A DNA stretch of 64,000 bases from Candidatus Moraniibacteriota bacterium (GTDB lineage Bacteria; Patescibacteriota; Minisyncoccia; Moranbacterales; UBA2206), in the NCBI GenBank assembly GCA_049303905.1, contig JBAQNP010000005.1, positions 61,655 through 125,654 on the forward strand, read 5' to 3'. How positions within the stretch are numbered: position 1 is the first letter of the stretch; each line of letters opens with the position of its first letter. Below the pieces are notes generated by a model. The model saw only the letters and a program-made list of their open reading frames with translations, had not been told where the DNA came from and did not search any database. Below, in pieces: positions 1-64,000 of this stretch. A program made the translations under genes and the position numbers.

Positions 1-1
1 A

Positions 2-274
2 GGCGAAACAAGGGATATGACTAATTCAATCCATCCAGAGATAAAAGAAATATGCGCTCGGGCTTCTCGAGCAACTGGAAAAACCCTTGCTGGCATTGAT
101 CTCATTTGTGATGACATTACCTTGCCTCCCGACAAACAAAAAATCAGTATCTTAGAGATAAACGGCAAACCGGATATTTATATTCACTACAATCCTACTC
201 AGGGAGAAACTCAAAATGTAGTAAAGAAAATAATTGACTATATTCTAAAACTAAAAACTGTCTCTGTTTTATAA
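2..274 (+). CDS. C-terminal fragment of an ATP-grasp (RimK-like) ligase; reading frame is open to the window edge
   Basis: The C-terminal motifs (…AGIDLI…ILEINGKPD…) resemble the C-terminus of RimK / D-Ala-D-Ala-ligase-type ATP-grasp proteins. There is no in-frame stop upstream of the Met at 17. Confidence 0.45.
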   Translation, partial: GETRDMTNSIHPEIKEICARASRATGKTLAGIDLICDDITLPPDKQKISILEINGKPDIYIHYNPTQGETQNVVKKIIDYILKLKTVSVL

Positions 275-295
275 TTAATCTAATTTCATACCACC

Positions 296-1207
296 ATGCT
301 TCTAATTCTACGCACTAAGAAAAAATCTTCCAAAAAAATGACTGAGTTTAACAAAAAACTCTCTGCACATCTTAAGAAAAAAAATATTTCTTTTGATTTA
401 TCCAGTTTTGAAGATATGGAGTTATTTTTGGAAAATAAAAAAATAAATTTATTGATTGACGGAAAATCTTTGGAAAATTGGAAGACTATCTATCCCCGAA
501 AAGTTGGGCGTTATGGCGGAATGGCTTTTATCCTAGCTAATCTGTGCAAAAATAAAAATATACAATTCATCGACAAGTTTCATGAAAAAAGCAAGGCCAG
601 TTCTGACACAGCCAAAATAATTCAAATGTTCAAGTTTTCCCTTGGTAGTGTGCCTATTCCAAAAACATACTACTCGGTTGCTTATCAAAAAGATCACATT
701 CAAAATGCCGCTAAGTTTCTTGGCTTTCCTATTGTAATAAAGCAGTGCAACAGCTCTCAGGGTTCAGGAGTTTTTTTAGCTAAGAACAAAAAAATACTAA
801 CAGCAAAAATTACCGAGCTTATGCAAAAAGAAACAGGGAAAGAAATCTTTCTTCAAGAATTTATCCCCAATACTTTCGAATATAGAGTTTTTGTCACCGG
901 GAAAGAGGTGGGCGCAGTTGAGAAAAAAATTCGTACCAAAAAAAATGAATTCAGAAATAATGTTTTCCTTGGTGCCAGAGAAGAATTTATGAATATTACC
1001 TCAGTTAAAAAAATAATTCTTAATACTGCGTTAAGAGCTTCACGAGTGGCTAATATCCAAGTTTCTGGAGTGGATGTTGTAGAAAAGGAAAATGGCGAGG
1101 TTGCAATCTTTGAGGCTAATAGCTGTCCCAGTTTAACGCTTAATGAAAAAATTTCTCCTGAACTAAAAAGCTTAAGTGATTATTTAGAAAAATGCGAAAA
1201 AAAATAA
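296..1207 (+). CDS. RimK-like ATP-grasp ligase
   Basis: ATP-grasp fold signatures are present (FPIVIKQCNSSQGSGVFLAKN…, EFIP…YRVFVTG…, SGVDVVEKENGEVAIFEANSCPSL). The real start may be Met15 (MTEFNKK). Confidence 0.65.
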   Translation: MLLILRTKKKSSKKMTEFNKKLSAHLKKKNISFDLSSFEDMELFLENKKINLLIDGKSLENWKTIYPRKVGRYGGMAFILANLCKNKNIQFIDKFHEKSKASSDTAKIIQMFKFSLGSVPIPKTYYSVAYQKDHIQNAAKFLGFPIVIKQCNSSQGSGVFLAKNKKILTAKITELMQKETGKEIFLQEFIPNTFEYRVFVTGKEVGAVEKKIRTKKNEFRNNVFLGAREEFMNITSVKKIILNTALRASRVANIQVSGVDVVEKENGEVAIFEANSCPSLTLNEKISPELKSLSDYLEKCEKK

Positions 1208-2136
1208 TAATGTTTTTTAATAAGGAAAAATCAGAAGAAAACCCCTTTTTTGGTTTTGGTGAAAAAGAGGCGGTCTATTTTGATTTTTTCAAACAAGGCA
1301 CCCTTTCTGGTGCTGATATGTATATATCCAGTAAGGAAAAGAATTACCAAGGCGGATTAAAATTCAAAGATCCTCTCTTTTTTAATGGGAAAAAATTCAA
1401 AAAAATATCTGGCATCATAACTGCCGATGCAATTTATGATAGAAGTGGTGGATTGAAATTTCCTTCCAAAAAAATAAGTCAAAAAGTTTTGAACAACATT
1501 GCTTTCAAATCTCTTTGTTATAGTAAAAACAAAATGTATGAAACTCTTGGTGAATTTATGCCAAAAAGCTTTAAGATAAAAAATCAAAATGATTTTGAAA
1601 AAAAAATTAAATTATTTTCTCCAAATGAAATGGTTGTTATCAAGCCATCCGAAGGTTTAGGTGGAAAAGGTATTATCATAGACACTGTTTCAAATATTAT
1701 AAAATTAAAATTAGTTATTAAAAAAGAAACTGTTCTGCAAAGGTTTGTAGATACCTCTCTTGGAATAAAAAATATCACTAATGGTCGACACGATTTGAGA
1801 ATTGTTATAGTTTTTGGAAAAATAATTTTTGCCAGCCTGCGAACCCCCAAAGAAGGTAGTCTTCTTGCTAATGTCGCCCAGGGCGGAAAGATAAAAGAAA
1901 TTTCTATTAAAAAAATTCCTACTGAAGTCAAAAGTGTTGTTTTAAAAATACAAAAAGTTCTGGATAAAAAATTCAATTATCCAATTTATTCAATTGATCT
2001 TGGTATTGAAAATACCCAGCCTTTTGTTTTTGAATTAAATGATCAGATTGGTTTTCCTTCTAAGAAAATGAAAAGTTATAAGCTTTTTAATAAAGCCTTA
2101 ATTAAGTCTTTAGGAAAAATAGCAGCTCAAAAATAA
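1192..2136 (+). CDS. ATP-grasp family ligase, third in the tandem set
   Basis: Motifs MVVIKPSEGLGGKGIII, DLRIVIVFGK, ANVAQGGKI and SIDLGIE… fit an ATP-grasp protein. It overlaps the upstream gene by 16 nt, consistent with an operon. Confidence 0.55.
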   Translation: MRKKIIMFFNKEKSEENPFFGFGEKEAVYFDFFKQGTLSGADMYISSKEKNYQGGLKFKDPLFFNGKKFKKISGIITADAIYDRSGGLKFPSKKISQKVLNNIAFKSLCYSKNKMYETLGEFMPKSFKIKNQNDFEKKIKLFSPNEMVVIKPSEGLGGKGIIIDTVSNIIKLKLVIKKETVLQRFVDTSLGIKNITNGRHDLRIVIVFGKIIFASLRTPKEGSLLANVAQGGKIKEISIKKIPTEVKSVVLKIQKVLDKKFNYPIYSIDLGIENTQPFVFELNDQIGFPSKKMKSYKLFNKALIKSLGKIAAQK

Positions 2137-2206
2137 CTTTGCCTTGATAACTTTTCTCTTTTATAATAGAATATAAGATGCTTTATAAATAAGCTAAATA
2201 AATTGT

Positions 2207-4765
2207 ATGTATATCTTCAGCCCTAAAAATTCTACCGGATCATCCGGCAAAAAACGTTTTAAAATTAATTGGAAATTCCTACGAAAATCGGCTTTGATTT
2301 TTTTTGGCGCTATCTTGCTTTTTGTTATTGCGGTTTTCGCTTGGTTTGCCAAGGATCTTCCAAGCCCTGGGAATCTGAAGAATCGCGTCGTCATTCAATC
2401 AACTAAGATCTATGATCGCAGTGGAAATCATATTCTTTATGAAGTCCACGGAGAAGAAAAAAGAACGGAAATCCCCTTTTCCCAAATGCCGGAAAGTTTG
2501 CGTTATGCTACTATCGCCCTGGAAGATCAAAGTTTCTATAATCATATCGGTATTCAACCGAAAAGTATTTTGCGCGCTGCTCTAAAGGATGTTTTCAAGT
2601 TTGGCGCTTCTCAAGGTGGATCAACTATCACCCAGCAACTTATCAAGCAATCCCTCCTGACCTCAGAAAAAACTTTCACAAGAAAAATAAAAGAAGTTAT
2701 TCTGGCTATCGAACTAGAACAAAAATTTTCCAAAGACGAAATCTTAGCCATGTATCTTAACGAGATTCCTTATGGCTCTAATGCTTATGGCGTTGAAGCG
2801 GCCGCCCAAACTTTTTTTGGTAAACATGCCAGCGAACTAACACTGGATGAATCCGCTATCTTAGCTTCCCTACCTCAAGCGCCTTCTCGATATTCACCTT
2901 ATGGAACCCACACAGAAAACCTCAAGGCTCGTCAAGAGTATGCATTGAGTCAAATGGCTCGCTTAGGTTATATAACTCAAGATCAAGCCAATGAAGCAAA
3001 GGCAGTGGATATTTTTTCTAAGATAAAAACTTTTTCTGATAATATCAGTGCCCCACATTTCGTAATGTATATTAAAGAATCTTTAGAAAAAAAATATGGG
3101 GCTGAGGCGGTTGAACAAGGTGGACTAAAAGTTTATACCACCCTTGATTGGGATAAGCAAAAAATCGCTGAGGAAGCCATCAAAAACCACAGTGAAAAAA
3201 ATGCCACCACCTACAAGGCCAACAATCAGGCACTTGTGGCGATGGATCCAAAAACTGGTCAGATTTTAGCCATGGTAGGTTCAAAAGATTATTTTGGCAA
3301 AGCCGTTCCTGCCGGTTGCGTGTCTGGAAAAAATTGTAAGTTTGAAGGCAATTTCAATGTGGCTACTGCTCTTCGCCAACCCGGCTCATCCTTTAAGCCC
3401 TATGTCTATCTAACCGCATTTTCCAAAGGCTATACCCCAGAAACAAATCTTTGGGATGTAGACACTAATTTTTCTACTGATGATGGAAAAGAATATAATC
3501 CAAAAAATTATGACGGCGAAAATCGAGGTTTACTTAAGATGAAAGACGCGTTAGCAATGTCACTTAATGTTCCTGCAGTAAAAACACTTTATCTCGCTGG
3601 GGTGCAAGAATCCATAGATACAGCTCATAAAATGGGTATCACGACCCTAAAAAATCCTAAAGATTATGGTCTTTCTTTAGTTCTTGGTGGAGGTGAGGTA
3701 AAATTACTTGATCATGTTAATGCTTTTTCCACCTTTGCTACAGGCGGAATTCATCATTCCACTGTTTCTGTTTTAAAAGTTGAAAGCGGATCAGGTGAAA
3801 TTTTAGAAGAATATAAACCGAGCGACGGACAAAGAGTGATCGAAGAAAAACATGTCGCGATGATAGACTACGTTTTATCCACTAATGAACTTCGCGCTCC
3901 GGTATTTGGAGAAAACAATCCACTCAAATTTGAAAATCGTCCTGTGGCAGCTAAAACTGGCACTACCAATGAATGGCGCGATGGTTGGACTGTTGGGTAT
4001 ACTCCATCTTTAGTCGCGGGTGTTTGGGCAGGGAATAATGATAATTCCATAATGGCCGAAGGGGCGGATGGATCCTATGTTGCCGCACCAATCTGGCGTG
4101 AATTTATGGAAAAATCTTTAGTTAATTATGATATTGAAAAATTTCCGGAATACAAAAAAGATGAAGAAGAAACAGGAAAAGATGTGCTAGATGGAAAACT
4201 TGATGACAAAAAAGAAATCCGCGTCTGTAAGATTCCCGGCTCTGACGATTATTGTTTAGCTAATGATAATTGCCCAGAATCTGAAAGAGAGAAAAAGAAA
4301 TTCGCCGACGCGCATTCTATTTTATATTATGTAAAAAAAGATGATCCCCGTGGAGACAAACCAGAAAAACCCGAGGATGATCCGCAGTTTAAGGGTTGGG
4401 AAAAAGCCATTGAAAAATGGTTGGACAAAAAAGAAGGTTATTCTTCTCGACCAACTCCAGAAAAAGAATGTCGGTCAGATGATTTTAAGGATTTTGATCC
4501 AAGTATAAAAATATCAGCGCCTTCTAGTGTTAGCTCTTCTTCTTTTACTATAAAAGTAAAAGCAGATGCGCCATTTGGAGTGGATAAGATAACTTTGTCT
4601 ATTGAAGGCGAGGAAGTTAAATCATCCTCTGAATCCTCTTTTAGTTATGACTATTCAGTTCCTGATTCCAAGAAAAATACTACTCTTTCAATTAAGGCCA
4701 CTGTCAAAGATAAAAATGGCGACAGTGATTCCGATAACACATCCGTGAAAACAAATATTCCCTAA
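2207..4765 (+). CDS. Class A penicillin-binding protein (PBP1A: transglycosylase plus transpeptidase) with a C-terminal Ig-like extension
   Basis: N-terminal TM segment. GT51 motifs (EDQSFYNHIGI, GGSTITQQL). Transpeptidase motifs SSFKP (SxxK) and KTGTT. The Ser/Thr-rich C-terminus has Big-like repeats. Confidence 0.85.
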   Translation: MYIFSPKNSTGSSGKKRFKINWKFLRKSALIFFGAILLFVIAVFAWFAKDLPSPGNLKNRVVIQSTKIYDRSGNHILYEVHGEEKRTEIPFSQMPESLRYATIALEDQSFYNHIGIQPKSILRAALKDVFKFGASQGGSTITQQLIKQSLLTSEKTFTRKIKEVILAIELEQKFSKDEILAMYLNEIPYGSNAYGVEAAAQTFFGKHASELTLDESAILASLPQAPSRYSPYGTHTENLKARQEYALSQMARLGYITQDQANEAKAVDIFSKIKTFSDNISAPHFVMYIKESLEKKYGAEAVEQGGLKVYTTLDWDKQKIAEEAIKNHSEKNATTYKANNQALVAMDPKTGQILAMVGSKDYFGKAVPAGCVSGKNCKFEGNFNVATALRQPGSSFKPYVYLTAFSKGYTPETNLWDVDTNFSTDDGKEYNPKNYDGENRGLLKMKDALAMSLNVPAVKTLYLAGVQESIDTAHKMGITTLKNPKDYGLSLVLGGGEVKLLDHVNAFSTFATGGIHHSTVSVLKVESGSGEILEEYKPSDGQRVIEEKHVAMIDYVLSTNELRAPVFGENNPLKFENRPVAAKTGTTNEWRDGWTVGYTPSLVAGVWAGNNDNSIMAEGADGSYVAAPIWREFMEKSLVNYDIEKFPEYKKDEEETGKDVLDGKLDDKKEIRVCKIPGSDDYCLANDNCPESEREKKKFADAHSILYYVKKDDPRGDKPEKPEDDPQFKGWEKAIEKWLDKKEGYSSRPTPEKECRSDDFKDFDPSIKISAPSSVSSSSFTIKVKADAPFGVDKITLSIEGEEVKSSSESSFSYDYSVPDSKKNTTLSIKATVKDKNGDSDSDNTSVKTNIP

Positions 4766-4788
4766 GAATTGAAATTTTTTTCCACTAA

Positions 4789-4820
4789 AAAACTCCGGCA
4801 ATCCGGAGTTTTTATTTTTA
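4789..4820. terminator. Rho-independent terminator hairpin downstream of the PBP gene
   Basis: AAAAAACTCCGG-caat-CCGGAGTTTTTATTTTT: a GC stem followed by a U-tract. It lies between convergent genes. Confidence 0.7.
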
Positions 4821-4831
4821 TAAGTTTTATT

Positions 4832-5278
4832 TTAGGTCTCTTTTTTAATTGGTTTATCAATATTTCCAATTTGGTTTTTACTAAAAAAATAGAAAAATGG
4901 AATGACCACAAGAAGTGAAACAAGATGCATTGAAGAAAAAATATAATTCATCACACTACTTCCATCAAAAAAAACAATTCTAAAAACAAATAAAAACACA
5001 CAAAGATATATTGTGGAAATTCTCACAATATTTGTATTGTCTTTTATAGCAAAAGTTTTAGTTATAAATTTTGCTGAATAAATTATACTTATCCAAACGA
5101 GAAAAAATTTCACTGCCTCACCCAAGATTGCCAACCAAACAATCACTCCGAAATTATTAGCTATGCCTTTTACAATATATCCAAAAATTGCACTAACTAA
5201 AAATGGTGCAAAAACCCCAGCTAGCATCCAATGAATCAAAGCAATTTTCCAATCTTGTATTTTCTTTTTCTTTTTCAT
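4832..5278 (-). CDS. Hypothetical small membrane protein
   Basis: The 148-aa ORF has 4 predicted TM segments. No recognisable family. Confidence 0.4.
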   Translation of the reverse strand: MKKKKKIQDWKIALIHWMLAGVFAPFLVSAIFGYIVKGIANNFGVIVWLAILGEAVKFFLVWISIIYSAKFITKTFAIKDNTNIVRISTIYLCVFLFVFRIVFFDGSSVMNYIFSSMHLVSLLVVIPFFYFFSKNQIGNIDKPIKKET

Positions 5279-5347
5279 AATAAATTTTTATTTTTTGTCT
5301 TTTTTTATTATACAATATTTTTGAAATTCATCAAAATTAAAAAGTTT

Positions 5348-5629
5348 TTATTTTATTTTTATTTCCTTAATTGCACCCTCCCCCAATTCTTTGTTTATTT
5401 TTTTAATGATCGTGTTTCGATTGGAAAATAATTCACTCGCCCAAGCGGAGCTAGTGAGTTTTATAAAAATAGTCCCGTTTTTAAAATAATCCGCTCGAAG
5501 TTTTGACGCTCCGACATTACCAAATTCCTCCTTAATAACTCGATTAAAAATATAGAAAAAATCTTTGTCCGTTAAGGATATTTTTTTAGTCTCTTTTCTT
5601 TTGTATAAAAGGTTTTTTAGGGATTTCAT
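5348..5629 (-). CDS. DUF721 family protein, possibly a DciA-like helicase-loader
   Basis: 93 aa. The IKLTSSAWASEL… pattern matches the SSAWAQEL-type core of DUF721. It is encoded in the origin neighbourhood. Confidence 0.5.
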   Translation of the reverse strand: MKSLKNLLYKRKETKKISLTDKDFFYIFNRVIKEEFGNVGASKLRADYFKNGTIFIKLTSSAWASELFSNRNTIIKKINKELGEGAIKEIKIK

Positions 5630-5635
5630 AATATT

Positions 5636-6433
5636 TTATGTTTCAAAATTTTTCAAAAAATCTGGTAAGCTAAGAATCCATTTAGCTTGTTCGCTTTGGA
5701 AAATAAAAGGCGAAACATCTTTAATCGCTTGTTCTAAATCAGAAGCGGAAATAATTTTTTCAAGCTCGATGATTAATTCTTTTTTGTTTTTTACATTAAT
5801 CTTTTTCTCCTTAAAAATTGCATGATTTGGCTCGATGTTTTTTTGCGCTAAAAACCAAACTAGATCATAGAAGTCCCGCCCTTTTTGATAGGGTCTAAAT
5901 TTCAGAGCGATAATTTTTTGCGCAAAAAGCGTGGGTAAAGTATTAATCAAAATTGGAAATCTTTCTCCAAAACTATCCACAAATTTTGTTTCAAATTTGA
6001 TATTTTTATATGGATCAAAATCAATTTCAAATTTGATAGTTATTTTTTCATTCTCTTGAACATTAAACCCAAATTCTTGCAAAACATTTTTAAATTTAAA
6101 ATAAATAATATGAATATTTTCTGTCGTCTTAATTTTTGTGTCCAAGCTAAATCCTAAAAGCTCCAGCTTTCCAGCAATCTCTTTGCCTATTTGATTAATA
6201 TCAAAATTTTCTTTTTTCAATAAATCAAAATCCAAATCCTCGGAAAATCTTTCGATATTATGAAGAAAACGCAGACTGGTCCCTCCCAAAAAAGAAACTG
6301 CGTCATTAAATTCACTCATTGAAAGAACTTTGAGAATTTGCGTTTGCAAATACTCTCTCAAAACATCTCTTTCTCGCCAAGGAATGTTTTTCTTTTGACA
6401 ATAATCCCTAAAATATTTTTTATCCGGCAACAT
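5636..6433 (-). CDS. AbiEii/AbiGii-family nucleotidyltransferase toxin (type IV TA / abortive infection)
   Basis: The N-terminus (…LGGTSLRFLHNIERFSEDLDFDL…) is the characteristic AbiEii (DUF1814) signature. It overlaps the upstream antitoxin by 14 nt. Confidence 0.75.
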   Translation of the reverse strand: MLPDKKYFRDYCQKKNIPWRERDVLREYLQTQILKVLSMSEFNDAVSFLGGTSLRFLHNIERFSEDLDFDLLKKENFDINQIGKEIAGKLELLGFSLDTKIKTTENIHIIYFKFKNVLQEFGFNVQENEKITIKFEIDFDPYKNIKFETKFVDSFGERFPILINTLPTLFAQKIIALKFRPYQKGRDFYDLVWFLAQKNIEPNHAIFKEKKINVKNKKELIIELEKIISASDLEQAIKDVSPFIFQSEQAKWILSLPDFLKNFET

Positions 6434-7049
6434 AAAATTTAATAAAATTATTAGTTAATTCCAAAACTTTTTTATTCTCAAAAGCTTTGGCAAATCTCGT
6501 CAGTTTATTTTTATTATATCTAAAATCATCACTGAATCGATAACTCTCAAATTGAAGCTGACTACCATCTAAAATATTCTTATTCAGATAAAAAAAATCC
6601 ACCAAGGCTTTTTCCGGCAAAGCTAAATTAAATGAAATTCCGAATTCTCTTTTTTGAATCGTTTCATATCCACCAAAAGCCGTTTTTTTGATTTTACGAA
6701 AAGTAAATTTTCCAAAATCATTAGAAAGCTCTTTTGTTTCTCGACTGGTCACGGAAGTTGTGGTAAAAACCGCTTCTGGAATAATTCCATAATATCCCAG
6801 GGCCGTTTCTAAGCTCACATAGGAAGGCGCATAAATCTTTGAAGCCAAAATCATTGGATCAACTGCATGTTTTAGATAACCCAGTAAATATAAGCCTTTT
6901 CTGAGTTGCAAAAGATACTCTTTTTTTTTCCAATTTTCCAAATTATTCAGAAATGACCGCTTAAATTCAGCTCCCAAAATTAATCGTAATTCTTTTGTGT
7001 TAAAAAGCGGAAATTCCTCCATTTTTTGCCTAAATTCAATATAATTCAT
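6420..7049 (-). CDS. AbiEi-family antitoxin / transcriptional regulator
   Basis: It sits immediately upstream of, and overlapping, the AbiEii toxin. The N-terminal region (…LRLILGAEF…LRKGLYLL) fits an AbiEi-type wHTH. Confidence 0.6.
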   Translation of the reverse strand: MNYIEFRQKMEEFPLFNTKELRLILGAEFKRSFLNNLENWKKKEYLLQLRKGLYLLGYLKHAVDPMILASKIYAPSYVSLETALGYYGIIPEAVFTTTSVTSRETKELSNDFGKFTFRKIKKTAFGGYETIQKREFGISFNLALPEKALVDFFYLNKNILDGSQLQFESYRFSDDFRYNKNKLTRFAKAFENKKVLELTNNFIKFYVAG

Positions 7050-7285
7050 TGTCGTAATTCATAAATTTTTATGATTTATGACATTATTATATCAAACACT
7101 AACTTTTTTGTCAATCTTTTTTCCCTAAAACAGACTCGATTAAGCCAATAACTTCTATGCGAATAAAAAATCAAAAAAAATATTCAAACCCCATAACCAC
7201 TTTCTATGTATAATTATTGAAAATTATTTTAATAATGCATAATTGTTAACATTTTTGTTAATAATATTACATCATAAAAAATTTA

Positions 7286-8230
7286 TTATCCTTTATTTTT
7301 CTTAAGAAAATCATGAATTGCGCGCGCGGAAATTGCACCTTCGGAGGCAGCAGTAATCACTTGGCGAAATTTATCTGAGCCATCTGTGATATCACCAGCT
7401 GAAAAAACTCCTGCTACATTTGTCGCGCCATTTTTTTGAATTTTAATATAACCGCTTTCATCCAATTTGATTCCTAATTCACTAAAATATTCCGTCGCCG
7501 GATCCGAGCCAGCTTCGATAAAAAGTCCGTCTAAGTTTAATTCTTTTGAATTTTTATGTTCTCGGTCTAGTTTTACTTTTTCTAATTTTTGCTGGCCTAA
7601 AATTTCCACTACATTAGTTTCATATAACACTTCAATTTTCGGATTTTTCAAAATTAAATTTACCCAGAATGGCTCAGCGCGAAGTTCGGTTTTTCGATAA
7701 ATTAAATATACCTTCTGCGCTAAATCCGCTAAGTATAATGTAGCGGTCGCCGCGCTATCTGATCCACCAATTACGCCCACGATTTTATTTTTATAAAAAA
7801 ATCCATCACAAGTAGCACAATATGAAACACCTTTCCCAATAAATTCTTTTTCTCCAATAATATTTAATTTTCTTTTTTTTGTGCCAGTCGCTAAAAGAAT
7901 TGTTCGCGCTTGCAAGGTTTTTTTATTCGCTAAGATTATAGAAAAAATATTATTTTCTTTTTTTATTTCTTCCACTATATCTGGCAAAATTTCCACCCCA
8001 TATTTTTTGGCATGATTTCCCCATTTTTGACTAAAATCAAATCCGCTCATATCTTCCATCCCAGGATAGTTGTCAATTTTATGCGTCTCACTAATTTGCC
8101 CACCTAAAATAGCCCCAATAATAAGATGCTTTATCCCGTACCGCGAAGCGTAGATTGACGCTGCAAGTCCTGCCGGCCCCGCGCCAATTATTATTAGATC
8201 GTGAATTTTATTTTCTGTTTCATGTTTCAT
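7286..8230 (-). CDS. trxB: Thioredoxin-disulfide reductase
   Basis: FAD motif GAGPAG, redox-active CATCDG, NAD(P) motif GGSDSA. Confidence 0.9.
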   Translation of the reverse strand: MKHETENKIHDLIIIGAGPAGLAASIYASRYGIKHLIIGAILGGQISETHKIDNYPGMEDMSGFDFSQKWGNHAKKYGVEILPDIVEEIKKENNIFSIILANKKTLQARTILLATGTKKRKLNIIGEKEFIGKGVSYCATCDGFFYKNKIVGVIGGSDSAATATLYLADLAQKVYLIYRKTELRAEPFWVNLILKNPKIEVLYETNVVEILGQQKLEKVKLDREHKNSKELNLDGLFIEAGSDPATEYFSELGIKLDESGYIKIQKNGATNVAGVFSAGDITDGSDKFRQVITAASEGAISARAIHDFLKKNKG

Positions 8231-8248
8231 GCTATATGTTTAATGTTT

Positions 8249-9406
8249 TTAATTTTTTATCGGCATCACAATATAAGTGAAATCTTCCAAAACTTCGCCG
8301 GATTTTTCATTTATTTCACGAACTGCTACAGGCGTAGCTTCACTATTTAGCAAAATTGCCACCTGAGAAGTAGTAGTAGCGTTAATTCCATCCAAAAGAT
8401 ATTTAGAGTTAAAAACAACTTCCTGAGATGGTCCTGTGATGTCAAATTTAAGCTCAGCCGAATTTTCTCCAGCTTCAGCGCTAGAAGATAGAATAAAAAT
8501 TTTTTCTTCTTCTTGGCTAATTTTAAGCGTTATCTCATTTGATCCGCCTGCAGAAAAAACACTCGCCATTTTGATAGCATTTTGCAAAACTTGTTTCTCT
8601 CCCACTATTCTTGTTTTATATTCAGCCGGCATTATATGTTTATATTCTGGATATTTTCCATTTATAAGTCGGGAGACTAATTTAATACCATCTATTTCAA
8701 AAAATATTTGCCCCTCCTCAATACTTATTTTTACTCGATTATCAATATCAGGCGCCAGCATCCGATTTAATTCCCCTAAAACATTCGCAGGGATAATCAC
8801 ATTTTCATTTTTTTCAATAAAAAGCTTGTAAGTTTCCTTGTTTATATTAATTTCTTCTATTTTAATTTTACATTCCGATAAACGAAAACTATCTGTAGCC
8901 GCTAAAATAAGCTCTTTTTCTCTTAATATAAGGTTTATTCCTGTAAGTTCTTGACGTGATTCATTAAAGGCTACTGCTGGCATTACTTTTAAAATAGCGG
9001 TTTTTAACTCTAAACTAGAAAGATCCAATAGGTGTTCTGTTTTTCTAAGTGGCAGAAGAGGGAAATCTTCTGCTGAAATTCCCTTTATTATAGCTTTATT
9101 TATCCCACTTTTTATTTTTAAATTATTATCCACAAGTTCTAATGAAATATTCTCTCCACTTGGAAGATTAGTAGAAAAATTACTAATAAGTTTAGCTGGA
9201 ATTGTTATTCGCCCTTCTTTTTCTATTTTTGCCCCTATTTTAGAAGAAACTCCAATTTCTAAATTAGTAGCAGATAATTTCAATCCTCCTTTTTCTGTTT
9301 CAAAAAGGATATTATTTAAAATAGGTAAGGTATTTTTTTTTGAAACTACTCTTTCGCAATTAAAAATTGCTTTTTTAAAATTCACCTCCGTACAAATTAA
9401 TTTCAT
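8249..9406 (-). CDS. dnaN: DNA polymerase III beta subunit (sliding clamp)
   Basis: The N-terminus MKLICTEVNFKKAI…LPILNNILFET… is typical of DnaN. Length is 385 aa. It lies immediately downstream of dnaA. Confidence 0.9.
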   Translation of the reverse strand: MKLICTEVNFKKAIFNCERVVSKKNTLPILNNILFETEKGGLKLSATNLEIGVSSKIGAKIEKEGRITIPAKLISNFSTNLPSGENISLELVDNNLKIKSGINKAIIKGISAEDFPLLPLRKTEHLLDLSSLELKTAILKVMPAVAFNESRQELTGINLILREKELILAATDSFRLSECKIKIEEININKETYKLFIEKNENVIIPANVLGELNRMLAPDIDNRVKISIEEGQIFFEIDGIKLVSRLINGKYPEYKHIMPAEYKTRIVGEKQVLQNAIKMASVFSAGGSNEITLKISQEEEKIFILSSSAEAGENSAELKFDITGPSQEVVFNSKYLLDGINATTTSQVAILLNSEATPVAVREINEKSGEVLEDFTYIVMPIKN

Positions 9407-9693
9407 AGTATTTTATTTAATATTTAATTATTCTTATTATTAATATAAAGTTATTACTATTATTAGGGTGGTTGATAATTGGGGATAAGTAGTAATTTTG
9501 TTTTATATAAGCTAAAATATATGTGGATAAAGACTGAATAAGTGTTTATAGGGAGTGTTTTTTAAGCGGGATAATTGAAGGGTGAAAAATATATTTTAGA
9601 ACCCTTTCAATTTAGAAACAGGTTTTTTAATGTTTTAAGCACAGAGTTATTATAGTCTTTTTAAAGTGTTTTTCCACAGTTTATACACTTTTA
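9407..9693. promoter_or_regulatory. Candidate oriC: the dnaA-dnaN intergenic region, with DnaA boxes and an AT-rich unwinding element
   Basis: Perfect DnaA box TGTGGATAA at 9522-9530. Variants TTTTCCACA at 9676-9684 and TTATACAC at ~9688. An 80% AT stretch at 9410-9470. Confidence 0.5.
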
Positions 9694-11073
9694 TTAATTT
9701 ACTGCATATAAAAGATCTTTTAAATGAGTGATTTCTTCTTCGAGCCTTTCATCTATTTTAATTTCTTTGGAAATTTTTTCATAAGCATGCATAGCTGTAG
9801 TATGATCGCGACCACCTAATTTATCACCAATTCCTGGGTAAGAGAAAGAAAGTTCAGTTCGCATAAGAAACATCGCTATTTGACGAGGCTTTACCACCTC
9901 TTGTTTTCTGTTTTTAGCTACTAAATCATCTGGGGATATTTCATAAAAATCAGAAACAGCCTTAATAATATGTTTATGATTAATGCCTTTTTTCTTACCA
10001 CTAGAGATAATATCAGACAGAATTTGCTTTGTATAAGCTGAATCTAGTGATTTTTTGGTTAATTGAGCGCTTACAGATACACGATTTAGCGCACCTTCTA
10101 GCTCGCGAATATTGTTTTTAATGTTAGTGGCAATAAATTCTAGAGCCTCTTCGGTTATTTCTACTCCATTTTGAGCGGCTTTTATTTTTAAAATAGCTAG
10201 TCTAGTCTCAAGATCTGGCTTAGAAACATCTGCAATCATCCCACCTTCAAAGCGCGAACGCAGTCTTTCCTCAAGAATTTGAATGGCTTTAGGAGCGCGA
10301 TCGCTAGAAAGAACTATTTGCTTATTGAGCTGGTAAAGATAATTAAAAATATGGAAAAATTCCTCCTGAGTCTTCTCTTTTCCGGAGATAAATTGGATAT
10401 CATCAATAATAAGCAGGTCTATTTTTTGATAATATTCCTTAAATTCCTGAATTCTTTGATTTTTTATAGAATCTATTAAATCACTCGTGAATCTTTCGGA
10501 AGAAATGTATTTGACTCGAGTCTGAGGATTTATTTTTAGCGCCTCATTACCAATAGATTGAATGAGATGGGTTTTTCCTAATCCTACGCCACCATAAATA
10601 AAAAGTGGATTATAGACATTTCCTAGGCTCTTTGAGACAGCATAGCAAGCAGCTCGAGCTAATTCATTACTTCCTCCGATAACAAAATTATCAAAGATAT
10701 ATTTTGGGTTTAAATTACTTTCTTGGCCTATTGGTGGCTTTTTTTCATAAAAAATAGGTGATTTTTTGGGAGCTGAAACAGCATCGACGGTTATTTCTTT
10801 GTTTATTTTGGGAAAAGATTGGGTTGGACCGGAGGAAATCAAGCAAGAAACTGACTTTATATCATCCTGAATATTTTTCAAGGCTCTTAAAATATACAGA
10901 TCGTACTTATTTTCGAGCCATTCTTTAGCAAAGCCATTTGGCACGCCAATAACCACATGGCCGTCCTTAAGGGAAAGAATAGAGGTGTTTTTAAACCAAG
11001 TGATAAAATTAGCCTTAGAAATAGAAAGTTCTATTTCTCCTAGGGCTGTTTGCCAAAGTTCCTCGTTGGTCAT
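9694..11073 (-). CDS. dnaA: Chromosomal replication initiator protein DnaA
   Basis: Walker A GGVGLGKTHL. IIDDIQF box. Sensor and DNA-binding domain (RPRQIAMFLMRTEL…GGRDHTTAMHA). Start placed at the internal Met (MTNEELW) rather than at the ORF-track start. Confidence 0.9.
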   Translation of the reverse strand: MTNEELWQTALGEIELSISKANFITWFKNTSILSLKDGHVVIGVPNGFAKEWLENKYDLYILRALKNIQDDIKSVSCLISSGPTQSFPKINKEITVDAVSAPKKSPIFYEKKPPIGQESNLNPKYIFDNFVIGGSNELARAACYAVSKSLGNVYNPLFIYGGVGLGKTHLIQSIGNEALKINPQTRVKYISSERFTSDLIDSIKNQRIQEFKEYYQKIDLLIIDDIQFISGKEKTQEEFFHIFNYLYQLNKQIVLSSDRAPKAIQILEERLRSRFEGGMIADVSKPDLETRLAILKIKAAQNGVEITEEALEFIATNIKNNIRELEGALNRVSVSAQLTKKSLDSAYTKQILSDIISSGKKKGINHKHIIKAVSDFYEISPDDLVAKNRKQEVVKPRQIAMFLMRTELSFSYPGIGDKLGGRDHTTAMHAYEKISKEIKIDERLEEEITHLKDLLYAVN

Positions 11074-11162
11074 TTTGTTGGTTAAGTTAATAAAGAAAGT
11101 TTTACTAAAAAAAGTATAACACAACTGAAAAATCTAGTCTAAGAAAAAAGGGGATAAAGGTG

Positions 11163-11192
11163 TTGACAACATGTGGATGACTATAATTAAAT
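11163..11192 (+). promoter_or_regulatory. Possible sigma70-like promoter overlapped by a DnaA-box variant, in the dnaA/rpmH divergent region
   Basis: TTGACA is followed by TGTGGATGA and then TATAAT-like hexamers. Spacing is uncertain. Confidence 0.25.
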
Positions 11193-11221
11193 ATATAATA
11201 CAAAACAAAAAGAAATGCAAG

Positions 11222-11340
11222 TTTATCCCCCACCACTTCCGGGGCAAGGTTTTTTATAGGCAAAAATTTGATGCAAAGCATCGGCTACGCCTCTATTTTT
11301 ACCCCACAACAATCTTTTTGTAGAAGTGGTGGGGGATAAA
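11222..11340. repeat. Perfect 18-bp inverted repeat (TTTATCCCCCACCACTTC / GAAGTGGTGGGGGATAAA) flanking an 83-bp spacer; first copy of the C-rich palindromic element
   Basis: Read directly from the sequence. A second copy with the same ATCCCCCACCACTT core lies at 34647-34761. Confidence 0.8.
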
Positions 11341-11397
11341 TTGACTTTTTGCCTTTTAACTGGTAGAATTTTAAATGAATTAACTAATAATAATAAA

Positions 11398-11532
11398 ATG
11401 AGCGTAACATACCAACCAAAAGCAGGCCGAAGAAAAAAAAGACACGGTTTTATCGAAAGAAACAGCACTAAAAACGGAAAAGCCGTCCTAAAAAGAAGAA
11501 GACAGGCTGGTCGAAAAAAACTATCCGTCTAA
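11398..11532 (+). CDS. rpmH: 50S ribosomal protein L34
   Basis: [18 protein letters not shown]…[19 protein letters not shown] is the L34 consensus. The longer ORF-track version begins inside the palindromic repeat (MVGDKL) and is an artefact. Confidence 0.9.
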
Positions 11533-11542
11533 ATATAGTCCT

Positions 11543-11917
11543 ATGCTTCCCCGTAAAAACAGACTTATTCAGAAAAAAGATTTTGAGGTAATTAGTCGCA
11601 CAGGTACCTTTTTTTCTTTTGGGGAAGTTTTTTTGAGGATAAGGAGGAATAATAGTGAAGAAACTAGAATAGGTTTTTCTGTTGGAATTAAGTTTTCTCC
11701 TAAAGCAGTGGAAAGAAATAAGGCTAAGCGACAGTTGCGAGAAATATTTAGGAAAAATATAAAAAACATAGAAAAAGGCTTAGATATAATGGTTTCCCTT
11801 AAAAAAAGCAATAAAAAAGAATTTTCAAGTAATGATTTAGAGCAAGATGTTTTGGCAGTATTAAAAAAAAGCAAAATTAATATAATTAATCTTTATAAAT
11901 TTCTAAAACACATATGA
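11543..11917 (+). CDS. rnpA: RNase P protein component
   Basis: MLPRKNRL…FGEVFLRI…RIGFSVGIKFSPKAVERNKAKRQLRE is the classic RnpA sequence. The rpmH-rnpA-yidC arrangement is conserved. Confidence 0.9.
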   Translation: MLPRKNRLIQKKDFEVISRTGTFFSFGEVFLRIRRNNSEETRIGFSVGIKFSPKAVERNKAKRQLREIFRKNIKNIEKGLDIMVSLKKSNKKEFSSNDLEQDVLAVLKKSKINIINLYKFLKHI

Positions 11918-12675
11918 TATCTTTTTTATTTGGGGAAACTGTTTATAGGCCGATTTATAACTTTCTTATTTTTGTTTATAATATTATCCCGCTACATGAT
12001 TTTGGTGTGGCAATTATTGTGGTAACCTTGGTTTTGAAGTTTCTTTTGATTCCACTCAGCAAAAAACAAATTCAATCACAGAAAAAAATGCAAGAAATGC
12101 AACCAAAAATCAAAGAAATTCAAGAAAAACACAAAAATGATAAGGAAAAACAAAGCCGAGCCTTGATGGAATTTTATAAAACAAACAAAACTAACCCATT
12201 TTCCGGTTGTTTGCCAACAATTTTCCAGCTTATTTTTCTAATTGCTATTTATCAAGTATTATTTAATATTTCTAAAGCAGGACTATTAGTAGATCCAAAA
12301 GAGTTATATTCATTTATTCCAAATCCGGGGCAAATTAATCAATATTTTTTAGGAATTATTGATCTTTCAAAAACTATTAATTTAAGTCAGATAGATATCC
12401 GGGTTGTTCCCCAGATAATTCTTATCATTTTGGCGGCATTGGCTCAATATGTGCAAATAAAAATGATGACGCCTAAAATGAACATACAAAATAAAAAATC
12501 AGAGCCGGATATGTCGCAGATAATGTCAAAACAAATGATGTACCTTGGGCCTCTTCTAACTTTATTTATCGGCATAAAGTTTCCGGCTGGACTGGCTCTC
12601 TATTGGCTTGTTTCGACGATTTTTGCTATAATTCAGCAGACGAAAGTGTTAGAAAAGGAAAAGACTAATAGTTAA
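11914..12675 (+). CDS. yidC: Membrane protein insertase YidC (short form)
   Basis: 253 aa with multiple TM segments. The conserved GCLPTIFQL… motif is present. Synteny fits. Confidence 0.8.
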   Translation: MISFLFGETVYRPIYNFLIFVYNIIPLHDFGVAIIVVTLVLKFLLIPLSKKQIQSQKKMQEMQPKIKEIQEKHKNDKEKQSRALMEFYKTNKTNPFSGCLPTIFQLIFLIAIYQVLFNISKAGLLVDPKELYSFIPNPGQINQYFLGIIDLSKTINLSQIDIRVVPQIILIILAALAQYVQIKMMTPKMNIQNKKSEPDMSQIMSKQMMYLGPLLTLFIGIKFPAGLALYWLVSTIFAIIQQTKVLEKEKTNS

Positions 12676-12689
12676 TATTTTTAAATAAT

Positions 12690-13178
12690 ATGGAAAACGA
12701 GAATATAACGTCCGAAATAAAGGAAGAAATAAAAAAAGCTATTGAAGAATTAGTTCTGAAAATGGGATTTTTTTGTGAGGTTGAAATTATAGAAACTCAA
12801 AACCAAGAGCAGGAAGAATTAGTCTTTAATATTAAAACACAAGAGTCAAGTTATTTAATCGGACAATATGGAGTAAATCTTCAGGCTTTGCAACATATGG
12901 CCAGAATAATTTTTCGTGGAAAAACCGAAAATAAAGCCAATTTTACCCTAGACGTTAACTCTTATCGACAAGAAAAAAATGAATCTGTTTTTGCTCTAGC
13001 AAAAAATATGTCCGAAACAGCTCTTCGGGAGGGGCGTGCGGTGGTTATGCGTCCAATGTCACCATATGAAAGACGACTTGTGCATATGGAACTGGCTAAA
13101 AATGACCAAATTAAAACTGAAAGTATCGGCGAAGGAGAAGATCGAAGAGTGGTCATCAAACCAGCTAGCCTTGCCTAG
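12690..13178 (+). CDS. Jag/KhpB R3H-domain RNA-binding protein
   Basis: The C-terminal R3H region (MSPYERRLVHMELAK…DRRVVIKP) matches. It lies downstream of yidC. Confidence 0.75.
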   Translation: MENENITSEIKEEIKKAIEELVLKMGFFCEVEIIETQNQEQEELVFNIKTQESSYLIGQYGVNLQALQHMARIIFRGKTENKANFTLDVNSYRQEKNESVFALAKNMSETALREGRAVVMRPMSPYERRLVHMELAKNDQIKTESIGEGEDRRVVIKPASLA

Positions 13179-13388
13179 TTCTTGCGAAGCATTAATCAAA
13201 TAGAGACACAGAGTCACTAAAGAATTAAATTTTTTTCAAAATTAAACTCGAACTCTTAATTTTATAACCAAAAATTGCCCTCAATCGACGGCTGCCAATG
13301 GAAATTTTTGGATAAAATTCGAGCTCTTAAACAAAAATTTTGTAAAAAAATTAATTCTTTAGTAGTTTGAATATAATTTTTAGAATTA

Positions 13389-13432
13389 TTCGTAGATTAG
13401 TATATTTGTATTTGATTAGTAATTCGTAAGTA
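13389..13432. repeat. ATTCGTA/TACGAAT-containing intergenic repeat; one member of a dispersed family
   Basis: attcgtagattagtatatttgtatttgattagtaattcgtaag. Related copies sit at 48551-48595 and 61014-61060 (reverse complement). Confidence 0.6.
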
Positions 13433-13433
13433 T

Positions 13434-14855
13434 ATGGTTATAGCAAGAAAAATAGCGTATAACGTTCTGGTTAGTAGTTTTTCTAAAGTTCTCTCGACTA
13501 TTTTAGCGCTACTTTCTATTGGATTAATTACGAGATATCTTGGACAAGAGGGTTTTGGAAATTATGCCACCGTGTTGGCGTTTTTATCTTTTTTCACCGC
13601 CATTGCTGATCTTGGGCTTTATTCTACTGTTACTCGAGAAATTTCTCGTGAAGGGGCGGACGAAAAGAAAATTATTGGTAATGTTTTTGCTTTGCGATTG
13701 GGAATTTCTTTTATTGTTATGCTACTGGCGCCTGTAATTGTTTTTTTCTTTCCTTATCCGACGGAGGTTAAACAAGCAATTATGATAGTGGCGTTGTCCT
13801 TTCTTTTTTCTTCATCCTATCAAGTATTAAATGGGGTGTTTCAAAAAAACCTTGCCATGGACAAAGTGGCAATTTCTGAATTAACCGGGAAAATTATTCA
13901 GGTGCTGTTTGTTTTTTGTGCTATAAAACTTAACCTGAGTTTTCTTTGGATCATGGCTTCACTTCTGTTTAATATGATGATTAGTTTTTCTTTAATATAT
14001 CTTTTTTCTAAGAAATATATTTCTTTTTCTCTTAAATTTGATCTAATTTATTGGAAGAAATTTATAAAAGAATCTTATCCCTTGGGAATTGCTGCGATTA
14101 TTAGTTTTGTTTATTTTAAAATTGACACGATCCTTTTATCAGTTTTGAAAACTAGCGCGGAAGTTGGAATATATAACGTGGCCTATAAGGTGATCGAAAA
14201 CATCATTTTTTTTCCAGCTATGATAGTCGGGTTGGTTTTTCCAATTATATCGAAAAACATTTTTTCTGATCAAGCACGTTTTTGGGATATTTCTAATAAA
14301 ACTTTTAAGGTTTTTTGGCTTTTTGTTATCCCCTTGATTGTGGGTACGATGTTTCTTTCAGATGGAATTGTTGAGCTCATTGGAGGGAAGGGATTTTTTG
14401 CTTCAGGAATAGTTCTTCGTATTCTGGTTTTTTCTTTGGTGTGTATGTTTTTTAGTAATTTATTTAATGTCATTTTAATTTCTGGCAACAAGCAAAAAAA
14501 ATTAATGACAGTTATGATTTTAGCCGCCATTTTTAATGTAGGGGCTAATCTAATTTTTATCCCGATTTATTCTTATATAGCATCGGCAATAATTTCTGTG
14601 ACAACGGAACTTTTTGTGACCATAGCTACGCTTTATATTATAATTAAGGATCTAAAATATTTTCCCAAAGTGGAAAAATTTTGGGCGATTGTTTTTTCTG
14701 GCGTGGTGATGGCAATTTATTTTTTCGCCTTTTCTAAAATTAACTTTTTTCTCTTAGCTTTTTCTGGGACGGCCGTCTATGCTTTGGCTATCTGGTTATC
14801 AAAAGCAGTTGAGATCAAGGAAATTGCTAGTATAATTAGCAAAAATACAAAATGA
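13434..14855 (+). CDS. Polysaccharide/oligosaccharide flippase of the Wzx-like MOP superfamily
   Basis: 473 aa with ~12-14 TM helices, at the head of a glycosyltransferase / O-antigen-ligase cluster. Confidence 0.65.
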   Translation: MVIARKIAYNVLVSSFSKVLSTILALLSIGLITRYLGQEGFGNYATVLAFLSFFTAIADLGLYSTVTREISREGADEKKIIGNVFALRLGISFIVMLLAPVIVFFFPYPTEVKQAIMIVALSFLFSSSYQVLNGVFQKNLAMDKVAISELTGKIIQVLFVFCAIKLNLSFLWIMASLLFNMMISFSLIYLFSKKYISFSLKFDLIYWKKFIKESYPLGIAAIISFVYFKIDTILLSVLKTSAEVGIYNVAYKVIENIIFFPAMIVGLVFPIISKNIFSDQARFWDISNKTFKVFWLFVIPLIVGTMFLSDGIVELIGGKGFFASGIVLRILVFSLVCMFFSNLFNVILISGNKQKKLMTVMILAAIFNVGANLIFIPIYSYIASAIISVTTELFVTIATLYIIIKDLKYFPKVEKFWAIVFSGVVMAIYFFAFSKINFFLLAFSGTAVYALAIWLSKAVEIKEIASIISKNTK

Positions 14856-15709
14856 GCACACCTAAGGTTTTCATAATAATTCTAAATTATAACGGGCAAA
14901 ACTTTTTGAAAAAAACACTCGCCAGTGTTTTTCAGGTGGATTATCCAAATTTTGAAATAGTTTTAGTGGATAATAATTCCAAGGACGGATCTTTTGAAGA
15001 GGCGCGCAGAGTTTTCCCAAAAATAGCTTGCATAAAAAACAGCGAAAATCTTGGTTTTTCTGCTGGCAACAATATTGGAATTGAATATGCGCTGGAGCGC
15101 TTGGCGGATTATATTTTACTTTTAAATTATGATACAACAGTTAGGAAAAATTTCCTTCGACCACTAGTTGATCTTATGGAGGGTGATGAAAAAACTGGAA
15201 TTAGTAGCCCGGTGATTTTTGAAGGAGAAAGTTCTAATATTTGGTTTTCAGGAGGAAAAATTGATTGGTTTAAAATGAAAACAGAACACAAAAAAGAATC
15301 TATAAAAGAAAATAATTTTCAATCAGATTATATTGCCGGTTGCGCTATGATGATCAAAAAAGAAGTTTTCAAAAAAATAGGTCTTTTAGATGAAGATTAT
15401 TTTTTATATTGGGAAGACGCAGATTTTAGTGTCCGAGCTAAAAGGGCTGGATATAAATTAGCAGTTTGCGCGCGCAGTCAGATCAGCCATTTGGAAAAAA
15501 GCCAAGAAAAAAAAGCTAACAAAATTTATTGGCTGGTGCTGTCAGGGCTGATTTTTTTCAAAAAAAACTCACCTACCTATTTGCAACCGTGGATTTTTTT
15601 CTATGTTTTATTGCGTAAGATAAAAAATAAAAGAGATATAAAGCGCCAAAAAACTTCATTCAATGAGTCAGTGCAAAAAGCATATAGAGATTTTAAAAAA
15701 GTAAGTTAA
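14852..15709 (+). CDS. Family 2 glycosyltransferase
   Basis: N-terminal VFIIILNYNGQNFL…VDNNSKDGS and the DxD region are typical of GT2. Confidence 0.75.
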   Translation: MSTPKVFIIILNYNGQNFLKKTLASVFQVDYPNFEIVLVDNNSKDGSFEEARRVFPKIACIKNSENLGFSAGNNIGIEYALERLADYILLLNYDTTVRKNFLRPLVDLMEGDEKTGISSPVIFEGESSNIWFSGGKIDWFKMKTEHKKESIKENNFQSDYIAGCAMMIKKEVFKKIGLLDEDYFLYWEDADFSVRAKRAGYKLAVCARSQISHLEKSQEKKANKIYWLVLSGLIFFKKNSPTYLQPWIFFYVLLRKIKNKRDIKRQKTSFNESVQKAYRDFKKVS

Positions 15710-15712
15710 TTT

Positions 15713-16450
15713 TTGATGATCTCCATTATAATTGTTAACTATCGCAGTAAGACATATTTAGATAAGTGTTTGTTTTCAATAGACAAGCATTCTTTTAATG
15801 AGGACTTAGAAATTATTGTGATTAACAATGATCAAAAAGAAAAATTGATGGATTTGGTTGAAAGATATCCTAGAGTCAAGCTATATCAAAATAAAAAAAA
15901 TATGGGATTTGGCGCTGCTTGTAATTTTGGAGCACGAAAGGCGCAAGGAGAAAAGCTTCTCTTTTTAAATCCCGACACTCAATTTCTAAATAATTATATA
16001 AGAGAAATTTTAATTAAAATACAAAAATATCAGAATGTTGCCATAATAGGCCCGAGATTAATAACGGACGAAGGAAAAACGCAAGAATGGAGTACTGGTA
16101 AAGAAACAAATTTTATTCAAATAATAAAAAATAATTTATGGATGACGGAAAGTCGTTATTTTTGGGAAAGTAAAAATGATATTTTTGTCGATTGGGTGAG
16201 TGGAGCGGCAATGTTTATCAAAAAAGATGTTTTTGATAAAATAGGTGGGTTTGATGAAAAATTTTTCATGTATGGAGAGGACATGGATTTGTGTGCTCAA
16301 GCAAGAGAGTTAGGATATGATATTTTATATTCTCCAGAACTTACAATATTGCACAGTGGAGGGAAAAGTCGGAAAAGCTTAATTAAGCAAAAAATTCAAT
16401 TTTTTAAATCATCTCTCTACTATTTAGCGAAAAGACGGCTTAAAAAATAA
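15713..16450 (+). CDS. Family 2 glycosyltransferase
   Basis: ISIIIVNYRS…IVINNDQ… fits the GT2 fold. It is adjacent to the other GT2 gene. Confidence 0.7.
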   Translation: MMISIIIVNYRSKTYLDKCLFSIDKHSFNEDLEIIVINNDQKEKLMDLVERYPRVKLYQNKKNMGFGAACNFGARKAQGEKLLFLNPDTQFLNNYIREILIKIQKYQNVAIIGPRLITDEGKTQEWSTGKETNFIQIIKNNLWMTESRYFWESKNDIFVDWVSGAAMFIKKDVFDKIGGFDEKFFMYGEDMDLCAQARELGYDILYSPELTILHSGGKSRKSLIKQKIQFFKSSLYYLAKRRLKK

Positions 16451-16454
16451 AACA

Positions 16455-17708
16455 ATGTTATTTAATTTTTTCTTATTATTATGTTTTTACCTACCTTTTC
16501 AAATTGCGCTTAATCCAACGCAGGGTGTTGATTTGGCTTCGAGTAGAATTTTTATTTTAATCCTATTCTTTTTTTGGGCTTATGATAAGATAAAAAATAA
16601 GAAAAAAATAATTTTTAATACTCAAGCAAAAGCAATTCTAGTTCTTCTTTTCTTGAGTTGTGTTTCTTTGTTTTTTGCTCAAAATTATCTTTGGTCGGCA
16701 AGAAAACTAGCTTATTTATTTTCCATTTTTCCGCTTTATTTTGTGGCGAAAGATATTCTAACCAGCAGAGAAAGGATGATAAAAACCTTAACGGTTTTGG
16801 TTTTATCAGCTTCTTTAGCTTCTATCATTGGAATTATCCAATTTTCTTCGCAATTTTTTTGGAGCCACGAAGAAATTTCAAATTTCTATTTAAATTTTAT
16901 CGGACCAATTTTCTGGGGAGAAAATTTGGCACAAATGGTGGCAAGATATCCAAGTTTTTTAGTAGGGGTCTCTGGGCAGAATTATTTTCGCTCAATTGCC
17001 GTCTTCCCAGATCCTCATGCTTTCTCGCTATTTTTGGGAATGGTGCTACCGTTTTCTGTGATACTGTTTTTTAGCTCAAAAAAGAAAATTCTGTGGGTAT
17101 TTTCTTTTGGAGTTATTTTTGTGGCAAATATCTTGACTTTCTCGCGTGGTGGGTATGTGGCAATAGCTATGGGATTGGCAATATTTATTTTTGTTTTCTG
17201 GAAAAGAATGATTTGGAAACATAGGATAGTATCGAGTTTGATGGTGATATTTTTTATTTTAATGTTTTCGGTTCCTGGGCCAGTTTCACAGAGATTTGTT
17301 TCAAGTTTTGATTCATATGAAGGTTCGAATATGGGAAGAATCGCAATGTGGCAAAAATCATGGGAAATAATCCAGAAGAAGCCATTTTTTGGCACAGGGA
17401 TTGGCAACTTTTCTCTAGAGGTGGATAATGAAATAAATTATAGGAATCCAATCTATGCCCACAATACGTATCTAGACATTGCAGTTGAAACGGGAATACT
17501 ATCTGGTTTAGTGTGGATATTTGTTTCGCTTATAACATTTTGGAATTTTTGGGTTTTTTCTAAAAAAGATATGATATATAGTGGATTTTTCACAAGCCTA
17601 GCTGTTTTTTCTGTTCATTCCCTGGTTGAAACTGGTCTTTATTCTCCTATTATCCTTGCTTTATTTCTAGTCACTATTAGTTTTTATCCGAAATATGAAA
17701 AAAAATAA
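16455..17708 (+). CDS. O-antigen ligase / polymerase (Wzy_C) family membrane protein
   Basis: Polytopic. Wzy_C hallmarks are FSRGGYVAIAMG and AHNTYLDIAVETG. Confidence 0.7.
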   Translation: MLFNFFLLLCFYLPFQIALNPTQGVDLASSRIFILILFFFWAYDKIKNKKKIIFNTQAKAILVLLFLSCVSLFFAQNYLWSARKLAYLFSIFPLYFVAKDILTSRERMIKTLTVLVLSASLASIIGIIQFSSQFFWSHEEISNFYLNFIGPIFWGENLAQMVARYPSFLVGVSGQNYFRSIAVFPDPHAFSLFLGMVLPFSVILFFSSKKKILWVFSFGVIFVANILTFSRGGYVAIAMGLAIFIFVFWKRMIWKHRIVSSLMVIFFILMFSVPGPVSQRFVSSFDSYEGSNMGRIAMWQKSWEIIQKKPFFGTGIGNFSLEVDNEINYRNPIYAHNTYLDIAVETGILSGLVWIFVSLITFWNFWVFSKKDMIYSGFFTSLAVFSVHSLVETGLYSPIILALFLVTISFYPKYEKK

Positions 17709-18843
17709 AATATTAGAAAACTTAATTTATTTGGCAATATTTTTTATCCCGCTTTATTTAGTGAAGATTAGAATGGGGTTTTTGCCGACGAATATTTTAG
17801 AAATAATGATCGGAGCAATTTTTTTGCTCTGGGTTTTTAGTGATAAGAAGAAAATAAAAGTCAGAAAGTTTTTTGTTGGATATAAAAAGTATATTATTTT
17901 TGGCGGAATGATGTTTTCGGGAATTTTACTTTCAACTTTTTTTAGCGGAAACCAATTGCAATCGTGGGGAATAATAAAAAGTTGGTTTTTGATGCCACTA
18001 GCTTTATTTTTTCTTGCTTGGAATATAATAGAAAAAGAAAAAATAAAAAATGTTTTTTTAGTATATTTCTTTTCGGCAATTGCGGTGGCAATTATTTCCT
18101 TAGGATATTTTATATTAAATCAATTAACTTACGATGGACGATTAGCTGGGATATTTAACTCTCCAAATTATCTAGCTATGTATTTAGCGCCGGCAATTAT
18201 AATCGCGCTAGCTCAAGCCAAAAGCTTTAGAATCTTTATAGGTCTAATTTTTATTTTAATTGCTTTTTATTTCACTTATTCCTATGCAGCTTGGGCTTCA
18301 GTTGTTGCTACTTTTATAATTATAATGTTTATCAAAAAAAACATTTCTTTCAAAAAAATAGCCTTAATCAGTATTACAACCTTACTGCTTTTATTTTCTC
18401 AATTAAACAATAAAAAATTCACGGATTTATTAGTAAATGACCAGCGCTCATCCTTGGCTTCTCGCATAATGATCTGGAAAGCTTCGGAAAAAATGATTGA
18501 GGATAGTTTTGTTTTTGGTATCGGGCCAGGTAATTTTCAAAAAATGTATTTAGAATATCAAAAATTTTATCCGCCATATTTAGAATGGGCGGTGCCACAT
18601 CCAAATAATTTATATTTAACCTGGTGGCTTTATGGCGGGATATTAGGCTTGATGGGTTTTTTAGGTTTGGCATTCTCATTTTTGCGAGATATCTTTAAGA
18701 GATCAAAAAAAGAGCCTAGACAGGTTCTTTTTGTGGCTCTCGGTATAATGCTAGTCATTCTAAGTCACGGAATTTTTGACACAACTTACTTCAAAAATGA
18801 TTTAGCAATTGTTTTTTGGTTGAATTTTTTAGTTCTAAAATAG
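17695..18843 (+). CDS. Second O-antigen ligase (Wzy_C) family membrane protein
   Basis: Polytopic. HPNNLYLTWWLYGGILG is a Wzy_C-like motif. Paralogous to the upstream gene. Confidence 0.6.
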   Translation: MKKNKILENLIYLAIFFIPLYLVKIRMGFLPTNILEIMIGAIFLLWVFSDKKKIKVRKFFVGYKKYIIFGGMMFSGILLSTFFSGNQLQSWGIIKSWFLMPLALFFLAWNIIEKEKIKNVFLVYFFSAIAVAIISLGYFILNQLTYDGRLAGIFNSPNYLAMYLAPAIIIALAQAKSFRIFIGLIFILIAFYFTYSYAAWASVVATFIIIMFIKKNISFKKIALISITTLLLLFSQLNNKKFTDLLVNDQRSSLASRIMIWKASEKMIEDSFVFGIGPGNFQKMYLEYQKFYPPYLEWAVPHPNNLYLTWWLYGGILGLMGFLGLAFSFLRDIFKRSKKEPRQVLFVALGIMLVILSHGIFDTTYFKNDLAIVFWLNFLVLK

Positions 18844-18853
18844 TTCCTTTCTC

Positions 18854-18955
18854 TGTCATTCCTGCGAAAGCAGGAATCTAGTGTAGAAACTTAGTGATTT
18901 GAGACTGGATTCCTGCTTTCGCAGGAATGACAATATACACAAGCCCTTCAGGAGG
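18854..18955. terminator. Cluster of GC-rich hairpins between convergent genes (bidirectional terminators)
   Basis: ATTCCTGCGAAAGCAGGAAT and ATTCCTGCTTTCGCAGGAAT together form an outer TGTCAT…ATGACA inverted repeat. A third hairpin is AGCCCTTCAGGAGGGCT. Confidence 0.6.
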
Positions 18956-18961
18956 GCTAAA

Positions 18962-20116
18962 CTAGAGAATTATTTTGTATAATTTCTTGTCTATTTTATT
19001 TACAAAGAAAAGTAAACTTTCATCGCTGTTGAGAAAAAATTCAGAGGCATCAAAAGAAGTGTTTGGCATGTCGCTAGTTTCCACTAAGCGACTTTTTTCT
19101 CCCGTCATAGTATCAATTTTCCAGAAAGTATCAGCGGTAGTGAATTTTCCAGCCTTATAATCATTGGGTAAAATTAAATTGTCAGGGATGTTTCCTGGGA
19201 GAGCGCAAAAAATTGTCTTATTGTCTTTTGACCAAACACATTTAGAAACAAATGTTGGGAGACCTAAATTTTTATACTCTCCCCCATTATAATTCATAAC
19301 GCCAAGTTGTATTTTTGTGCCACCCTTGGTGTCTGTTTGGCTAACTAGAACATGACTGCCGGAATTATCCCAGAGATAATCAGCCCCAAAACTATCTTTG
19401 TAGAGACTTTTGGTGTCCTCTCCGAGCAAGGATACTGTTTGGAAATCAGTTGGATAATTCGCATCGCCATTATTCCAAAAAGAAATTAGACCGGAACGAG
19501 GAATTTGCAAGAAGGATATTTTGTCATGAGGGAGTTCTGTAATTTTTTTCCAATTTTTTCCATCTGCGTCAGAAATATTTAAGGAGCTTTTTTTGCTAGT
19601 TGGATCAAAATATTTATAAATTATTTTTGAAGAAATTGCTTGCCAAGAAATTTCATTGATATTTTTGTTAAGCGTAACAAGTTGATCATTTTTGATATCA
19701 AAAAGTAAGAAATAGCTTTCCTTGGAGTCTTTACTGGTCCTTAGGAGTATTTTGGATTTATCCGGAGACCAAGATCCACCTAGTAGGCTGATGATTTTTG
19801 TTTCAGTTATTTTTTTTGAAATCTCTCCGATGAAATCCGTTTCTTTTAGTTCTCCGAAAGCGTCAAAATACCAAATTTTATCATCGGTATTGGAAATAGT
19901 TGGAGAAATGACCGGTTCTTTTGAAACGATGGATATTTTTGTACTAGAGACAGCTGGAATTTTTGGCAAATTTTGTGAAACAGAATTATTTAGAGGGAGG
20001 ATATTGTCTTTTTTTATCTCAGCTTTTTTGAAAGACAAAATATAAATCCCCCAAAAAAGTAAGGAGAAAAAAAGAACAAATAATGATAAGAAAAATATTT
20101 TTTTAAGAGTAGACAT
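18962..20116 (-). CDS. Membrane-anchored TolB-like / WD40-like beta-propeller repeat protein
   Basis: N-terminal TM segment. Repeated SWSPDKSKI / VWSKDNKTIF-type blades. Confidence 0.45.
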   Translation of the reverse strand: MSTLKKIFFLSLFVLFFSLLFWGIYILSFKKAEIKKDNILPLNNSVSQNLPKIPAVSSTKISIVSKEPVISPTISNTDDKIWYFDAFGELKETDFIGEISKKITETKIISLLGGSWSPDKSKILLRTSKDSKESYFLLFDIKNDQLVTLNKNINEISWQAISSKIIYKYFDPTSKKSSLNISDADGKNWKKITELPHDKISFLQIPRSGLISFWNNGDANYPTDFQTVSLLGEDTKSLYKDSFGADYLWDNSGSHVLVSQTDTKGGTKIQLGVMNYNGGEYKNLGLPTFVSKCVWSKDNKTIFCALPGNIPDNLILPNDYKAGKFTTADTFWKIDTMTGEKSRLVETSDMPNTSFDASEFFLNSDESLLFFVNKIDKKLYKIIL

Positions 20117-20141
20117 GAAATAGTAAGATTGTTAAAAGAAA

Positions 20142-20618
20142 TTATTCAGTAGGGGTAGCAGAACTTTGTGTACTGCATTCAAATTTATTCCAAGCTTTGC
20201 GTTCTAGAGTGGCTTTGTTATCGGTTATTGATTCCGGATCAGCGGAAAGTATCCACATAACCGCATTAACAAAAAACCAAGCCATTAGTACGATAGTAAA
20301 ACCAGTGAGACTAGCAGTGAGAAAAGCTTTGGCATTTGTCATCATCCCTTCATTGCCAGCAGAAATTATATACATTACTCCTGCAATGAAAATTCCCACC
20401 GCGGCAACAGTGATGAGAAGCTTCAAGCCAAAATCTATAATGCCTTTTATGCCTATGATTAAATGGCAAAGGGTGCAAATTTGACTTTCGTCGACATTTG
20501 GAGTTAATGGATCATTTTTACTCGATCCGCAAGGGACGAGACCGGCGTGCGCCGAAAAAATTGGCAAAAAAATTCCGATAAATAGCAAAAAAATAGCGAT
20601 TTTTATTTTAGTTTGCAT
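20142..20618 (-). CDS. VirB2/TrbC-like pilin-type small membrane protein
   Basis: Signal peptide, two hydrophobic helices, and the motif GVMYIISAGNEG shared with the adjacent paralog. Size and topology resemble T4SS pilins. Confidence 0.4.
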   Translation of the reverse strand: MQTKIKIAIFLLFIGIFLPIFSAHAGLVPCGSSKNDPLTPNVDESQICTLCHLIIGIKGIIDFGLKLLITVAAVGIFIAGVMYIISAGNEGMMTNAKAFLTASLTGFTIVLMAWFFVNAVMWILSADPESITDNKATLERKAWNKFECSTQSSATPTE

Positions 20619-20636
20619 AAGTTTAATTTAAAAATA

Positions 20637-21566
20637 TTAGCTACTCTTGCATTGATTGTAAAAATTTAAAAACACATTGGTTCTTTCGGGCACTGGGCAA
20701 AGTAAATTACAATTAATCGTACAATCCCATTGTAAATAAGGACTTCCATAGCTATTGGTTCCAGAACAGTCGGCACTTGGGCTAAGCGCTACACAACCGC
20801 CGTTATATCCAGCATAAATATCTCTTATTTTTTGTTCTTCGTTAGTTGTTCTCCATTTAGAACTGCATTGTTTTAAATATCTTGCCGCACACTCGAGAGC
20901 TTTTTTTGGGTTGCTTTCTAAATCTTCGCAAGTGGTTCCGCAATTTGCATTGGCTGCAATTTGTACGGCGCTACAATCCCTTCCTCCATTTGTTCGGGCA
21001 GGAACTTGATTGCAACTAGATTCTTTGGCTACTAGAGCTTGAAGTATACATTTATCAAGGCCAGTACTACTAGAAACTTGTTGAAATAGCGTTTGCCACT
21101 CAGAAGAATTGCAATTTGCTGGCATCGTAGCTTTTACTGTGCTAGTTGTTGTACTAGTAGGCGTAGTAGATAATAATCCCCGTAGTGGCTTAAACTGAAC
21201 TAACTCAGGATTGATTGTCCAAAGCAAAACATAAGAAACTAAAGCGAGGATTAGACCAGCGATGGCGTCAGTAATGATTCCTTTGGCTTTGCCCGTTTGA
21301 GAATTGTTACCGGCAGAAGTCAGATACATATAACCACCAAGCATAATCATAAACATTGCTGAGGTTCCAATAGCCCACAGGCCAAATTTGTAGATTGCCA
21401 TTAGATAGGCTGGAAAATCTACCACTGTATTAGCTTGAATAAGTCCGGGAATTCCTTCCATTAGTTTATAGCCAGTAGATGGTGTTTCTGCGGCTAAACA
21501 AAAAAATGGGATAAAATTAATTATCAATAAAAGCAGAAATATTATTTTTATTTTTGTGAATTTCAT
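20637..21566 (-). CDS. Fusion protein: pilin-like N-terminal membrane domain plus a Cys-rich lytic transglycosylase (VirB1-like) domain
   Basis: The N-terminus is paralogous to the preceding gene (GGYMYLTSAGNNS). The C-terminus has the SLT-type catalytic region (…VAKESSCNQ…) and the AYNAG-like motif (DIYAGYNGG). Confidence 0.5.
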   Translation of the reverse strand: MKFTKIKIIFLLLLIINFIPFFCLAAETPSTGYKLMEGIPGLIQANTVVDFPAYLMAIYKFGLWAIGTSAMFMIMLGGYMYLTSAGNNSQTGKAKGIITDAIAGLILALVSYVLLWTINPELVQFKPLRGLLSTTPTSTTTSTVKATMPANCNSSEWQTLFQQVSSSTGLDKCILQALVAKESSCNQVPARTNGGRDCSAVQIAANANCGTTCEDLESNPKKALECAARYLKQCSSKWRTTNEEQKIRDIYAGYNGGCVALSPSADCSGTNSYGSPYLQWDCTINCNLLCPVPERTNVFLNFYNQCKSS

Positions 21567-21661
21567 TTTGTTTTTTTTACCCTATGGAGTACGGACTCAC
21601 AAGGTTGTTAACGCGATTTTTATATTAACGATAATGAATACACAAGAGGTGTATTATGAAA

Positions 21662-24421
21662 TTACTCCATAGGGTGAATTTCCGGAGCAAAGGAAAAAAC
21701 TAATTTAATTACAAATAAAATTAGGGATATCGTAAGGACTATTCGTAGAAGAAATGCTAGATAGGCGGGAGCGGAAGAATAAATAGTAGCGAATATTTTT
21801 TTTGATTTTGCGCTAGCTGTTGTAGTTGGAGCATCTTGCATAGTTATAATAGCATCATCAGAAACTGCTTTTTCATAGAATTGATTGTAAGTGACGCCCC
21901 AAATAGCATTCAGCGCTTTTTTGACCGAATTATTTTGCGTATAAAGGGTGCCAACTGAAATGTTATAGCTTTCCCCCTGTTTTTCTTTTGGAGGAATAGT
22001 CAATATGCCATTGCTATCAATTTTAAAACCATAAACACTAGCATTGGAATAGTTTACTGAATCACCATCGATTTCCCAACCTAAGTTTTCTGGTGAAGCG
22101 GTAAATCCGGTCGTGACTACTTTTAATTTTATATTGGAACTATTATAGGCCCAAAAATTTAATTGGCTATAATCATAAAATGAATTGCCATTAACATCAA
22201 AATATTTTCCTAAAACTGTTTGGTTACAGGTTGTTGTGTCAGCTGAGAGAATGGTGATTTTAGGATCGACCACTTGAAAATTTCTGGATATATTTATTTT
22301 TTCACCATTTTTGTTGGTGGCAATTAGATTTACGGTATATTGTTCCCCAACCTCTTTAAGAACCGGAAAGTAGGCAATGGAAGTTTGTTTTTCGGGGTCG
22401 CAATTTTTGAAAAAACAATATGGATAGGTAAAGGGCTTGCCATCGATTGTCCAGAGAAAATCAGGAGAAATTTCTTTGGGAAAATTATCTGCTGGAACAG
22501 ATAGTCCAACGATTTGATTTTTAGTTACAGGGCAAATGGCTTTGTCCATTGGGTTTTCATCGTCATTGCAAATTTCATTTCCTAAAGCTAAATCTACATT
22601 GGATAAATTACCAGGAATAGTGGTTGGTGTTGTCGGTGTGATATTATGAATGCTTATTTTTTCCTCAGTAGAGCTTATTGGGATAATTAGATCCTGAGTA
22701 TTTTTTCGGGGATGCTTTTCATCACCAGTATTTTCTGTGACGGTGAGAACAACCTTAATATATTTATTTGTTTCAGGTAAACCTAATTTGAATTTGAAAG
22801 TATTGATCCCTAGTCCGACTGATTGAGTTGAGTCTAATAATTCTGGCTTCAAAAGTAGGGTCCAATTATCAGAACTGATATCTGCGCCAGCATAAACCTT
22901 CCAATCATATTGTAAATAATTAGTGTCTTTAGCATTAGAAACAGAAGAATTGATTGTGAGTAAATCGCCATCGCCATCGGCACCAGAAGGGTCATTCATT
23001 GGATTATTTGGAGAATAAGAAAGACTAATGTCAAGCTTATTGCTTCCGGGAGTATTTTCTTGAGGAGAAACTAAAGAATTATAGAGAAATTTATTGAGAT
23101 CAGAAGTTTTTTCAATTTTTCCATCATCAAGTTCAAAATCGTCCGCCGAAAAATTTTCGGTGGAGTAAGTTATGATTGGATTGAGCACGGTATCTGTTTC
23201 GGCTACATTAGTATCGCTTACTAAGGCTTGAGAGATGGTATCTCTTACAACATTATGCATTGTGACAGTAGTTTTAATAGTGGCCATGCTATTAACAACT
23301 TCGCCATCAATTTCTTGGAGAGTTGTTTCGGTGAGATAGGTTGTTTGCCCGGCGACAGGAGTATCGACTGCAGTAGAGATAATTTCATCTGTAGTGGCTG
23401 GATATTCATTATTAGTAAAATCAGCATCAAACTCATTCAATCCTTCGTTCATTGCCCACATTGTTTTATAGGAAGAATCTTCGGTGAGTGGGGCCTCAGT
23501 AGAAACTCCTTCCACAACCACGCCAATCTTGTCGCCTTTTTGATAGCTCCAAGTGAAACTAATAACGCCAAGTCCAGCGACAGTAGCTTCATCGGAGTGC
23601 CCATTATTGGCGGTGTCATTGCTATTAGGATCGGTACGCCAGAATTTTTCTTCATCTCGGCCGAAATCTCCATCGCCTGTTTCTTCCGTATCCCAATCTA
23701 TGGAATTACCTTTATAGTCGATAAAATTTTCGTCTTTAGGGTCAGGGAATAAATGTTCACAAGTGATTTCATATTCCTTGCCAGATTGTGTATTATGGAT
23801 ATAGCAATAAGCATCCTTCCCTTTTTGATCATCGCCACCAAAAGAAGCTTCGTAACCATCATTATCAGAGGATGATTTGTAAATATCTTCAGAGCTTACC
23901 ACGAATCCATTACTGACAATAATTCTCATGGCTTTTATTTTATAGTCTTCTATATCAACCTCATCGTCATTGTTTAGGTCGCATTTATCAAAATCTCCTG
24001 ATTTGAATTTATTTTTATAATTAGACCCATCCAATTCTTCATCGTAACAGATATTTGATTTTAGAAACCAAGTATAGTATAAATTTTTAGGATCATTAAG
24101 GAAAGAAGTCGGGGAAGCGGTGGCAGTGACTTTTTCTCCTTCACTCGGATTGGTTGGGCTAAAGAAAAGTGAAACTTGAGGTGGGTTTTTTTTCTGAGGA
24201 GCGACATTCAACGCTCCGGTAAAAGTTTTGAGAGTTTCCAAATCAAGACCGGCCTCTTCGGCCATTTCACTCATAAGCATTCCCGGTCCGGATATTCCCC
24301 AGATTTTTGAAACACTGCCGACATTAATAGCTTGTGCTATTCCGGCTTGAGAAAAAAACAAAAAACCAATGAGGATAATATTAATTGTTTGATGTATTTT
24401 TTTTAACTTTTTATTTTTCAT
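21662..24421 (-). CDS. Large secreted/surface protein with a C-terminal membrane anchor (candidate adhesin)
   Basis: Signal peptide (MKNKKLKK…AQA). ~900 aa of Asp/Thr/Asn-rich repeats. C-terminal TM helix. Start placed at Met21, abutting the upstream gene. Confidence 0.5.
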   Translation of the reverse strand: MKNKKLKKIHQTINIILIGFLFFSQAGIAQAINVGSVSKIWGISGPGMLMSEMAEEAGLDLETLKTFTGALNVAPQKKNPPQVSLFFSPTNPSEGEKVTATASPTSFLNDPKNLYYTWFLKSNICYDEELDGSNYKNKFKSGDFDKCDLNNDDEVDIEDYKIKAMRIIVSNGFVVSSEDIYKSSSDNDGYEASFGGDDQKGKDAYCYIHNTQSGKEYEITCEHLFPDPKDENFIDYKGNSIDWDTEETGDGDFGRDEEKFWRTDPNSNDTANNGHSDEATVAGLGVISFTWSYQKGDKIGVVVEGVSTEAPLTEDSSYKTMWAMNEGLNEFDADFTNNEYPATTDEIISTAVDTPVAGQTTYLTETTLQEIDGEVVNSMATIKTTVTMHNVVRDTISQALVSDTNVAETDTVLNPIITYSTENFSADDFELDDGKIEKTSDLNKFLYNSLVSPQENTPGSNKLDISLSYSPNNPMNDPSGADGDGDLLTINSSVSNAKDTNYLQYDWKVYAGADISSDNWTLLLKPELLDSTQSVGLGINTFKFKLGLPETNKYIKVVLTVTENTGDEKHPRKNTQDLIIPISSTEEKISIHNITPTTPTTIPGNLSNVDLALGNEICNDDENPMDKAICPVTKNQIVGLSVPADNFPKEISPDFLWTIDGKPFTYPYCFFKNCDPEKQTSIAYFPVLKEVGEQYTVNLIATNKNGEKINISRNFQVVDPKITILSADTTTCNQTVLGKYFDVNGNSFYDYSQLNFWAYNSSNIKLKVVTTGFTASPENLGWEIDGDSVNYSNASVYGFKIDSNGILTIPPKEKQGESYNISVGTLYTQNNSVKKALNAIWGVTYNQFYEKAVSDDAIITMQDAPTTTASAKSKKIFATIYSSAPAYLAFLLRIVLTISLILFVIKLVFSFAPEIHPME

Positions 24422-25086
24422 TTTAGATGGTAAATTATAAAACTGTCTAAAATTATAAGGGAAAATAGAGAGGCTACCCAAGAATAAAATATAGAACGAC
24501 TCTTATAGACTATTATACCAGAAAATAAAGAAATTACGAGTGTCGGTGTCATTTGCCAGAAAGAATTTTCAGTTGGAATAAGAATCAGTGTATAAATAAA
24601 AAATTGCAAAAAAATTGCAAAAAAATCTATTTTTTTAGAAAAATAAAGCAAAACAAACCCTCTCCAGAAAAACTCTTGAATAAAAACAAAAATATTAGCT
24701 AAAATAAGTTCATAAAGCAGAAAAATCCAAAAATTATGAACGACGTAAGAGGATAGTAAATAGTTTTTCCGGAAATCTGTATAGTTATAAAGCAAAAAGA
24801 AGACTAAAAGAGTAACAAAAAACCCAAAAATTCCCCAAAAAAGGCCAGCCTTTTTATCGCCTAAAGTTAAACCAAAATCAGAAATATTTTTTCTAAGAAT
24901 TAATTTATAATAAAGGATAGGGACGATTATTAAAAAGAAAACATTTCTGGTTAATAGTTGAATAGAATTTTTAACAGGAAAAAAGAGGGAGAAAAGAAGA
25001 CAAAAAACAATCACACCAGAAGTGATGATGATTTCTTTGTTCTCGATTAAGCGAGAAGATAGTTTTCTTTTATGATAGTAACGCAT
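24418..25086 (-). CDS. CPBP-family (CAAX/Abi) intramembrane metalloprotease
   Basis: Polytopic. The conserved EExxxR-type motif appears as QEFFWRGFVL. Confidence 0.6.
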   Translation of the reverse strand: MRYYHKRKLSSRLIENKEIIITSGVIVFCLLFSLFFPVKNSIQLLTRNVFFLIIVPILYYKLILRKNISDFGLTLGDKKAGLFWGIFGFFVTLLVFFLLYNYTDFRKNYLLSSYVVHNFWIFLLYELILANIFVFIQEFFWRGFVLLYFSKKIDFFAIFLQFFIYTLILIPTENSFWQMTPTLVISLFSGIIVYKSRSIFYSWVASLFSLIILDSFIIYHLK

Positions 25087-25095
25087 TGATTTTTA

Positions 25096-25599
25096 TTACG
25101 CGTAGCTTTCTTGCTCCGCGTATCTTTGTTGCTCAATTTTCTCAGCATTTTTTTTTCTTTTTTTTAAAACTACAATATACATAGCTACTACTATGCCGGT
25201 GGTTGCAGGGAGGAGACTTATTCCAGGGAGTATTTCTGTAATAGTTCCACCTAAAAGCATAAGTAGAATGCTTATTCCACCGCCTCCACCAGCCAGAACT
25301 CCAAGCATTACCATAAAACCGATAAAAATGAAAATTAAAATAGTCATAATAACCACAAGAGCATAACCCGCACCAGTGACCTGAAAAAGACTTAATAAGT
25401 CATTTAGTGAAGCAGCCACAAGGGCAATATAAAAAAACACATCAGAAGATTTTCTTTGAGAAAAGAGAGAAGTGGATCGGATAATCTTATTAGCAGCAGC
25501 TAATTTTTTTCTAGCTTGTTCTCTTTCTCCAGCTTCTTTTTGTCGAGCCTCTTGCTGACTATTTTCTAATTCTTCTTTTTTTTGGTGGTCGTAATTCAT
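25096..25599 (-). CDS. Hypothetical membrane protein with a charged N-terminus and Gly-rich TM core
   Basis: 167 aa with two or three TM helices. Encoded directly upstream of the VirB4-like ATPase. Confidence 0.4.
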   Translation of the reverse strand: MNYDHQKKEELENSQQEARQKEAGEREQARKKLAAANKIIRSTSLFSQRKSSDVFFYIALVAASLNDLLSLFQVTGAGYALVVIMTILIFIFIGFMVMLGVLAGGGGGISILLMLLGGTITEILPGISLLPATTGIVVAMYIVVLKKRKKNAEKIEQQRYAEQESYA

Positions 25600-25602
25600 A
25601 AT

Positions 25603-27420
25603 TTATTCTTCATCAAACTCTTTCTTGGCTCTTTCAATTTCCAGCATTTGCGCTGGATCGGTGGTGATTATCTGGTCTTCGGAATAGGAAGCGACGACTT
25701 TAATGGCGACATGATTGGTGCCAGCGAAAAAAATTCCTTCTCCTACATTAGATTCAAGAAGTAGAAATTTTTCTTGATCAGTTAAATAGAATGTTTCGCT
25801 AATTACATCTACTGCTGCTGGAGATTGTTTTAGGAGTAGTTGAATAGAGGAGTTGGTGACAATGGCTTTGCCGTAGCGAGAACTCAAAAAATCATTAACG
25901 TCTTGAGTGACAGTAGTAAGCCCGGTATAATATTTTCGGCAACGCTTAGCGATTCCAAAAAGAAAAGAAGCAGCGTCATCATATTTCATCATTACCCAGG
26001 CTTCATCAGCTAAAACCAGTCTTTTTTTGAGAGTAGTTCTCATTTCATTCCAAATAAATTGCATTACCATATACATAGCAATCGGTCGGAGTTCTTCTTC
26101 CATATCGCGAATATTGAAAACCATCATCGGGTTGTCCACCACAACATTAGTAATATTATTTAGAAAACCGGAAAAAATTCCTTCTGTATATTTCTCCATG
26201 CGAATGGCTAAATTTTCTCCACCATCCATACTGCGCAAGATTTGATAGAGATCAGACATGGTTGGATAGGATTCTTTGGTAAGAGAATTAAAGTTTGTTT
26301 CAGCGGAAATATCTCGAACAGCATAAGTTTCTTTGATGGCTCGACCCAAAATCGAATCTTCTTCTGGGGTGATGTTACCAAGCATAATATGGAGTAGTCC
26401 CAAAAGATTAGCGATATTATTTCGTAATATATCTTCCGGATCTTCATCTTCTTTGATATGAGGAAGGTCAAATGGATTGATATGATTGTTTGAATTGAGA
26501 GAAATTTTTATAAAAGTTCCGCCCACTGTTTCACAAAGATGTTTATATTCATTTTCTGGGTCAATAATGATCACATCAGTTCCCATCATCAGCGAGCGAA
26601 GTACTTCCAGTTTTATGGTATAACTTTTTCCAGCGCCGGATTTAGCAAAAACTACCATATTGGCATTTTCCATTTTGAAGCGGTCAAAAATAATCAAACT
26701 ATTATTGTGACGATTTATTCCATAAAGAATTCCTTCATTGGAAGATAGGGTTGAGGAAACAAAAGGAAAAGTCGTGGAAAGCGGAGCGCTGTTCATACTG
26801 GAACCGATGTCCAGTTCATCATTAGCCAATGGCAAAGTTGAATTGAAACCTTGCTCAGATTTGAAAATGGCCGGTTTGACATAAACTAACTGAGCTTCCA
26901 AAATAGCTTCGATAGAACGAGTGATATCAGAAAGCTCTTTTTCATTTTCGCCGTAAGCGGTGATATAGAGTCCAAAGCGAAAAAACTTTTCTGTGCCTTG
27001 TTGCAAATTATTTCTAAGCTCATCGATATCTTGGATGGCAGTTTCAAGGGCGGGATCACGAATCATGCCTTTTTCTTGCTCGATATGAATTTGTGATTCA
27101 ACTCGGGTAGCATTTTTTTTGAGATCTTTCAAAATATCATAAGTTTCAATTGGATGGATAAACATTGAAATATCAATTGGCAAATCGATGTTTATAATGG
27201 GAGAAAACCAATTGCTATTGAGAAATCTTGGATAGGCCACCACAAAAATAGTCTGCGCCAGCGTTTCTCCAACGCGGATAAATTTCGGCATTATTTTTAT
27301 CGCAGCCGGAGCCAAAAGATCATTGAGACGCGAAACACCTTCCTGATAGTATTTTTCACCTTCAAGAATTTCGTTAGTTTTGGCTTGAGTGGTTGGGTTT
27401 TTTTTAAGAAAATTTAGCAT
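25603..27420 (-). CDS. VirB4/TrbE-like type IV secretion ATPase
   Basis: Walker A VVFAKSGAGKSYT. Walker B LVLADEAWVMMK. The C-terminal region resembles the AAA_10 / DUF87 family of conjugative VirB4 ATPases. Confidence 0.7.
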   Translation of the reverse strand: MLNFLKKNPTTQAKTNEILEGEKYYQEGVSRLNDLLAPAAIKIMPKFIRVGETLAQTIFVVAYPRFLNSNWFSPIINIDLPIDISMFIHPIETYDILKDLKKNATRVESQIHIEQEKGMIRDPALETAIQDIDELRNNLQQGTEKFFRFGLYITAYGENEKELSDITRSIEAILEAQLVYVKPAIFKSEQGFNSTLPLANDELDIGSSMNSAPLSTTFPFVSSTLSSNEGILYGINRHNNSLIIFDRFKMENANMVVFAKSGAGKSYTIKLEVLRSLMMGTDVIIIDPENEYKHLCETVGGTFIKISLNSNNHINPFDLPHIKEDEDPEDILRNNIANLLGLLHIMLGNITPEEDSILGRAIKETYAVRDISAETNFNSLTKESYPTMSDLYQILRSMDGGENLAIRMEKYTEGIFSGFLNNITNVVVDNPMMVFNIRDMEEELRPIAMYMVMQFIWNEMRTTLKKRLVLADEAWVMMKYDDAASFLFGIAKRCRKYYTGLTTVTQDVNDFLSSRYGKAIVTNSSIQLLLKQSPAAVDVISETFYLTDQEKFLLLESNVGEGIFFAGTNHVAIKVVASYSEDQIITTDPAQMLEIERAKKEFDEE

Positions 27421-27517
27421 AGTTTTTTTACGAACTACGAAATAAGTAAAATACGAAACGATTAAACTCCATTTTCGTACTTTCGTATTTAGTATTTATT
27501 TCGTAGTTCGTAAATGA
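27421..27517. repeat. TACGAA-rich hairpin element with an 18-bp perfect inverted repeat (TTACGAACTACGAAATAA … TTATTTCGTAGTTCGTAA)
   Basis: Read directly. It fills the whole spacer between the upstream gene's stop and the VirB4 start. Related to 28705-28797 and 43741-43855. Confidence 0.8.
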
Positions 27518-28240
27518 TTATTGTAATTCTAACTTTTCCACATCTTTTAATTCTGACGCATTGAAAATTTCTGGATTGTATGAATTGAACAGCAGTTCGA
27601 TGAGTTCTTCGGTTTTAAGTGGGGCAATGCGCAGTCCAATTCCAGAAAGAGCGGCGATTATATGGTCAACTCTTTGAAAAAGCTGATTTTTGTAAGTTTC
27701 AAAATTTTCATTTTTTTCGATGATGTTTTTTTGTGGGTTCATTAGACTGCCAATATTGGAAAAAAACCCTTTTCCAGTGTTTTCGATCGGAGAAAATGGA
27801 ATAATGATATAGAAATTCTTTTCCATAATATTGGAACCACTCACGAGTTGTTCAATGAAGCTTCTATATTCAGATAGTTGCAAGCGAAGAAGTTCGCTGG
27901 GCTGAGTTTTCTCTTTGCTAGTGACATAATCAAAATAATTTCGCATATCTAGTTTTCGCGAGCTCACTAGTATTTGTACAGGAAAATCTACCGAATTCAA
28001 GAAATTTTGATATTGATTAATGATGGCTTCTTGTTCTTGGGTTGATTTCAAATCAAAATTTATCGCTGACACAGCCAAAACGGAGCGCATAGCACCTGAT
28101 TTCAAAATGACCACATCATCTTTGACTTCTGCTACGTCCAAGTATTTTTGGGTTGGAGAAGATGATGGTTCAGTAGAGAGTTTTTTTGAGTGTAGAAATT
28201 CCATAGATATCTGAACCACATGATTCTCACTGATTAACAC
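27518..28240 (-). CDS. Hypothetical protein within the T4SS-like cluster
   Basis: 240-aa ORF, co-directional and tightly spaced with its neighbours. No recognisable family. Confidence 0.45.
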   Translation of the reverse strand: MLISENHVVQISMEFLHSKKLSTEPSSSPTQKYLDVAEVKDDVVILKSGAMRSVLAVSAINFDLKSTQEQEAIINQYQNFLNSVDFPVQILVSSRKLDMRNYFDYVTSKEKTQPSELLRLQLSEYRSFIEQLVSGSNIMEKNFYIIIPFSPIENTGKGFFSNIGSLMNPQKNIIEKNENFETYKNQLFQRVDHIIAALSGIGLRIAPLKTEELIELLFNSYNPEIFNASELKDVEKLELQ

Positions 28241-28308
28241 TTGATTGCATATGAATTAAAATTCAGTGAAATCAGGAAAATCATGTGATAATCAGTGGTT
28301 CTGATTTT

Positions 28309-28704
28309 TTATTTTCTGTTTAATATTTTTGTCAGTTCTTCTATCTTGCTATTATCCAAAACTTTTCTTTTGACAATAATTTCTTCTTTAGGTTTCTGGA
28401 TTTTTTTAGCTACTTTCATATTATCATAATATCGTTTCCAAACATAGACCTTAGGCTTGAGAAAAAAATTAACTCCAGACATTAGAAAATTGAGAAGTGG
28501 TTGGTTGTAGGGTCTATAGAAAGCTAGCGCGCCAAAAATTGCTAGAGTGATAACGGCTACAGGAAGAAAAGTAGAAAAAACCAGTGTGCTCCAAAAAATC
28601 AAAAGTAAAACGCCGGCAATTCCAAGCCAACCAAGTTGTTTGGCAGTAAGCGGACCGACAATCTTGTCCTCGATGTCGATGAATTGTGGTACGTTAAAAA
28701 GCAT
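28309..28704 (-). CDS. Small membrane protein, possibly a VirB3-like T4SS component
   Basis: 131 aa, two TM helices, a basic C-terminus. Positioned near the VirB4-like gene as VirB3 homologs are in Gram-positive T4SS. Confidence 0.35.
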   Translation of the reverse strand: MLFNVPQFIDIEDKIVGPLTAKQLGWLGIAGVLLLIFWSTLVFSTFLPVAVITLAIFGALAFYRPYNQPLLNFLMSGVNFFLKPKVYVWKRYYDNMKVAKKIQKPKEEIIVKRKVLDNSKIEELTKILNRK

Positions 28705-28797
28705 TTTGTGTGTATGGTTAATTATTTATTTACGAAAATACGAATTAAACTAAATTACGAATTCGTACTTTCGCTAGATTCGTATTTTCGTAAATGA
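28705..28797. repeat. TACGAA-rich hairpin element (TTACGAAAATACGAAT … ATTCGTATTTTCGTAA)
   Basis: 16-bp perfect inverted repeat. Its last ~15 nt (cgtaaatgattattg) are identical to those of the 27421-27517 element, and both abut a stop codon. Confidence 0.8.
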
Positions 28798-30159
28798 TTA
28801 TTGTTTATTCTTGAGGTTGACTATATTCCCCGGTGGCACATCGGTTTTTCGCATATTTTGCGAGGAAATTCGCATTGGCTGAGGCCCTGGATTAGGCAAT
28901 GGTTGTTGTATGGGTTGAATAGTCTGTTTTTCATAGGGCAATTTTTGCGGAGAACTGAAATTAATGTTGCCGGCATTTCTATTTTCGGTAGCCATTCTTT
29001 CTTCTTTGAAAATATCTTTTGGTTTTACTTCTTGTTTTTGAGAATTATAAACTTCTTGAATATTTCTTTGCGGTGTTTGGTAAATCACTCTTGGAGGTTC
29101 GACCTCCCTTTTGGAGGTCGAACCTCCATTGGAAACGGCTTGCTCGTGTCTTGAAAAAACTATTTGTTTTGTGTTCACATTAACATCCACCAAGGAATTT
29201 TCGTCATAAGCCTTTAAAAGAAAAGAAATTTTTTCACGGTCAGTTGAGTTCAAAACCTTGGCATTTTCATTGCGGAAAAGGTATGTTCCGCGATCCATGG
29301 CACTGTGTGATTCAAAACCGAGGCTGAAAGTGTAATCCGAAAGCCAATTACTGATTGATGGTCGCACCGGTTCTGGAAAATTTTTGAGTTTGATGCGCAT
29401 TGAAGTGACAAGTTGTTCACCAATTTCGGGAAATTTTTTGAGAGCGTCGGGAAGGAAGAGTTGTTCGATTTTTGTTTGTTCTTCCTGACTGTTAGAAATA
29501 GAGTTTTGAGGGATATAATTATGTAGGGTTTGGGGTTGTGGAGAAGAAAAATTCTGGGATGATTGATGATTGGAATTTAGAATTGCATCAAGTGTTGGTC
29601 CTGTAGCTGGTAAGGTAGTGACAAGCAAATAGTCATAAATATGAATAAACTCTTTGAGGCGACTTTTTTCAATAGGATTTAATGATATAGCATTTCGGTT
29701 GGTGTTTACGAAATCAACTGAAGCTGATAAATTTCTGGTTTTGATGTTATGATTTTTCTCAAATTCTGCTATCCATTCCGAGACTGTAAGCGATCCAAGT
29801 TTTTGTTGATTTTCCATAAGTGCTTGTTTGAGTTTTTGTCTGAGGGCATCACGAGGAATTTCTGGGACTAGAAATAATTTTACAGTCAATCTATTTTCCA
29901 TATCAATTTCTGCATCAAAAGAAGAAAGAAAATTATCTCTTAAAACTCTAGCTGTTTCTTCATCGGAAAGTTGTGGAATAGCGGTTAGATTAAGATAGAT
30001 GAGGATTTTTTGTAATTTCTCAAATAAGACAGGATTATTTTTTTGCACATTTTCTGACGCTAAAAAATCTCGCACATCCTTGATGAGTTTTTTTGCTTCC
30101 ACATCATCATAATGATGAATAGCATCATTCGAATTTTTTATAAAATCATTTGTTAACAT
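28798..30159 (-). CDS. Hypothetical protein within the T4SS-like cluster
   Basis: 453-aa ORF with no TM segment. The C-terminus is Gln/Pro-rich. Confidence 0.45.
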   Translation of the reverse strand: MLTNDFIKNSNDAIHHYDDVEAKKLIKDVRDFLASENVQKNNPVLFEKLQKILIYLNLTAIPQLSDEETARVLRDNFLSSFDAEIDMENRLTVKLFLVPEIPRDALRQKLKQALMENQQKLGSLTVSEWIAEFEKNHNIKTRNLSASVDFVNTNRNAISLNPIEKSRLKEFIHIYDYLLVTTLPATGPTLDAILNSNHQSSQNFSSPQPQTLHNYIPQNSISNSQEEQTKIEQLFLPDALKKFPEIGEQLVTSMRIKLKNFPEPVRPSISNWLSDYTFSLGFESHSAMDRGTYLFRNENAKVLNSTDREKISFLLKAYDENSLVDVNVNTKQIVFSRHEQAVSNGGSTSKREVEPPRVIYQTPQRNIQEVYNSQKQEVKPKDIFKEERMATENRNAGNINFSSPQKLPYEKQTIQPIQQPLPNPGPQPMRISSQNMRKTDVPPGNIVNLKNKQ

Positions 30160-30171
30160 AAAATATTTTAT

Positions 30172-32385
30172 CTATGGCTTAAAATTAGGATCATTTTTAA
30201 ATCCATCTACCCTTCTAATAAACTCATCAATTATTCCAGCTTGAGTTGGATTCGCAGTTCTAATTGAATTGGCGTGAGTTCGCATCTCAGGAATTTTTTG
30301 AGACATTCTATCAAAAAAATCTTTTCTGGCTCGGTTTAATTGACCTAATTCAGAAGGTGTCAGAGATTCAAGTTGCTTAAACCCAATTCCATGAATATTG
30401 CCAGTAGTTCCATCCGCATTTTGTTGTAAAAATGAATTCCAATGCCACAAGTCAGTTTTTGTTTGAGCTTTTATATTAGAAGCTTTTCCGGCTGCCATTG
30501 CAAATTGACCTGAATCAGCTCCTGTTGCTGGATCTAAATCGATATCTTCATTTTTTTGATATTTTCCTGTTTTTATATTAAACTTGCCCATTCCAAAGAG
30601 TTGAAAATTTCCTTTTCCGAATGAAATCTCTCCAATATCTGCTAATTGTTTTGCTGCTTGTTCTTTTGACATTCCTGATTTAGTTAATTGTGCGTATATT
30701 CTCTCCCTAACATTTGTTGGATCCATTGTATCTCCTTCTTCTTGCATAAAATCATTGAGATCATTATTTGATGCAATAATACGAAGTGTTGCTGACATTT
30801 TTTCATGATCACCAGCGCTTCTCGCCTTTTTGTATTCATTATAGAGATATCGAAAATCAGTACTAGTGCTTTGTAATTCCTTTTCTTTAGTGGCAATATT
30901 TCCTTGAATTGCAGTGTCTTTGAAATTTGTTTGCTCACCACTAATTTTATTTAATTTATCTCTCCATGATCCAGTAGCAATTTTGAAAGCTTTTCTTTCT
31001 TTTTCTGCTGTATTTTCTTTCCAGGCGGTTTTGAAAGCGGTTGGGCTTGCCCACCACATGTATTTGCTTTTTGCTAAGCCTCGATCTGTTTTTTTCAAAA
31101 GAGTAGACCCGCCCCATTTACCTGCCCTGACTGGCCAGTTCATGACTTTTTTCCCTTGACCGACTACCGCGCCTGCTCCGACAGCGCTCATTGATTGAGC
31201 GACGCCAATTCCCATCCAAAGAATAACGATTGGAATAGTGAAAAATGAAATACTAGCTATAAAATCTGGATTATCAGTTTGACTAGCGGCTATTTTTTGC
31301 ATAGAACCCATTCCACTTTTTCCAATCTCAGTCATCATTCCAGAGGCGATATACATCATAAATAGCATTATTGGCCCAAAAAAAGCATAATTGAAAAGTT
31401 TTTTCCACCAATCTGAGGCATAGGAAGAAAGTTGTGGAATGGCAGCTCCGACAAAAGCCAGAGAAGAAAAAATAATGAGTATTGCTAATGCAATTGTTCG
31501 CAAAACAAAGAGAACGGTGATAGTTACTATGGTTACGGCAAAGATAAAAACAAAAATAACAGCTGCAAGTAAGTATGTTGAATCAAAGGAACCAATTTCA
31601 TTATGAATAATTTCTGGTAATTTAGCAGCGCCAGCAAAATCAACCATTGTTCTTGCGCCATTGATTCCAAGGGCATCGGCAAAATAAAACATCATCACAT
31701 TAGAAACATCAATAATGAAGCGAGAAATAGGAAAGCTAAAATTGACTAAAAGTGCCATAATCACAATCCATAACAATGTTTTTTTGTAATTATATTTGTC
31801 AACTTGAAAAACAGTAGCAAAAGCGCTAAAAAGCAAAAACATAATAAATGAAACATTAAGCACATCGCGGACCATTGTCCAAGCATTATAAACGGAATTA
31901 TTGTTTATAACAGCAGTGACATTTTCTGGTTTCATTATCCATTCAAAAAGAGAAGCCGCAGATTCCATTAGCCATACCATGAGATTTAACAACATAAGCA
32001 GAGTACAATTCATGATGTTTTTACTAAATTCAGGGAGCGTACAAGAATCTGGACTAGGGTTAAGGGTAGTAGATGCACTATTATAGTTGCCAAGGCCAAT
32101 ATTAGAATCGGAATTGTCATCAAATGCACAATTGTCGGAAGCAACATTTTTAGCTTTGCACAAATCTTGACATTTTGCTTGTGTGACATTTTCTCCTAAT
32201 GGAGTATTTATAACATCAACTCTTTCGAAACAGTCTCCGAGAGGTTCTTCTGCTTTTGCCTTCTCCCCTTTCCCAAACCCAAAACCAATCACCAATATAA
32301 AAATGATAGCTAGTAAAATTTTGCGGGGATTTGTTTTTATGTGTGTTTGTTGGGACATGTATCTTATAAAATTTTCAATTTTCAA
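30172..32385 (-). CDS. Large polytopic membrane protein, VirB6/TrbL-like candidate
   Basis: Signal peptide. A Cys-containing extracytoplasmic domain. About 7 TM helices centrally. A C-terminal soluble domain. This topology is typical of Gram-positive VirB6 homologs. Confidence 0.4.
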   Translation of the reverse strand: MKIENFIRYMSQQTHIKTNPRKILLAIIFILVIGFGFGKGEKAKAEEPLGDCFERVDVINTPLGENVTQAKCQDLCKAKNVASDNCAFDDNSDSNIGLGNYNSASTTLNPSPDSCTLPEFSKNIMNCTLLMLLNLMVWLMESAASLFEWIMKPENVTAVINNNSVYNAWTMVRDVLNVSFIMFLLFSAFATVFQVDKYNYKKTLLWIVIMALLVNFSFPISRFIIDVSNVMMFYFADALGINGARTMVDFAGAAKLPEIIHNEIGSFDSTYLLAAVIFVFIFAVTIVTITVLFVLRTIALAILIIFSSLAFVGAAIPQLSSYASDWWKKLFNYAFFGPIMLFMMYIASGMMTEIGKSGMGSMQKIAASQTDNPDFIASISFFTIPIVILWMGIGVAQSMSAVGAGAVVGQGKKVMNWPVRAGKWGGSTLLKKTDRGLAKSKYMWWASPTAFKTAWKENTAEKERKAFKIATGSWRDKLNKISGEQTNFKDTAIQGNIATKEKELQSTSTDFRYLYNEYKKARSAGDHEKMSATLRIIASNNDLNDFMQEEGDTMDPTNVRERIYAQLTKSGMSKEQAAKQLADIGEISFGKGNFQLFGMGKFNIKTGKYQKNEDIDLDPATGADSGQFAMAAGKASNIKAQTKTDLWHWNSFLQQNADGTTGNIHGIGFKQLESLTPSELGQLNRARKDFFDRMSQKIPEMRTHANSIRTANPTQAGIIDEFIRRVDGFKNDPNFKP

Positions 32386-32492
32386 TTATCAAATATCTCT
32401 GGTTTGAAATTTTTTACTTAAAAATTCATTGAAAATTGAAAACTGAAGCTTGTTTTTGTATTTTGTTCGTTTCATTCGCATGTGGTTCGCCC

Positions 32493-32533
32493 GCCTCGAC
32501 TCGCGGAGACCGCTTGTCGACGCGAGGCGGGTA
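32493..32533. repeat. GC-rich ~42-bp palindromic element (CCCGCCTCG…GTCGACG…CGAGGCGGG)
   Basis: It stands out in an AT-rich genome. Near-identical copies at 43778-43819 and 60967-61013 (reverse complement). Confidence 0.75.
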
Positions 32534-32551
32534 GATTTGCGTCGCTATATA

Positions 32552-33550
32552 TTATAAAACAGTATCCCCGATTGATTTTTTTATATCAGTAGCTGTTTGT
32601 CCGGAATTTTTCACGGCGTCCACTCCGAATCTGGCGGCTGGACCGTAGGTGGTCATAGCGGAACTGGCGGCGCCGGTATATTTGGTTGCGCCGGCGGTAG
32701 CTTTGGCTGTTTTTGATTTGACACTCACAAATCCTTGCATAACCAGGCGACTAGTCATCTGAGTGACCAAGGCAGTGGCGATTTCCGGAACGCTAGAGGC
32801 GGCTTCCAAAAGGCGATCAGGCATAGTTTGCTTGCTGTTCATCAGTGCCCCGACGGTGCTTCCAGGCATAGTTTCTGTACCAGGAGAATCTCCAGGAACT
32901 CCCAAATATCCTCCACCGGCAATACCTTTGGCCATAGCGATTTTTTCTTCATTTTCAAGTACTCTTTGACGTTCAGTTTGAAGTGTCGTATAAACACCAG
33001 GTAAATAATTTGGTCTTTTAACAGAATTTCCTAGATTTTTAAAAGTGCCACTTTGAAGTGCTTGCCGTGGATTACCCTCATAGGTCACTTGAGGATTTTT
33101 AGCGTTTCCTAATAATTGGCCAACTTGTCCTAATTGAGCCGCATAATTATTTGGTCCGGAAAAACCTTCGGTGGAATAGAGAGAGGAAGAATTTCTTCCA
33201 CGAGTCATTTGACTGATATAGTCGTTCATATATAAATTTGTTTTGTTTTGTGGTTCGTTGATCAAATAATCTTCCCAATTGACAATAAAAGATGCTTGTC
33301 CACCAGCACCTCGTCCCGCCAAGGCGTCAACTTGCATACTGAGCATTATAACGGCTTGTTGCTTCAGTGTACCAACCATAAGACCATCTATCATATCCTC
33401 TATTATCATTAGTCCTTCCATAATAGCCGGATCAAGTCCTGGAATCCAAGCTGCCTGAGTTTTAGGCACACTGGAAAAGCAGAAAATTACTAGTATAAAA
33501 ACTATTAAAAATATTTTTATTATAATTTTATTTTTATAACGAAAAAACAT
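32552..33550 (-). CDS. Secreted hypothetical protein
   Basis: N-terminal signal peptide. Ala/Gly/Thr-rich. No recognisable family. Confidence 0.45.
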   Translation of the reverse strand: MFFRYKNKIIIKIFLIVFILVIFCFSSVPKTQAAWIPGLDPAIMEGLMIIEDMIDGLMVGTLKQQAVIMLSMQVDALAGRGAGGQASFIVNWEDYLINEPQNKTNLYMNDYISQMTRGRNSSSLYSTEGFSGPNNYAAQLGQVGQLLGNAKNPQVTYEGNPRQALQSGTFKNLGNSVKRPNYLPGVYTTLQTERQRVLENEEKIAMAKGIAGGGYLGVPGDSPGTETMPGSTVGALMNSKQTMPDRLLEAASSVPEIATALVTQMTSRLVMQGFVSVKSKTAKATAGATKYTGAASSAMTTYGPAARFGVDAVKNSGQTATDIKKSIGDTVL

Positions 33551-33564
33551 AATTTTTTTGTACT

Positions 33565-34584
33565 TTATTTTTCAAAAATATCCATACTAATCCCTTTGTC
33601 ATTTAGTTTGTTTTGAACATTCTCAGAATCAATGCCATAATCATTTAGTTTGGTTTGAATTTCATCATAAAAACTATTCAGGCTTTGCACAAAAGTTGCA
33701 ATTTTCGAGTAGTTTGCCAGATTTGATAACGGATCGGCTGGATCAATCTTGATTAAATTTTTCAAGTCCTGAGCATAGAGTCCATATTGCAAGGCTTTTA
33801 TCTGAGTATCAACCAAATCCTCCGGCACTTCCACTTCTTTTAGTTGTTCATAAATTTTTTTCCCGCTTTGGCTAAGATCAGTAAGATTGGCCGGATCGCC
33901 GGAAGTCAAGGAAGAAGAAATTTGAGTGACAATTTGATTTATCACGGCATTTGTGTCTGAAGCAGAAGTGAGTGGTTTGGGAGAATTGCTAGTGAAAATA
34001 TAGAGAATGGAAACAAAATAATTTGTAGCATCCTCCTTCATTTTTTCTTTGGCTTTTTCTTTGCTTAAATTTCCATAATTTTGTTTCAATATTTTTATGG
34101 AATCTTTGGAAATTTCTGGCAGTTCACTTTTGAGATTTTCGCCATTCATAATGGAGTCTAGGAGTGTCTGAACTTCCTCCATACCAATTTCTTGTTTGTC
34201 TACATCTTTTTCATTAGTTAGCACGGATATTTTTTGGGCCACATCTTGGGTTAGGTTTTGTTTTTCTTTTTTTGTATCAGTGCTTTCTCCTTTGACAGCT
34301 GGAACTAGGGAAGCAGTGAGTTTATCTCCGGGAGCTTTTTTTAGTGGGTCATACCCTGCTTTTATTTCAGCGCCGTCAGAATATCCATCGCCGTCCGTGT
34401 CAGCTTTTTTTGCGTCAGTACCATAAGTTTTTTCTTCCGCATCAGTGAGACCATCTTGATCAGAGTCGAGAAAAATATTTTTTGTGCCATTAGAATTTTC
34501 AGTGGCGCTCACAAAAAAAGCCAAGCTTAAAGACAATAAGCTCACTAGTATTAGTAGGGTTGCGTTGATATTTTTCAGTTTCAT
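33565..34584 (-). CDS. Secreted protein with thrombospondin-type-3-like Ca-binding repeats
   Basis: Signal peptide after Met27. Repeats DSDQDGLTDAEE / DTDGDGYSDGAE. The ORF-track N-terminal extension (MVGDKL…) runs through the palindromic repeat and is an artefact. Confidence 0.5.
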   Translation of the reverse strand: MKLKNINATLLILVSLLSLSLAFFVSATENSNGTKNIFLDSDQDGLTDAEEKTYGTDAKKADTDGDGYSDGAEIKAGYDPLKKAPGDKLTASLVPAVKGESTDTKKEKQNLTQDVAQKISVLTNEKDVDKQEIGMEEVQTLLDSIMNGENLKSELPEISKDSIKILKQNYGNLSKEKAKEKMKEDATNYFVSILYIFTSNSPKPLTSASDTNAVINQIVTQISSSLTSGDPANLTDLSQSGKKIYEQLKEVEVPEDLVDTQIKALQYGLYAQDLKNLIKIDPADPLSNLANYSKIATFVQSLNSFYDEIQTKLNDYGIDSENVQNKLNDKGISMDIFEK

Positions 34585-34646
34585 AATTGCAAATAAATTA
34601 TACCATAAAAAAGAAAAATTTAAAACAAATTTTAGGGTGTGGATAA

Positions 34647-34761
34647 GTTTATCCCCCACCACTTTTAGTTTTGTTTATTTTAATTAAATTCATTAAATTA
34701 ACTAAAAGGGTTTAAATTTACATTTTTATACAAAAATCTCATAAACTAAAAGTGGTGGGGG
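34647..34761. repeat. Second copy of the C-rich palindromic element (ATCCCCCACCACTTTTAG … CTAAAAGTGGTGGGGGAT)
   Basis: 18-bp perfect inverted repeat around a 75-bp AT-rich spacer. Preceded by TGTGGATAA (34637-34645). Lies in a divergent promoter region. Confidence 0.8.
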
Positions 34762-34810
34762 ATTTGCTCTGGGGGTGTACTTTTTCAAAATTATTTGCTA
34801 GATTTAGATT

Positions 34811-36442
34811 ATGAATAAGCTTAAAAAAATAGAAAATTTCTTGGATAGTTTGCTTGAAAAAAAAGCCAATCTTTCATCTTGGACGATGGCTTTTTTGAGT
34901 ATTATTTTCATAAGAATTTTTATTGAGCAGTTTTTGGCCATATCTAAGCCAATTTTGCCCTATGAGGTCGTAATTGAATATGTGCAAAGTTTTTATTTTT
35001 TTTCTTTGGTAATAGTCCTTTTTTGGCTTATATTAAGCCTTATTTTGAAAATAAAACCACAAAAACTATCTTTTGTGCTCATTTTTTCTCTGCTTTTAGT
35101 TCCTCTTCCTCCGCTTATTGATATAGCTAGAACAGGAGGAGAGGCTTATTGGAGTTTTTACCTCTTTAGCTCCCCATCTGATTTGTGGCTTCAATACCGA
35201 ACTATTTTTGGTCATTTGCCTAGTGCCATTGTTTATTTTGGAACTAAGATAATTTTTCTCTTGGTTATTTTTTTGCTAGTACTTTTGATATGGCTAAAAA
35301 CAAAAAACTATATTAAAACGATATTTAGCGCTGTTATGATTTACTCGATACTGTTCTTTATGGGTGGTTTCCCTTCTTTCTTCTATTATGGTTATAATTT
35401 TATTTTTGGAACAAAAAAATTCATTGAGATAAAATCTTTCGAAATTTTTGAATTTTTTGGTTCGCCGAATATGATTTTAGGAGTGAATTTCCAAAATTTC
35501 AAATATTCAGTGGCCTATCGCCTAGATTTTATTTATTTTCTTTTGCTAATCGCCTTACTTCTAATTTTATTTTGGTGGATTGATCGGCAAAAATTCATCG
35601 CAGTCTGGAAAAATGCTCGTTTCCCTCAGCTGGCCTATCATAGCGGACTTTTTTTCGTTGGAATTGCGATTGGTGCTTTGAACTATCCGCATAATTTGCG
35701 CTTTGATTTGTTTTCTATTTTTTCAATCTTAGTATTACTTATTAGCGTCTGGCTAGCCTGGCTCGCGTCAGTGGTTGTGAATGATGTAAATGATTTAGAA
35801 ATAGATTCTATCTCTAATCCTGAGCGCCCCTTACAAAAAAGAATTTTCACGCGAGAAGAATATATCCACTTGGGCTGGGCCTTCTTTTTTCTTTCAATTT
35901 TAGGCACTCTTTCAATTGGCTTTTCTTTTATGATATTAGTTATTTTTTACCAAATAATTGCTTGGATATATTCAGCTCAACCTTTTCGTCTTAAGAAATT
36001 TCCAATAATTGGAACGCTTATGAGTTCTTTGGCGCTACTGATGATTTTATTTCTAGGTTATATATTAATGTCGGATGGTCAAACTATTCACACTTTGTCT
36101 ATTCGAATTATTTTTCTGATGCTTATTAGCGGAACGATTTGTTTGCCAATTAAAGATTTTAAAGATATCGCTGGCGACAAAAGTGACAACATTTGGACAC
36201 TACCAGTAATTTTTGGAGAAAAAAAAGCGCGTCTGATTGTGGCAATCAATTTGTTTGTTTCTTTCATGCTTAGCGTTTTTCTTCTTAATGAGCTGGGTCT
36301 TTTTTGGTGGGCGCTTATTTTTGGTACAATTGCTTTTCTAATTGTAGTGTCGGATAAAATAAAACCGCGCCAAATATTTTGGCCGGTCTTGGGAATTATT
36401 TTTATTTACGGATTGATTATGGTAAGGGTTTTATTCTTTTAA
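34811..36442 (+). CDS. UbiA-family prenyltransferase fused to an N-terminal polytopic membrane domain
   Basis: The C-terminal half carries NDVNDLEID (NDxxDxxxD) and a second DxxxD-type motif (DFKDIAGDKSD). Many TM helices. Confidence 0.55.
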   Translation: MNKLKKIENFLDSLLEKKANLSSWTMAFLSIIFIRIFIEQFLAISKPILPYEVVIEYVQSFYFFSLVIVLFWLILSLILKIKPQKLSFVLIFSLLLVPLPPLIDIARTGGEAYWSFYLFSSPSDLWLQYRTIFGHLPSAIVYFGTKIIFLLVIFLLVLLIWLKTKNYIKTIFSAVMIYSILFFMGGFPSFFYYGYNFIFGTKKFIEIKSFEIFEFFGSPNMILGVNFQNFKYSVAYRLDFIYFLLLIALLLILFWWIDRQKFIAVWKNARFPQLAYHSGLFFVGIAIGALNYPHNLRFDLFSIFSILVLLISVWLAWLASVVVNDVNDLEIDSISNPERPLQKRIFTREEYIHLGWAFFFLSILGTLSIGFSFMILVIFYQIIAWIYSAQPFRLKKFPIIGTLMSSLALLMILFLGYILMSDGQTIHTLSIRIIFLMLISGTICLPIKDFKDIAGDKSDNIWTLPVIFGEKKARLIVAINLFVSFMLSVFLLNELGLFWWALIFGTIAFLIVVSDKIKPRQIFWPVLGIIFIYGLIMVRVLFF

Positions 36443-36492
36443 AAATATTTAGTCATTGCGAAGGAGCGTAGCGACTGTGGCAATCTCGTATT

Positions 36493-37368
36493 TTAATCTT
36501 GAGATTGCTTCGCTTTGCTCGCAATGACAGGTAGGGAGTTGGCTATTTTTTTCCAATCCTCCACGCTTAGTTCTTGTGCTCTTTGTTTTGGCGTAATGCC
36601 AATTTTTTTTAGTTTTTCCTCTACTTCTTTTTTGTCTAATTTGAGACTAGCGGATAAATTATTGACCAGTGTTTTTCTTTTAGACGAAAATCCCGCCTTA
36701 ACAATTCTAAAAAAATTCCCAGCCCCCTTTTCTTTAGTAAGGGGAATGGTTGTGGACGAGGTAGTGGATTGAAAAGGAGTAATTTTTATCACTGCCGAAT
36801 CCACTTCTGGCACTGGAAAAAAACTTTCTTTGTCAACATAAAATAGTAATTCCGGCTTGGCATAGTATTGCACACTTACAGCTAGAATACTCATTTGTCC
36901 GGGATTACTACAAATACGCTCCGCTACTTCCTTTTGCACCATCAGAATCATTTCACTTGGTGGAAACTTAGTTTCTAGAAAGAGTTGGATAATGGGCGAA
37001 GTAATATAATATGGAATATTGGCAACAACTTTGTAATGAATTGTGCCACCTTCTCCTTTGTAAGGAGAGGGGCTGGGGGTGAGGTTTGAAATGATTTCTG
37101 GCAAATTAATTTTTAAAATATCAGCATTTATTATTTCTATTTTTTTACTATCCTTATATTGTTTTTTTAATTTATTAGCCAGAGCTCCATCAACCTCGAT
37201 AGCCAAAACCTTGCCAGCATGCTTAAATAATTTTTCCGTGAGCACACCTTTTCCTGGTCCAATTTCAATTACAAAATTGTCCGATTTTAAGTTGGCGGAT
37301 TGAATAATTTTTTCTAAAACAGTTGTATCTCTTAGAAAATTTTGTCCTAAAGATTTTATTGGTTTCAT
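36493..37368 (-). CDS. rsmA: 16S rRNA (adenine1518/1519-N6)-dimethyltransferase RsmA/KsgA, carrying an in-frame palindromic insertion
   Basis: SLGQNFL, EIGPGKGVLT and NIPYYITSPI are KsgA motifs. The segment LTPSPSPYKGEGG is encoded by the ~40-bp GC-rich palindromic element at 37048-37088. Confidence 0.85.
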   Translation of the reverse strand: MKPIKSLGQNFLRDTTVLEKIIQSANLKSDNFVIEIGPGKGVLTEKLFKHAGKVLAIEVDGALANKLKKQYKDSKKIEIINADILKINLPEIISNLTPSPSPYKGEGGTIHYKVVANIPYYITSPIIQLFLETKFPPSEMILMVQKEVAERICSNPGQMSILAVSVQYYAKPELLFYVDKESFFPVPEVDSAVIKITPFQSTTSSTTIPLTKEKGAGNFFRIVKAGFSSKRKTLVNNLSASLKLDKKEVEEKLKKIGITPKQRAQELSVEDWKKIANSLPVIASKAKQSQD

Positions 37369-37372
37369 AAAT

Positions 37373-38332
37373 TTAATTTAGCACTTCTTCGACTTTCACC
37401 CCAATCACGCCGGCGCCAAGACTTGCAATCTTAGCGAAAGCCACCTTATCTAAGTCAATTATACGCCCTTTTCCTTGTGGTCCATAGTCATTAATTTGCA
37501 CTACGATGGATTTGCCATTGGCGGTATTGGTCACTTTAGCATAATTTCCCTTGGGAATGGTAGTTGAAGCGGCAAACATTCCGCCTCTATAAGCATACCA
37601 TGTTCCTTGCCCTTTGGCAGCTCCGCCCAATTTCATATAAGTTCCTTGGGTTTCAATTTGAGATACAGGATCTTTCGTAATATTTTTTTCCAATACCACT
37701 CTGGAAATTTCTTTGCCATTTTTGTAAGTGATTTTATATTTTACTTCGATTATTCCTTTTTCTCCTTTTTGCGTGACTATTTTTTCTCTCCAACCAAGTT
37801 TGGAATCATTTTTGGCAATTGTTTTGAAATCGATATCTTCTTTTTCAATTTTTTCTTCCACGTTTATTCTAGTTACAATAATCTTAGAATTATTTTCTAC
37901 CGGATAGCTTAGACGTGGTTCGGTTTTGTCTAATCTTGTGAGGATAACATTATTTTCTTTCAAAGCTTCGCTGATATTTTTCCCTAACGCATAAGTTTCA
38001 ATTTCTTTTCCATCAACTTCAATTTTTATTTTCGCTGCTCTTCGAATTTCAATTTTTGAGCCGGAAAAAATTCTAGCATTAATTTCCGGAACGATTTGAT
38101 CATGCTCAGTTAATGCTATATTTTCATCTCTCAGAAAATCAGAAATTGAATTAGAAGAAGTAGAGGTTTTAAAAACCAAACCATTGTCGTGCAGAAGAAT
38201 TGTTTTTTTGTAATTTGGATTCTCAGAAAAAATTCTTTTCTTTGATAGAGGAGAAAATTTATATGTAAAAAACAAAAAAACTAAAATAAAAAATAACCAT
38301 AAAATTTTTCGCAATCTTTTTCGGGGTTTCAT
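37373..38332 (-). CDS. YabE-like cell-wall-binding protein with a 3D (RlpA-like DPBB) domain and a G5-like region
   Basis: The C-terminal 3D domain (…VQINDYGP…IDLDKVAFAKI…) matches. N-terminal TM segment. Adjacent to ksgA, as yabE is in Firmicutes. Confidence 0.6.
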   Translation of the reverse strand: MKPRKRLRKILWLFFILVFLFFTYKFSPLSKKRIFSENPNYKKTILLHDNGLVFKTSTSSNSISDFLRDENIALTEHDQIVPEINARIFSGSKIEIRRAAKIKIEVDGKEIETYALGKNISEALKENNVILTRLDKTEPRLSYPVENNSKIIVTRINVEEKIEKEDIDFKTIAKNDSKLGWREKIVTQKGEKGIIEVKYKITYKNGKEISRVVLEKNITKDPVSQIETQGTYMKLGGAAKGQGTWYAYRGGMFAASTTIPKGNYAKVTNTANGKSIVVQINDYGPQGKGRIIDLDKVAFAKIASLGAGVIGVKVEEVLN

Positions 38333-38341
38333 AATGTATGT

Positions 38342-39079
38342 TTATTTAATCAGATTCCAGGTAAAATCAAAAAACTTTATAAAAGTTTGGGCTAGTTCTG
38401 GACTTTCAATCATAATCCCACTTTCATCTTTGAGAAATCCAATTAGGGATATTCGACTTGGACAAGCGCTGATGCGTCCGGTTATCGAACCCATACTTTC
38501 AGGCAAGTATTTAGTTGCAAGATTGGTAAATTGATTTCCATATTTTTCAAGATATGGAATTAGATCAGCGCTACCAATCATCTGAGTTTCAATCCCCATT
38601 TCTTGTCTTTGCTGAGCATATAGAATTCTAAAGTCGGCGTCAACACTATAGAAAGATGCGCCAGCCACTGTACGAAGGATTTTTTCTTCTTTATTTTTAT
38701 AATAACTCAGTTCGTCCAAAAATAGTTGCTGAATCCCTTTTCTGCCATTGTAATATTTGACTTTGGCGACATTATCTATTTTTTGCATAAAAGCTTCAAA
38801 TTGCGGGATGGCGTGCAAAAAAACGAGATTATTGTTTTGAAGTTTGTCAAAAAGTTGTCTAGGATGAACGGCTTGCAGGCTTCTTTCGGCCAAATTCTGG
38901 CTAATTAAGCCTTTTTTGCTCATTTTTTCAACAATTAGGTAAAGCGTCGTTCTCTTTAGGTTGGTTTCTTTGGCAAGTTGCGTGTAGTTGGCTTTTCCGA
39001 GTTTTAGAAGCGCCAAATATACCGCTGATTGGTCTTTTGGTATGTCTAAATTAGAGAGTATATTTTCGAGATGTTCCAT
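38342..39079 (-). CDS. TrmB-family transcriptional regulator
   Basis: The N-terminal HTH (…AVYLALLKLGKANYTQLAKETNLKRTTLYLIVEKMSKKGLI) matches TrmB. Confidence 0.65.
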   Translation of the reverse strand: MEHLENILSNLDIPKDQSAVYLALLKLGKANYTQLAKETNLKRTTLYLIVEKMSKKGLISQNLAERSLQAVHPRQLFDKLQNNNLVFLHAIPQFEAFMQKIDNVAKVKYYNGRKGIQQLFLDELSYYKNKEEKILRTVAGASFYSVDADFRILYAQQRQEMGIETQMIGSADLIPYLEKYGNQFTNLATKYLPESMGSITGRISACPSRISLIGFLKDESGIMIESPELAQTFIKFFDFTWNLIK

Positions 39080-39165
39080 GGTTTTGATGACGAAATTATC
39101 GTCATTAAGTATATCATAGCATTTAATTTATTTCAAATAAAGCAAAATATAAATATATATTTACA

Positions 39166-39195
39166 TAAATCTTGTCAAAACTCTAATTTTGGTGT
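39166..39195 (+). promoter_or_regulatory. Candidate sigma70-type promoter upstream of pncB
   Basis: TTGTCA, a 17-bp spacer, then TATATT. Confidence 0.25.
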
Positions 39196-39354
39196 ATATT
39201 GAAATACTAAGATAAAAAATGAATCAAAATAATAAGCTAGTATAATAATAAAGTATGGTAAAATAAAATCATAACGAAGATTTTAAATAAAGAGTGTTTT
39301 AAATACAATAAGAATTTGAATTTGAATTTTAATTTATTATTAAACAATAAAAGT

Positions 39355-40725
39355 ATGAATAATCTTTTTGAATTATCTGATTTACCATTAACACAATTTG
39401 CCTCAAGCTTTGCACAAGGATCTGTTTGGCTTGAAGAAGGAATGGATAAGCAAGTCGCCACTTTTGACTTGGTTGTAAGGGAGATGTCGGAATCAAGAAA
39501 CTATCTTGTGTATGGCGGACTTGAGGAGTTGGTGTTTTATATTCAAAATTTAAAATATTCCAAAAAACAAATTAAGGTTCTTTTAGATGGAAAGATAATT
39601 ACAAAGAAATTTGCAAAGTATTTAGAAAAATTTCGTTTTTCTGGGGATATACACGCAATGCCCGAAGGCACAATATTTTTTCCAGGTGAACCAATCGTTC
39701 GCATCACAGCACCTCTCATAGAAGCATCTCTTATTGAAATTGCTCTATTTAATATTACTGTCTCGAATGTTATTTTTCTTTCAAAGGCAGCTAGAATTAA
39801 AAGTGCAAGCCAAGGAAAAGGTGTGACACTTGGGATGCAAAGAGGACACTCTTTCGAATCAGGGATGAAAGGCTTACGAAGTGGATATATTTGCGGACTA
39901 CTTACTACTGGTTGGCCAAATTTTGTTCAAAAATATAATTTAGAACAAAAAAGAGAATATTTAATCAGTGGTCAACACTTTTTTATCAAATCATTCCCAA
40001 ATGAGATTGAAGCATTCGAAAAGCTGGCTAAATATTTTCCAAATAATACTGGCTTCATGATTGATACATACAATATTGACGAGGGAATATTAAATGCTAT
40101 TACTGTTGCAAAGGAGCTAAAAAGTAAAGGGAATAATTTACGCTTCGTTACAATAGATTCGGGTGATTTAATGGTACTATCTAAAAAGACCAGGAAAAGG
40201 TTAGATGAAAATAACTTAAAAGAAGTTAAAATTCTTGCAGCTACAAACATGAACGAATATAAGATCAAAAAATTGCTAGACAATGGAGCACCGATTGATT
40301 TCTTTATCTTAGCAACTGAATATGTGACCGTTTCTGATGCGCCAACACTTGAAGTGGTGTATAAAATGGCAGAGTTAAGGGATGGTAAAAAAATCCGCTA
40401 TACAGCTAAGTTAGCACAGGGAAAAACTAGTTACCCTGGAAGAAAACAGGTGTATCGTAACTTTAAAAACGGCATTATGTTTCAAGATATTGTGGGATTG
40501 GAAAATGAAAAACAAGGAGAACCACTGTTGAAAAAATATATTAGCAAAGGAATCCTGGTTAAAGAATTGCCAAAACTTGATGATATTAAGCGATATTTTA
40601 GTCAGCAAATTGAATTGATGCCTCCAAAATTATTAGACATCGAAAAGCAACAGAAATACCCAGTAGTTATTAGTGATAAAATTATTAAATTATTTAATGA
40701 GTTAAAAAATAGTCATCAAAAATAA
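39355..40725 (+). CDS. pncB: Nicotinate phosphoribosyltransferase
   Basis: The NAPRTase N-terminal region (…YGGLEELVFYIQNLKYSKKQIKVL…) and its ~450-aa length match. Start placed at the internal Met (MNNLFEL). Confidence 0.65.
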   Translation: MNNLFELSDLPLTQFASSFAQGSVWLEEGMDKQVATFDLVVREMSESRNYLVYGGLEELVFYIQNLKYSKKQIKVLLDGKIITKKFAKYLEKFRFSGDIHAMPEGTIFFPGEPIVRITAPLIEASLIEIALFNITVSNVIFLSKAARIKSASQGKGVTLGMQRGHSFESGMKGLRSGYICGLLTTGWPNFVQKYNLEQKREYLISGQHFFIKSFPNEIEAFEKLAKYFPNNTGFMIDTYNIDEGILNAITVAKELKSKGNNLRFVTIDSGDLMVLSKKTRKRLDENNLKEVKILAATNMNEYKIKKLLDNGAPIDFFILATEYVTVSDAPTLEVVYKMAELRDGKKIRYTAKLAQGKTSYPGRKQVYRNFKNGIMFQDIVGLENEKQGEPLLKKYISKGILVKELPKLDDIKRYFSQQIELMPPKLLDIEKQQKYPVVISDKIIKLFNELKNSHQK

Positions 40726-40874
40726 TTCGTTAAAAATGAGCAAAGAATATCGGCAAGATTTTGAGGAAGATTGCTTATGTGCCGGGTTTATTATTTGTAA
40801 GTGAAAATAAAATAAAGCTTGATAAGTTAAAACTTATAATTAGATTTGTGAGTAATAAAATAAAGAGTCTTTTT

Positions 40875-42404
40875 TTATTCCGTCTTAAAGCGGTATTGCA
40901 AGGCTTCGGCGATGTGGGTGGGGGAAATTTTTTCGGAACTTTCGAGATCGGCGATGGTGCGGGCGACTTTGATGATGCGATAATAGGCGCGGGCGCTCAG
41001 GTGAAAATTAGAAACCGCTTTTTTCATAAGTTCCAATGATTCAGGCGTAAGGCGACAGAAATTTTTTATTTGTTCACTGCCCATTTCGCTGTTGGAAATA
41101 GTTTGAGATCCGGAAAATCTTTCTTTTTGAATAGCGCGAGCTTTTTCGACGCGAACTCGGATGTCGCAAGATTTTTCTCCAACAGTGGCATCTTCAGAAA
41201 GTTTTTCAAATTTGATGCGCGGGACTTCGACATGGAGATCGATTCTGTCCATAATCGGTCCGGAAATTTTTCGTTGATATTTTATGATGGAAGCCGGATT
41301 GCAGACACAAGTTTTTTCCGGATCAGTGGCATTGCCACAAGGGCAGGGATTCATTGCGGCGATCAAAGTAAACCTCGCTGGAAATTCCATTGTGCCTTGG
41401 GCGCGAGAAATTGTTATTATTCCATCTTCCAGTGGTTGTCTCAAATTTTCCAAAACATTGCGAGAGAATTCAGGGAATTCATCCAGAAACAATATTCCAC
41501 GATGTGAAAGGCTGATTTCTCCAGGGCGAGGAAAGGTTCCTCCACCAACCAAAGAAACGGAAGAAGCACTGTGATGTGGGGAGCGAAACTGACGTTTGGT
41601 GATGAGTGAGTCGGAACGTTTTAGTTGTCCGGCAATGGAAAATATCTTTGTCACTTCCAAAGCTTCGGGAATGGTGAGTTTGGGCAAAATCGAAGACATG
41701 GTTTTGGCGAGAAGGGTTTTTCCACTTCCCGGTGGGCCGTTCAAAATCACATTATGTCCTCCGGCAGCCGCAATTTCAAGCGCGCGTTTAGCATGTTCTT
41801 GTCCGCGAACGTGTGACATATCCACAAGATAATCATCATAGGAAAAAAGTTCCTCCAGATTTATTTTTTCCGCGGGAATAATTTTTTGTTCTCCGGAAAG
41901 ATGATCAATAAGTTCAATGAGAGTACTTACTGGAAAAATTTCTACGCCAGAAATGACAGAAGCTTCGCCGATATTGTCCTTGGGGATATATAATTCTTTG
42001 ATATTTTTTTCTTTGGCTAAAATTGCCATTGGAAGCACACCTTTGATTGGTCTGACTTTTCCATCCAGCGACAATTCTCCTAGGAATATTTTGTCTTTGA
42101 AATCAAAGGTCAATTGATCAGTGGCTAAAAGAAAACCAAGGGCGATTGGCAAATCATAAATCGGACCTTCTTTTTTGAGATCAGCCGGAGCCAAATTGAC
42201 AGTGACGCGTCCAGCGCGATGCGGTGGCAAGAATCCAGAATTTCGAATAGCGGCGCTCACACGATCGCGAGATTCTTTGATGGCGGTATCAGGCAGTCCA
42301 ACAATATTGAATTGATGAAGACCAGCGCTGACTGTGTCTGCTTCCACTTCGACGAGCTCGCTTTTGAGTCCGATTGTTGCGGCCGAAAAAACTTTTGAAG
42401 ACAT
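40875..42404 (-). CDS. YifB/ComM-family Mg-chelatase-like AAA+ ATPase
   Basis: The N-terminal Lon-like domain (…ESRDRVSAAIRNSGF…) plus the Walker A site GPPGSGKT match. Start placed at MSSKVF; the longer ORF-track start lies inside CATGAAR repeats. Confidence 0.8.
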   Translation of the reverse strand: MSSKVFSAATIGLKSELVEVEADTVSAGLHQFNIVGLPDTAIKESRDRVSAAIRNSGFLPPHRAGRVTVNLAPADLKKEGPIYDLPIALGFLLATDQLTFDFKDKIFLGELSLDGKVRPIKGVLPMAILAKEKNIKELYIPKDNIGEASVISGVEIFPVSTLIELIDHLSGEQKIIPAEKINLEELFSYDDYLVDMSHVRGQEHAKRALEIAAAGGHNVILNGPPGSGKTLLAKTMSSILPKLTIPEALEVTKIFSIAGQLKRSDSLITKRQFRSPHHSASSVSLVGGGTFPRPGEISLSHRGILFLDEFPEFSRNVLENLRQPLEDGIITISRAQGTMEFPARFTLIAAMNPCPCGNATDPEKTCVCNPASIIKYQRKISGPIMDRIDLHVEVPRIKFEKLSEDATVGEKSCDIRVRVEKARAIQKERFSGSQTISNSEMGSEQIKNFCRLTPESLELMKKAVSNFHLSARAYYRIIKVARTIADLESSEKISPTHIAEALQYRFKTE

Positions 42405-42441
42405 AAATTCATGAAACATGAAGCATGAAACACGAAACAAT

Positions 42442-42897
42442 CTAGTTTAATTTTTGTTTCATGTTACATGTTATATGTTGCGTGATTAATATGATTATTC
42501 CTATTGTAATATAAATATCTGCGAAATTAAATATGGGCCAGAATTTTAGGTCGATAAAATCGATGACACAACCGAAGTGGAGCCTGTCAATAATATTAGC
42601 TATTGCTCCTGATAAAATTAACAAAAATGAAATAGATGGTATTACTTTAAAATTTTCAATTTTCAATTTACAATTTTCAATGAATTTTTTAATGTTCAAT
42701 TTTAAATGATAAATAAAAAATATTAAAAGTATAAAAGCTATTATAATAAAAAGATAATTAAATTTTAATCCAAAAGCCAAATTTTCATTGCAAATATAAA
42801 ATCCGCTTTTAGTGCGGATGATATATTTTGAAATCTGATCAAGCGAAATTAGAAATAAAAAACAAACAGTATAAATTATTTTTTTATATTTCCCCAT
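42442..42897 (-). CDS. lspA: Lipoprotein signal peptidase (signal peptidase II)
   Basis: 151 aa, 4 TM helices, the conserved FNFADIYITIG region. Confidence 0.75.
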   Translation of the reverse strand: MGKYKKIIYTVCFLFLISLDQISKYIIRTKSGFYICNENLAFGLKFNYLFIIIAFILLIFFIYHLKLNIKKFIENCKLKIENFKVIPSISFLLILSGAIANIIDRLHFGCVIDFIDLKFWPIFNFADIYITIGIIILITQHITCNMKQKLN

Positions 42898-42913
42898 TCG
42901 TGATTATTAGTAT

Positions 42914-43267
42914 TTAGCAGTCAAGACAAACTCGTGCGCTTGGATTAACCCGAAGTCTTTCTAGCGGAATATCCTTATCACAATTTTCGCATTTTCCATA
43001 AGTACCTTTTTCCATCTTTTCCAAAGCATCAAGAACATTTTGTAGTTGTTTTTCTAAAGAATTTTCTACGGATAAGTTTTGGGAATATTGATCAACTTCA
43101 GTTGCATTATCATCTTTATCATCGCCAAGTTCTTCAAAAGAAGTTTCATAATCCCCCTCTTCCTTGTTGATTGGTTTTGCGATTCGTCCTAAGTTTTTTT
43201 CCAAATCTTCTTTCTCATTGAGAAGCATTGCTTTTAGCTCATCTAATGTTTTTTGGTCGATAGCCAT
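42914..43267 (-). CDS. DksA/TraR-family C4 zinc-finger protein
   Basis: An acidic coiled-coil N-terminus and the C-terminal CENCDKDIP…VCLDC four-Cys finger. Confidence 0.65.
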   Translation of the reverse strand: MAIDQKTLDELKAMLLNEKEDLEKNLGRIAKPINKEEGDYETSFEELGDDKDDNATEVDQYSQNLSVENSLEKQLQNVLDALEKMEKGTYGKCENCDKDIPLERLRVNPSARVCLDC

Positions 43268-43333
43268 AAATTTATTTTAATCTAATTATTACTTAGCTAA
43301 TACAATTTTAGCAGAGAAAAAGGCTAATGTCTA

Positions 43334-43717
43334 TCAAAGACTGGGAATATGTTTTATTTTAGCTTCATTTGTTTCTTTATTTATCCAGACAGAAATAGCA
43401 TCAAAGCGGTAAGGCGCATTATGTAGATTTTTTGTGCGCAGGTAGACACTGGCAATTTTGTCGAGTTTTTTGAGTTTGGTGTAGGTAATATTCTCTTCCG
43501 GCAAAGTATTTTTATATTTTTCATATCCCCTAGTTTTGACTTCCACAAAAACAATTTCACCATTTTTCAATTCTTTGGCTATAATATCAATTTCTCCCAA
43601 TCTTCGGCCAAGATTATTTTGAAAATTGCGATCCAAAATTTTGTAGCCATTATTCTGTAGAAATTTGACGGCGGCATCTTCTCCGAGATTGCCTAAATTT
43701 TTAGTTTCAGTAGTCAT
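43334..43717 (-). CDS. YraN-family (UPF0102) endonuclease-like protein
   Basis: LGEDAAVKFLQNNGYKILDRNF…GEIDIIAK…VFVEVKTR is the YraN signature. Confidence 0.7.
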   Translation of the reverse strand: MTTETKNLGNLGEDAAVKFLQNNGYKILDRNFQNNLGRRLGEIDIIAKELKNGEIVFVEVKTRGYEKYKNTLPEENITYTKLKKLDKIASVYLRTKNLHNAPYRFDAISVWINKETNEAKIKHIPSL

Positions 43718-43740
43718 GAATATATTATAACAGATTTATA

Positions 43741-43855
43741 ATTTACGAAAATACGAATTAAACTAAATTACTAATTCGCCCAGCCTCGACTCGCGAAGAC
43801 GCTCGTCGACGCGAGGCGGGTACTTTCGCTAGATTCGTATTTTCGTAAGGATAAC
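43741..43855. repeat. Composite repeat: a TACGAA hairpin element (as at 28705-28797) interrupted by the GC-rich 42-bp palindrome
   Basis: The outer ~75 bp align almost base-for-base with 28721-28797. The inner block 43778-43819 matches 32493-32533. Confidence 0.8.
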
Positions 43856-44699
43856 AAAAAACACCCTTCTTAGGTGCCTCTAAAATCTAATAAAATTCTC
43901 CAACTTCACCCGCCCGATTACGCATAAGGTATGGTAACCGGGCATCCTATGCCCGTATAATAAATATAATTGACAAGAATGCCCGGTGTTTGTCATGTAT
44001 TAACATATAATACGGAAATTTTTTAGCCCGGGTGAGAGGCATCGAAATTATGATATATATGTATTTTATATACATGCCGTTTTTAGTATTCTTCTGACTT
44101 TTTTTGAATACTCTTCTTCTGCCATCCTCTGGCATAAAGCCTTTGGATTTAAAGAACTAACTTTTTATTTTTTATTTTTGTTTAAAAAGTTTTTATGACG
44201 TGTCCTCTTGAAAATATAACTTTATTTATAGTCTCAAGCGGACACATCATTTTTTGTTTTTGTTTTGGGTCTCCAAGGTCAGAAATCTTGGAGCGACTCC
44301 TGCGCGTTGGCAGGAATACTTGGACAGCAGAATAGTTTTCAATCGTAAATAGGGGGAAATTACGATTGAAAACTATTCTGCCATACCGCTGCGCAAGTTT
44401 TTAATGTTCAATATAACTATTATATCAAAAAAATTGGTAAAAGTCAATTATGCGCATGAATAATAATTCAGAAGACCATTGTTTATGCAGTTAAATGATA
44501 TTTTTTGGATAATTTTTCCTCTCTTTACTTTTTTAAAATAAAAATAGCTATTTTTTAAATGAAATCCTTTATTTCTATTGAGTTATCCACAGGTTATGCC
44601 GTTATAACTTAAATTATACTATTTTTAAGTGAGTATCATAGGTTTGTCTAGCAGAATTTCTTGTAAAATACAATTAAAATTGTTTAAGTTATAACGGTA

Positions 44700-45977
44700 T
44701 TATTCAGATAATCGATCTAAGGCTGAAAATAAGGTAGTTTTAGTAGTTCCGATGACTAATTTATTCCCAACAAATGCATAATCTAGTGCATAATCATCAG
44801 CTGAGGTGATATTCGTATAGCGGACAGCATGATTTTTGTATGTAGCAGAGGAAAAAGTACTTATAGTAGGCGCAGTTATGGTTGGATAAAGTGGGGATAA
44901 GCTAATTGGAAGGCTTTTTTCTTCTTTTGTGAGAGCGGTTTTCATGAAATTGTCATTTAGTACAGTCAAAAGTAATCCAAATCTTGTTTTGTCGCCGTAA
45001 TTATAGATATAGAGACTGAAGTCTTGGCCAATTTGAGCGGAAATTCCCGGAGTTAGGTTTATGCCGAGGGTTGTGGCAAAATCTTGAAAAGTGACAGGGG
45101 TGTTTGTTTCGTCAGTTATTAGAAATTCAAAAACTCCTATTTCATTAGTTGCCAAAACTTTAGTGGTATATTCATTTAGTGTTTGTTTTAGGTTTTCAGC
45201 ATTAGCCTGAGTCAGATTGATTTGCAAATAGTTGGAATTTTTGGATGAAAGAGTTGGGATTGGCGTTGTTTCCTCGGGCAGCGTTTCTTCTTCGGGAAAA
45301 GTCGTCTCGGGCTTGTCAATGATAATATCTTTTTGAACCGGAACTGATATGCGAGTCATCCAAAAATAGTATCCACCAGCGCTGGCAATTAGAATGACAA
45401 AAATCACAACTGCAATGGTAATTGCTTTGCCAATGCCATGATGTGGTTCGGCAATATTTTCTTTTGGAGTTTCTTGAAAAGTTTTTTGCATAGTAGGCTG
45501 AGAATTTTTTGGTATTTCTTGTGATTTGATATTTATTTTTTCTTCAACTTTCTTAGCATTAGTTGGTCTTGGCGCAGGCGCAGGAACTTCTCTTGGTGTT
45601 TCAACAGCTATTTTTTTTGGAAGTTCTACAGATTCATCAAAATAAAGGGGCTCATTTTTTGTTTGGGCAATTTTAGGCGCATAATTAGCAGGCTTTTCTT
45701 GAGTTTTTGGGGTTTCTGGGCGAAAGAACGGTCCATTTTTTTCCGGAGAAATATTTTGTGGTTTTGCATCAAAAGAAAATGTTTTTTTTGGCTCAATATT
45801 TTCAATCTGAATTTCTTTTTTGAGAGAAGGATTTTGCAATTCTTTTAAATCTTCTTTCATAGTATGAATTGGAAAATCTTCCAATTTGAAATTGTCTTCA
45901 TTGAGATTTATTTTTTCATCGCTTGTCTGATTTTTATTTTTTGGATCATTTGATCCTTTTGAATTTAGTCCAAACAT
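44700..45977 (-). CDS. Hypothetical Pro/Lys-rich single-pass membrane protein
   Basis: 425 aa. Low-complexity N-terminal half, one TM helix, C-terminal globular part. Confidence 0.45.
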   Translation of the reverse strand: MFGLNSKGSNDPKNKNQTSDEKINLNEDNFKLEDFPIHTMKEDLKELQNPSLKKEIQIENIEPKKTFSFDAKPQNISPEKNGPFFRPETPKTQEKPANYAPKIAQTKNEPLYFDESVELPKKIAVETPREVPAPAPRPTNAKKVEEKINIKSQEIPKNSQPTMQKTFQETPKENIAEPHHGIGKAITIAVVIFVILIASAGGYYFWMTRISVPVQKDIIIDKPETTFPEEETLPEETTPIPTLSSKNSNYLQINLTQANAENLKQTLNEYTTKVLATNEIGVFEFLITDETNTPVTFQDFATTLGINLTPGISAQIGQDFSLYIYNYGDKTRFGLLLTVLNDNFMKTALTKEEKSLPISLSPLYPTITAPTISTFSSATYKNHAVRYTNITSADDYALDYAFVGNKLVIGTTKTTLFSALDRLSE

Positions 45978-46127
45978 TTTGTTAAAAAATAATTTTTATT
46001 TTATTGAAATATTATTTGTAGATTCGCATCGCTATTATTATTTTACAATAGATTTGAAAATTTGGGAAATGGGATATTTTAAAATTAAAAAGCGGAGAGT
46101 GATTATTGCATCACCTCCGCTTTTTTT

Positions 46128-46215
46128 ATTTGTCATGCTGAATTTATTTCAGCATCTCTTCTTTAGATCCTGAAACCCGCCTGCCGGCGAGGCATGGCAA
46201 GTTCAGGATGACAAG
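46128..46215. terminator. Nested-hairpin terminator element (TGTCATGCTGAA…TTCAGCATCT…ATCCTGAAC…GTTCAGGATGACAA) downstream of pnp
   Basis: A second copy lies at 57951-58015. This copy also carries a GC-rich palindrome insert (CCGCCTGCCGGCGAGGC). Confidence 0.65.
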
Positions 46216-46223
46216 GAAAATAA

Positions 46224-48332
46224 TTATTCCTTATTCACATTCTTCATAGTGAGACTTATTTTTCCTTGATCGTCAATTGTTTTGACGCGTACGGGAACAA
46301 TTTGGCCAACTTTCAAGTAGTCTTCTACATTTTCTACGCGTTTATCGGCAATTTCACTGACGTGAATGAGACCATCTTGTCCTGGGAGAAGTTCGACGAA
46401 AGCGCCGAAAGCCATAATTTTGACTACCTTAGCTTGGAAGATTTCACCGGCTTTGACTTCTCGGGTGAGGTTATTAATCCATTCTTTCGCCTTTTCAGCA
46501 GACTGTTTGTCAACGGAAGTGATGAAAACTGAACCGTCGTCTTCAATGTCAATTTCTACTCCAGTTTCGTCAATTATTTCATTGATGACTTTGCCACCAG
46601 TACCGATGACATTTCTAATTTTGTCAGGATTGATATGCATAACGATAATGCGTGGAGCATATTGAGACATTTCAGGATTTGGAACAGCGATAGTGTCGGT
46701 AATTTTCTTGAGAATTTCCATTCTATTTTTTTGCGATTGGATAAGAACGGCTTCGAGCATTGGAATGGTCACTCCATCAAGTTTCACATCCATTTGCAAA
46801 GCGGTAATTCCTTCGCTTGTTCCAGCCGCTTTGAAGTCCATGTCGCCATAATGATCCTCGAGTCCTTGAATGTCCGTTAGAACTTTAAATTTTTGATTGT
46901 CCTTTTGATCAACGATAATTCCCATGGCAATTCCTGAAACAGGACGCTTAATCGGCACACCAGCATTCATAAGAGAAAGGGTGGATCCACAAGTAGAAGC
47001 CATTGAAGAAGAACCATTGGAAGAAAGTGTTTCACTCATAAGAAGAATTGTATATGGAAATTCTTCTTTGGAAGGCAAAACTGGCACGAGGGCTTTTTCT
47101 GCGAGTGCTCCATGGCCAATTTCTCGTCGCCCTGGACCGCGCATTGGTCGTACTTCTCCGACTGAGTATGGCGGGAAGTTGTAATAATGAATATATCTCT
47201 TTTTAGTGTCTACTTCCATCGTGTCGATTATTTGTTCCGCTCCCGGAGCACCAAGAGTTGTGACGGTGAGGGCTTGAGTTTCTCCGCGAGTGAAAAGCCC
47301 GGTACCATGAGTGCGTGGCAAAATTCCTACTTTGCATTCGATATGACGAATTTCTTCTAGTTTCCGTCCATCCGGTCGCATTTCTTTTTCTAGGATATTT
47401 TGATGTACAATTTCATCAGATACTTCTTCGGATACAATATCCGCTATTTCTTTGAGTTTCTCTGCTTCATCCGGATAGGTTTCCTTGATGAAAACAGAAA
47501 TTTTTTCACTAATTGCTTTGGTTTTCTCTTCAATAACCTTTTTGTCTTTATCATAAAGCGCTTCGGCTAGTCCTTCTGACAAAAGCATTTCCTTGATCTT
47601 ATTTTCAAATTCCTCTGTTCCTTTGACAAGCGCTGGCTCAGATTTTTCTTTTCCAATTTCTTTTTGAATTTGTCCAACAAATTCTGAGATTTTTCCAATG
47701 GCTTCATGAGCGAATTTAATTGCTTCGATCATTTCTGATTCTGGTACTTCCTTAGAAGCGCATTCAATCATATTGATTTTGTCTTGTGTTCCACTGACGA
47801 GAAGATCGAGTGATCCGTCAGTTAATTCTCCATTGACTGGGTTTAGGATTAGTTCTTCTCCAACTTTTCCTACGCGAACGGCGCTCACGGGTCCATTCCA
47901 AGGAATGTTGGAAATGGAAAGCGCGGCTGAGGCAGCGATAATAGCAACTACATCCGGATCGTTTTCGCCATCATATGATAAAACAGTACAAACTACTTGT
48001 ACATCATTTCTCATTCGAGAGTTGAAAAGTGGGCGAATAGTTCGGTCAACTGCGCGACCAGACAAAATTGCATCGTCGCTTGGTCGGCCTTCACGCTTGA
48101 TGAATCTCGAACCTTTAATTTTCCCAGCGGCATAATATCTTTCTTCAAAATCTACCATTAGTGGAAAATACCCACTCACTCTTGATGCAGATTTACTCAT
48201 GACAGCTGTAGCAAGCACCACTGTGTCGCCATAACGAGCCGTTACAGCGCCGTTGGCTTGACCGGCCAAAAGACCGGTTTCGATTTCCAAAATTCGTCCC
48301 CCAACTTGGAGGGACCATTTTTTTTGTTCCAT
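46224..48332 (-). CDS. pnp: Polyribonucleotide nucleotidyltransferase (PNPase)
   Basis: Two RNase PH domains, plus the KH and S1 domains (…GEIFQAKVVKIMAFGAFVEL…). 702 aa. Lies downstream of rpsO. Confidence 0.9.
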   Translation of the reverse strand: MEQKKWSLQVGGRILEIETGLLAGQANGAVTARYGDTVVLATAVMSKSASRVSGYFPLMVDFEERYYAAGKIKGSRFIKREGRPSDDAILSGRAVDRTIRPLFNSRMRNDVQVVCTVLSYDGENDPDVVAIIAASAALSISNIPWNGPVSAVRVGKVGEELILNPVNGELTDGSLDLLVSGTQDKINMIECASKEVPESEMIEAIKFAHEAIGKISEFVGQIQKEIGKEKSEPALVKGTEEFENKIKEMLLSEGLAEALYDKDKKVIEEKTKAISEKISVFIKETYPDEAEKLKEIADIVSEEVSDEIVHQNILEKEMRPDGRKLEEIRHIECKVGILPRTHGTGLFTRGETQALTVTTLGAPGAEQIIDTMEVDTKKRYIHYYNFPPYSVGEVRPMRGPGRREIGHGALAEKALVPVLPSKEEFPYTILLMSETLSSNGSSSMASTCGSTLSLMNAGVPIKRPVSGIAMGIIVDQKDNQKFKVLTDIQGLEDHYGDMDFKAAGTSEGITALQMDVKLDGVTIPMLEAVLIQSQKNRMEILKKITDTIAVPNPEMSQYAPRIIVMHINPDKIRNVIGTGGKVINEIIDETGVEIDIEDDGSVFITSVDKQSAEKAKEWINNLTREVKAGEIFQAKVVKIMAFGAFVELLPGQDGLIHVSEIADKRVENVEDYLKVGQIVPVRVKTIDDQGKISLTMKNVNKE

Positions 48333-48354
48333 AGATTGCGTAAATTCACGCGAA

Positions 48355-48395
48355 AGTCAAAAGTCAAAAGTCAAAAGTCAAAACTACAATTCAAA
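48355..48395. repeat. Heptamer tandem array (AAAGTCA)x4, decaying into related 7-mers, in the pnp leader region
   Basis: Read directly: aaagtcaaaagtcaaaagtcaaaagtcaaaactac…. Confidence 0.8.
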
Positions 48396-48594
48396 ACTTA
48401 AAAGTTAAATACTGAATTGTGGCTTTGAGTGGCTTTTCTTTAGCCTTGGGCGTGATTTTAAATTACTTAATTATTGTTAAAATTCTAGCTTATTTTAGGG
48501 GTTTTGTCAATTTTTTTAGGAAAAATAAAAAAACGGAGCATAATCCGTTTTTTGTATATTCGTATATTTGTAATAGATTAGTAATTCGTAAAGT

Positions 48595-49092
48595 TTAGAT
48601 CAAAAACTTCTTTTTATTCTCACTTAAGTTGATGAAAGCATCTAATTCTTCGACAAGTTTTCCGCTAGTGGACTCGCTAAAAGCAATGCCTTCGACGCGA
48701 CAGCCGGTAGTGGATTGAATATATTTGACAAGCGGAATATAGTCTCCATCACCTGAGACAAGCACAATTACATCCAAACTTTTGGACATTTTGATAGCAT
48801 CAATGGCAATTCCAACGTCCCAGTCGCCTTTTTTGGCACCACCGGGAAAAATTTGAAGATCCTTAGTTTTGACTTCATAGCCAACTTTTTCCAAAGCTTC
48901 AAAGAATTTTTCCTCTTGGCCTTCTAGGGTTTTGATTCCATAGGCAATAGCGCGGATGAGTTTTCGGTCCCCGACAGCTTCTTTTAGGATTTGTCCAAAG
49001 CTAACTTTCTTTTTATGCAAAACTTTGGCGCTATAATAGAGATTTTGAATGTCCACCAAGACACCCACTCTTTGCTCTTTGTATATGCTCAT
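48595..49092 (-). CDS. NYN-domain (LabA/DUF88-like) protein
   Basis: VGVLVDIQNLYYS…, IVLVSGDGDYIPLV. The PIN-like acidic residues are present. Confidence 0.6.
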   Translation of the reverse strand: MSIYKEQRVGVLVDIQNLYYSAKVLHKKKVSFGQILKEAVGDRKLIRAIAYGIKTLEGQEEKFFEALEKVGYEVKTKDLQIFPGGAKKGDWDVGIAIDAIKMSKSLDVIVLVSGDGDYIPLVKYIQSTTGCRVEGIAFSESTSGKLVEELDAFINLSENKKKFLI

Positions 49093-49106
49093 ATAGTATA
49101 AATTTC

Positions 49107-49240
49107 AGAAAAATAGTTTTTAGAGATTAGAAAATAGTTCAGGAAACTTGAAATTAGAAAATAGAATCAAAAAATATCCTTTTTCAATTTTCTTTTTTCT
49201 TGAGCTAACTTCCACTTTCCTTTTTACTTATTTCTTGTGG
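49107..49240. repeat. ~130-bp dispersed repeat, first copy
   Basis: …tagaaaatagttcaggaaacttgaaattagaaaatagaatc…ctaacttccactttcctttttacttatttctt. It aligns along its length with 58999-59130. Confidence 0.75.
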
Positions 49241-49241
49241 T

Positions 49242-49526
49242 CTATCCTTTTAAATCAAGCTTTTTAATCAAAGTTTTGTAGGCTTTTTCGTTGGTTTTTT
49301 GCAAGTATCCCATTAGTTTCTTTCTTTTAGAAACCATTTTCAAAAGTCCTCGGCGAGAATGAAAGTCCTTGGCATTCTTTTTGAGGTGAGTGGTGAGTTT
49401 TTTGATTTGTTCTGAGAAAAGGGCGATTTGGTATTCTGGAGAACCAGTATCCTTTTCGTGGCGAGCTACTTCCTTAGTTACTTTCTGCTTTTGTTTGGCG
49501 CTTAGAGCCATAGTTTTTTCGGCCAA
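49242..49526 (-). CDS. rpsO: 30S ribosomal protein S15
   Basis: …HEKDTGSPEYQIALFSEQIKKLTTHLKKNAKDFHSRRGLLKMVSKR… is the S15 consensus. The rpsO-pnp linkage supports the call. Confidence 0.9.
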   Translation of the reverse strand: MAEKTMALSAKQKQKVTKEVARHEKDTGSPEYQIALFSEQIKKLTTHLKKNAKDFHSRRGLLKMVSKRKKLMGYLQKTNEKAYKTLIKKLDLKG

Positions 49527-49656
49527 ACACTCGTTGCGAGAACTTCCCCCTCGAAAAACCAGTGTCGGCTAGTTAGAATTATTATATATCAATATTACAA
49601 TATAATTTAAGTTTTGGCAAATTTTTGGAATATTGAAATAAAAAAGAAGAAGGGCA

Positions 49657-49690
49657 TCTAAATTTTAGAAATTTAGATGCCCTTGTATGT
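49657..49690. terminator. Perfect 15-bp-stem hairpin terminator (AAGGGCATCTAAATTT…AAATTTAGATGCCCTT)
   Basis: Read directly. It separates the retron-RT transcription unit from the rpsO promoter region. Confidence 0.65.
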
Positions 49691-49715
49691 CTTCAGCCGT
49701 TTGGCTGGTTGTTTC

Positions 49716-50045
49716 CCCAGAAAGCTTAGAGGGTTGTCTCAACGACAAGGGGAGATTTGGGTCTTTCATTGCCGCGCTTTAATTTTAAATCCTCTCGAGT
49801 CGCCGATATCGGTAAAGATATGTGAAACACGCGAAGATACTCAAAAAAAACGTTCGCAAAGATCTTCAAGGGGAAGAAAAATGCTAGGCGATATGGGACA
49901 TTCCCTGACGAAACTTTCGGTTTCCGGAAATTCCCTCTACGCCATTTGAATGACGCAGATGTTTCTTACTGCTGGACTGAAAAAGGTATAAAATTTCATA
50001 CCTTCCCAATCAATCTCCCAATAAAGCCCTCTAAGCTTCTGATGT
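49716..50045. ncRNA. Candidate structured ncRNA bounded by a long-range inverted repeat, adjacent to the retron-type RT; possibly an msr/msd-like template RNA
   Basis: CAGAAAGCTTAGAGGG (49719-49735) is the reverse complement of CCCTCTAAGCTTCTG (50028-50042), with ~290 bp between. The segment is non-coding, GC-elevated, and has several local hairpins. Confidence 0.35.
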
Positions 50046-50066
50046 TTTAATCTTAGCAGAGTTTAT

Positions 50067-51161
50067 TTATTTGTGAAGTTTCCGCATTTCTCTAAATTTC
50101 AGGACAACTTCACTTTCTGATTTGTGACGGAAGGCATAAGGACTTCTTTTTCGCGTCACTGAGAAAAAAGCTCCCATCATACCTTGAATGATTTCAAAAG
50201 GTATGAGACCTTTTTCATAAAGATGTATTGCCCCATTAATTTTCCTGAGATAATTTCTGGGCAAAAAAGTTTCTCCTCTAAATTTCAATCCCACGCCGGT
50301 GATTATAATCTGGCGTTTCTCTGCCAAATCAATTACGGCTGATTTTTTGTGACTGATTTGCAGTCCGGCATCAATAATTACTTGGCGAATTTTTTTTCGC
50401 ACTCTTTTTCCGATTGGCTTCAAAGAAGAAAAAGCCAAATCATCAAGAAATCTGGTAAAACGAAGATCATTTTTTTCACAAATCTCCGCTAATGGCGCAT
50501 CTAATAAATACGCCGCAAAGATGTTTGCTAGATCTACTGAAGCTGGCGCGCCGGTTTTTAGTCCCGTGCCAGACTTCAAGAAGCAATATTTTTTCAAGAA
50601 TTTGGAGAGTTTTTTTCTATTTTCCCAAGTTGTCATACAGAGAATATCCAGTAGTCTATCTCCGTCAATGTTATTATAGAAGCTATGAATATCGAGGAGA
50701 TAAAAATATCTTCCGTTCTTATGCTTTTCTACATTTCTCAGTGGACTCCAGCCGGTGATTCCACCGGTGGCAAAACGAAGGCCAACTGGAAGCTCGTTTA
50801 TCAATTCTTTACTTCTCAGAACATTTCGAACAAATGCGCGATGAATTAAGCGCATAGTGAGGTTTGGATTGTGGATAGTCCGAAATTTACGGGTATTTTT
50901 TATTGGATTGAAATCTTCCAACTTATATACTCTGAATTTCGGAGACTGAAAAGTGAAAAAACAGAAATAAAAGTAGAAAATCCAAAAATTCAAACTTGCT
51001 TGAATTTCCTTGACTTCGAAATCCGGTTTTTTTCCGAAAAAAATCTGATATAAATTGTCAAATAACATAGGTCGCCCCCTTATTATTGAATGTTTTTTTA
51101 TTTGTTTTAGTTTAAAGCAGAATAGCAGAACAGGGCATAATTGGCAAGTTTTTGGCGACAA
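50067..51161 (-). CDS. Retron-type reverse transcriptase
   Basis: RT motif 1 RKFRTIHNP. Motif 2 TGGITGWSPLRNVEKH (the retron NAxxH). Motif 3 YFYLLDIHSFY. Motif 4 GLKTGAPASVDLANIF. Motif 5 FLDDLAFS (the YADD-equivalent). The retron VTG motif appears as IITGVG. The true start may be Met32. Confidence 0.7.
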   Translation of the reverse strand: MSPKTCQLCPVLLFCFKLKQIKKHSIIRGRPMLFDNLYQIFFGKKPDFEVKEIQASLNFWIFYFYFCFFTFQSPKFRVYKLEDFNPIKNTRKFRTIHNPNLTMRLIHRAFVRNVLRSKELINELPVGLRFATGGITGWSPLRNVEKHKNGRYFYLLDIHSFYNNIDGDRLLDILCMTTWENRKKLSKFLKKYCFLKSGTGLKTGAPASVDLANIFAAYLLDAPLAEICEKNDLRFTRFLDDLAFSSLKPIGKRVRKKIRQVIIDAGLQISHKKSAVIDLAEKRQIIITGVGLKFRGETFLPRNYLRKINGAIHLYEKGLIPFEIIQGMMGAFFSVTRKRSPYAFRHKSESEVVLKFREMRKLHK

Positions 51162-51190
51162 AGTTCCTAGTGTGGTAAGATGAGATTATT

Positions 51191-54100
51191 ATGCATGAAA
51201 TATTGGAAAAACTTAATGCTCCGCAAAGAGAGGCGGTGACGACGACGGAAGGGCCGGTTCTCATTATTGCGGGGGCAGGATCGGGGAAAACGCGCGCACT
51301 AACACACAGGGTGGCGTATTTGATTTGTGAAAAAAAGATTAGTCCTCGAAGAATTTTGGCGGTGACTTTTACTAATAAAGCGGCGGGAGAGATGAAGGAA
51401 AGGATTAGGGAATTACTTAGTGCAAATACGCGAATTGATGCGAATGATGCGAATGACCTCACCCCCAGCCCCTCTCCTTATAAAGGAGAGGGTAGCCAAT
51501 ATGATATGCCAACAGTCGGAACTTTTCATTCTATCTGCGTGAGGATTTTGCGTCATGAGATTGAGAAGATGGGATATAAAAGCTCTTTTAATATTTTTGA
51601 TGATCAAGATCAGCTGGCTCTCATGAAAAAAGTGATGAAAGAAATGGAAATTAACACCGATCAATTCAAACCAAAAGCAATTCTTGGCGCAATTTCCAAT
51701 GCGAAAAATGAACTCAAGAGTGCGGAGGAATTTTTAGCAGGAGTGGGTGGATATTTTGAAGAGATGGTGGCCAAGATTTATCTGAACTATCAAAAAAAAT
51801 TGAAAGATCAAGGTGCTTTGGATTTTGATGATATCTTGATGATTATAGTGAAGCTTTTCCAAAAGTTTCCAGAAGTTTTGGAAAAGTATCAGAATTTTTT
51901 TCAGTATATTATGGTAGACGAATATCAAGATACTAACCGCGCGCAATATTTGTTGGTAAAATTGTTGTCGGAAAAATATAAAAATTTGTGTGTGGTGGGT
52001 GATGATTGGCAATGTTTTCCGAGGGGAATAAAAATATCAGTGGATGACAAAAAAACCAAAAATATTGAGAAAATAAGAAAAGGAGATGCAATTATGTCAG
52101 CTTCAGGGCAAGGTGAGATTTGCCCTCAATCGATAGAAAGAAATAAAAAATCTAAATTCAAGGGAGAGCTAATAAAAATCACGACAAAATCAGGTAAAAG
52201 TTTAATGGCTACACCTAACCATATTCTTTTTTCTAAATTATCTTTAAGCGCAAATATATTCTATGTATATTTAATGTATAAAAAAGAGATAGGATATCGT
52301 ATTGGAATGGTAAAGGGAATTAGGATAGTTAAATCAAATGGACTTAATGCGGGATTAAATGTCAGGGCTAATCAAGAACGAGCAGACAGGATGTGGATTT
52401 TGAAAATTTGCCAGACAAAAACCCAAGCGCAATACTGGGAGCAATATCTTGGATTTTTTTATGGTATTCCGACGTTGGTTTTTATTGCGGGCAGTGGAAG
52501 AAAAATGAAATTTGAGCAAAAATATTTGGATGATTTGTATAAAAATATTAATACCTTAGAAAGAGTTAAGAAAATATTTTTAGATTTTAATTTAAATTTT
52601 GATTATCCTCATCATATTCCGCAATCAACCATAAGAAGTGGAATAAAAAGAGTTTCTGTTAACTTTACTTTATTTAGCGATCGCAGAAAAGGAATTTCAA
52701 TTAGCAATTGGGGAAGACACAGGATAAGCATTAATTCGAATGACAAAGAGACTAAAAAAATACTAGAGTTAGCTGGTTTCAAAACGAGAAAAGGAAAGAA
52801 GAATGATTGGCGATTGGAAATTTCTAGCAGAAAATATGAGGAAATGGAAAAGGTTCTAAATAAAATTATAAAAATTATTCCTAATATAGTGGTCACCAAA
52901 AGAGCGCTCTTAGCGGGAGGCAAAAGATTTTATTTTCAACCGGCGGGACATATCAGAGAAACAATGCTCGTGCCTATTTTAGAAAAAGGAAAAATTATTG
53001 AAGAGGAGATAGAAAAAGTTGAAAAAATAAAATATGCTGGTCCGGTTTATGATTTAGATGTAGCAAATGTGCATAATTATATTGCAAATAATTTTGTGGT
53101 GCATAATTCAATTTATGGATGGCGAGGAGCCAATATTCAAAATATTTTAGATTTTGAAAAAGATTATCCGCAGGCGCGCGTGATTAAGTTGGAGCAGAAT
53201 TATCGCTCGACGCAAAATATTTTAGACGCGGCTTATGGTGTGATTTCAAAAAACATTAATCGCAAGGACAAAAAAATTTGGACGGATAATCAAAGCGGGC
53301 ATCTTCTTTCTAGTTTTGAAGCAGAAGATGAAAAAGAAGAAGCACAGTTTATTGTGGATGAGATAAAAAAAATATGTCATCCTGAACTTGTTTCAAAATC
53401 TAATGAGGAGATTCCGGATCAAGTCCGGAATGACAAATACAGATTTTCCGATTTTGTAGTTCTCTATCGAACCAATGCGCAGTCTCGAATGATTGAAGAA
53501 GCGATGCTTCGAAATTCTATTCCGTACCGAATTATTGGCGGGGTAAAATTCTACCAAAGAAAAGAAATTAAAGATGTGATTGCATATCTGCGAGTGATTA
53601 ATAATTTTAATGATGAAACTTCGCTGGAACGAATTATTAATGAACCGAAGCGAGGGATAGGCGATGTAACACTGAGCAAGTGGATAAAAATAGCTCGATT
53701 AGATGAAAATAATTTAATAGATGCAGGGATTAAAATTAAACAGTTGCAAGATACAAAATACAAGATACAAGATACAAGACTGGATGCAATTGTGAAATTT
53801 TGCGAATTCATTCAGAGAATGTCAGAGCTCAAAGAAAAATTATCTCTTACTGATTTTATCCAAAAAATTTATAGTGAATCGGGGTATGAAAGATTTCTTA
53901 TGGACGGAACTGAAGAGGGAGAAATGAGAAATGAAAATGTTAGAGAGCTTCTCACTGTTGCAAAGAAATATGACGAGTATGAACCAATGGAAAGTTTGAA
54001 ATTATTTTTAGAAGAAGTAGCTTTGGTTTCTGACACGGATAATATTGATCAAGCTGTTGATGCGGTACATCTTATGACACTTCACAGTGCTAAAGGTTTA

Positions 54101-54577
54101 GAATTTAAAATTGTTTTTATTGCTGGGCTCGAAGAAGGGATTTTGCCACATTCCAGAAGTATGCTTAGCGACTCTGAAATGGAAGAAGAGAGACGCCTGA
54201 TGTATGTGGGAATCACGCGCGCTATGGAAAAAGTCTATTTGCTTTTTACTCGTATGCGAAATATTTTTGGTTCCACACAGATTAATGCTTCTTCAAGATT
54301 TTTGGAAGATGTGCCGGAGCATCTACTTGAGTCATATAACATGAAGCATGAAACATGTAACAAAAAACAAAGTGATAAGATTAGGCAAGGTTCGGAAAAA
54401 AATGCTTCATGCTTCATGCTTCATGCTTCATGTTTTAAGGACGGTGATCGGGTGCGACATGAGGTTTTTGGTGATGGCTTGATTGTTGCGAGTCAAGGCG
54501 ACATAATCACCGTCGCCTTTTCCAAGGCGGGACTCAAAAAACTTTCTACTTCAATCGCACACTTAGAAAAAATATAA
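51191..54577 (+). CDS. pcrA: ATP-dependent DNA helicase PcrA/UvrD, interrupted by an intein and carrying an in-frame palindromic insertion
   Basis: Walker A AGAGSGKTR. Motifs Ia, II (DEYQD) and IV-VI are present. Motif III reads VVGDDWQ|intein|SIYGWRGA. The N-terminal insert TPSPSPYKGEG is encoded by the palindromic element. Confidence 0.85.
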   Translation: MHEILEKLNAPQREAVTTTEGPVLIIAGAGSGKTRALTHRVAYLICEKKISPRRILAVTFTNKAAGEMKERIRELLSANTRIDANDANDLTPSPSPYKGEGSQYDMPTVGTFHSICVRILRHEIEKMGYKSSFNIFDDQDQLALMKKVMKEMEINTDQFKPKAILGAISNAKNELKSAEEFLAGVGGYFEEMVAKIYLNYQKKLKDQGALDFDDILMIIVKLFQKFPEVLEKYQNFFQYIMVDEYQDTNRAQYLLVKLLSEKYKNLCVVGDDWQCFPRGIKISVDDKKTKNIEKIRKGDAIMSASGQGEICPQSIERNKKSKFKGELIKITTKSGKSLMATPNHILFSKLSLSANIFYVYLMYKKEIGYRIGMVKGIRIVKSNGLNAGLNVRANQERADRMWILKICQTKTQAQYWEQYLGFFYGIPTLVFIAGSGRKMKFEQKYLDDLYKNINTLERVKKIFLDFNLNFDYPHHIPQSTIRSGIKRVSVNFTLFSDRRKGISISNWGRHRISINSNDKETKKILELAGFKTRKGKKNDWRLEISSRKYEEMEKVLNKIIKIIPNIVVTKRALLAGGKRFYFQPAGHIRETMLVPILEKGKIIEEEIEKVEKIKYAGPVYDLDVANVHNYIANNFVVHNSIYGWRGANIQNILDFEKDYPQARVIKLEQNYRSTQNILDAAYGVISKNINRKDKKIWTDNQSGHLLSSFEAEDEKEEAQFIVDEIKKICHPELVSKSNEEIPDQVRNDKYRFSDFVVLYRTNAQSRMIEEAMLRNSIPYRIIGGVKFYQRKEIKDVIAYLRVINNFNDETSLERIINEPKRGIGDVTLSKWIKIARLDENNLIDAGIKIKQLQDTKYKIQDTRLDAIVKFCEFIQRMSELKEKLSLTDFIQKIYSESGYERFLMDGTEEGEMRNENVRELLTVAKKYDEYEPMESLKLFLEEVALVSDTDNIDQAVDAVHLMTLHSAKGLEFKIVFIAGLEEGILPHSRSMLSDSEMEEERRLMYVGITRAMEKVYLLFTRMRNIFGSTQINASSRFLEDVPEHLLESYNMKHETCNKKQSDKIRQGSEKNASCFMLHASCFKDGDRVRHEVFGDGLIVASQGDIITVAFSKAGLKKLSTSIAHLEKI
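52013..53107 (+). mobile_element. Intein (365 aa) inside pcrA motif III, with a central endonuclease-like region
   Basis: Starts at Cys1 (CFPRG…). Block B TPNH. C-terminal blocks VYDLDVANVHNYIANNFVVHN followed by +1 Ser. Excision restores the canonical GDDxQSIYGWRGA. Confidence 0.8.
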
Positions 54578-54617
54578 AAAAAGTAGAATGTAGAAAGTAT
54601 AATGTATAAAGTAATTA

Positions 54618-54648
54618 AAAAATCCCCCCTCGGGGATTTTTTAATTTG
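54618..54648. terminator. Rho-independent bidirectional terminator (AAAAAATCCCCCCTCGGGGATTTTTT)
   Basis: Read directly. It lies between the convergent pcrA and the LysM-CHAP gene. Confidence 0.75.
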
Positions 54649-54659
54649 TGTATTTTGCT

Positions 54660-54700
54660 TACTACTTCCTACTTCCTACTTCCTACTTCCTACTTTCCAC
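54660..54700. repeat. Heptamer tandem array (TACTTCC)x5
   Basis: cttcctacttcctacttcctacttcctactttccactt. An imperfect inverted counterpart (GTAGAAA/GTATAAA)n lies at 54585-54615, on the other side of the terminator. Confidence 0.8.
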
Positions 54701-55693
54701 TTAGTATATGAATCCTTTAATCACCCTAGATTTTGAATCCAAAGTTCGGGTACTTTTCTTGGCAAATTTAACATAATTCATTTCGGAAACAGTAATAGAA
54801 TTGCCGGAAACTTTTTCAACGATTGCTACATGTCCCCACCAAGATTCGGAAGTCACCATAATTGCTCCAACGCGTGGAGATCTTCCTGTAGAATAACCCG
54901 CGGCTTTAGCATGGTATAGCCAAGTACCAGCGTTTCCGCCCCATGGGACATATCTTTTTTGTGCGACATACCAAGTACAATAGCCATAAGGGAATCGATG
55001 TCCTGTTCCAGCTTTGCCATCAAGTTTTTTTCCAGCAGAGAATGATTCATAAGGACGCTCAGCAATATTGAGCGGACTGGAAACAGAAGGAGTAGGACGC
55101 GGAACTTCTTTTTGCCCGTCAGGAATAGTAATTTCTTGACCAACTTCTAAATCTCCATTGGCGGGTAGATTATTGAAAGAAATAATCTTATTTTTATCCG
55201 CTTTATATTTTGAGGCGATATTATCAATTGTTTCTCCACTTTTGACTTTATGGTTAAGACCAGATACTGGCAAAATAAAGATTTTGTCGCCTGGTTTTAT
55301 AGAATCGACATTATCCAACTCATTAGACCATAAAATAGTGTTAATGGAAATATGATTAGCTGCAGCAATTGCGCCGACAGTATCCCCTTCTTTCACTTCA
55401 TAAATAATAACACCACCATCTTCTTCCGGATCTTTTTTGATAGGGCTATTACCAGCAACTAGGGCTTGTCCTTGAATTATCATTGATTCATCTTCGCGTT
55501 CTAAGCGGGCATTTTTAGGATCAGGCAATGTTTTAGCTTTGGATAGTCCGGCCAGAGTCGCACTGTTTTTTTCTGCAGTTTTCAAGAACATCGTGTCTTT
55601 TAAGGGATTTTCGTAGTTTTCATTTTCGCCAAAATAGCCAAACAAAAAACCACTGGACTCACGTCCTGCGGCTAGATTAGTAGCCGAAACCAA
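54701..55693 (-). CDS. Peptidoglycan hydrolase with two LysM domains and a C-terminal CHAP domain
   Basis: LysM-like segments (…GDTVGAIAAANHISINTI…; …GETIDNIASKYKADKNKI…). CHAP residues in …YGYCTWYV…GHVAIV…. The ORF uses a TTG start and is preceded by a hydrophobic stretch, so a signal peptide is likely. Confidence 0.65.
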   Translation of the reverse strand: MVSATNLAAGRESSGFLFGYFGENENYENPLKDTMFLKTAEKNSATLAGLSKAKTLPDPKNARLEREDESMIIQGQALVAGNSPIKKDPEEDGGVIIYEVKEGDTVGAIAAANHISINTILWSNELDNVDSIKPGDKIFILPVSGLNHKVKSGETIDNIASKYKADKNKIISFNNLPANGDLEVGQEITIPDGQKEVPRPTPSVSSPLNIAERPYESFSAGKKLDGKAGTGHRFPYGYCTWYVAQKRYVPWGGNAGTWLYHAKAAGYSTGRSPRVGAIMVTSESWWGHVAIVEKVSGNSITVSEMNYVKFAKKSTRTLDSKSRVIKGFIY

Positions 55694-56026
55694 GAAAGCG
55701 CTCGAAACAACAACGGCAAAAGCTGAATAGTTTCGAAACAGATGCAGACCCTTTATAGTTTGATGTTCCTTGATAAAGGTTGCGACAATTTTCTGTTTGA
55801 TATGAACCTGGTTTCTTATAAGTTGTAGATTTTCTCGAATATGAAGTTTTCTAACTGCTTCTATTAGTTTACTAATAGGGTTGGTCTTTCTTGTGGTTTT
55901 GATTTGAAAAAGCCTTATAAAAAGGCATCTTTCTCTTCTAAAACCCTAATATTTACTTCTAAAACAGTATAGCTTGTTAACGACTTTTTGTCAAACGTAA
56001 ATTATGAGGTATAATGAAATTAATTA

Positions 56027-57013
56027 ATGTCGCATAATATGAATATTAGAGATTATAAAACTCAATTTTTGGAATATTTGGAAGTGGAAAAACAGCGTTC
56101 ACCTAAAACGATTGAAAATTATGATCGTTATTTGGAAAAATTCTTAGTTTGGGCAAAAATTAGTGATCCAAAGGGTATTAATGATGATCTAATCCGAAGT
56201 TTTCGCCTCTATCTTAATCGATTTCAAAATGAAAAAGGCCAAAATATCAAGAGAATCACGCAAAATTATTACATTATTGCTATTCGATGTTTTTTAAAGT
56301 ATCTAGCCAAGAGAGACGTCAAAACTTTGCAGGCGGAAAAGGTAGAAATTGGAAAAACGCCAGAGCGAGAGGTGGATTTCTTGGAAAATAGCGAAGTGGA
56401 GAGGATTTTGGAGTCAGCTGGTGGGGTAAGCTTCAAATCTTTGCGTGATCGAGCCATTATGGAATTGCTTTTCTCAGCTGGACTTCGGGTTTCGGAATTA
56501 ACTAGCATTAATCGGGATAAATTGAATCTGAAAAGTGGAGAATTAAGTGTGCGAGGCAAAGGCAATAAGATTCGGGTAGTTTTTATCTCAGACACAGCTT
56601 CGGCGTCTCTTCGAGAATATCTCAAGAAAAGGGAAGATATTGATCCAGCTTTATTTGTGCGAGATGTGAAAGGTTTGGCGAAATTTAAGAAAAAAAATAA
56701 ATCCGCTGTAGAGACGAGGCAGTGCCTCGTCTCTATCAAGGATGATAATAATCTCCGCCTCACTCCGCGTTCTATTCAGCGAATTGTGAAATACTATGCT
56801 CTAAAGGCCGGAATCGTAAAAGATGTCCATCCGCATACCTTGCGTCATTCTTTTGCTACGGATCTTTTGATGAATGGAGCGGATATTCGCTCTGTTCAAG
56901 CAATGCTTGGCCATGCTTCGATCAATACTACTCAAATTTATACTCATGTTACCAATCCCCATCTCAAAGAGGTCCATCAGGCCTTCCATGCCAGAAGAAG
57001 GAAAAAAGATTGA
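56027..57013 (+). CDS. xerD: Tyrosine site-specific recombinase of the XerC/XerD family, with a palindromic in-frame insert
   Basis: Catalytic box HPHTLRHSFATDLLMNGADIRSVQAMLGHASINTTQIYTHV. The N-terminal SAM-like domain is present. A 27-bp perfect palindrome at 56709-56735 encodes AVETRQCLV. Confidence 0.8.
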   Translation: MSHNMNIRDYKTQFLEYLEVEKQRSPKTIENYDRYLEKFLVWAKISDPKGINDDLIRSFRLYLNRFQNEKGQNIKRITQNYYIIAIRCFLKYLAKRDVKTLQAEKVEIGKTPEREVDFLENSEVERILESAGGVSFKSLRDRAIMELLFSAGLRVSELTSINRDKLNLKSGELSVRGKGNKIRVVFISDTASASLREYLKKREDIDPALFVRDVKGLAKFKKKNKSAVETRQCLVSIKDDNNLRLTPRSIQRIVKYYALKAGIVKDVHPHTLRHSFATDLLMNGADIRSVQAMLGHASINTTQIYTHVTNPHLKEVHQAFHARRRKKD

Positions 57014-57052
57014 CCAATCTGCTTTTTTGAAATAGTATTAGAGATGTTATGC

Positions 57053-57126
57053 GGGTGTTTAGCTCAGCTGGTTAGAGCGTCACATTGACATTGTGGAGGT
57101 CACTGGTTCGAGTCCAGTAATACCCA
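57053..57126 (+). tRNA. tRNA-Val (anticodon GAC)
   Basis: Manual cloverleaf fold. Acceptor GGGTGTT/AATACCC (one G·U pair). D arm GCTC/GAGC. Anticodon arm TCACA-TTGACAT-TGTGG. T arm ACTGG-TTCGAGT-CCAGT. Confidence 0.7.
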
Positions 57127-57214
57127 CAGCATAAGAAATATGATAGAGTTAAAGAGTCGAGAAAGTACATTTAAAAAGATAATGGGACCATAGCTCAGTG
57201 GTAGAGCGCGCGGC

Positions 57215-57589
57215 TCAAGTAAATAATTCTAAACTGTGTTTTGGATGATGGAGTTCGGCATGACAATTGTTGCAAACAAGGATGCACTTTTTAAGTTCGG
57301 TATCAATCCAGGAAAGTTTGCGATTTGACAGGGATCTGATATCAAGCTGGAAATGTTTTTCTTTTGGATTTTTGTGATGAAAAGTCAAGGCGGCATAATT
57401 TTTTTTATACCCGCAGACACAGCAACATCCTCCAAGTTTTTTCACACAACTAATCTTTCTCTTCCAGCCTCGGGCTTGTTGAAGATGATAGGATTGGTTG
57501 ACGCTATTTTTGCAAGTGGGAGAACAATAACGTGTTTGTCTGCCCCCAAGAGGGTGATTACAAACTACGCAGGTTATGATTTTATTCAT
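57215..57589 (-). CDS. HNH endonuclease (homing-endonuclease-like), encoded antisense inside the tRNA intron
   Basis: Zn-ribbon CVVCNH…YCSPTC. HNH core CCCVCGY…LTFHHKNP…KH…N…LVCNNCHAELHH. Confidence 0.6.
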   Translation of the reverse strand: MNKIITCVVCNHPLGGRQTRYCSPTCKNSVNQSYHLQQARGWKRKISCVKKLGGCCCVCGYKKNYAALTFHHKNPKEKHFQLDIRSLSNRKLSWIDTELKKCILVCNNCHAELHHPKHSLELFT

Positions 57590-57838
57590 AATCTAATTAT
57601 AACACAAAATGAATAATTGCAACAGGGCTGTTTGAGAAGTAATTTTCAAATGAATTCTGTCAAATTCGGGGAAATCTTAAGTTTTTATTTTATATAAAAA
57701 AATGACAATCCCGAGCCAAGTCCCGACGCTAAGTCGGGAAAGGTGTAGAGACTAGATGGCAGACATCCCGAGTATTTGGGATGAAGGGATAGTCCAGCTT
57801 ACAAATTCGAAAGAAGTTGCGAAAGCAATAGTGAGATG
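57216..57838 (+). mobile_element. Group I intron (IC3-like, tRNA-intron type) with an antisense HNH ORF
   Basis: The core matches cyanobacterial-type tRNA introns: CAATCCCGAGCCAAGTCC, GGGAAAGGTGTAGAGACTAGATGGCAG, and the P7 pair AGACUA/UAGUCC. It ends in omega-G at 57838. Confidence 0.65.
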
Positions 57839-57884
57839 CATAACCGCTTGGTCGAAGGTTCGAATCCTTCTGGTCCCACAAAAA

Positions 57885-57920
57885 AACCGCCCTGATTAAA
57901 TCTCGGGGCGGTTTTAGATT
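57885..57920. terminator. Rho-independent terminator after the tRNA (ACCGCCC…GGGGCGGTTTT)
   Basis: Read directly. Confidence 0.65.
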
Positions 57921-57950
57921 TCTGGAATAATATAATTTTGTCATGCTGAA

Positions 57951-58015
57951 CTTGTTTCAGCATCTTAATCGTTAGAGATCCTGAAACGAGTTCAGGATGA
58001 CAATCGAAGATTAAT
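57951..58015. repeat. Second copy of the TGTCATGCTGAA…GTTCAGGATGACAA nested-hairpin element
   Basis: It aligns with 46128-46215 minus the GC-rich insert. Confidence 0.75.
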
Positions 58016-58988
58016 TCTCCTTCCTCGCTTCAATCACCGGCATTGGTTTTATGATGGGTTCGGTTTTTTCTTCAACTTCAATGATGGCCTCAGGAATTTT
58101 TGGTGTTGCAATTTCGTGGAAAAAAAGAATCCAGATAGCCTGAGAAAAAACCTCATATATACTTTTGGCAAAAATAGCATAAAGAAAGAAAATGACCAAT
58201 CCAATCGCACTGATAATGATGGCGGTAATTTTTCCCAAAGTAAGATAGCTAATTATGCCAAGGATAAGAAAAACAAGAAGTAGAAATGGTATGATAGCTA
58301 AGATAACAAGCATAAGAACAATTCCGAGTGGGATAAAAATCAAACTCAAAATAATACTCGCCCAAAAATTTTTGGCAAAAAGATTATAGGCGCTTTCAAT
58401 CGCTGGCCAGAAGCGAAGTTTTCCAAGGATGCAATAAAGGTAGCCATAATTTTTAAGATAGCTTGAAAGAATTGCAATTGGGATGAAAATTAAGATTGCC
58501 AGAAAAGTCAAGATTCCACCGATGATATAATTTTTGTTAAAAAACAAAACAGCCACTGGAGCGATAAGAATTAGTAGGGTAAGAAGAATGAATAATCCAA
58601 GTGAAAAATCGATAATAAATATTTTCCAGAAATTTTTCTTGCCATCCTTCCAACCGGATTTAAAATTGGAAACTTGTCCTTTAATATTTTTTTCGATAGA
58701 TGCAATAAGCGCGCCTCGGCCAAGTGTGTTTAGGATGAAAAAAATAATCAAAAGCAAAAAGACTATAGTTGCGAGTGCTATAATCCAGTGGATGTTTTGC
58801 GAAAAGAATTCCAGAATCTTTTCATTTTGTGCTGGATCAAGTTTTTTGTCTTCTCCTGAATTAAAGAAATAATTCATACTTCCTCCACCACCCAAAACAA
58901 CAAAAAAACCAAACCACCATAAATACCTGTTTTTCCAAGTAATTGCCCAAGCTTTTTTGATTATTTCGAGATAATTTATTTTGGACAT
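58011..58988 (-). CDS. Hypothetical polytopic membrane protein
   Basis: 325-aa ORF with ~8 TM helices. No recognisable family. Confidence 0.45.
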   Translation of the reverse strand: MSKINYLEIIKKAWAITWKNRYLWWFGFFVVLGGGGSMNYFFNSGEDKKLDPAQNEKILEFFSQNIHWIIALATIVFLLLIIFFILNTLGRGALIASIEKNIKGQVSNFKSGWKDGKKNFWKIFIIDFSLGLFILLTLLILIAPVAVLFFNKNYIIGGILTFLAILIFIPIAILSSYLKNYGYLYCILGKLRFWPAIESAYNLFAKNFWASIILSLIFIPLGIVLMLVILAIIPFLLLVFLILGIISYLTLGKITAIIISAIGLVIFFLYAIFAKSIYEVFSQAIWILFFHEIATPKIPEAIIEVEEKTEPIIKPMPVIEARKEN

Positions 58989-58998
58989 ATTTTTTTAG

Positions 58999-59130
58999 AG
59001 AATAGTTATTAGAAATTAGAAAATGGTTCAGGAAATTTGAAATAGGAAAATAGAATAAACATTTTTCTTTTTTCTATTATCTATTTTCTTAAACTAATTT
59101 CCATTTTCTTTTTCACTTACTTCTTTCTTT
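58999..59130. repeat. Second copy of the ~130-bp dispersed repeat; it extends into the 3' end of ftsH
   Basis: It aligns with 49107-49240 (tagaaaatRgttcaggaaayttgaaat…ttccaytttcyttttyacttayttctt). Confidence 0.75.
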
Positions 59131-60956
59131 TCTACTTTCGGAACTATTCCCATAATTTCATTAAATTCAATTTGTTCAATAGTTTCTTTTTCTAAAAGAG
59201 TAGTGGAAAGTTTTTCTAATAGTTCTTTTTTATCTTGCAAAATATTTTCCGCTACCTTGTAGGCATTTTCGATAAAACTTGAAACTTGTCGATCAATTTC
59301 CTCGGCAGTTTTTTCTGAGTAATTTTTTTCTTCATGCATTTCTTTGCCAAGAAAAACCATTTCTTGTTTGTGTCCAAAGGTTCGCGGTCCAAGTTCGCTC
59401 ATGCCATATCGAGTGACTAAACTTCGTGACATATTAGTAGCTCTTTCCAAATCATTGGAAGCTCCTGTGGTCACATCACCAAAAGTCAATTTTTCACTCA
59501 CATATCCTCCAAGTAGAACTGAGAGCTCGTCGATGAAATAATTTCTCGAATGTAAGGTCTTATCTTTTTCTGGAGTGCTGAAAGTATATCCACCGGCATT
59601 GCCTCGAGAGATGATAGAAATTTTTTGCACTGGATCAGCATTTTTGAGCGTAGCGCCCAAAATCGCGTGTCCTGCTTCATGATAGGCGATAATTTTCTTT
59701 TCTTCTTCATCAATTCGACGGCTTCTTCTTTCTGGCCCTAAGATTACTTTTTCGATTGACTCAGTGAGCTCATCCATTGAAATTGTTTTTCTGTTTCTTC
59801 TGGCGGCCAAAATAGCGCCTTCATTCAAAAGATTGGAAAGATCAGCGCCAGAAAAGCCGGGAGTTCTTTGGGCAATTTGTCGAAGGTCAGCGTCTTTTGT
59901 GAGAGGTTTGTTTTTGGAATGCAACTTCAAGATTTCTTCGCGTTCAGCGATATCTGGCAAATCCATTGTCACTCGGCGATCAAAACGTCCTGGGCGAAGA
60001 AGGGCTGGGTCAAGTACGTCTGGTCGGTTGGTGGCTGCAATGATAATTACATTAGTGTTAGTGTCAAAACCATCCATTTCTACCAAGATTTGATTCAATG
60101 TTTGCTCTCTTTCATCATGCCCACCACCAAGTCCGGCGCCACGATGACGTCCTACAGCATCGATTTCATCGATAAAAATGATTGCCGGGGCATTTTTCTT
60201 GGCTTGTTTGAAAAGATCCCGCACTCGGCTTGCACCTACTCCCACAAACATTTCCACGAATTCTGAACCACTAATATTGAAAAATGGTACATTAGCTTCT
60301 CCGGCTACTGCCTTGGAAATCAAAGTTTTCCCAGTTCCTGGGGAACCAAGTAAAAGAACACCTTTGGGAATTTTCGCCCCTAAATCCAAAAATTTCTTCG
60401 GATTTTTCAAAAATTCTACAATTTCATATAATTCTTCCTTAGCTTCCTTTGATCCAGCAACACTTTTGAAAGTCACTTTCTGATTTTTGTTTTTTGGATC
60501 AATCATTCGGGCTCGCGAACTACCAAAAGACATCGCTTGATTATTACCTCTTTGGGCTTGTCTCAGCATATACCAAATAAAAGCGCCAACAAGAAGAAAG
60601 GGTAAAAGAAAAGGGATAATTGAACCTAGCCAAAAACTCACACCTGATTCTCCTTGAATATTAATACTCACACTTTGAATTTTTTCACTGTCTACACCAT
60701 AATTCTTGAGAGTTTCCACTATTCCCGCGCTGGTTTCTTTGGTTGATTTTTCAGTAGAGCCGTCATTTAGGGTTATATCCAAATTATTAGAACTAACCTT
60801 TATCTCCTTAATTTTTCCTTCATTAACTTGTTGAGCAAGAGTTGAAAGTGAAACTGACGCTGGTTTTTTGGTTGGATTGCCATAAAGAACCATGATTCCA
60901 GAGATAAAAAGGAATATTATAATAACAACACCGATGTTTTTGAATAGTTTCTGCAT
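59094..60956 (-). CDS. ftsH: ATP-dependent zinc metalloprotease FtsH
   Basis: N-terminal TM segments. AAA Walker [12 protein letters not shown] region. Zn site HEAGHA. Start placed at MQKLFKN; the longer ORF reads through the GC-rich palindrome. Confidence 0.9.
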
Positions 60957-60966
60957 AATATTTTTA

Positions 60967-61060
60967 CCTGCCTCGCGTCGACGAGCGGTCGTTTCCGCGA
61001 GTCGAGGCTGGCGAATTACGAATCTATACAAATATACTAATGTACGAATTATATAAAAAC
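60967..61060. repeat. GC-rich 42-bp palindrome (reverse-complement copy) followed by a TACGAAT-type repeat, upstream of ftsH
   Basis: cctgcctcgcgtcgacgagcggtcgtttccgcgagtcgaggctgg, then cgaattacgaatctatacaaatatactaatgtacgaatt. Confidence 0.75.
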
Positions 61061-61099
61061 GTAGTAATTACTTATTAAGTTATTGTTTCATATTTCATG

Positions 61100-62044
61100 C
61101 TATATGTTGCATGATATTTGTAGCTTATCATTTTTCTTGGTAATTTTCAATCCCGGGAGTATTACAATCTGAGTCTTGTTTTTCGTGCTTTTTATGATTT
61201 TTATGATTTCTTCGATATTATTGGTACTGATATTTTTCAAGTCTCCCTTTGTATCTTTTATATTATTTCTTAAGACCCTGCGCAAAATTGCCGGATGTAA
61301 TTTTTCTAGTTTTTTAATCTCTAAGCTGTTTGAATTTTTCAAAGCAGTTTTTTCGAGATATTCCGAATCCTCAGAAATAGAAACCAAAGAATCAAAAATA
61401 GTTTCTTTGATCTTTGGGTTGAAATCTTTTTCTAAACTCGGGATGAGTTTGTTTCGGATTTTGTTTCGCAGATATAAGTTTTGTGCATTCGTCTTATCTG
61501 TCATATAGGTCAAATTTCTCTCTTGCAAATACTCTAAAATTTCTTTTCGACTAACGGAAAGCAATGGCCGAATTATTTTTTCATTTTTGAATTTCATAGC
61601 TGTGAGTCCTGACATTCCACTGCCTCGAAGGATGCGCATAAGAAATGTTTCCACTTGGTCGTCAGCGTTGTGTGCCACAGCCACAAAATCGAAATCATAA
61701 TCGACGCGAAGTTTCTCAAAAAAATCATAACGAATGTTGCGTAGATAATTTTCAGAAATATTTTTCTTGGGGATTTCGATGCTTTGCGCAAAAATTTCCA
61801 GATTATATTTTGTCGCCAAATCTTGCACGAATTTTTCGTCCCCCATACTGTCCTTACCGCGCAAATTATAATTGACATGGGCGATGATTAGTTCCAAGGA
61901 ATATTTTTTTTGCAGACGTGAAAAAACATCAAGCAAGCAGACGCTATCCGGCCCACCGGAAACCGCTAGGATTATTTTCGCCTCGCGGTTAAAAAGATTA
62001 TTCTGAAAGATTACATTCTGAACTTTTTTGGTTAAGTTAGGCAT
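61100..62044 (-). CDS. tilS: tRNA(Ile)-lysidine synthetase
   Basis: PP-loop AVSGGPDSVCLLDV, plus the conserved tilS-(hpt)-ftsH neighbourhood. Confidence 0.8.
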   Translation of the reverse strand: MPNLTKKVQNVIFQNNLFNREAKIILAVSGGPDSVCLLDVFSRLQKKYSLELIIAHVNYNLRGKDSMGDEKFVQDLATKYNLEIFAQSIEIPKKNISENYLRNIRYDFFEKLRVDYDFDFVAVAHNADDQVETFLMRILRGSGMSGLTAMKFKNEKIIRPLLSVSRKEILEYLQERNLTYMTDKTNAQNLYLRNKIRNKLIPSLEKDFNPKIKETIFDSLVSISEDSEYLEKTALKNSNSLEIKKLEKLHPAILRRVLRNNIKDTKGDLKNISTNNIEEIIKIIKSTKNKTQIVILPGLKITKKNDKLQISCNI

Positions 62045-62600
62045 TCATTTTTGATTGAATAAATTCCATTGTCTTTTCAAAAACTTTTTCTACAGAAAGA
62101 TTGGTGGTATCTAATATAAAGTCATAATTGCTATCATTATGAATTTTTATTCCATAATATTTTTGATAGCGTCTATCATTATTTTCTTTTCTATTTCTTT
62201 CACTGATAATTATATTATCTATAGAATTAAGATTTTTATCCTCCTTGCTTCTGGCACTACTTTTTTCTATTTCATTAAAGATTCTTTTAGCACCTTCTTT
62301 CTCGCTTACTTTTAAATAAATTTTAAGAGAGTTTGGGATAAAATGCCAAGCAGTTCGACTTTCTACTATAAAATCTTTTTCCTTCTTAGAGAGGTCAACT
62401 AAATAAGTATCTACTTTTTTATCAGCCGAAGGATCTTTTTCACATAAAGATTGAAATTCTGCTAAATTCAATCCCTCTTTCTCTGCTAAATCACGGAAAA
62501 TCTGTCCCATGTAGTATCGCGGGTAGTTTATTTTTTTTGCTATCATTTTGGCAATGGTACTTTTCCCGGAACCATGATCGCCATTAAAAGAAATAATCAT
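62037..62600 (-). CDS. cmk: Cytidylate kinase-like P-loop nucleotide kinase
   Basis: The P-loop ISFNGDHGSGKSTIAKMIA matches. It is encoded immediately upstream of rpsA, as cmk typically is. Confidence 0.55.
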   Translation of the reverse strand: MIISFNGDHGSGKSTIAKMIAKKINYPRYYMGQIFRDLAEKEGLNLAEFQSLCEKDPSADKKVDTYLVDLSKKEKDFIVESRTAWHFIPNSLKIYLKVSEKEGAKRIFNEIEKSSARSKEDKNLNSIDNIIISERNRKENNDRRYQKYYGIKIHNDSNYDFILDTTNLSVEKVFEKTMEFIQSKMNA

Positions 62601-62606
62601 TTGGAT

Positions 62607-63971
62607 TTATTTTTCTTCTTTCTTCTTAGTTTTACTCTTAACTTCTTTTTTCTCCTTAACCACCTTTTCTTTCTTTTCTGCTTTCTCCTTTTTTTCTTTC
62701 TTCTCTTTCTTCACTTCTTTTTCTTCAACCTTTTCCTCAACTTTTTCTTCCTTGTCTTCTTTTTTCTTTTTCTTATCTTTAGCAAGCACTAGCCCCATGC
62801 GATGTTCTTTTGGTTCGATAGAAAGAATTTCCCAATTATATTTTTCATTGGCCTTGATAAGTTCGCCCAAAGTTTTTCCTGGGTAGGCTTCAGACATTTC
62901 ACTGATGTGAGCCAAACCATGAATATCTTTGTCGAGATATACAAAGGCTCCGAAGTGATTGATTTTGTTGACTGTGCCGGAAACGATGTCGCCTTTTTTG
63001 TATTTAGCGGCAATTTCAGACCAAGGATCTTCTTGGAGAGCGCGAATAGAAAGAGAAATTTTGTCGCCATCAATTCCGATTATCTTGGCGCTTACTTTGT
63101 CGCCAACCTTCACAATTGTGCGAGGATCTTCAATTAGTTGCCAAGCAAGTTCTGAAATGTGTACCAATCCTTCGAGTTTTCGTTCAGAGTCATTTTCTTT
63201 TATCGAGAATTTCACAAAAGCACCGAAATTGACCACTCCACTGATTTCTCCAGATACTGTGTCACCAACATTCAAAGCGGAGATAACTTCCATATCTTTT
63301 TCGCTTTGGGCGGCTTTTTCACTGACGATAAGTTTTTGGGTTTCACGATCAGCGTCAATTATGCGTACTTCCAATTCTTGACCCACTAATTTTTTGAGCA
63401 AATTTAAGATTTTGTTCTTGTCGCCATCTTCAACTCGAGGATAATTTTTGCTGGAAAGTTGAGAAACAGGCAAAAATCCGGAAATGCTGTTGACTTCTAT
63501 CAGAAGCCCACCCTTATTAGCGCTTAAAACCTTAATATGAACTTTTTCTTGAGTATCTTTCTTGCTTTCTAGATCATCCCAAGCTTTTTCACAAGAAGCT
63601 TCACGAATGGACAGCTCAATATAACCATCTTCATTCTCCATGTCGATTATAGTCGCATTAACAACATCGTCAATTTTGAGTTTTCCACTTCCAAGACCGT
63701 CCTTGATTTCTTTTCCCAAAACTATACCTGTTCCAAAAGGTGGTAAATCAAGGTAAATTTCGTTGGAAGACACATAAATCACTTTTCCGTCAATTGTGTC
63801 GCCAACTTGAGGAAAACGAAAATTTCCCTTGGAAAACAAGAGATTCATTGGTGAATTATCTTCAGCTATTTCTACTATTTCCGCTTCTTTCTTCTTTTTT
63901 GGTGTTTTAGGGCTTACTTCTTCGGAAATCTTATCTACTTCTTTTGCTAAATTGTCTAGGATGTCTGACAT
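62607..63971 (-). CDS. rpsA: 30S ribosomal protein S1 with a Lys/Glu-rich C-terminal tail
   Basis: Four S1 repeats (…GDTVSGEISGVVNFGAFVKF…, …GDIVSGTVNKINHFGAFVYL…). The tail is low-complexity KE-rich. Confidence 0.8.
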   Translation of the reverse strand: MSDILDNLAKEVDKISEEVSPKTPKKKKEAEIVEIAEDNSPMNLLFSKGNFRFPQVGDTIDGKVIYVSSNEIYLDLPPFGTGIVLGKEIKDGLGSGKLKIDDVVNATIIDMENEDGYIELSIREASCEKAWDDLESKKDTQEKVHIKVLSANKGGLLIEVNSISGFLPVSQLSSKNYPRVEDGDKNKILNLLKKLVGQELEVRIIDADRETQKLIVSEKAAQSEKDMEVISALNVGDTVSGEISGVVNFGAFVKFSIKENDSERKLEGLVHISELAWQLIEDPRTIVKVGDKVSAKIIGIDGDKISLSIRALQEDPWSEIAAKYKKGDIVSGTVNKINHFGAFVYLDKDIHGLAHISEMSEAYPGKTLGELIKANEKYNWEILSIEPKEHRMGLVLAKDKKKKKEDKEEKVEEKVEEKEVKKEKKEKKEKAEKKEKVVKEKKEVKSKTKKKEEK

Positions 63972-64000
63972 AGTACCGATGCGAAACTACGAATTTAATG

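Follow-up and report, generated by a model that had tools for sequence, protein, structure and literature searches.

T4SSs of Patescibacteria are regarded, in three reports (PMC10633639, PMC12102498, PMC12857230), as non-conjugative apparatuses for host attachment or exchange. Across Patescibacteria the architecture is the same, relaxases are missing, pilin genes form arrays, TrsD is abundant, and the loci lie close to dnaA and ksgA (PMC12102498). The set includes the T4SS of Southlakia epibionticum ML1 (SEML1_0006-0019; Wang et al. 2023, PMC10633639), which, according to PMC10633639 and PMC12857230, is essential with its pilins for epibiotic growth, and is devoid of recognisable coupling or relaxase proteins. 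The role of T4SSs in Saccharibacteria has been termed 'completely unknown' (PMC11665869). T4SSs of the Patescibacteria type derive from monoderm MPF-FATA conjugation machinery.

The 64-kb stretch of DNA analysed here (the window) belongs to the genome of a Candidatus Moraniibacteriota bacterium (CPR/Patescibacteria), and carries a gene cluster whose closest described system is the Patescibacteria-clade T4SS (Quinonero-Coronel et al. 2025, PMC12102498). Both are chromosomal and near dnaA/dnaN/ksgA, feature a MPF-FATA-like VirB4, a separate TrsD-like protein, PrgI/VirB3, a VirB6 homologue missed by most standard profiles, and VirB2-like pilin genes beside virB4. Both lack a nearby relaxase or T4CP, and both lack VirB7/9/10. 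The cluster differs in residing in Moranbacteria (Parcubacteria group), in being known here from genes alone, and in having only two pilin genes, one SLT-fused, in contrast to an array of six. Accessory genes encoding CPBP, 939-, 453-, 167-, 332-aa and TSP3 proteins are not discussed in the available text of PMC12102498 and PMC10633639.

The Prg/Pcf system of Enterococcus faecalis pCF10, prototype of MPF-FATA, has a VirB4 (PrgJ) of the same NCBIfam family (CD1110), a PrgI-family VirB3 and a monoderm architecture without outer-membrane core, and the order VirB6...PrgI-(TrsD)-VirB4...hydrolase is collinear with prgH-prgI-prgJ-prgK. In contrast, the T4CP PcfC, the relaxase PcfG, the LPXTG adhesins PrgB/PrgC and the VirB8-like PrgL/PrgD of pCF10 are missing in the window, VirB4 is a single chain of 796 aa in pCF10 and is split in the window, and VirB2-like pilins occur in the window only. 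Family HMM searches against Prg/Pcf proteins gave a match for VirB4 (PrgJ, 2.8e-56) and for no other window family. In the staphylococcal Trs system (TrsD + TrsE) of pGO1/pSK41 a separate TrsD adjoins the VirB4 ATPase, as in the cluster (PMC12102498), and the likeness includes a TrsD match of 1.3e-7, scoring far under the model cutoff. Unlike the cluster, Trs is plasmid-borne and conjugative, with relaxase and T4CP, and its subclass is without VirB6 homologue and pilins, according to the same paper. Rickettsiales rvh and other 'extended VirB6' systems are, as the cluster, chromosomal and non-conjugative, reside in reduced-genome host-dependent bacteria, and feature a VirB6 extended by a large hydrophilic domain. 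As a further shared trait, divergent VirB2 paralogues are thought to mirror host interaction (PMC12857230, PMC12102498). However, rvh is a diderm MPF-T system, has VirB7-11 and VirD4, and is spread across several loci; the resemblance is functional only, with no shared family.

Organization of the cluster

The region 20142-34662 contains exactly twelve consecutive ORFs, all on the minus strand, of 158, 309, 939, 222, 167, 605, 240, 131, 453, 737, 332 and 365 aa in the ORF listing of the window, as expected from the co-directional, T4SS-like cluster of approximately 14.5 kb and twelve genes that an earlier note on this DNA had proposed. An additional co-directional ORF of 384 aa (18962-20116, minus strand), absent from that count, lies 25 nt downstream. 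It encodes an N-terminally anchored TolB-like protein (TIGR02800 TolB 3.2e-5, a weak beta-propeller similarity), is syntenic in 38-39 loci of relatives, and is followed by a strong hairpin at 18854-18932. The ORF is a probable thirteenth gene of the unit.

Maximal-ORF starts are probably too long for three genes. For the 365-aa ORF, ATG 34584 is a more plausible start, giving a protein that opens with a signal peptide (MKLKNINATLL...); for the 939-aa ORF it is ATG 24421, whose overlap with the stop codon of CPBP reads ATGA. The 240-aa ORF probably begins at its internal Met13. Spacing of the genes is tight, with one ATGA overlap, and the cluster may form a single transcription unit of ~15.7 kb, running from ~34.6 kb to the hairpin at ~18.9 kb. 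Promoter-like sites (55 found, 53 expected by shuffling) and terminator-like sites (17 found, 11.7 +/- 3.7 expected) are at shuffle level.

VirB4, TrsD-like, PrgI/VirB3 and VirB6-like proteins

As shown by homology, the predicted membrane engine consists of VirB4, a separate TrsD-like N-terminal domain, PrgI/VirB3 and a TrbL/VirB6-like protein. The 605-aa VirB4-family ATPase (25603-27420) comprises the core and the C-terminal ATPase domain. It matches Pfam P-loop_TraG (2.8e-30), AAA_10 and DUF87, and NCBIfam conju_CD1110 above cutoff (1.6e-106, 357.3 bits vs 325; profile positions 186-734/752). Among PDB profiles, the VirB4 C-terminal domain 4ag5 (5.9e-50) and TrwK (1.6e-5) are hit. Walker A (AKSGAGKS) and Walker B (LVLADEAW) motifs can be read in the translation. 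Homologues fall into at least 120 clusters, 79-97% identical, all 587-622 aa in length.

The 240-aa protein (27518..28240) is hit by NCBIfam models VirB4_plasma (5.5e-11, positions 84-279/894), TrsD (1.3e-7, 31.6 bits, far under the cutoff of 200), conju_CD1110 (3.6e-6, positions 12-120/752) and VirB4_CagE (5e-4, positions 5-167). The same VirB4 profiles are covered in a complementary manner by the 605-aa protein (268-893/894 and 186-734/752), and the 240-aa protein is a TrsD-like, separate N-terminal domain of VirB4. This identity had not been recognised in the earlier note. A separate TrsD-like ORF of 226-253 aa is found in 77-78 of 80 loci, also where the spacer hairpin is missing. The adjacent 131-aa small membrane protein (28309-28704) is PrgI/VirB3-like (Pfam PrgI 3.4e-10, 40.7 bits vs cutoff 27), has a hydrophobic TM region at residues 19-65, and adjoins trsD-virB4 in 75/80 loci.

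Pfam and NCBIfam scans gave no direct match for the 737-aa polytopic protein (30172-32385). Four of 42 syntenic orthologues match PF04610 TrbL/VirB6 (best 1e-8), and it is these that support its assignment. By hydropathy, the protein features six to seven hydrophobic stretches. Its N-terminal region contains Cys, its TM core (~residues 129-404) is conserved, and its C-terminal ~330 aa are hypervariable. Invariant columns of the family alignment are all within residues 147-390; identity to the nearest relatives is 60-71% in the TM core, and 17-46% in the C-terminal region. The VirB4-, VirB3- and VirB6-like proteins had all been named in the earlier note, and each assignment holds, the first two above threshold. 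VirB6-like, pilin and SLT sequences in the window score below curated thresholds, so that their assignment rests on orthologues.

Pilins, protease, surface and secreted proteins

Homology also shows a putative envelope and surface part, made by the VirB2-like pilin, the pilin-SLT fusion (in a VirB1-like role), the CPBP protease, the 939-aa protein and two secreted proteins. The 158-aa pilin (20142-20618) has a signal peptide and two hydrophobic helices, and a sub-threshold match to Pfam T4SS_pilin (1.5e-4, 22.2 bits vs cutoff 26.6). In the 309-aa protein (20637-21566), which carries 15 Cys and an E-S motif at residue 182, a VirB2-like pilin module is fused to a Cys-rich SLT/lysozyme-like (VirB1-like) domain. 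T4SS_pilin (1.5e-3) and SLT (3.3e-3) matches are sub-threshold in the window copy. In the pilin family set (n=78), T4SS_pilin was detected in 74 members (best 9.2e-22), SLT in 15 (best 7.7e-16) and SLT_3 in 7, and two VirB2-like pilins, one with a VirB1-like transglycosylase, had indeed been predicted.

The 222-aa protein (24418-25086) is a CPBP (Rce1-like) intramembrane glutamic protease, as previously suggested (Pfam Rce1-like 1.9e-6, 28.5 bits vs cutoff 22.4). The top NCBIfam match, archaeomyxosortase MrtA (3.5e-7), is full length though sub-threshold. The gene is syntenic in 48 loci. It ends within the ATGA that also holds the probable start codon of the 939-aa gene, and protease and surface protein are predicted to be translationally coupled. 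The 939-aa protein (21662-24481) starts with a signal peptide and ends in a conserved membrane anchor, with a variable ectodomain in between. Its hydrophobic segments (residues 33-54 and 903-938) and the C-terminal motif KKIFAT..S..P.Y.AFL.RI.LT, kept in 35 orthologues, agree with the anchored surface protein called earlier; Pfam and NCBIfam scans gave no match.

Directly downstream of virB4, a 167-aa small membrane protein (25096-25599) has a charged N-terminus and hydrophobic stretches between residues 54 and 146 by hydropathy, probably 3-4 TM segments. Pfam/NCBIfam matches are weak and at chance level. Its orthologues come after virB4 in 55 loci, a distant clade included. Kinship to the pilin family was rejected (hhalign probability 9.6%).

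The 453-aa protein (28798-30159) is soluble and probably cytoplasmic, lacking both TM segments and a signal peptide. Its helical domain (1-196) and alpha/beta domain (230-335) are followed by a disordered tail with conserved FSSPQKLP and NVVNLK motifs. Mean pLDDT of the AF2 model is 80.5, above 90 in both domains. No match was found in Pfam, NCBIfam or PDB profiles, and the best Foldseek hit of the model against PDB has an E value of only 0.39. The family is large (1467 clusters at 50% identity, E<=1e-3), and the gene is syntenic in ~40-50 loci.

Of the two secreted proteins, the 332-aa one (32552-33550) has a signal-peptide-like N-terminus and is predicted to be all-helical; AF2 modelled it poorly, as helices (pLDDT 44), Pfam, NCBIfam and PDB profiles gave no match, and the gene is syntenic in ~40 loci. 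The other (365 aa, 33565-34662), first gene of the cluster, features a hydrophobic N-terminal segment, two bacterial TSP3 (Ca-binding) repeats (Pfam TSP3_bac 3.1e-14) with motifs DSDQDGLTDAEE and DTDGDGYSDGAE at residues 66 and 88, and then a helical region. In 42 loci an orthologue occupies this position. Both proteins, and the TSP3 repeats in one, correspond to those previously announced. For half of the twelve proteins no family is recognisable: these are the proteins of 939, 453, 332 and 167 aa, together with the 365-aa protein outside its TSP3 repeats and the C-terminal region of VirB6.

Hairpins in the spacers

RNA-fold z-scores of -5.3 to -9.6 confirm the hairpins of the earlier note, which counted three occupied spacers; at least five are occupied. 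Two are palindromic 'TACGAA' elements. The inverted repeat in the trsD-virB4 spacer (27427-27514) has 22-nt arms, 95% complementary (-33.1 kcal/mol, z -7.65). The element in the p453-prgI spacer (28723-28800), member of a dispersed mobile family, has 39-nt arms (z -8.9), and is 100% identical over 80 nt to an element in the same spacer of locus L004, and over 70 nt to one in a different spacer (trsD-virB4) of locus L001. A third copy is found at 43743-43848. Further hairpins lie between the 939-aa and pilin-SLT genes (21576-21678, z -5.3), in the divergent region upstream of the cluster (34651-34763, a long hairpin with 21-nt perfect arms, z -7.5), and in the spacer between the 332-aa and VirB6 genes (32372-32531). 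The latter hosts an AT-rich hairpin (32372-32447) and a GC-rich palindrome (32490-32531), which recurs at 43783-43822 and 60965-61015. The hairpins are not peculiar to the cluster; they are mobile palindromes with a dispersed distribution.

Genomic context and function

The cluster is located between Wzy/TolB-like genes and UbiA/KsgA, dnaA/dnaN are ~9-11 kb away, and KsgA is adjacent. Comparison with related genomes revealed that position and gene order are the same in ~50 species-level genomes of Moranbacteria. In the closest relatives VirB4 (97-98%), TrsD (91-98%) and PrgI (89-93%) exceed the flanking Wzy, TolB-like, UbiA and KsgA (66-85%) in identity, which denotes strong purifying selection. 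GC content resembles that of the flanks. Across the window, another 29 ORFs (at least 151 aa each) were scanned with Pfam, and no relaxase, T4CP/VirD4 or FtsK-like protein was detected, in line with the earlier reading of the cluster. Neither relaxase nor T4CP occurs within 20 kb upstream and 29 kb downstream of the cluster; either could reside elsewhere in the genome, beyond the window, which covers 64 kb of a 126-kb contig. No VirB8-like component was found, and the borders of the cluster feature no integrase, no tRNA and no element ends. Other window ORFs are housekeeping genes (dnaA, dnaN, yidC, PBP1, KsgA, PNPase, FtsH and similar). A tyrosine recombinase gene lies beside tRNA-Val, 21 kb from the cluster, and a ComM-like gene 6 kb from it.

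Most probably, the cluster is a vertically inherited chromosomal T4SS of Patescibacteria type, non-conjugative, serving the cell-to-cell relationship with a host. The lack of relaxase and VirD4, the housekeeping context and the published view of Patescibacteria support the earlier proposal that the apparatus serves host attachment or exchange and is not a conjugative element. That the genes are a relic or a functioning portion of an integrated conjugative element (ICE), with relaxase, coupling protein and integrase outside the window, is very improbable. VirB4 does exceed the curated cutoff of conju_CD1110, the conjugative-element family of pCF10 PrgJ, which is half of the outcome that the earlier note had seen as contrary to its proposal, the other half being a relaxase just outside the window; the context, however, is not that of an ICE, because the same chromosomal position is kept in ~50 species, borders lack integrase and tRNA, and VirB4 is more conserved than its housekeeping neighbours. 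The recombinase next to tRNA-Val would suit an ICE, but has a XerC/D-type domain layout, and several genes, KsgA, NAPRTase, PNPase and UvrD among them, lie between it and the cluster. Relaxases do occur in a few Patescibacteria, but the survey total is only 109, of which only 15 near virB4 (PMC12102498).

Two other explanations, both unlikely, dispense with conjugation. A T4SS working in reverse, like Helicobacter ComB or archaeal Ced, could import DNA or nucleotides and feed a cell unable to make nucleotides. Uptake systems need no relaxase or T4CP, the ComM-like gene is close, import has been raised for Saccharibacteria (PMC11665869), and VirB4 gives sub-threshold NCBIfam matches to the DNA-import ATPases CedB (1.3e-11) and CedD (4.5e-5). 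These scores are however tiny relative to cutoffs (44 vs 700 bits), and are explained by the shared VirB4/HerA ATPase fold; ComB-type VirB7-10 and CedA were not found, and the cluster encodes no recognised DNA-binding component. In S. epibionticum, competence but not viability is lost on deletion of comEC, whereas the T4SS is essential (PMC12857230), which sets the T4SS apart from classical transformation and still allows another uptake route. Alternatively, the locus might build a VirB2-type pilus which displays adhesins for attachment to the host and translocates nothing. Such a role would agree with the pair of pilin genes, the large surface protein with its anchor, the Ca-binding secreted proteins and the lack of a substrate receptor (T4CP), and likewise with the essential pilin arrays of S. 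epibionticum (PMC12857230). The 453-aa soluble protein and the strongly conserved VirB4/TrsD/VirB3 engine fit either role, but attachment of Saccharibacteria is already credited to type IV pili (PMC12857230).

The cluster is a new example, as a non-conjugative T4SS of Patescibacteria type, of a system described in 2023-2025, and the whole arrangement is already in the literature. Lineage-specific accessory genes, the hypervariable VirB6 C-terminal region and the mobile palindromic hairpins in the spacers are additions made here. VirB4/TrsD would energise pilin extraction from the membrane, a pilus or channel would be assembled on a VirB3/VirB6 platform, and the SLT domain may open the wall locally. 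The machine would ensure host contact plus substrate export or import, and its adaptation to particular hosts may lie in the variable surface proteins and in the C-terminal region of VirB6.

Organization of the gene cluster

Twelve consecutive ORFs occupy the minus strand at 20142-34662, in the number and sizes claimed in the earlier note, and a co-directional 384-aa ORF (18962-20116, minus strand), located 25 nt past the last of them, makes a probable thirteenth. Most gaps between the genes measure 3–25 nt; the longer ones, 68–166 nt, host palindromic hairpins. The gene encoding the 939-aa protein is joined to the upstream CPBP gene by an ATGA overlap, its probable ATG (24421) lying on the stop of the latter. 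The GC content of the cluster (0.34–0.39) is near the values of the flanks. Promoter and terminator scans remained at shuffle level, and do not delimit the transcription unit.

Products are named here by their length. The 605-aa protein is a VirB4-family ATPase, the 240-aa protein is TrsD-like and corresponds to a separate N-terminal VirB4 domain, the 131-aa protein is PrgI/VirB3; the three are referred to as the engine. The 158-aa and 309-aa proteins are VirB2-like pilins, the second of which carries an SLT domain, and the 737-aa protein is probably TrbL/VirB6-like. A CPBP protease and a secreted TSP3 protein had also been proposed, and both were recovered: the 222-aa protein has a Rce1-like Pfam match above threshold, the 365-aa protein features two TSP3 repeats. 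The 939-aa protein, an anchored surface protein, has a signal peptide and a C-terminal anchor, and no domain match. The 453-, 332- and 167-aa proteins belong to families not recognisable.

A VirB4 encoded by two genes

The 605-aa protein scores 357.3 bits against the NCBIfam model conju_CD1110 (cutoff 325), and matches Pfam P-loop_TraG (2.8e-30) and, among PDB entries, 4ag5 (5.9e-50) and TrwK (1.6e-5). Walker A and B are visible in the translation, the NTP-binding motifs being intact, and the VirB4-like ATPase of the earlier note is thus confirmed. By profile the protein is of the monoderm (FATA) type; its closest homologues, where named, come from Moranbacteria, Parcubacteria or Patescibacteria. 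PrgI/VirB3 is encoded near virB4, and the 131-aa protein, for which a VirB3-like nature had been suggested, scores 40.7 bits against Pfam PrgI (cutoff 27).

The main point absent from the earlier note is that VirB4 is split. The 605-aa protein spans positions 186–734 of 752 in conju_CD1110, and 268–893 of 894 in VirB4_plasma. The missing parts are filled by the 240-aa protein (positions 12–120 and 84–279 of the same models, respectively), which also matches VirB4_CagE at 5–167 and the TrsD model. All the matches of the 240-aa protein, to three VirB4 models and to TrsD, are sub-threshold, mutually consistent and complementary to those of the 605-aa protein. Every VirB4 homologue listed at 79–97% identity measures 587–622 aa. 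Related loci from species-level genomes, 80 in all, were compared by tblastn and ORF mapping, and the TrsD-like 240-aa ORF is kept in 77 of them. A recent splitting of virB4 by insertion of a hairpin was considered and rejected, because the 240-aa and ~605-aa ORFs are separate in 77–78 of the 80 loci, even where the gap measures 4 nt and no hairpin is present.

VirB6-like protein and pilins

The 737-aa protein encoded in the window has no match in Pfam, NCBIfam or PDB-profile searches. The VirB6-like nature attributed to it is supported indirectly, through its syntenic orthologues, 4 of 42 of which match TrbL/VirB6 (best 1e-8), and all aligned orthologues share invariant columns in the transmembrane core. 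Relative to the closest genomes, identity is 60–71% in this core and 17–46% in the C-terminal region (405–737).

The two pilins score 22.2 and 19.0 bits against PF18895 (T4SS_pilin), just under the 26.6 cutoff, and the SLT match of the 309-aa protein is weak. The family as a whole, made of 78 members, bears out the claim of two pilins, one of them fused to an SLT domain: T4SS_pilin is found in 74 members (best 9.2e-22), SLT in 15, SLT_3 in 7. A third candidate pilin, the 167-aa membrane protein always encoded directly after virB4 in the compared loci, was rejected (hhalign probability 9.6%).

Conservation in related genomes

Two proteins of the window have 100% identical counterparts (WA055_00895 and WA055_00905) in a Candidatus Moraniibacteriota MAG, on a 126-kb contig. 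VirB4 was found in all 80 loci, TrsD in 77, PrgI in 75. Comparison of synteny, proposed in the earlier note as a check, reveals identical gene order in about 50 related loci, those with VirB4 at least 75% identical. The retained order is KsgA, UbiA, TSP3 protein, 332-aa, VirB6, 453-aa, PrgI, TrsD, VirB4, 167-aa, CPBP, 939-aa, pilin-SLT, pilin, 384-aa, Wzy. A distant clade (VirB4 ~70%) carries a compact core, made by pilin, pilin-SLT, PrgI, TrsD, VirB4 and the 167-aa protein, which adjoins G5 and KsgA.

Proteins encoded by the cluster change at markedly different rates. In the closest genomes (loci L001, L002, L004 and L005) identity reaches 97–98% for VirB4, 91–98% for TrsD and 89–93% for PrgI, compared to 66–85% for the flanking Wzy, 384-aa, UbiA and KsgA proteins. 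Values are 40–56% for the VirB6-like protein, 44–87% for pilin-SLT, 51–79% for the 453-aa protein and 53–79% for the 332-aa protein. The engine is thus unusually constrained, and the envelope parts are fast-evolving. Both this contrast and the constant place of the cluster in the chromosome favour a working machine passed on by vertical inheritance over a mobile element.

Chromosomal context

By Pfam scans of the other large ORFs, the flanks are ordinary chromosome. Genes recognized in the window include dnaA (9694-11124), dnaN (8249-9406), yidC, PBP1a, glycosyltransferases, Wzy-like, UbiA-like, KsgA (36493-37368), NAPRTase, signal peptidase II, PNPase, UvrD (with an intein), FtsH, TilS, Cmk, S1, and a ComM-like Mg-chelatase-family ATPase (40875-42440), located ~6 kb past the other end of the cluster. 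Two ORFs lacking domains, of 425 and 325 aa, are membrane proteins by sequence. As dnaN and dnaA lie 9–11 kb away, the probable origin of replication is near the cluster, a position that has been described in many Patescibacteria.

That the cluster may belong to an integrated conjugative element is a reading which the type of ATPase would allow. The earlier note had named two signs of it, an ATPase of conjugative-element type and a relaxase just outside the window. The first was observed, VirB4 falling in the conju_CD1110 family (357.3 bits, cutoff 325); within the 64-kb window no relaxase domain was found (13 co-directional ORFs and 29 others of at least 151 aa). Except for VirB4 itself, no T4SS-DNA_transf, TraG-D or FtsK-type match marking a type IV coupling protein (T4CP, VirD4) was found in the window ORFs scanned. 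The lack of both proteins noticed at first inspection is therefore sustained by Pfam scans across the window; a T4CP could be encoded in another part of the genome, which is the case in many Patescibacteria (PMC12102498). Borders of an integrated element were not found at the cluster, which has the same housekeeping neighbours in about 50 species, and 21 kb, with many housekeeping genes, separate it from the nearest tRNA and from the nearest recombinase, which is XerC/D-like. A DNA-uptake system was also considered: ComB-type VirB7-10 and Ced-type CedA gave no matches, and VirB4 scores 43.9 bits against the CedB model, which has a cutoff of 700. The non-conjugative, host-interaction T4SS suggested in the earlier note is supported by the fixed position in about 50 species and by the lack of conjugation genes in the window.

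Accessory and surface proteins

The 453-aa protein has no transmembrane segment. Its AF2 model (pLDDT 80.5) features two domains above 90 and a disordered tail, and a Foldseek search against PDB structures gave nothing significant. The family has no Pfam model, and comprises 1467 representative clusters (50% identity) at E≤1e-3. The 332-aa secreted protein was evaluated as VirB5-like, for a supposed likeness of its N-terminus to that of TrbJ/VirB5, and the assignment was dropped, as no Pfam, NCBIfam or PDB-profile match was found; its AF2 model is unusable (pLDDT 44). Family profiles of the VirB6-like, 332-aa and 453-aa proteins hit nothing meaningful among PDB sequences.

The ectodomain of the 939-aa protein is variable, and its C-terminal anchor (KKIFAT..S..P.Y.AFL.RI.LT), which includes a buried Arg, is conserved. 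This suggests that the anchor may contact other membrane components, or serve as a recognition site for the coupled CPBP protease. Among NCBIfam models the protease is closest to the myxosortase-type MrtA (30.6 bits, cutoff 200); the anchor lacks the Cys-containing MYXO-CTERM pattern.

Palindromic hairpins

Hairpins had been noticed in three spacers of the cluster; they are indeed present, in more spacers than stated (21576-21678, 27427-27514, 28723-28800, 32372-32531, 34651-34763). The 27427-27514 and 28723-28800 elements belong to an AT-rich family, called 'TACGAA', a third copy of which is at 43743-43848. The 32372-32531 spacer includes two hairpins, at 32372-32447 and 32490-32531. The latter belongs to a GC-rich family, with further copies at 43783-43822 and 60965-61015; at 43.7 kb the GC-rich palindrome is nested within the AT-rich 'TACGAA' hairpin. 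Another hairpin (18854-18932) resides beyond the last gene, between it and the convergent Wzy-like gene. It is very stable (-48 kcal/mol, z -9.6), with 29-nt arms of 97% complementarity, and L002 and L005 carry related sequences at different positions. Over 80 nt the 28.7-kb 'TACGAA' copy has 100% identity to a sequence in the same spacer in L004, and over 70 nt to one in L001, which resides in the trsD-virB4 spacer.

Because identical copies are found in two other Moranbacteria genomes, in one of them in a different spacer, the palindromes look like small active mobile elements of the MITE/REP type, landing in intergenic gaps, not parts of the secretion system. A-runs, not U-runs, are found 3' of the hairpins on the mRNA strand, and the elements do not resemble intrinsic terminators of this transcript of the cluster.

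Other features of the region

A group I intron apparently splits a tRNA gene at 57184-57886 (plus strand). The 5' half of the gene begins at 57184 (GGGACCATAGCTCAGTGGTAGAGC...), the 3' half (T-arm, acceptor) ends near 57886, and the Rfam Intron_gpI core is at 57605-57819 (81.7 bits). This tRNA, for which ARAGORN gave no call, probably has a CAU anticodon. A 124-aa ORF is found on the minus strand within the intron region (57215-57589). The UvrD/PcrA helicase gene (51191-54577, plus strand) contains an intein (Intein_splicing and Hint, ~residues 273–639) which splits the helicase domains, and CATGCTT/ATGAAGC heptamer-like repeats make up an imperfect inverted repeat at 54325-54439, in the region of its 3' end. 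A reverse transcriptase ORF (50067-51161, minus strand) best matches retron_St85_RT (NCBIfam, 1e-31, below cutoff) and more weakly Drt and TIR anti-phage reverse transcriptases, and may possibly correspond to a defence retron. A 125-nt repeat near it (49112, 59001) was considered as the template/variable pair of a DGR diversifying surface proteins, and rejected: mismatches are not adenine-specific, both copies are intergenic, and the nearby enzyme is retron-like. An AbiEii toxin/AbiEi antitoxin pair (type IV toxin-antitoxin) is encoded at 5636-7049 (minus strand), near the dnaN-dnaA origin region.

Relation to known systems

Quinonero-Coronel et al. (2025, PMC12102498) surveyed T4SSs of this sort in Patescibacteria, with genomes numbering in the thousands. 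In that survey VirB4 forms a distinct clade related to MPF-FATA, TrsD is abundant, PrgI/VirB3 and VirB6 are found, VirB2-like pilins are encoded close to virB4, relaxases are almost absent, the T4CP is usually far off, and the systems reside near dnaA, dnaN and ksgA. The cluster shares several of these features, being chromosomal, with dnaA, dnaN and ksgA nearby and no relaxase in the window, with PrgI/VirB3 and VirB2-like pilin genes near virB4 and a TrsD-like gene adjoining it. Southlakia epibionticum cannot grow as an epibiont without its T4SS, which lacks coupling and relaxase proteins, or without the pilins of that system (Wang et al. 2023, PMC10633639). Patescibacteria T4SSs have been called unique among monoderms (2025 review, PMC12857230), and their role 'completely unknown', effector delivery and nucleic-acid uptake being candidate ideas (2024 perspective, PMC11665869).

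The nearest well-studied relative is the Prg/Pcf system of pCF10. The VirB4 proteins of the two fall in one NCBIfam family, and the VirB6-VirB3-VirB4-hydrolase order is collinear. In contrast to the cluster, pCF10 has a T4CP, a relaxase and LPXTG adhesins, and no pilins. When family HMMs were compared to the pCF10 Prg/Pcf proteins, only the VirB4-PrgJ match was significant (2.8e-56), the others scoring like negative-control families.

The interpretation of the cluster restates an already published Patescibacteria system, and nothing in it is categorically new. By homology, VirB4 and TrsD would assemble the VirB2-like pilin on a VirB3/VirB6 platform, the SLT domain may assist pilin assembly, and the assembled machine would serve a non-conjugative, host-interaction role. 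Judged by the portions of the literature compared, four points go slightly beyond it: accessory genes that are conserved and specific to Moranbacteria, the CPBP and 939-aa genes coupled through ATGA, with the conserved 939-aa anchor, the different rates at which engine and envelope evolve, and the mobile palindromes. A bolder proposal, which we hold to be improbable, is that the moranbacterial T4SS includes a previously undescribed conserved accessory module: the 453-aa protein would be a cytoplasmic substrate receptor or gatekeeper replacing the missing T4CP, the myxosortase-like CPBP protease, translationally coupled to the 939-aa protein, would mature the surface protein or the pilins, and the surface proteins, together with the hypervariable C-terminal region of VirB6, would set the host specificity of a machine carrying material between the symbiont and its host.

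A large part of bacterial diversity belongs to the Patescibacteria, which live on other microbes, and the chromosomal T4SS is among the few machines shown, in Saccharibacteria, to be essential for their lifestyle. As a Moranbacteria example the locus is clean and complete: its VirB4 is clearly split, its 13-gene order is strictly kept across about 50 species, and a near-invariant engine contrasts sharply with fast-evolving envelope parts. Its conserved, unannotated partners, namely the soluble 453-aa protein, the pair of CPBP protease and 939-aa anchored protein, and the 167-aa membrane protein, are concrete candidates for finding what the machine binds or moves.

Follow-up and report, generated by a model that had tools for sequence, protein, structure and literature searches.

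The window analysed here, a 64,000-nt stretch of a Candidatus Moraniibacteriota bacterium contig (JBAQNP010000005.1), carries a T4SS-like gene cluster on its minus strand. In the direction of transcription, a 453-aa ORF (28798-30159) is followed by a 131-aa PrgI-family (VirB3-like) gene (28309-28704), a 240-aa TraC-like ORF (27518-28240), and a 605-aa VirB4/TraG-P-loop gene (25603-27420). E1 (27421-27517) takes up the whole 97-nt spacer between the stop codon of the TraC-like ORF and the ATG of the VirB4 gene, while E2 (28705-28797) takes up the whole 93-nt spacer between the stop codon of the 453-aa ORF and the start of the PrgI-family gene. The hairpin core of E1 (27427-27514) has a 19-bp perfect outer stem, TTTACGAACTACGAAATAA, enclosing stems made of TACGAA units; that of E2 (28728-28795) has an 18-bp perfect outer stem, ATTTACGAAAATACGAAT, with the palindrome TACGAATTCGTA at its centre. 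An A/C-rich, unstructured 3′ tail (28705-28727; coding strand AAATAAATAATTAACCATACACACAAA) separates the E2 hairpin from the ATG of the PrgI-family gene. A third element on the same strand, E3 (43738-43852; core 43743-43848), has its halves parted by a 42-nt GC-rich palindrome. The arm proximal to the UPF0102/YraN-like gene at 43334-43717 (43738-43778) forms the 3′ half on the coding strand, and the arm distal to that gene (43821-43852) forms the 5′ half. Without the palindrome, E3 is identical to E2 at 64 of 65 positions.

The stems of E1–E3 are AT-rich and have perfect outer arms of 16–19 bp, with each whole element forming an imperfect palindrome. Their coding-strand RNAs are predicted to fold at −33.1 (E1), −27.7 (E2) and −49.9 kcal/mol (E3), with z-scores of −6.8, −7.1 and −6.3, respectively, and none of 200 shuffles folds equally well. 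TACGAA occurs 39 times in the window (26.8 expected), and 17 of these 39 occurrences lie within E1–E3. The units are spaced as TTACGAA-N-TACGAA in E1 and as TTACGAA-NN-TACGAA in E2 and E3. E1 and E2 have an 18-nt end in common (coding strand ACAATAATCATTTACGAA), which includes six nt, CAA TAA, that belong to the upstream genes as their final codon and stop. A preliminary description of this DNA had recognized TACGAA-rich hairpins filling intercistronic spacers, with a third copy split by a GC-rich palindrome; these hairpins are real, and they are related, AT-rich, and located in stop-to-start spacers of the minus strand. Its inverted repeats are indeed perfect and the ends indeed the same up to the stop codon, but the repeats measure 19 and 18 bp, not 18 and 16, and the shared stretch is 18 nt including CAA TAA. 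The common core it proposed, TTACGAANNACGAA, matches only E1, because the unit spacing differs in E2 and E3.

The palindrome nested in the centre of E3 (CCCAGCCTCGACTCGCGAAGACGCTCGTCGACGCGAGGCGGG, 42 nt, 43779-43820) is inserted at TTCG^TA. Two further copies lie in the window: one at 32490-32531, flanked by TTCG and TA in the spacer 32386-32551, and one at 60967-61011, flanked by TA and CGAA and adjoining a degenerate TACGAA-type stretch (61016-61059). An 11-mer seed search returned about 20 copies across related loci, about 15 of which are at TTCG^TA or TA^CGAA. The palindrome may be a second small element that has the TTCG^TA unit itself as its target. Other hairpins in the window are built on different sequences. 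The spacer from the PrgI-family gene to the TraC-like ORF holds a degenerate minus-strand hairpin of another family (28241-28308; TCAGAACCACTGATTATCAC type), full copies of which (92–103 nt) occur at junctions J2 and J3 of the related locus L006; in L008, this same spacer measures −1 nt. A TTTTCAAT-repeat hairpin with a 15-bp stem (32372-32442) belongs to the same architectural class as E1–E3 but has a different unit, and L001 and L007 have a GxxExxY gene cassette at a cluster position that is comparable, if possibly not orthologous. The junction from lspA to a Mg-chelatase-like gene is occupied by a CATGAAA-unit hairpin (42404-42470), again of this class. Gene callers run ORFs into such hairpin arms, as with a TTG start at 42440. 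Several unrelated heptamer families are found side by side in one genome.

The closest relatives, which have ~88–90% nt identity in VirB4, show at the same junctions either 1–7 nt, another hairpin, or a small gene with similar flanking arms. At the E1 junction, the window reads CAATAA-TCATTTACG...CGTAAAAA-AACT ATG and L009 reads CAATAA AACT ATG; this filled/empty pair reveals no target-site duplication. The E1-junction spacers of L009, L010, L008, and L004 measure 4–7 nt, and E1 is a lineage-specific insertion relative to these four loci. The E2 junction in L008 is 1 nt long. Across five relatives (87–91% nt identity), the same three junctions are occupied differently, and L007, L015, and L020 each have their own hairpin variant at three junctions. 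When GTDB species loci are divided into spacer classes (≤30 nt, 60–260 nt, and >260 nt), the TraC-like/VirB4 junctions of 78 Moranbacteria species include 46 of ≤30 nt and 29 of 60–260 nt; of the mid-size spacers, 52/100 have a fold z < −3.

The E2 hairpin sits at different junctions among these relatives. Its 66 nt are 66/66 identical at J2 of the window, J2 of L009, and J1 of L006, while the genes flanking these copies are only 72–90% identical; at 0.88 identity per site, the chance of such identity is P ~ 2e-4 per pair. A tail homologous to that of E2 is present at L009 J2 and at the different junction in L006; the 3′ tail travels together with the hairpin, but has diverged next to identical hairpins. 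The invariance of the hairpin could reflect purifying selection for a host function, instead of recent spread.

The family extends far beyond the T4SS-like cluster. Uniqueness to the window, which the preliminary description had named as a point against a regulatory family, is not what we find: a pattern scan located TACGAA hairpins in at least 120 metagenome stretches with unrelated gene contexts, and 189 sites came from a profile search covering 2.4 Mb of loci. The metagenome counts are biased lower bounds, since the scan pattern demanded TACGAA arms. The metagenome matches listed comprise 117 distinct elements. Most lie between co-directional ORFs (96 of the ~105 listed elements with two neighbours), and 40 of 85 elements among the matches listed start ≤5 nt from a stop codon. 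Both orientations relative to transcription are found (24 vs 14). E1, which itself scores E = 4.7e-10 in the nhmmer search, has 17 close homologues on other contigs, and the arms of the resulting 18-member subfamily are invariant in unrelated contexts. These invariant arms include one TACGAA unit that is unpaired in the consensus fold, which points to sequence recognition by a putative protein. A single spc ribosomal-protein operon has 11 copies, between nearly all of its gene pairs, and further copies lie inside one 23S rRNA gene and downstream of a 5S gene.

With terminal inverted repeats, many dispersed copies, and presence/absence polymorphism, the family has features of MITEs, which the preliminary description had offered as an alternative. 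That idea is borne out as far as a dispersed insertion family is concerned, given the number of stretches, the empty sites in relatives, and the E2 copy at another junction in L006; it is not borne out for target-site duplication or a transposase partner. The best flanking direct repeat averages 2.60 nt, against 2.54 ± 0.10 nt for shuffled partners (n = 107 elements), and the loci examined yielded neither an autonomous partner nor a transposase.

The copy inside the 23S rRNA gene (L198:1176-1283) occupies the loop of helix 45, between positions 1218 and 1219 of the Rfam LSU model and directly 5′ of GGUAGGGAAGCGUUC (consensus GGUAGggGAGCguuc). It matches a profile built without L198 at E = 9.8e-13 and is predicted to fold, together with the base of helix 45, at −66.8 kcal/mol. 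Its location makes this member a classical intervening sequence (IVS). The IVSs of 23S helices 45 and 25 include ORF-less, AT-rich ones in Salmonella, Yersinia, and Campylobacter, and S23p-encoding ones in Coxiella and Leptospira. The Coxiella helix-45 IVS has terminal inverted repeats as well as tandem heptamers, encodes S23p, and is excised by RNase III; more than 25 years on from the first finding of rRNA IVSs, their origin and mobility are described as still unclear (PMC4990558). Like these IVSs, E1–E3 form an extended stem-loop from terminal inverted repeats and are sporadic among close relatives, and in their wider architectural class, as in IVSs (PMC4990558), the stem region has tandem heptamers and the loop may hold a four-helix-bundle (S23p) ORF. 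Unlike 23S IVSs, which replace the terminal loop of helix 25 or 45, E1–E3 and most family members occupy mRNA stop-to-start spacers, and E1–E3 contain no ORF.

The genes associated with this architecture extend the comparison. In the loci examined, genes for GxxExxY or four-helix-bundle proteins ('23S rRNA IVS protein') have inverted heptamer-repeat arms in 23/23 cases. In L010, L015, L020, L021, L022, L034, and L035, the arms flanking the gene match the type of the same genome's ORF-less hairpins. Strict TACGAA arms flank 0/23 of these cassette genes, the nearest being L015 (TCGAAT/TACGAAT) and both L020 and L106 (TACAAAA). In the loci examined, no cassette combined a gene with TACGAA arms, and no TACGAA arm pairs 280–1600 nt apart occur in the 2.4 Mb of loci, which were chosen on other grounds. 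Six-frame translations of the loci, which cover a small part of each genome, contain no RNase III (rnc) signature. To our knowledge, GxxExxY genes have not been described as an alternative IVS cargo.

We consider it probable that E1–E3 are members, lacking any ORF, of a dispersed, fast-turnover family of AT-rich palindromic insertions, selfish and of IVS type, in Candidatus Moranbacteria and related Patescibacteria. Each arm is a short TACGAA(N1-2) array and the two arms are mutually inverted, so that either strand folds into a 70–95-nt hairpin. Copies directly follow a stop codon and leave a few nt to the next start, within co-transcribed operons and without target-site duplication. Larger cassettes that share this architecture carry a loop gene for a four-helix-bundle (S23p / '23S rRNA IVS protein') or GxxExxY (PD-(D/E)XK-type) protein. 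We infer that the elements are essentially selfish and that cells tolerate them because a non-terminating hairpin in the transcript does no harm. Ribosomes terminating at the base of the stem might melt the long perfect stem, thereby preserving stop-start translational coupling; alternatively, RNase III might cut the stem. By analogy with rRNA IVS stems, the co-transcribed hairpin is probably cut by RNase III, and on this analogy alone a role as mRNA processing sites, one of the options in the preliminary description, is plausible.

An RNA function of benefit to the host is the alternative that survives best, although we think it unlikely. Here, the hairpins would be selected as RNase III or processing sites or as 3′-end stabilisers that segment polycistronic mRNA and tune how stable or how well translated neighbouring cistrons are relative to each other, like REP/BIME and ERIC elements in enterobacteria. 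The constant placement of copies in transcribed stop-to-start spacers, 11 of them in one spc operon, would suit such a role, yet spacers of 1–7 nt suffice in close relatives and both orientations are present. Similarly, the stems are long and perfect (z ~ −7), but sense folding has no advantage over antisense folding (39 vs 47, Wilcoxon p = 0.26), and the inner arms are as complementary within an element (0.70) as they are identical between elements (0.69). The 100% conservation of the E2 hairpin beside a diverged tail and diverged flanking genes could be a sign of selection, as could the location of the helix-45 member at the site of known RNase III-substrate IVS stems (PMC4990558). However, the 18-copy alignment of the E1 subfamily, with its invariant arms, contains no compensatory pairs, and its lone variable outer-stem position (columns 11/85) is apparently a one-sided change in five copies. 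None of the tests favours a structure specific to the sense RNA.

A DNA-level array of protein-binding sites seems to us very unlikely. TACGAA would then represent a putative operator- or iteron-like site for a regulator of the T4SS-like cluster and other operons, in keeping with units that repeat every 7–8 nt on both arms, the perfect TACGAATTCGTA palindrome in the centre of E2, and the conservation of the unit beyond pairing, with one unit invariant yet unpaired in 18 copies. A unit-recognising transposase or nuclease would, however, account for the same conservation. The elements contain no promoter-like sites and separate genes that are coupled in translation, a setting in which an operator close to a promoter would have little point; several unrelated heptamer families in one genome and the copy after the 5S gene speak against the array as well. 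The dedicated protein operator suggested in the preliminary description does not fit with presence/absence among near relatives or with a family member within a 23S rRNA gene.

Strong intergenic hairpins might also be intrinsic terminators or attenuators that divide the cluster into separate transcription units, but this is highly improbable. The coding strand has no T-run after the stem (E1 continues with AAAAAAACT), the AT-rich stems lead into A-runs or the ATG, copies elsewhere occur in both orientations, and nearly every gene pair of the spc operon has a copy between its members. A promoter/terminator scan returned no match in the elements, with regional counts equal to the shuffle expectation. 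Intra-operon attenuation, as suggested earlier, is thus at odds with the missing T-tract, the lack of terminator- or promoter-like matches in the elements, and the 11 copies in an essential operon. TACGAA hairpins are not conserved operon signals, and the intra-operon regulation proposed in the preliminary description is not supported. De novo formation of each hairpin on its own, by local slippage and template switching where spacers are AT-rich and without any copying from site to site, would agree with the many different unit sequences and with arms of tandem 7–8-nt repeats (a typical product of replication slippage), but deserves hardly any credence because identical copies occupy non-orthologous sites, as seen in the 66/66-nt identity between different junctions and species, the 18 E1-type copies with invariant arms in unrelated contexts, and the clean insertion boundaries against empty sites.

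Known element types were also considered. Integron attC sites were rejected: by inspection, the ends TTTACGAA...TTCGTAAA misfit the RYYYAAC...GTTRRRY cores, and the genes on either side belong to the syntenic core (VirB4 cluster, spc operon) and are not mobile cassettes. In Rfam 15, the window yields only tRNA and a group I intron at the gathering score, and no relevant family at permissive thresholds, where E2 gives a chance-level match to a plant miRNA model (E = 0.11).

Among described repeats, Correia (Neisseria) and ERIC/IRU (enterobacteria) elements are MITE-like imperfect palindromes of ~100 nt that are dispersed, often located in operons, and co-transcribed. Correia hairpins are RNase III substrates whose terminal inverted repeats are 26 bp long and which show a TA duplication. 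The TACGAA hairpins are likewise dispersed, multi-copy, ~100-nt imperfect palindromes within operons. They differ from Correia elements in having no detectable duplication and arms that are arrays of a 6-nt unit, and from all three in lying flush with stop and start, in another phylum and with unrelated sequence. Rickettsia palindromic elements (RPE) are small selfish palindromes of a reduced genome, found in RNA genes and near or in protein genes. The hairpin at 54326-54440 of the window resembles them in being read through in frame within a helicase ORF, whereas E1–E3 are intercistronic and not in-frame, and the sequences are unrelated. REP/BIME elements and REPINs, associated with RAYT transposases, are extragenic palindromes without target duplication between co-transcribed genes; REPs are GC-rich, 20–40 nt long, and bear a conserved tetranucleotide on the 5′ side, and such elements can stabilise the mRNA upstream of them. 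The TACGAA elements are similarly extragenic, duplication-free, and located between co-transcribed genes, but are 70–95 nt long, AT-rich, and built of repeated units; the nested 42-nt GC-rich palindrome is closer to REPs than they are. This palindrome is also analogous to the GC clusters of yeast mitochondria, which are likewise short, GC-rich palindromes inserted in the AT-rich spacers of a compact genome, although its target is a specific hexamer (TTCG^TA) and it belongs to another domain of life, with unrelated sequence. Finally, TAACTGA heptanucleotide direct repeats occur in intergenic regions of Beggiatoaceae, cyanobacteria, and Bacteroidetes (PMC4679880). TACGAA elements share with these and the cyanobacterial STRR repeats tandem 7-nt units directly 5′ of starts, usually without a Shine-Dalgarno sequence and touching upstream stops, and a patchy phylogenetic distribution suggesting horizontal spread. 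TAACTGA/STRR repeats, however, are direct arrays with a strong orientation bias toward the start codon, whereas TACGAA arrays are inverted into hairpins and occur in both orientations. Descriptions of such elements in Patescibacteria were not found in the searchable literature.

One repeat family is found in three settings: the loop of 23S helix 45, the position after a 5S gene, and dozens of stop-to-start junctions in protein operons, among them those of the spc ribosomal-protein operon and the T4SS-like cluster, with occupants that differ already at ~88–90% nt identity. This makes it a natural system for studying IVS-type elements as mobile DNA, and the family may help explain the origin of rRNA IVSs. 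The four-helix-bundle/S23p and GxxExxY proteins, very widespread and uncharacterised, acquire a suggested role as hairpin cargo. For conserved-looking intergenic hairpins in CPR genomes, filled and empty sites should be compared before calling them regulators. We also put forward, tentatively and as a doubtful extension, that classical 23S IVSs are only those members that reside in rRNA out of a much larger class of hairpin cassettes, undescribed so far and lacking TSDs. These would consist of inverted arrays of 6–8-nt units with an optional S23p or GxxExxY PD-(D/E)XK loop gene and would home to stop-start junctions in Patescibacteria, with each protein lineage recognising its own unit and mediating mobility, and with a hairpin that preserves translational coupling or is removed by RNase III. 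If this were true, it would explain why the GC palindrome inserts specifically into the unit at TA^CGAA, IVSs would gain an origin, and two very abundant 'hypothetical' protein families would gain a function.

E1, E2 and E3, the three AT-rich hairpin elements with TACGAA units in their inverted arms, lie among minus-strand genes in a window of 35% GC, and hold 17 of its 39 TACGAA motifs (26.8 expected). E1 (27421-27517, minus strand) occupies the whole gap between the stop codon of a 240-aa ORF, whose orthologue in a relative's locus (L001) matches PF26593 (TraC-like), and the start (ATG) of a VirB4-like ATPase of 605 aa that matches PF19044 (TraG P-loop), AAA_10 and TraC_F_IV. E2 (28705-28797, minus strand) fills the whole gap between a 453-aa ORF (p453) and a 131-aa PrgI-family (VirB3-like) gene. 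E3, on the minus strand upstream of a UPF0102/YraN-like gene, matches E2 at 64/65 positions once the 42-nt GC-rich palindrome that splits it (43779-43820) is left out. The three align over their full length, beyond the arms alone, contain perfect inverted repeats of 19, 18 and 16 bp, respectively, and have coding-strand RNA folding z values of -6.8, -7.1 and -6.3. The preliminary description of hairpin elements filling the spacers upstream of the VirB4-like and VirB3-like genes is borne out with minor corrections, and so is that of a third copy split by a GC-rich palindrome.

Hundreds of proteins are homologous to the VirB4-like one at 80-97% identity (best 120 listed); where a name is given, the annotation is Candidatus Moranbacteria, Parcubacteria or Patescibacteria. 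The surrounding gene cluster keeps its synteny in the relatives examined. Six cluster genes were mapped in the loci of 80 GTDB species and the five intervening junctions measured, the mapping of outer junctions being less reliable in distant relatives. By length the spacers form three groups (<=30 nt, 60-260 nt and >260 nt); the TraC-like to VirB4 junction that holds E1 (J1) measures <=30 nt in 46 of 78 species and 60-260 nt in 29. Roughly half of the mid-size spacers (52/100) have a fold z below -3, calculated from mononucleotide shuffles, and they cluster at the three junctions joining p453, PrgI, TraC-like and VirB4. The five closest genomes have VirB4 DNA just 87-91% identical, and the occupants differ at every junction. 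J1 holds E1 in the window, an E2-type element in locus L006 and a third TACGAA variant in L007, and is 4 nt long in L008 (ATTC), L009 (AACT) and L010 (GTCT; the same locus as L001). The p453 to PrgI junction (J2) holds E2 in the window and in L009, an unrelated hairpin each in L006 and L007, and a 130-aa gene in L010, and measures 1 nt in L008. For E1, the filled/empty pair is clean: the window reads CAATAA, the element (TCATTTACG...CGTAAAAA), AACT and ATG, whereas L009 reads CAATAA AACT ATG. E1 and E2 are thus insertions specific to particular lineages and do not belong to the conserved operon.

Hairpin arms also reach into gene ends. At 9240-9310 of L010 and 8430-8500 of L004, an arm supplies the last codons and stop of the upstream gene (e.g. 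...GATCAATGAACAATGAACAATAA), so insertions can remodel C-termini. Mechanical ORF calls in the window push start codons into hairpin arms, at TTG 42440 (ORF 40875-42440) and at 32385; both genes concerned, the Mg-chelatase-like one and that of 737 aa (p737), probably begin further downstream.

Copying between sites is shown by the E2 hairpin, which is 66/66 nt identical at J2 of the window, at J2 of L009 and at a different junction, J1, in L006, while the flanking genes are 72-90% identical. An A/C-rich 3′ tail, diverged in sequence, accompanies the hairpin between sites. L007 has one variant at three operon junctions, with one copy also split by the GC palindrome, and L015 and L020 each have a variant of their own, at three junctions. 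A metagenome scan for two TACGAA units, a 30-60-nt gap and two inverted units gave a set, ascertained through this pattern, of at least 120 stretches and at least 117 distinct elements, on contigs mostly of 33-48% GC. With ORFs taken from simple longest-ORF calls, and among the matches listed, 96 of ~105 elements having two neighbours lie between co-directional ORFs, 40/85 start <=5 nt past the upstream stop codon, and 70/85 end <=30 nt before the next start; the ATG occasionally overlaps the final stem bases (e.g. GTTCGTAAATG). Both orientations relative to transcription are found (24 to 14 among the matches listed). A profile HMM of one subfamily detects 189 sites in 2.4 Mb of loci. This stop-to-start placement between co-directional genes extends to essential operons: L191 is an spc ribosomal-protein operon (L14, L5, S8, L6, L18, S5, SecY, Adk, Map) where 11 junctions contain hairpins, so strong transcriptional polarity is excluded. 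The window also has ~44-nt stretches with TACGAA-type ends and no hairpin (TTACGAAT...TACAAATATACTAAT.TACGAAT) at 13386-13429, 48548-48591 and 61016-61059. The first stops 4 nt upstream of an ATG and resembles the GATTAGTAATTCGTAAAGAT-ATG tails following hairpins in L097, L104 and L178.

A promoter and terminator scan found no promoter-like or terminator-like sites within the elements, and the coding strand past the stems has A-runs or ATG, no T-runs; the elements lack terminator or promoter features. Folding of the sense strand had no advantage over antisense (39 vs 47, p = 0.26). An alignment of 18 E1-subfamily members gave no compensatory covariation: arms are invariant, loops are variable, and the sole variable stem position shows a seemingly one-sided change in five copies. 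A TACGAA unit left unpaired by the consensus fold is 100% conserved in these 18 members. Inner arms are as complementary within an element (0.70) as elements are similar to one another (0.69). What is conserved is thus the sequence of the unit, beyond its pairing. No target-site duplication was detected around the elements. Given unit conservation and no duplication on insertion, selection for an RNA fold fits less well than recognition of the unit by a candidate protein (a recombinase, nuclease or host factor); this analysis identified no such unit-recognising protein.

The stretch L198 carries 23S and 5S rRNA genes, and its 23S gene is interrupted by a ~100-nt TACGAA hairpin that lies between positions 1218 and 1219 of the LSU model. 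The site corresponds to the terminal loop of a hairpin directly 5′ of GGUAGGGAAGCGUUC (Rfam consensus GGUAGggGAGCguuc), which, from the 23S structure, we take to be helix 45, the classical site of intervening sequences (IVSs). The insert scores E = 9.8e-13 against a profile from which L198 was left out, its left arm is, by eye, close to the L007 operon element (~31/34 nt), and two more copies lie in the same contig, past the 5S gene and ahead of an ORF. On sequence grounds, the TACGAA elements belong to one family with this helix-45 IVS. The same 23S gene also has, at 3560-4560 of L198, a ~0.5-kb insertion whose product is of the LAGLIDADG type (LAYIAGFLDGDGSL...). A motif resembling the sarcin-ricin loop lies downstream of this insertion, and the match to the Rfam LSU model was reported as ending at 3559.

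Gene-size inserts at junctions J2, J3 and J5 encode TIGR02436 four-helix-bundle (PF05635, '23S rRNA IVS protein') or TIGR04256 GxxExxY (PDDEXK_3) proteins, and those at the p737/p453 junction an unrelated ~131-137-aa protein with no NCBIfam family match. All 23 four-helix-bundle or GxxExxY genes in the loci are flanked by inverted arms of tandem 7-8-nt repeats, which in L010, L015, L020, L021, L022, L034 and L035 share their type with hairpins of the same genome that lack an ORF. The Coxiella IVS, located in helix 45, has a 28-bp terminal stem, an S23p ORF, RNase III excision and tandem GACAGAT heptamers that vary in number among strains; its origin is described as unclear (PMC4990558). It shares the terminal stem, tandem heptamers and S23p-type ORF with the gene-bearing cassettes. 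With cassette arms matching ORF-less hairpins and these features recurring in the Coxiella IVS, the TACGAA elements are best read as the ORF-less form of an IVS-type hairpin-cassette class. No cassette carrying a gene between strict TACGAA arms turned up in the 2.4 Mb of loci.

The 42-45-nt GC palindrome (CCCGCCTCGACTCGCGGAGAC...GTCGACGCGAGGCGGG) has ~20 copies across the loci (L007, L020, L088, L106, L107, L180, L182 and others), counting the three in the window (32490-32531, 43779-43820 and 60967-61011). Because ~15 of ~20 copies, all three in the window included, sit exactly at TTCG^TA (= TA^CGAA), this second element appears to target the repeat unit of the TACGAA hairpins.

Further palindromes occur in the window. 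A same-class hairpin with CATGAAA/CATGAAG units (54326-54440) lies within a 1128-aa UvrD/PcrA-like ORF (51191-54577) and is translated in frame as ~35 residues (SYNMKHETCNKKQSDKIRQGSEKNASCFMLHASCF), ~45 residues before the C-terminus, resembling the in-frame insertions of Rickettsia palindromic elements. Between convergent genes, the spacer at 54578-54700 contains a hairpin that looks like a bidirectional terminator (AAAAAATCCCCCCTCGGGGATTTTTT), with inverted arrays of GTAGAAA / CTTCCTAC units on either side. Small GC-rich palindromic repeats of other families lie at 18854-18932 (TGTCATTCCTGCGAAAGCAGGAATC), at 37045-37085 and 51456-51496 (CCTCTCCTT..AAGGAGAGGGGCTGGGGGTGAGGT), and at 46127-46215, 53363-53440 and 57927-58005 (TGTCATGCTGAA..CCTGAAAC..GTTCAGGATGACA), and sequences resembling these are found at cluster junctions in L009, L016, L029, L036, L040, L053, L060 and L064. 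Spacers 11222-11340 and 34651-34763, near gene starts, have long inverted repeats (18 and 21 bp) with a common core, ATCCCCCACCACTT. A group I intron (57605-57819; RF00028, 81.7 bits) lies ~390 nt downstream of an apparent tRNA 5′ half (GGGACCATAGCTCAGTGGTAGAGCGCGCGGC, ~57184-57214). ARAGORN calls only tRNA-Val 57053-57127. The arrangement could represent a tRNA split by an intron that contains an ORF.

Among known kinds, the TACGAA elements would work like IVSs, to one of which they are homologous, yet they are not IVSs by location; they would likewise resemble Correia elements, ERIC and RPE, which are co-transcribed MITE-type hairpins. They differ from a classical MITE in having no target-site duplication. 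The TAACTGA repeats of Beggiatoaceae and cyanobacteria are also tandem heptamers abutting start codons, but differ in being orientation-biased direct-repeat arrays (PMC4679880). Our literature search turned up no account of elements like these in Patescibacteria, and next to nothing about GxxExxY proteins.

Like IVS stems, the long stems (18-19 perfect pairs plus inner helices) would be predicted substrates of RNase III. The stop codon lies at the foot of the stem, and a ribosome terminating there would melt the stem and expose the adjacent start, keeping the translational coupling implied by the relatives' 1-7-nt spacers. The elements would be selfish, persisting only at sites where the transcript tolerates a hairpin without harm.

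What the first reader, a model, noticed from the sequence alone, without database searches (positions are those of the whole stretch)
32493..32533. Dispersed GC-rich ~42-bp palindrome family (CCCGCCTCG…GTCGACG…CGAGGCGGG)
Three near-identical copies sit at 32493-32533, 43778-43819 and 60967-61013 (reverse complement). A related shorter GC palindrome (CCGCCTGCCGGCGAGGC) is inserted into the pnp terminator element at ~46167-46190. All sit in intergenic DNA, and one is nested inside another repeat. This is strikingly GC-rich for this genome and behaves like a REP- or Correia-like mobile palindrome that inserts into existing hairpins.
Basis: seen in the sequence. Interest (0 to 1): 0.55.

Follow-up and report, generated by a model that had tools for sequence, protein, structure and literature searches.

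The report
Mobile GC-rich mini-palindrome in CPR bacteria
The three 42-45-base GC-rich hairpin sequences in this AT-rich genome belong to a family of tiny jumping DNA found across the ultra-small 'CPR' bacteria; it inserts cleanly into spacers, into broken tRNA copies and, in frame, into essential protein genes.

Summary
Three copies (32490-32531 +, 43779-43820 +, 60967-61011 -) share 9-bp terminal inverted repeats CCCGCCTCG/CGAGGCGGG and an asymmetric core (0.04 expected by chance). The window is from a Candidatus Moranbacteria relative.

The element is mobile. Copy 2 is exactly absent (a 42-bp gap with identical flanks) from the orthologous site of Moranbacteria UBA4824 and from a paralogous host palindrome at 28723-28800. 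There is no target-site duplication. The preferred target is TTCG^TA.

A genome scan found more than 116 loci, mostly Patescibacteria/CPR. About half of the 127 copies lie inside long ORFs, including GyrB, UvrA, UvrB, SecA, SecDF and ATP synthase. Of these, 91% have lengths that are multiples of 3, and there is a strong frame bias giving the peptide PASTRGD(D)(R)SSTRGG. Orthologues show exact 13-15-aa gaps.

The element therefore behaves like Rickettsia palindromic elements or yeast mitochondrial GC clusters, not like REP or Correia elements. One Y1/RAYT-like gene was found in about 1 Mb of flanking DNA, and it is not flanked by copies.

The only recurrent neighbour is an ~80-aa GIY-YIG nuclease gene in tRNA-invading mini-cassettes. 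In an unbiased sample, 86% of these carry a GC palindrome just upstream, against 10% of control windows. This nuclease is a candidate, unproven, mobilising partner.

I found no prior description. I classify it as a new variant of a known kind.

The parts
32490..32531 (+). Copy 1 of the GC-rich mini-palindrome (42 nt), flanked TTCG|...|TAG. It lies between two genes with no Pfam match (32552-33550 and 30172-32385, both on the - strand).
   Evidence: The flanks resemble the TTCGCA-type host palindromes seen in L032, L056 and L047. Pfam result.
43779..43820 (+). Copy 2 (42 nt, left arm CCCAGCC). A lineage-specific insertion at TTCG^TA in the centre of an AT-rich palindrome, 62 nt upstream of the UPF0102 (yraN-like) gene start.
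   Evidence: An exact 42-bp gap with identical flanks is seen in the UBA4824 orthologue L051 and in the paralogue at 28723-28800. Pfam.
60967..61011 (-). Copy 3 (45 nt, reverse orientation) in the tilS-ftsH spacer. It ends 10 nt upstream of the ftsH ATG (60956) and abuts a TACGAA-type repeat at 61017-61059.
   Evidence: It is present with one nucleotide difference in the UBA4824 orthologue L039, so it predates the split of the two genomes.
43740..43778 (.). Left arm of the AT-rich TACGAA host palindrome interrupted by copy 2.
   Evidence: (D15, I5).
43821..43848 (.). Right arm of the host palindrome interrupted by copy 2.
28723..28800 (.). Uninterrupted paralogue of the host palindrome (an empty site). 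The equivalent insertion point lies between 28765 and 28766 (TTCG^TA).
   Evidence: (I6, D15).
46177..46199 (.). Short GC palindrome of a related family (CCGCCTGCCGGCGAGGCATGGCA), inserted in the loop of the second hairpin of a TGTCAT..ATGACA double-hairpin repeat (46129-46215) just downstream of pnp.
   Evidence: The core 17-mer recurs in L025, L066, L093 and L094.
57937..58005 (.). Uninterrupted paralogue of the double-hairpin repeat. It serves as the empty-site reference for the 46177 insertion.
   Evidence: (D13).

Best explanation
The three sequences are copies of a non-autonomous, selfish mobile DNA element, a 36-51 bp (mostly 42 or 45 bp) GC-rich imperfect palindrome that is widespread in Patescibacteria/CPR genomes.

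Shown:
- It inserts precisely, without target-site duplication and in either orientation.
- It prefers G^TA, and most strongly TTCG^TA inside AT-rich TACGAA palindromes.
- Copies then decay by point mutation.
- Most variants are stop-free in all six frames and have lengths that are multiples of three. Copies that land in protein-coding genes survive as in-frame 12-15-aa hydrophilic insertions, typically PASTRGDDRSSTRGG, in proteins such as GyrB, UvrA, UvrB, SecA, SecDF and ATP synthase.
- In this window all three copies are intergenic. Copy 2 is lineage-specific and copy 3 is older.

Inferred, not shown (mechanism): a single strand of the element folds into a blunt-ended hairpin, because its terminal 9 nt pair to the very ends. 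This hairpin is joined into a nick or break made by a trans-acting nuclease. Replication then fixes an insertion without duplication.

The best candidate for that nuclease is the ~80-aa GIY-YIG protein of tRNA-invading mini-cassettes, which are the only genes recurrently linked to these palindromes.

No host function is needed to explain the copies. Copy 3, 10 nt upstream of the ftsH start codon, could incidentally affect translation or mRNA stability.
For: Copies and chance.

Spread: more than 116 loci in other genomes; 58 of the 80 listed are labelled CPR or Patescibacteria groups.

Empty sites:
- Exact 42-bp presence/absence with identical flanks at the orthologous site of Moranbacteria UBA4824 and at a paralogous site.
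- Reciprocal case: L051 carries a copy where the window has none.

Coding copies:
- 70 of 127 copies lie inside stop-free segments of at least 150 aa.
- 64 of those 70 have a length that is a multiple of 3, against 32 of 57 elsewhere (Fisher p about 3e-6).
- 34 of the 70 fall in one of six orientation/frame classes (binomial p = 7e-10).
- 73 of 91 distinct variants are stop-free in all six frames.
- Orthologous proteins at 65-86% identity show exact 13-15-aa gaps, and DNA alignments show clean junctions.
- The hosts are housekeeping genes.

Target: G^TA or TA^C at 28 of 118 sites against 2 expected; TTCG^TA at 19 of 118 against 0.1 expected.

Decay: variants differ by uncompensated point changes.

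GIY-YIG link:
- 17 of the 20 GIY-YIG ORFs in the loci lie within 500 nt of a copy, 15 of them within 100 nt.
- It is the only recurrent non-host neighbour in an unbiased clustering of nearby ORFs.
- In 80 independently sampled GIY-YIG loci, 67 of 78 have a GC palindrome within 130 nt upstream, against 77 of 790 control windows.
- 16 of the 80 carry this family.
- Some cassettes carry near-identical palindromes at both junctions.
Against: - No enzyme has been tied to the element functionally, and the window itself encodes no GIY-YIG protein.
- The GIY-YIG linkage has other possible explanations. Palindromes could accumulate in, or be selected to disrupt, the redundant tRNA fragments next to the cassettes.
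- GIY-YIG homing enzymes such as T4 SegB leave 2-nt 3' overhangs (abstract of PMC2330249). That does not by itself predict a scar-free insertion.
- Translation of the in-ORF copies is inferred from frame and length statistics, not from protein data.
- The '>=150 aa stop-free' class contains some false positives. Window copy 3 is counted there although it lies upstream of the true ftsH start.
- The scan pattern fixed 24 core bases, so conservation of the core cannot be judged from these loci.
- All comparison genomes are metagenome-assembled.
Confidence: 0.82

Rival explanations
1. REP-like element mobilised by a RAYT/IS200-type Y1 HUH transposase acting on the single-stranded hairpin.
For: It is a short GC-rich imperfect palindrome. 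Insertion leaves no target duplication, as in IS200/IS605 chemistry. A tetranucleotide-like target, TTCG^, occurs at 16% of sites. One Y1_Tnp gene (Pfam E = 1e-9) lies about 1 kb from a copy in L070.
Against: - Only that one Y1_Tnp gene was found in about 1.03 Mb of DNA around copies, and it is not flanked by family copies.
- Copies occur in both orientations relative to TTCG.
- Orientation bias relative to GC skew is weak (68:47, p = 0.06).
- No conserved flanking GTAG-like motif exists.
- About half of the copies are intragenic.
- Copies are singletons rather than BIME-like clusters.
Confidence: 0.12
2. An RNA-level element: an intervening sequence or intron removed from transcripts (archaeal BHB-like, or RNase III-excised), or a translational bypass element like the mitochondrial 'byps'.
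For: It forms a stable RNA hairpin (-23 to -25 kcal/mol). It sits inside essential genes and inside tRNA-like sequences. In L060, deleting it in silico restores a tRNA-Glu(CTC).
Against: - Coding copies are constrained to multiples of 3, are stop-free and are strongly biased to one frame. None of this would be needed if the element were excised or bypassed.
- The tRNA contexts are truncated duplicate fragments next to an intact tRNA.
- L060 has a second, intact tRNA-Glu(CTC).
- No Rfam family matches.
Confidence: 0.04
3. A host-functional hairpin conserved by selection, such as a terminator, an mRNA stabiliser or a protein-binding site, rather than mobile DNA.
For: All three window copies are intergenic and near gene ends. 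Copy 3 is conserved between two genomes, 10 nt upstream of the ftsH ATG. Many GIY-YIG genes have a GC hairpin 9-29 nt upstream of their start codon.
Against: - Presence/absence at orthologous sites with identical flanks.
- Both orientations relative to transcription.
- No T-run follows the hairpin.
- About half of the copies lie inside ORFs of unrelated genes.
- Copies decay by uncompensated mutations.
Confidence: 0.05
4. A Correia-like or conventional MITE: an internally deleted insertion sequence with terminal inverted repeats, moved by a DDE transposase.
For: It has 9-bp perfect terminal inverted repeats, is dispersed, and shows nested insertion.
Against: There is no target-site duplication at any of the empty/filled pairs. 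The element is far shorter than known MITEs. No longer element with the same ends was seen in the roughly 1 Mb examined.
Confidence: 0.03

Closest known systems
Rickettsia palindromic elements (RPE)
   Same: Both are selfish palindromic repeats in AT-rich, reduced genomes. Both insert in frame into unrelated protein-coding genes and add a conserved peptide, as well as sitting in intergenic DNA and RNA genes (review PMC10969869). No transposase is known for either.
   Different: RPEs are about 100-150 bp, add about 30-50 aa, and are confined to Rickettsia. This element is 36-51 bp, adds 12-15 aa, and occurs with a near-identical core across several CPR phyla.
Yeast mitochondrial GC clusters (for example GC42) and Magnusiomyces 'byps'
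   Same: Both are about 30-55-nt GC-rich hairpin-forming mobile elements in a very AT-rich genome. Both show nested or merged copies. Mobility has been proposed to depend on endonucleases encoded elsewhere (PMC4478555). The GC42 element is also 42 nt long.
   Different: GC clusters carry a putative AG target duplication (PMC4478555); here there is none. Byps interrupt reading frames and are bypassed by the ribosome (from my own knowledge of Lang et al. 2014, not checked here); here the copies keep the frame. The sequences are unrelated as far as I recall. The host here is bacterial, not mitochondrial.
REP / BIME elements with RAYT transposases
   Same: Both are short GC-rich imperfect palindromes with no target duplication. 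The idea of a palindrome family paired with a dedicated nuclease gene flanked by its palindromes also applies.
   Different: REPs are extragenic, usually specific to a genome or genus, carry a conserved 5' tetranucleotide, and pair with a Y1 HUH enzyme. Here half of the copies are intragenic, the family crosses phyla, and the linked gene is a GIY-YIG nuclease.
IS200/IS605-derived palindrome-associated elements (PATEs)
   Same: Both are hairpin-based and insert without duplication next to a short target word.
   Different: PATEs have two distinct subterminal hairpins, a fixed orientation 3' of the target, and a strand bias. Here there is one hairpin whose foot is the element end, both orientations occur, and strand bias is weak.
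Freestanding GIY-YIG homing endonucleases in tRNA regions (for example phage T4 SegB)
   Same: A GIY-YIG nuclease gene sits among tRNA genes and promotes its own inheritance (PMC2330249). This is analogous to the tRNA-linked GIY-YIG mini-cassettes seen here.
   Different: The CPR proteins are only about 80 aa, a bare catalytic domain. They duplicate or replace a tRNA gene, and they are accompanied by GC palindromes. No such palindromes are described for SegB.

Membership tests
REP/RAYT (REPtron) | Short (20-40 nt) imperfect GC-rich palindrome | tested here: met
   The element is 36-51 nt with a 9-bp terminal stem and an imperfect interior.
REP/RAYT (REPtron) | Extragenic location | tested here: not met
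   All 3 window copies are extragenic, but 70 of 127 family copies lie inside long ORFs.
REP/RAYT (REPtron) | Cognate Y1 HUH (RAYT) gene flanked by the repeats | tested here: inconclusive
   One Y1_Tnp gene was found in about 1.03 Mb of flanking DNA, and it is not flanked by copies. Whole genomes were not scanned.
REP/RAYT (REPtron) | Conserved tetranucleotide (GTAG-type) at the foot of the hairpin | tested here: not met
   Flank profiles show only an R^Y tendency. No fixed word lies outside CCCG...CGGG.
Correia / TIR-type MITE | Terminal inverted repeats | tested here: met
   CCCGCCTCG ... CGAGGCGGG.
Correia / TIR-type MITE | Target-site duplication (TA for Correia) | tested here: not met
   Empty/filled pairs show none.
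Correia / TIR-type MITE | Parent insertion sequence with the same ends | tested here: inconclusive
   No longer element with these ends was seen in the loci held. Genomes were not fully searched.
Rickettsia palindromic elements | In-frame insertion into unrelated protein genes, adding a conserved peptide | tested here: met
Rickettsia palindromic elements | Sequence and size family (about 100-150 bp, Rickettsia) | tested here: not met
   The element is 36-51 bp and its hosts are CPR. The relation is an analogy, not membership.
Yeast mitochondrial GC clusters | GC-rich hairpin of about 30-60 nt, dispersed in an AT-rich genome, polymorphic between relatives | tested here: met
Yeast mitochondrial GC clusters | Putative AG target duplication (PMC4478555) | tested here: not met
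   No duplication is seen. The target preference is G^TA.
IS200/IS605-type PATE | Insertion 3' of a specific tetra- or pentanucleotide in a fixed orientation, with strand bias | tested here: not met
   TTCG^ occurs at only 16% of sites, both orientations occur, and the skew test gives 68:47.
RNA intron / intervening sequence / bypass element | Removed from, or skipped in, the expressed product, so no constraint on frame or length | tested here: not met
   91% of coding copies have lengths that are multiples of 3, they are stop-free, and 34 of 70 share one frame. Expression itself could not be tested.

The most novel reading that the evidence does not exclude
The GC palindromes, this family and its relatives such as CCTGCCTGCCGGCAGGCAGG, are the cis-acting DNA sites of a previously undescribed class of mobile mini-cassette in CPR bacteria.

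The cassette is an ~80-aa GIY-YIG nuclease gene plus a tRNA gene. It invades or replaces a resident tRNA gene and leaves the old copy disrupted by a palindrome.

On this reading, solitary palindromes such as the three in this window, and the in-frame copies in GyrB, SecA and UvrA, are non-autonomous derivatives moved in trans. This would be a GIY-YIG counterpart of the REP-RAYT partnership.
Probability: 0.3. Interest if true: 0.85.

Novelty: new variant of a known kind. Interest (0 to 1): 0.68.

Why it matters
CPR/Patescibacteria have tiny, streamlined genomes and are thought to carry little repetitive DNA. Yet a 42-45-bp selfish element with a near-identical core is spread across several of their phyla. 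It sits in frame inside core proteins such as gyrase, SecA, UvrABC and ATP synthase.

- It is a compact bacterial parallel to Rickettsia RPEs and to mitochondrial GC clusters, whose mode of transposition has been an open question for decades.
- The tight linkage to a minimal GIY-YIG nuclease in tRNA-invading cassettes gives a concrete, testable candidate for the mobilising enzyme.
- Practically, the element can confound gene calling, tRNA prediction and protein alignments in CPR genomes.
- Its presence/absence polymorphisms could serve as strain markers.

Tried and rejected
1. ARAGORN on in-silico excised sequences, to test for tRNA introns: only one case (L060) restored a tRNA. The other tRNA-like flanks proved to be truncated duplicate fragments.
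2. Rfam, at gathering and at E-value thresholds: no family matches the element.
3. Peptide search of the 5.8-billion protein database. The prevalence of the peptide in proteins at large remains unmeasured.
4. Exact-protein look-up of a window gene, to find the source genome or strain variants: not on record.
5. Viral contigs and the plasmid collection: no copies. There is no evidence for a phage or plasmid vector.
6. Hairpin-targeting test on flanks: not significant.
7. Replication-strand bias: weak.
8. Y1/RAYT search with seed sequences written from memory: a single weak hit, confirmed by Pfam but not linked to copies.
9. H-type pseudoknot reading of the swapped core blocks: rejected on steric grounds, because both connecting loops would be zero length (my inference).
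10. Literature searches on the sequence, on the peptide, and on CPR together with palindromes or GIY-YIG and tRNA found no prior description. The library is incomplete, however.

Full report
**Observation.** The window is AT-rich, 30-40% G+C in 2-kb bins. Each 16-nt half-site (CCCGCCTCGACTCGCG and GTCGACGCGAGGCGGG) occurs three times with up to 3 mismatches, against 0.04 expected; none of 100 shuffles reached three.

The alignment shows a conserved block TTCG|CCCGCCTCGACTCGCG-(9-13 nt)-GTCGACGCGAGGCGGG|TA. The exact limits, fixed later by empty sites, are:
- 32490-32531 (+, 42 nt)
- 43779-43820 (+, 42 nt)
- 60967-61011 (-, 45 nt)

The sequence is not a simple palindrome. The arms are CCCGCC-TCGAC-TCGCG and GTCGA-CGCGA-GGCGGG, with the two inner blocks in swapped order. 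Folding as DNA or RNA gives a robust 9-bp terminal stem and an ambiguous interior. DNA energies are -13.5 to -15 kcal/mol and RNA energies -22.6 to -24.8 kcal/mol, with z-scores of about -2.5 to -3.6. All three copies are intergenic. Copy 3 lies in the tilS-ftsH spacer and ends 10 nt before the ftsH ATG.

**Mobility within and next to the window.** The repeat scan showed that copy 2 sits inside an AT-rich TACGAA palindrome. An uninterrupted paralogue of that palindrome lies at 28723-28800.

Locus L051, from Candidatus Moranbacteria UBA4824, is syntenic with window 40870-48332 at about 85-87% identity. At the position of copy 2 it has identical flanks and an exact 42-bp gap. The insertion lies between TTCG and TA, with a 1-nt ambiguity and no target-site duplication.

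The reverse case also occurs. L051 carries a host palindrome plus a GC element where the window (42914/42915) has neither. Copy 3 is present in the orthologue L039 with one base difference, so it is older than the split of the two genomes.

It is an insertion in the loop of the second hairpin of a TGTCAT..ATGACA double-hairpin repeat downstream of pnp; compare the uninterrupted copy at 57937-58005. Its core recurs in four other loci. It belongs to a related but distinct family.

**Distribution.** One scan of 185,579 species-representative genomes used the pattern CCTCGACTCGCGN{4,24}GTCGACGCGAGG. Of the 80 listed titles:
- 31 are Moranbacteria.
- 27 are other CPR groups (Parcubacteria, 'Patescibacteria group', Saccharibacteria, Gottesmanbacteria, Woesebacteria).
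- 8 are unclassified.
- 14 carry other labels (Bdellovibrionales, Gammaproteobacteria, one Bathyarchaeia).

At least one 'Bdellovibrionales' MAG shares near-identical loci with a Patescibacteria MAG (L080 vs L045; L002 vs L058). Those labels are therefore doubtful.

No copy occurs in 2.9 million viral contigs or in 72,556 plasmids. Because the pattern fixes 24 bases, these loci say nothing about how conserved the core is. Relaxed searches in the same loci find decayed copies with uncompensated point changes, nested copies, and sister families with similar termini.

**Copies inside genes.** This was the unexpected result. Of the 127 copies, 63 lie inside stop-free segments of at least 200 aa. 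With a stricter rule (at least 150 aa and a margin of at least 30 nt), 70 copies are intragenic.

- 64 of the 70 have a length that is a multiple of three (45, 42, 39 or 36 nt).
- Elsewhere the figure is 32 of 57 by my count. The Fisher test used 31/57 and gave p = 2.8e-6.
- The 38-nt variant occurs almost only outside genes.
- 34 of the 70 fall in one of the six orientation/frame classes (p = 7e-10). That class gives PASTRGD(D/A/N)(R)SSTRGG.
- The next most common class (14 copies, antisense) gives PPRVDE.S(S)PRVEAG.
- 73 of 91 distinct variants have no stop codon in any of the six frames.

BLASTP among the loci gives many filled/empty pairs with exact gaps:
- GyrB, L001 vs L110: 84% identity, with reciprocal 14-aa gaps.
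- UvrA, L010 vs L067: 86% identity, with gaps of 15 and 14 aa.
- Further pairs in a glycosyltransferase, a radical-SAM protein, a class I aminoacyl-tRNA synthetase and a CCA/polyA polymerase.

DNA alignments show clean junctions without duplication. At one site two orthologues carry the element in opposite orientations, and a third is empty (L077, L102, L026). Pfam identifies the hosts as housekeeping proteins, including SecA, SecDF, UvrB and an ATP synthase alpha/beta subunit.

The length, stop and frame constraints are what translation predicts. They are not what RNA excision or ribosomal bypass predicts.

One caveat applies. The intragenic class contains some false positives. Window copy 3 is counted in it although it lies upstream of the real ftsH start.

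**Target.** Flank profiles of 118 non-redundant sites show a purine at -1 (79%) and a pyrimidine at +1 (70%). G^TA or its complement occurs at 28 sites (2.0 expected). TTCG^TA occurs at 19 sites (0.1 expected). Both orientations occur relative to TTCG.

Flanks are not generally self-complementary. 'Insertion into hairpins' is therefore a feature of some hosts (the TACGAA palindromes and the double-hairpin repeat), not a rule. Element orientation relative to local GC skew is only weakly biased (68:47, p = 0.06).

**The tRNA contexts and the GIY-YIG link.** Many flanks look like tRNA D-loops. In-silico excision restored a tRNA in only one case. Reading the loci showed a common architecture:
1. 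a 5' fragment of a tRNA, interrupted by the GC element;
2. an ~80-aa ORF;
3. an intact copy of the same tRNA.

The ORF is a bare GIY-YIG catalytic domain (Pfam PF01541, E = 1e-13 to 1e-15).

- Of the 20 GIY-YIG ORFs in the 830 kb of loci, 17 lie within 500 nt of a copy, 15 of them within 100 nt.
- In an unbiased clustering of all ORFs near copies, GIY-YIG is the only recurrent neighbour that is not simply a host gene.

To remove the selection bias I sampled 80 GIY-YIG loci from metagenomes using the protein alone:
- 60 have a tRNA within 60 nt downstream on the same strand.
- 16 have a family-A-like element within 120 nt upstream.
- All 24 upstream regions I printed and read show the tRNA fragment interrupted by some GC palindrome, from several families.
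- A generic detector finds a GC palindrome in 67 of 78 upstream windows, against 77 of 790 control windows (odds ratio 56).
- The perfect 20-mer CCTGCCTGCCGGCAGGCAGG is present in 28 of the 80 loci, and ten loci carry two or more copies.
- In L123 and L166 the resident tRNA is visibly split by the cassette, with near-identical, co-oriented palindromes at both junctions.

In L060 a full-length tRNA-Glu(CTC) interrupted by the element coexists with an intact tRNA-Glu(CTC) next to a GIY-YIG gene. The interrupted copy therefore need not be functional.

**The RAYT idea.** I ran phmmer with three Y1 seed sequences, written from memory, on all ORFs in 1.03 Mb around copies. It found one weak hit. Pfam confirms it as Y1_Tnp, but its gene in L070 is about 1 kb from a copy and is flanked by unrelated small palindromes. 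The window encodes neither a GIY-YIG nor, as far as tested, a Y1 protein. Whole genomes could not be searched, so this test is inconclusive rather than negative.

**Interpretation.** Three points are shown:
- The element is a mobile, non-autonomous palindrome.
- It inserts without duplication.
- It is tolerated in frame in proteins.

The mechanism is inferred. The terminal 9 nt pair to the very ends, so one strand would fold into a blunt-ended hairpin. Joining that hairpin into a nick, followed by replication, would give scar-free insertions in either orientation. A trans-acting nuclease is needed.

The GIY-YIG mini-cassette is the only candidate supported by linkage. Two alternatives remain open. 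First, palindromes may simply survive in, or be selected to break up, the redundant tRNA fragments. Second, GIY-YIG homing enzymes typically leave 2-nt 3' overhangs (PMC2330249 abstract), which does not obviously give scar-free insertion. I put the nuclease partnership at about 0.3.

**Comparison with known systems.** The closest behavioural matches are two:
- Rickettsia palindromic elements, which insert in frame into unrelated genes and have no known transposase (PMC10969869).
- Yeast mitochondrial GC clusters such as GC42. These are 42-nt GC-rich hairpins in AT-rich DNA, with endonuclease-assisted mobility proposed but a putative AG duplication (PMC4478555).

The element fails defining tests for REP/RAYT, Correia-type MITEs, IS200/IS605 PATEs and RNA introns (see the membership table). 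Full-text searches for the sequence, for the peptide, and for CPR together with palindromes or GIY-YIG/tRNA found no prior description. The library does not hold all journals.

**Verdict.** I classify it as a new variant of a known kind, selfish palindromic mini-elements. It has two unusual features: cross-phylum spread with in-frame residence in core genes, and a specific linkage to minimal GIY-YIG/tRNA cassettes.

Noticed in passing
L045:3480-3980 (-), L095:6380-6860 (+), L117-L196 (80 metagenome loci): Mini-cassettes were seen in CPR-like DNA. Each has a truncated tRNA copy interrupted by a GC palindrome, then an ~80-aa GIY-YIG ORF, then an intact copy of the same tRNA (Glu, Met, Leu, Gln, Arg, Asn, Asp or Ala). 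A tRNA lies within 60 nt downstream in 60 of 80 independently sampled loci.
   Followed up: partly
L123:1380-1960; L166:1390-1980: A resident tRNA (Glu in L123, Gln in L166) is split by a GIY-YIG + tRNA cassette. Near-identical, co-oriented GC palindromes sit at both junctions. In L123 the cassette's tRNA-Glu has a different acceptor stem from the resident gene, which suggests tRNA gene replacement.
   Followed up: partly
window 57186-57880: A tRNA with a CAU anticodon appears to be split by a ~650-nt insertion. The insertion contains a group I intron (Rfam RF00028 at 57605-57819, 81.7 bits) and an antisense 124-aa ORF (57215-57589) with no Pfam match. ARAGORN does not call this tRNA. tRNA-Val lies just upstream at 57053-57127.
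   Followed up: partly
window 18854-18932, 46129-46215, 53373-53439, 57937-58005: A family of TGTCAT...ATGACA double-hairpin repeats with variable interiors. The orthologous site in UBA4824 (L051) holds a different family member. The family itself therefore looks mobile or fast-evolving.
   Followed up: partly
window 28723-28800, 43740-43848, 13378-13429, 48548-48591, 61017-61059: AT-rich palindromes built from TACGAA/TTCGTA motifs. They are the preferred landing site of the GC element. L051 has one, with a GC element inside it, at a site that is empty in the window (42914/42915), so these hosts may be mobile too.
   Followed up: partly
window 8207-8261, 42404-42500, 54326-54439, 61075-61129: Arrays of CATGAAAC/GTTTCATG motifs near gene ends, on both strands. 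Their function is unknown.
   Followed up: no
window 37045-37085 and 51456-51496: A 41-nt sequence (GCCACCTTCTCCTTTGTAAGGAGAGGGGCTGGGGGTGAGGT) is present twice in inverted orientation at 93% complementarity, 14 kb apart.
   Followed up: no
window 43850-44700: An 850-bp stretch with no ORF of 90 aa or more. Positions 43850-44384 are conserved (~86%) with UBA4824. The stretch contains a long near-perfect hairpin at 44325-44383. No Rfam match reaches a gathering score. It may be an unannotated RNA gene.
   Followed up: partly
L110:3031-6042: The GyrB gene that carries an in-frame GC element also contains an intein (Pfam Intein_splicing, residues 468-763).
   Followed up: no
L002, L059, L061, L063, L080 (CAZFCX01) vs L045, L058 (JAKLIO01): MAGs titled 'uncultured Bdellovibrionales' share near-identical or ~85%-identical loci with a Patescibacteria MAG. 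The taxonomic label in the record title is probably wrong.
   Followed up: partly
L070:1782-2450: A RAYT-like Y1_Tnp gene (Pfam E = 1e-9) has small perfect palindromes directly upstream (1751-1773) and downstream (2887-2915) that are unrelated to the GC element. This may be a separate REP-RAYT pair in a CPR genome.
   Followed up: partly
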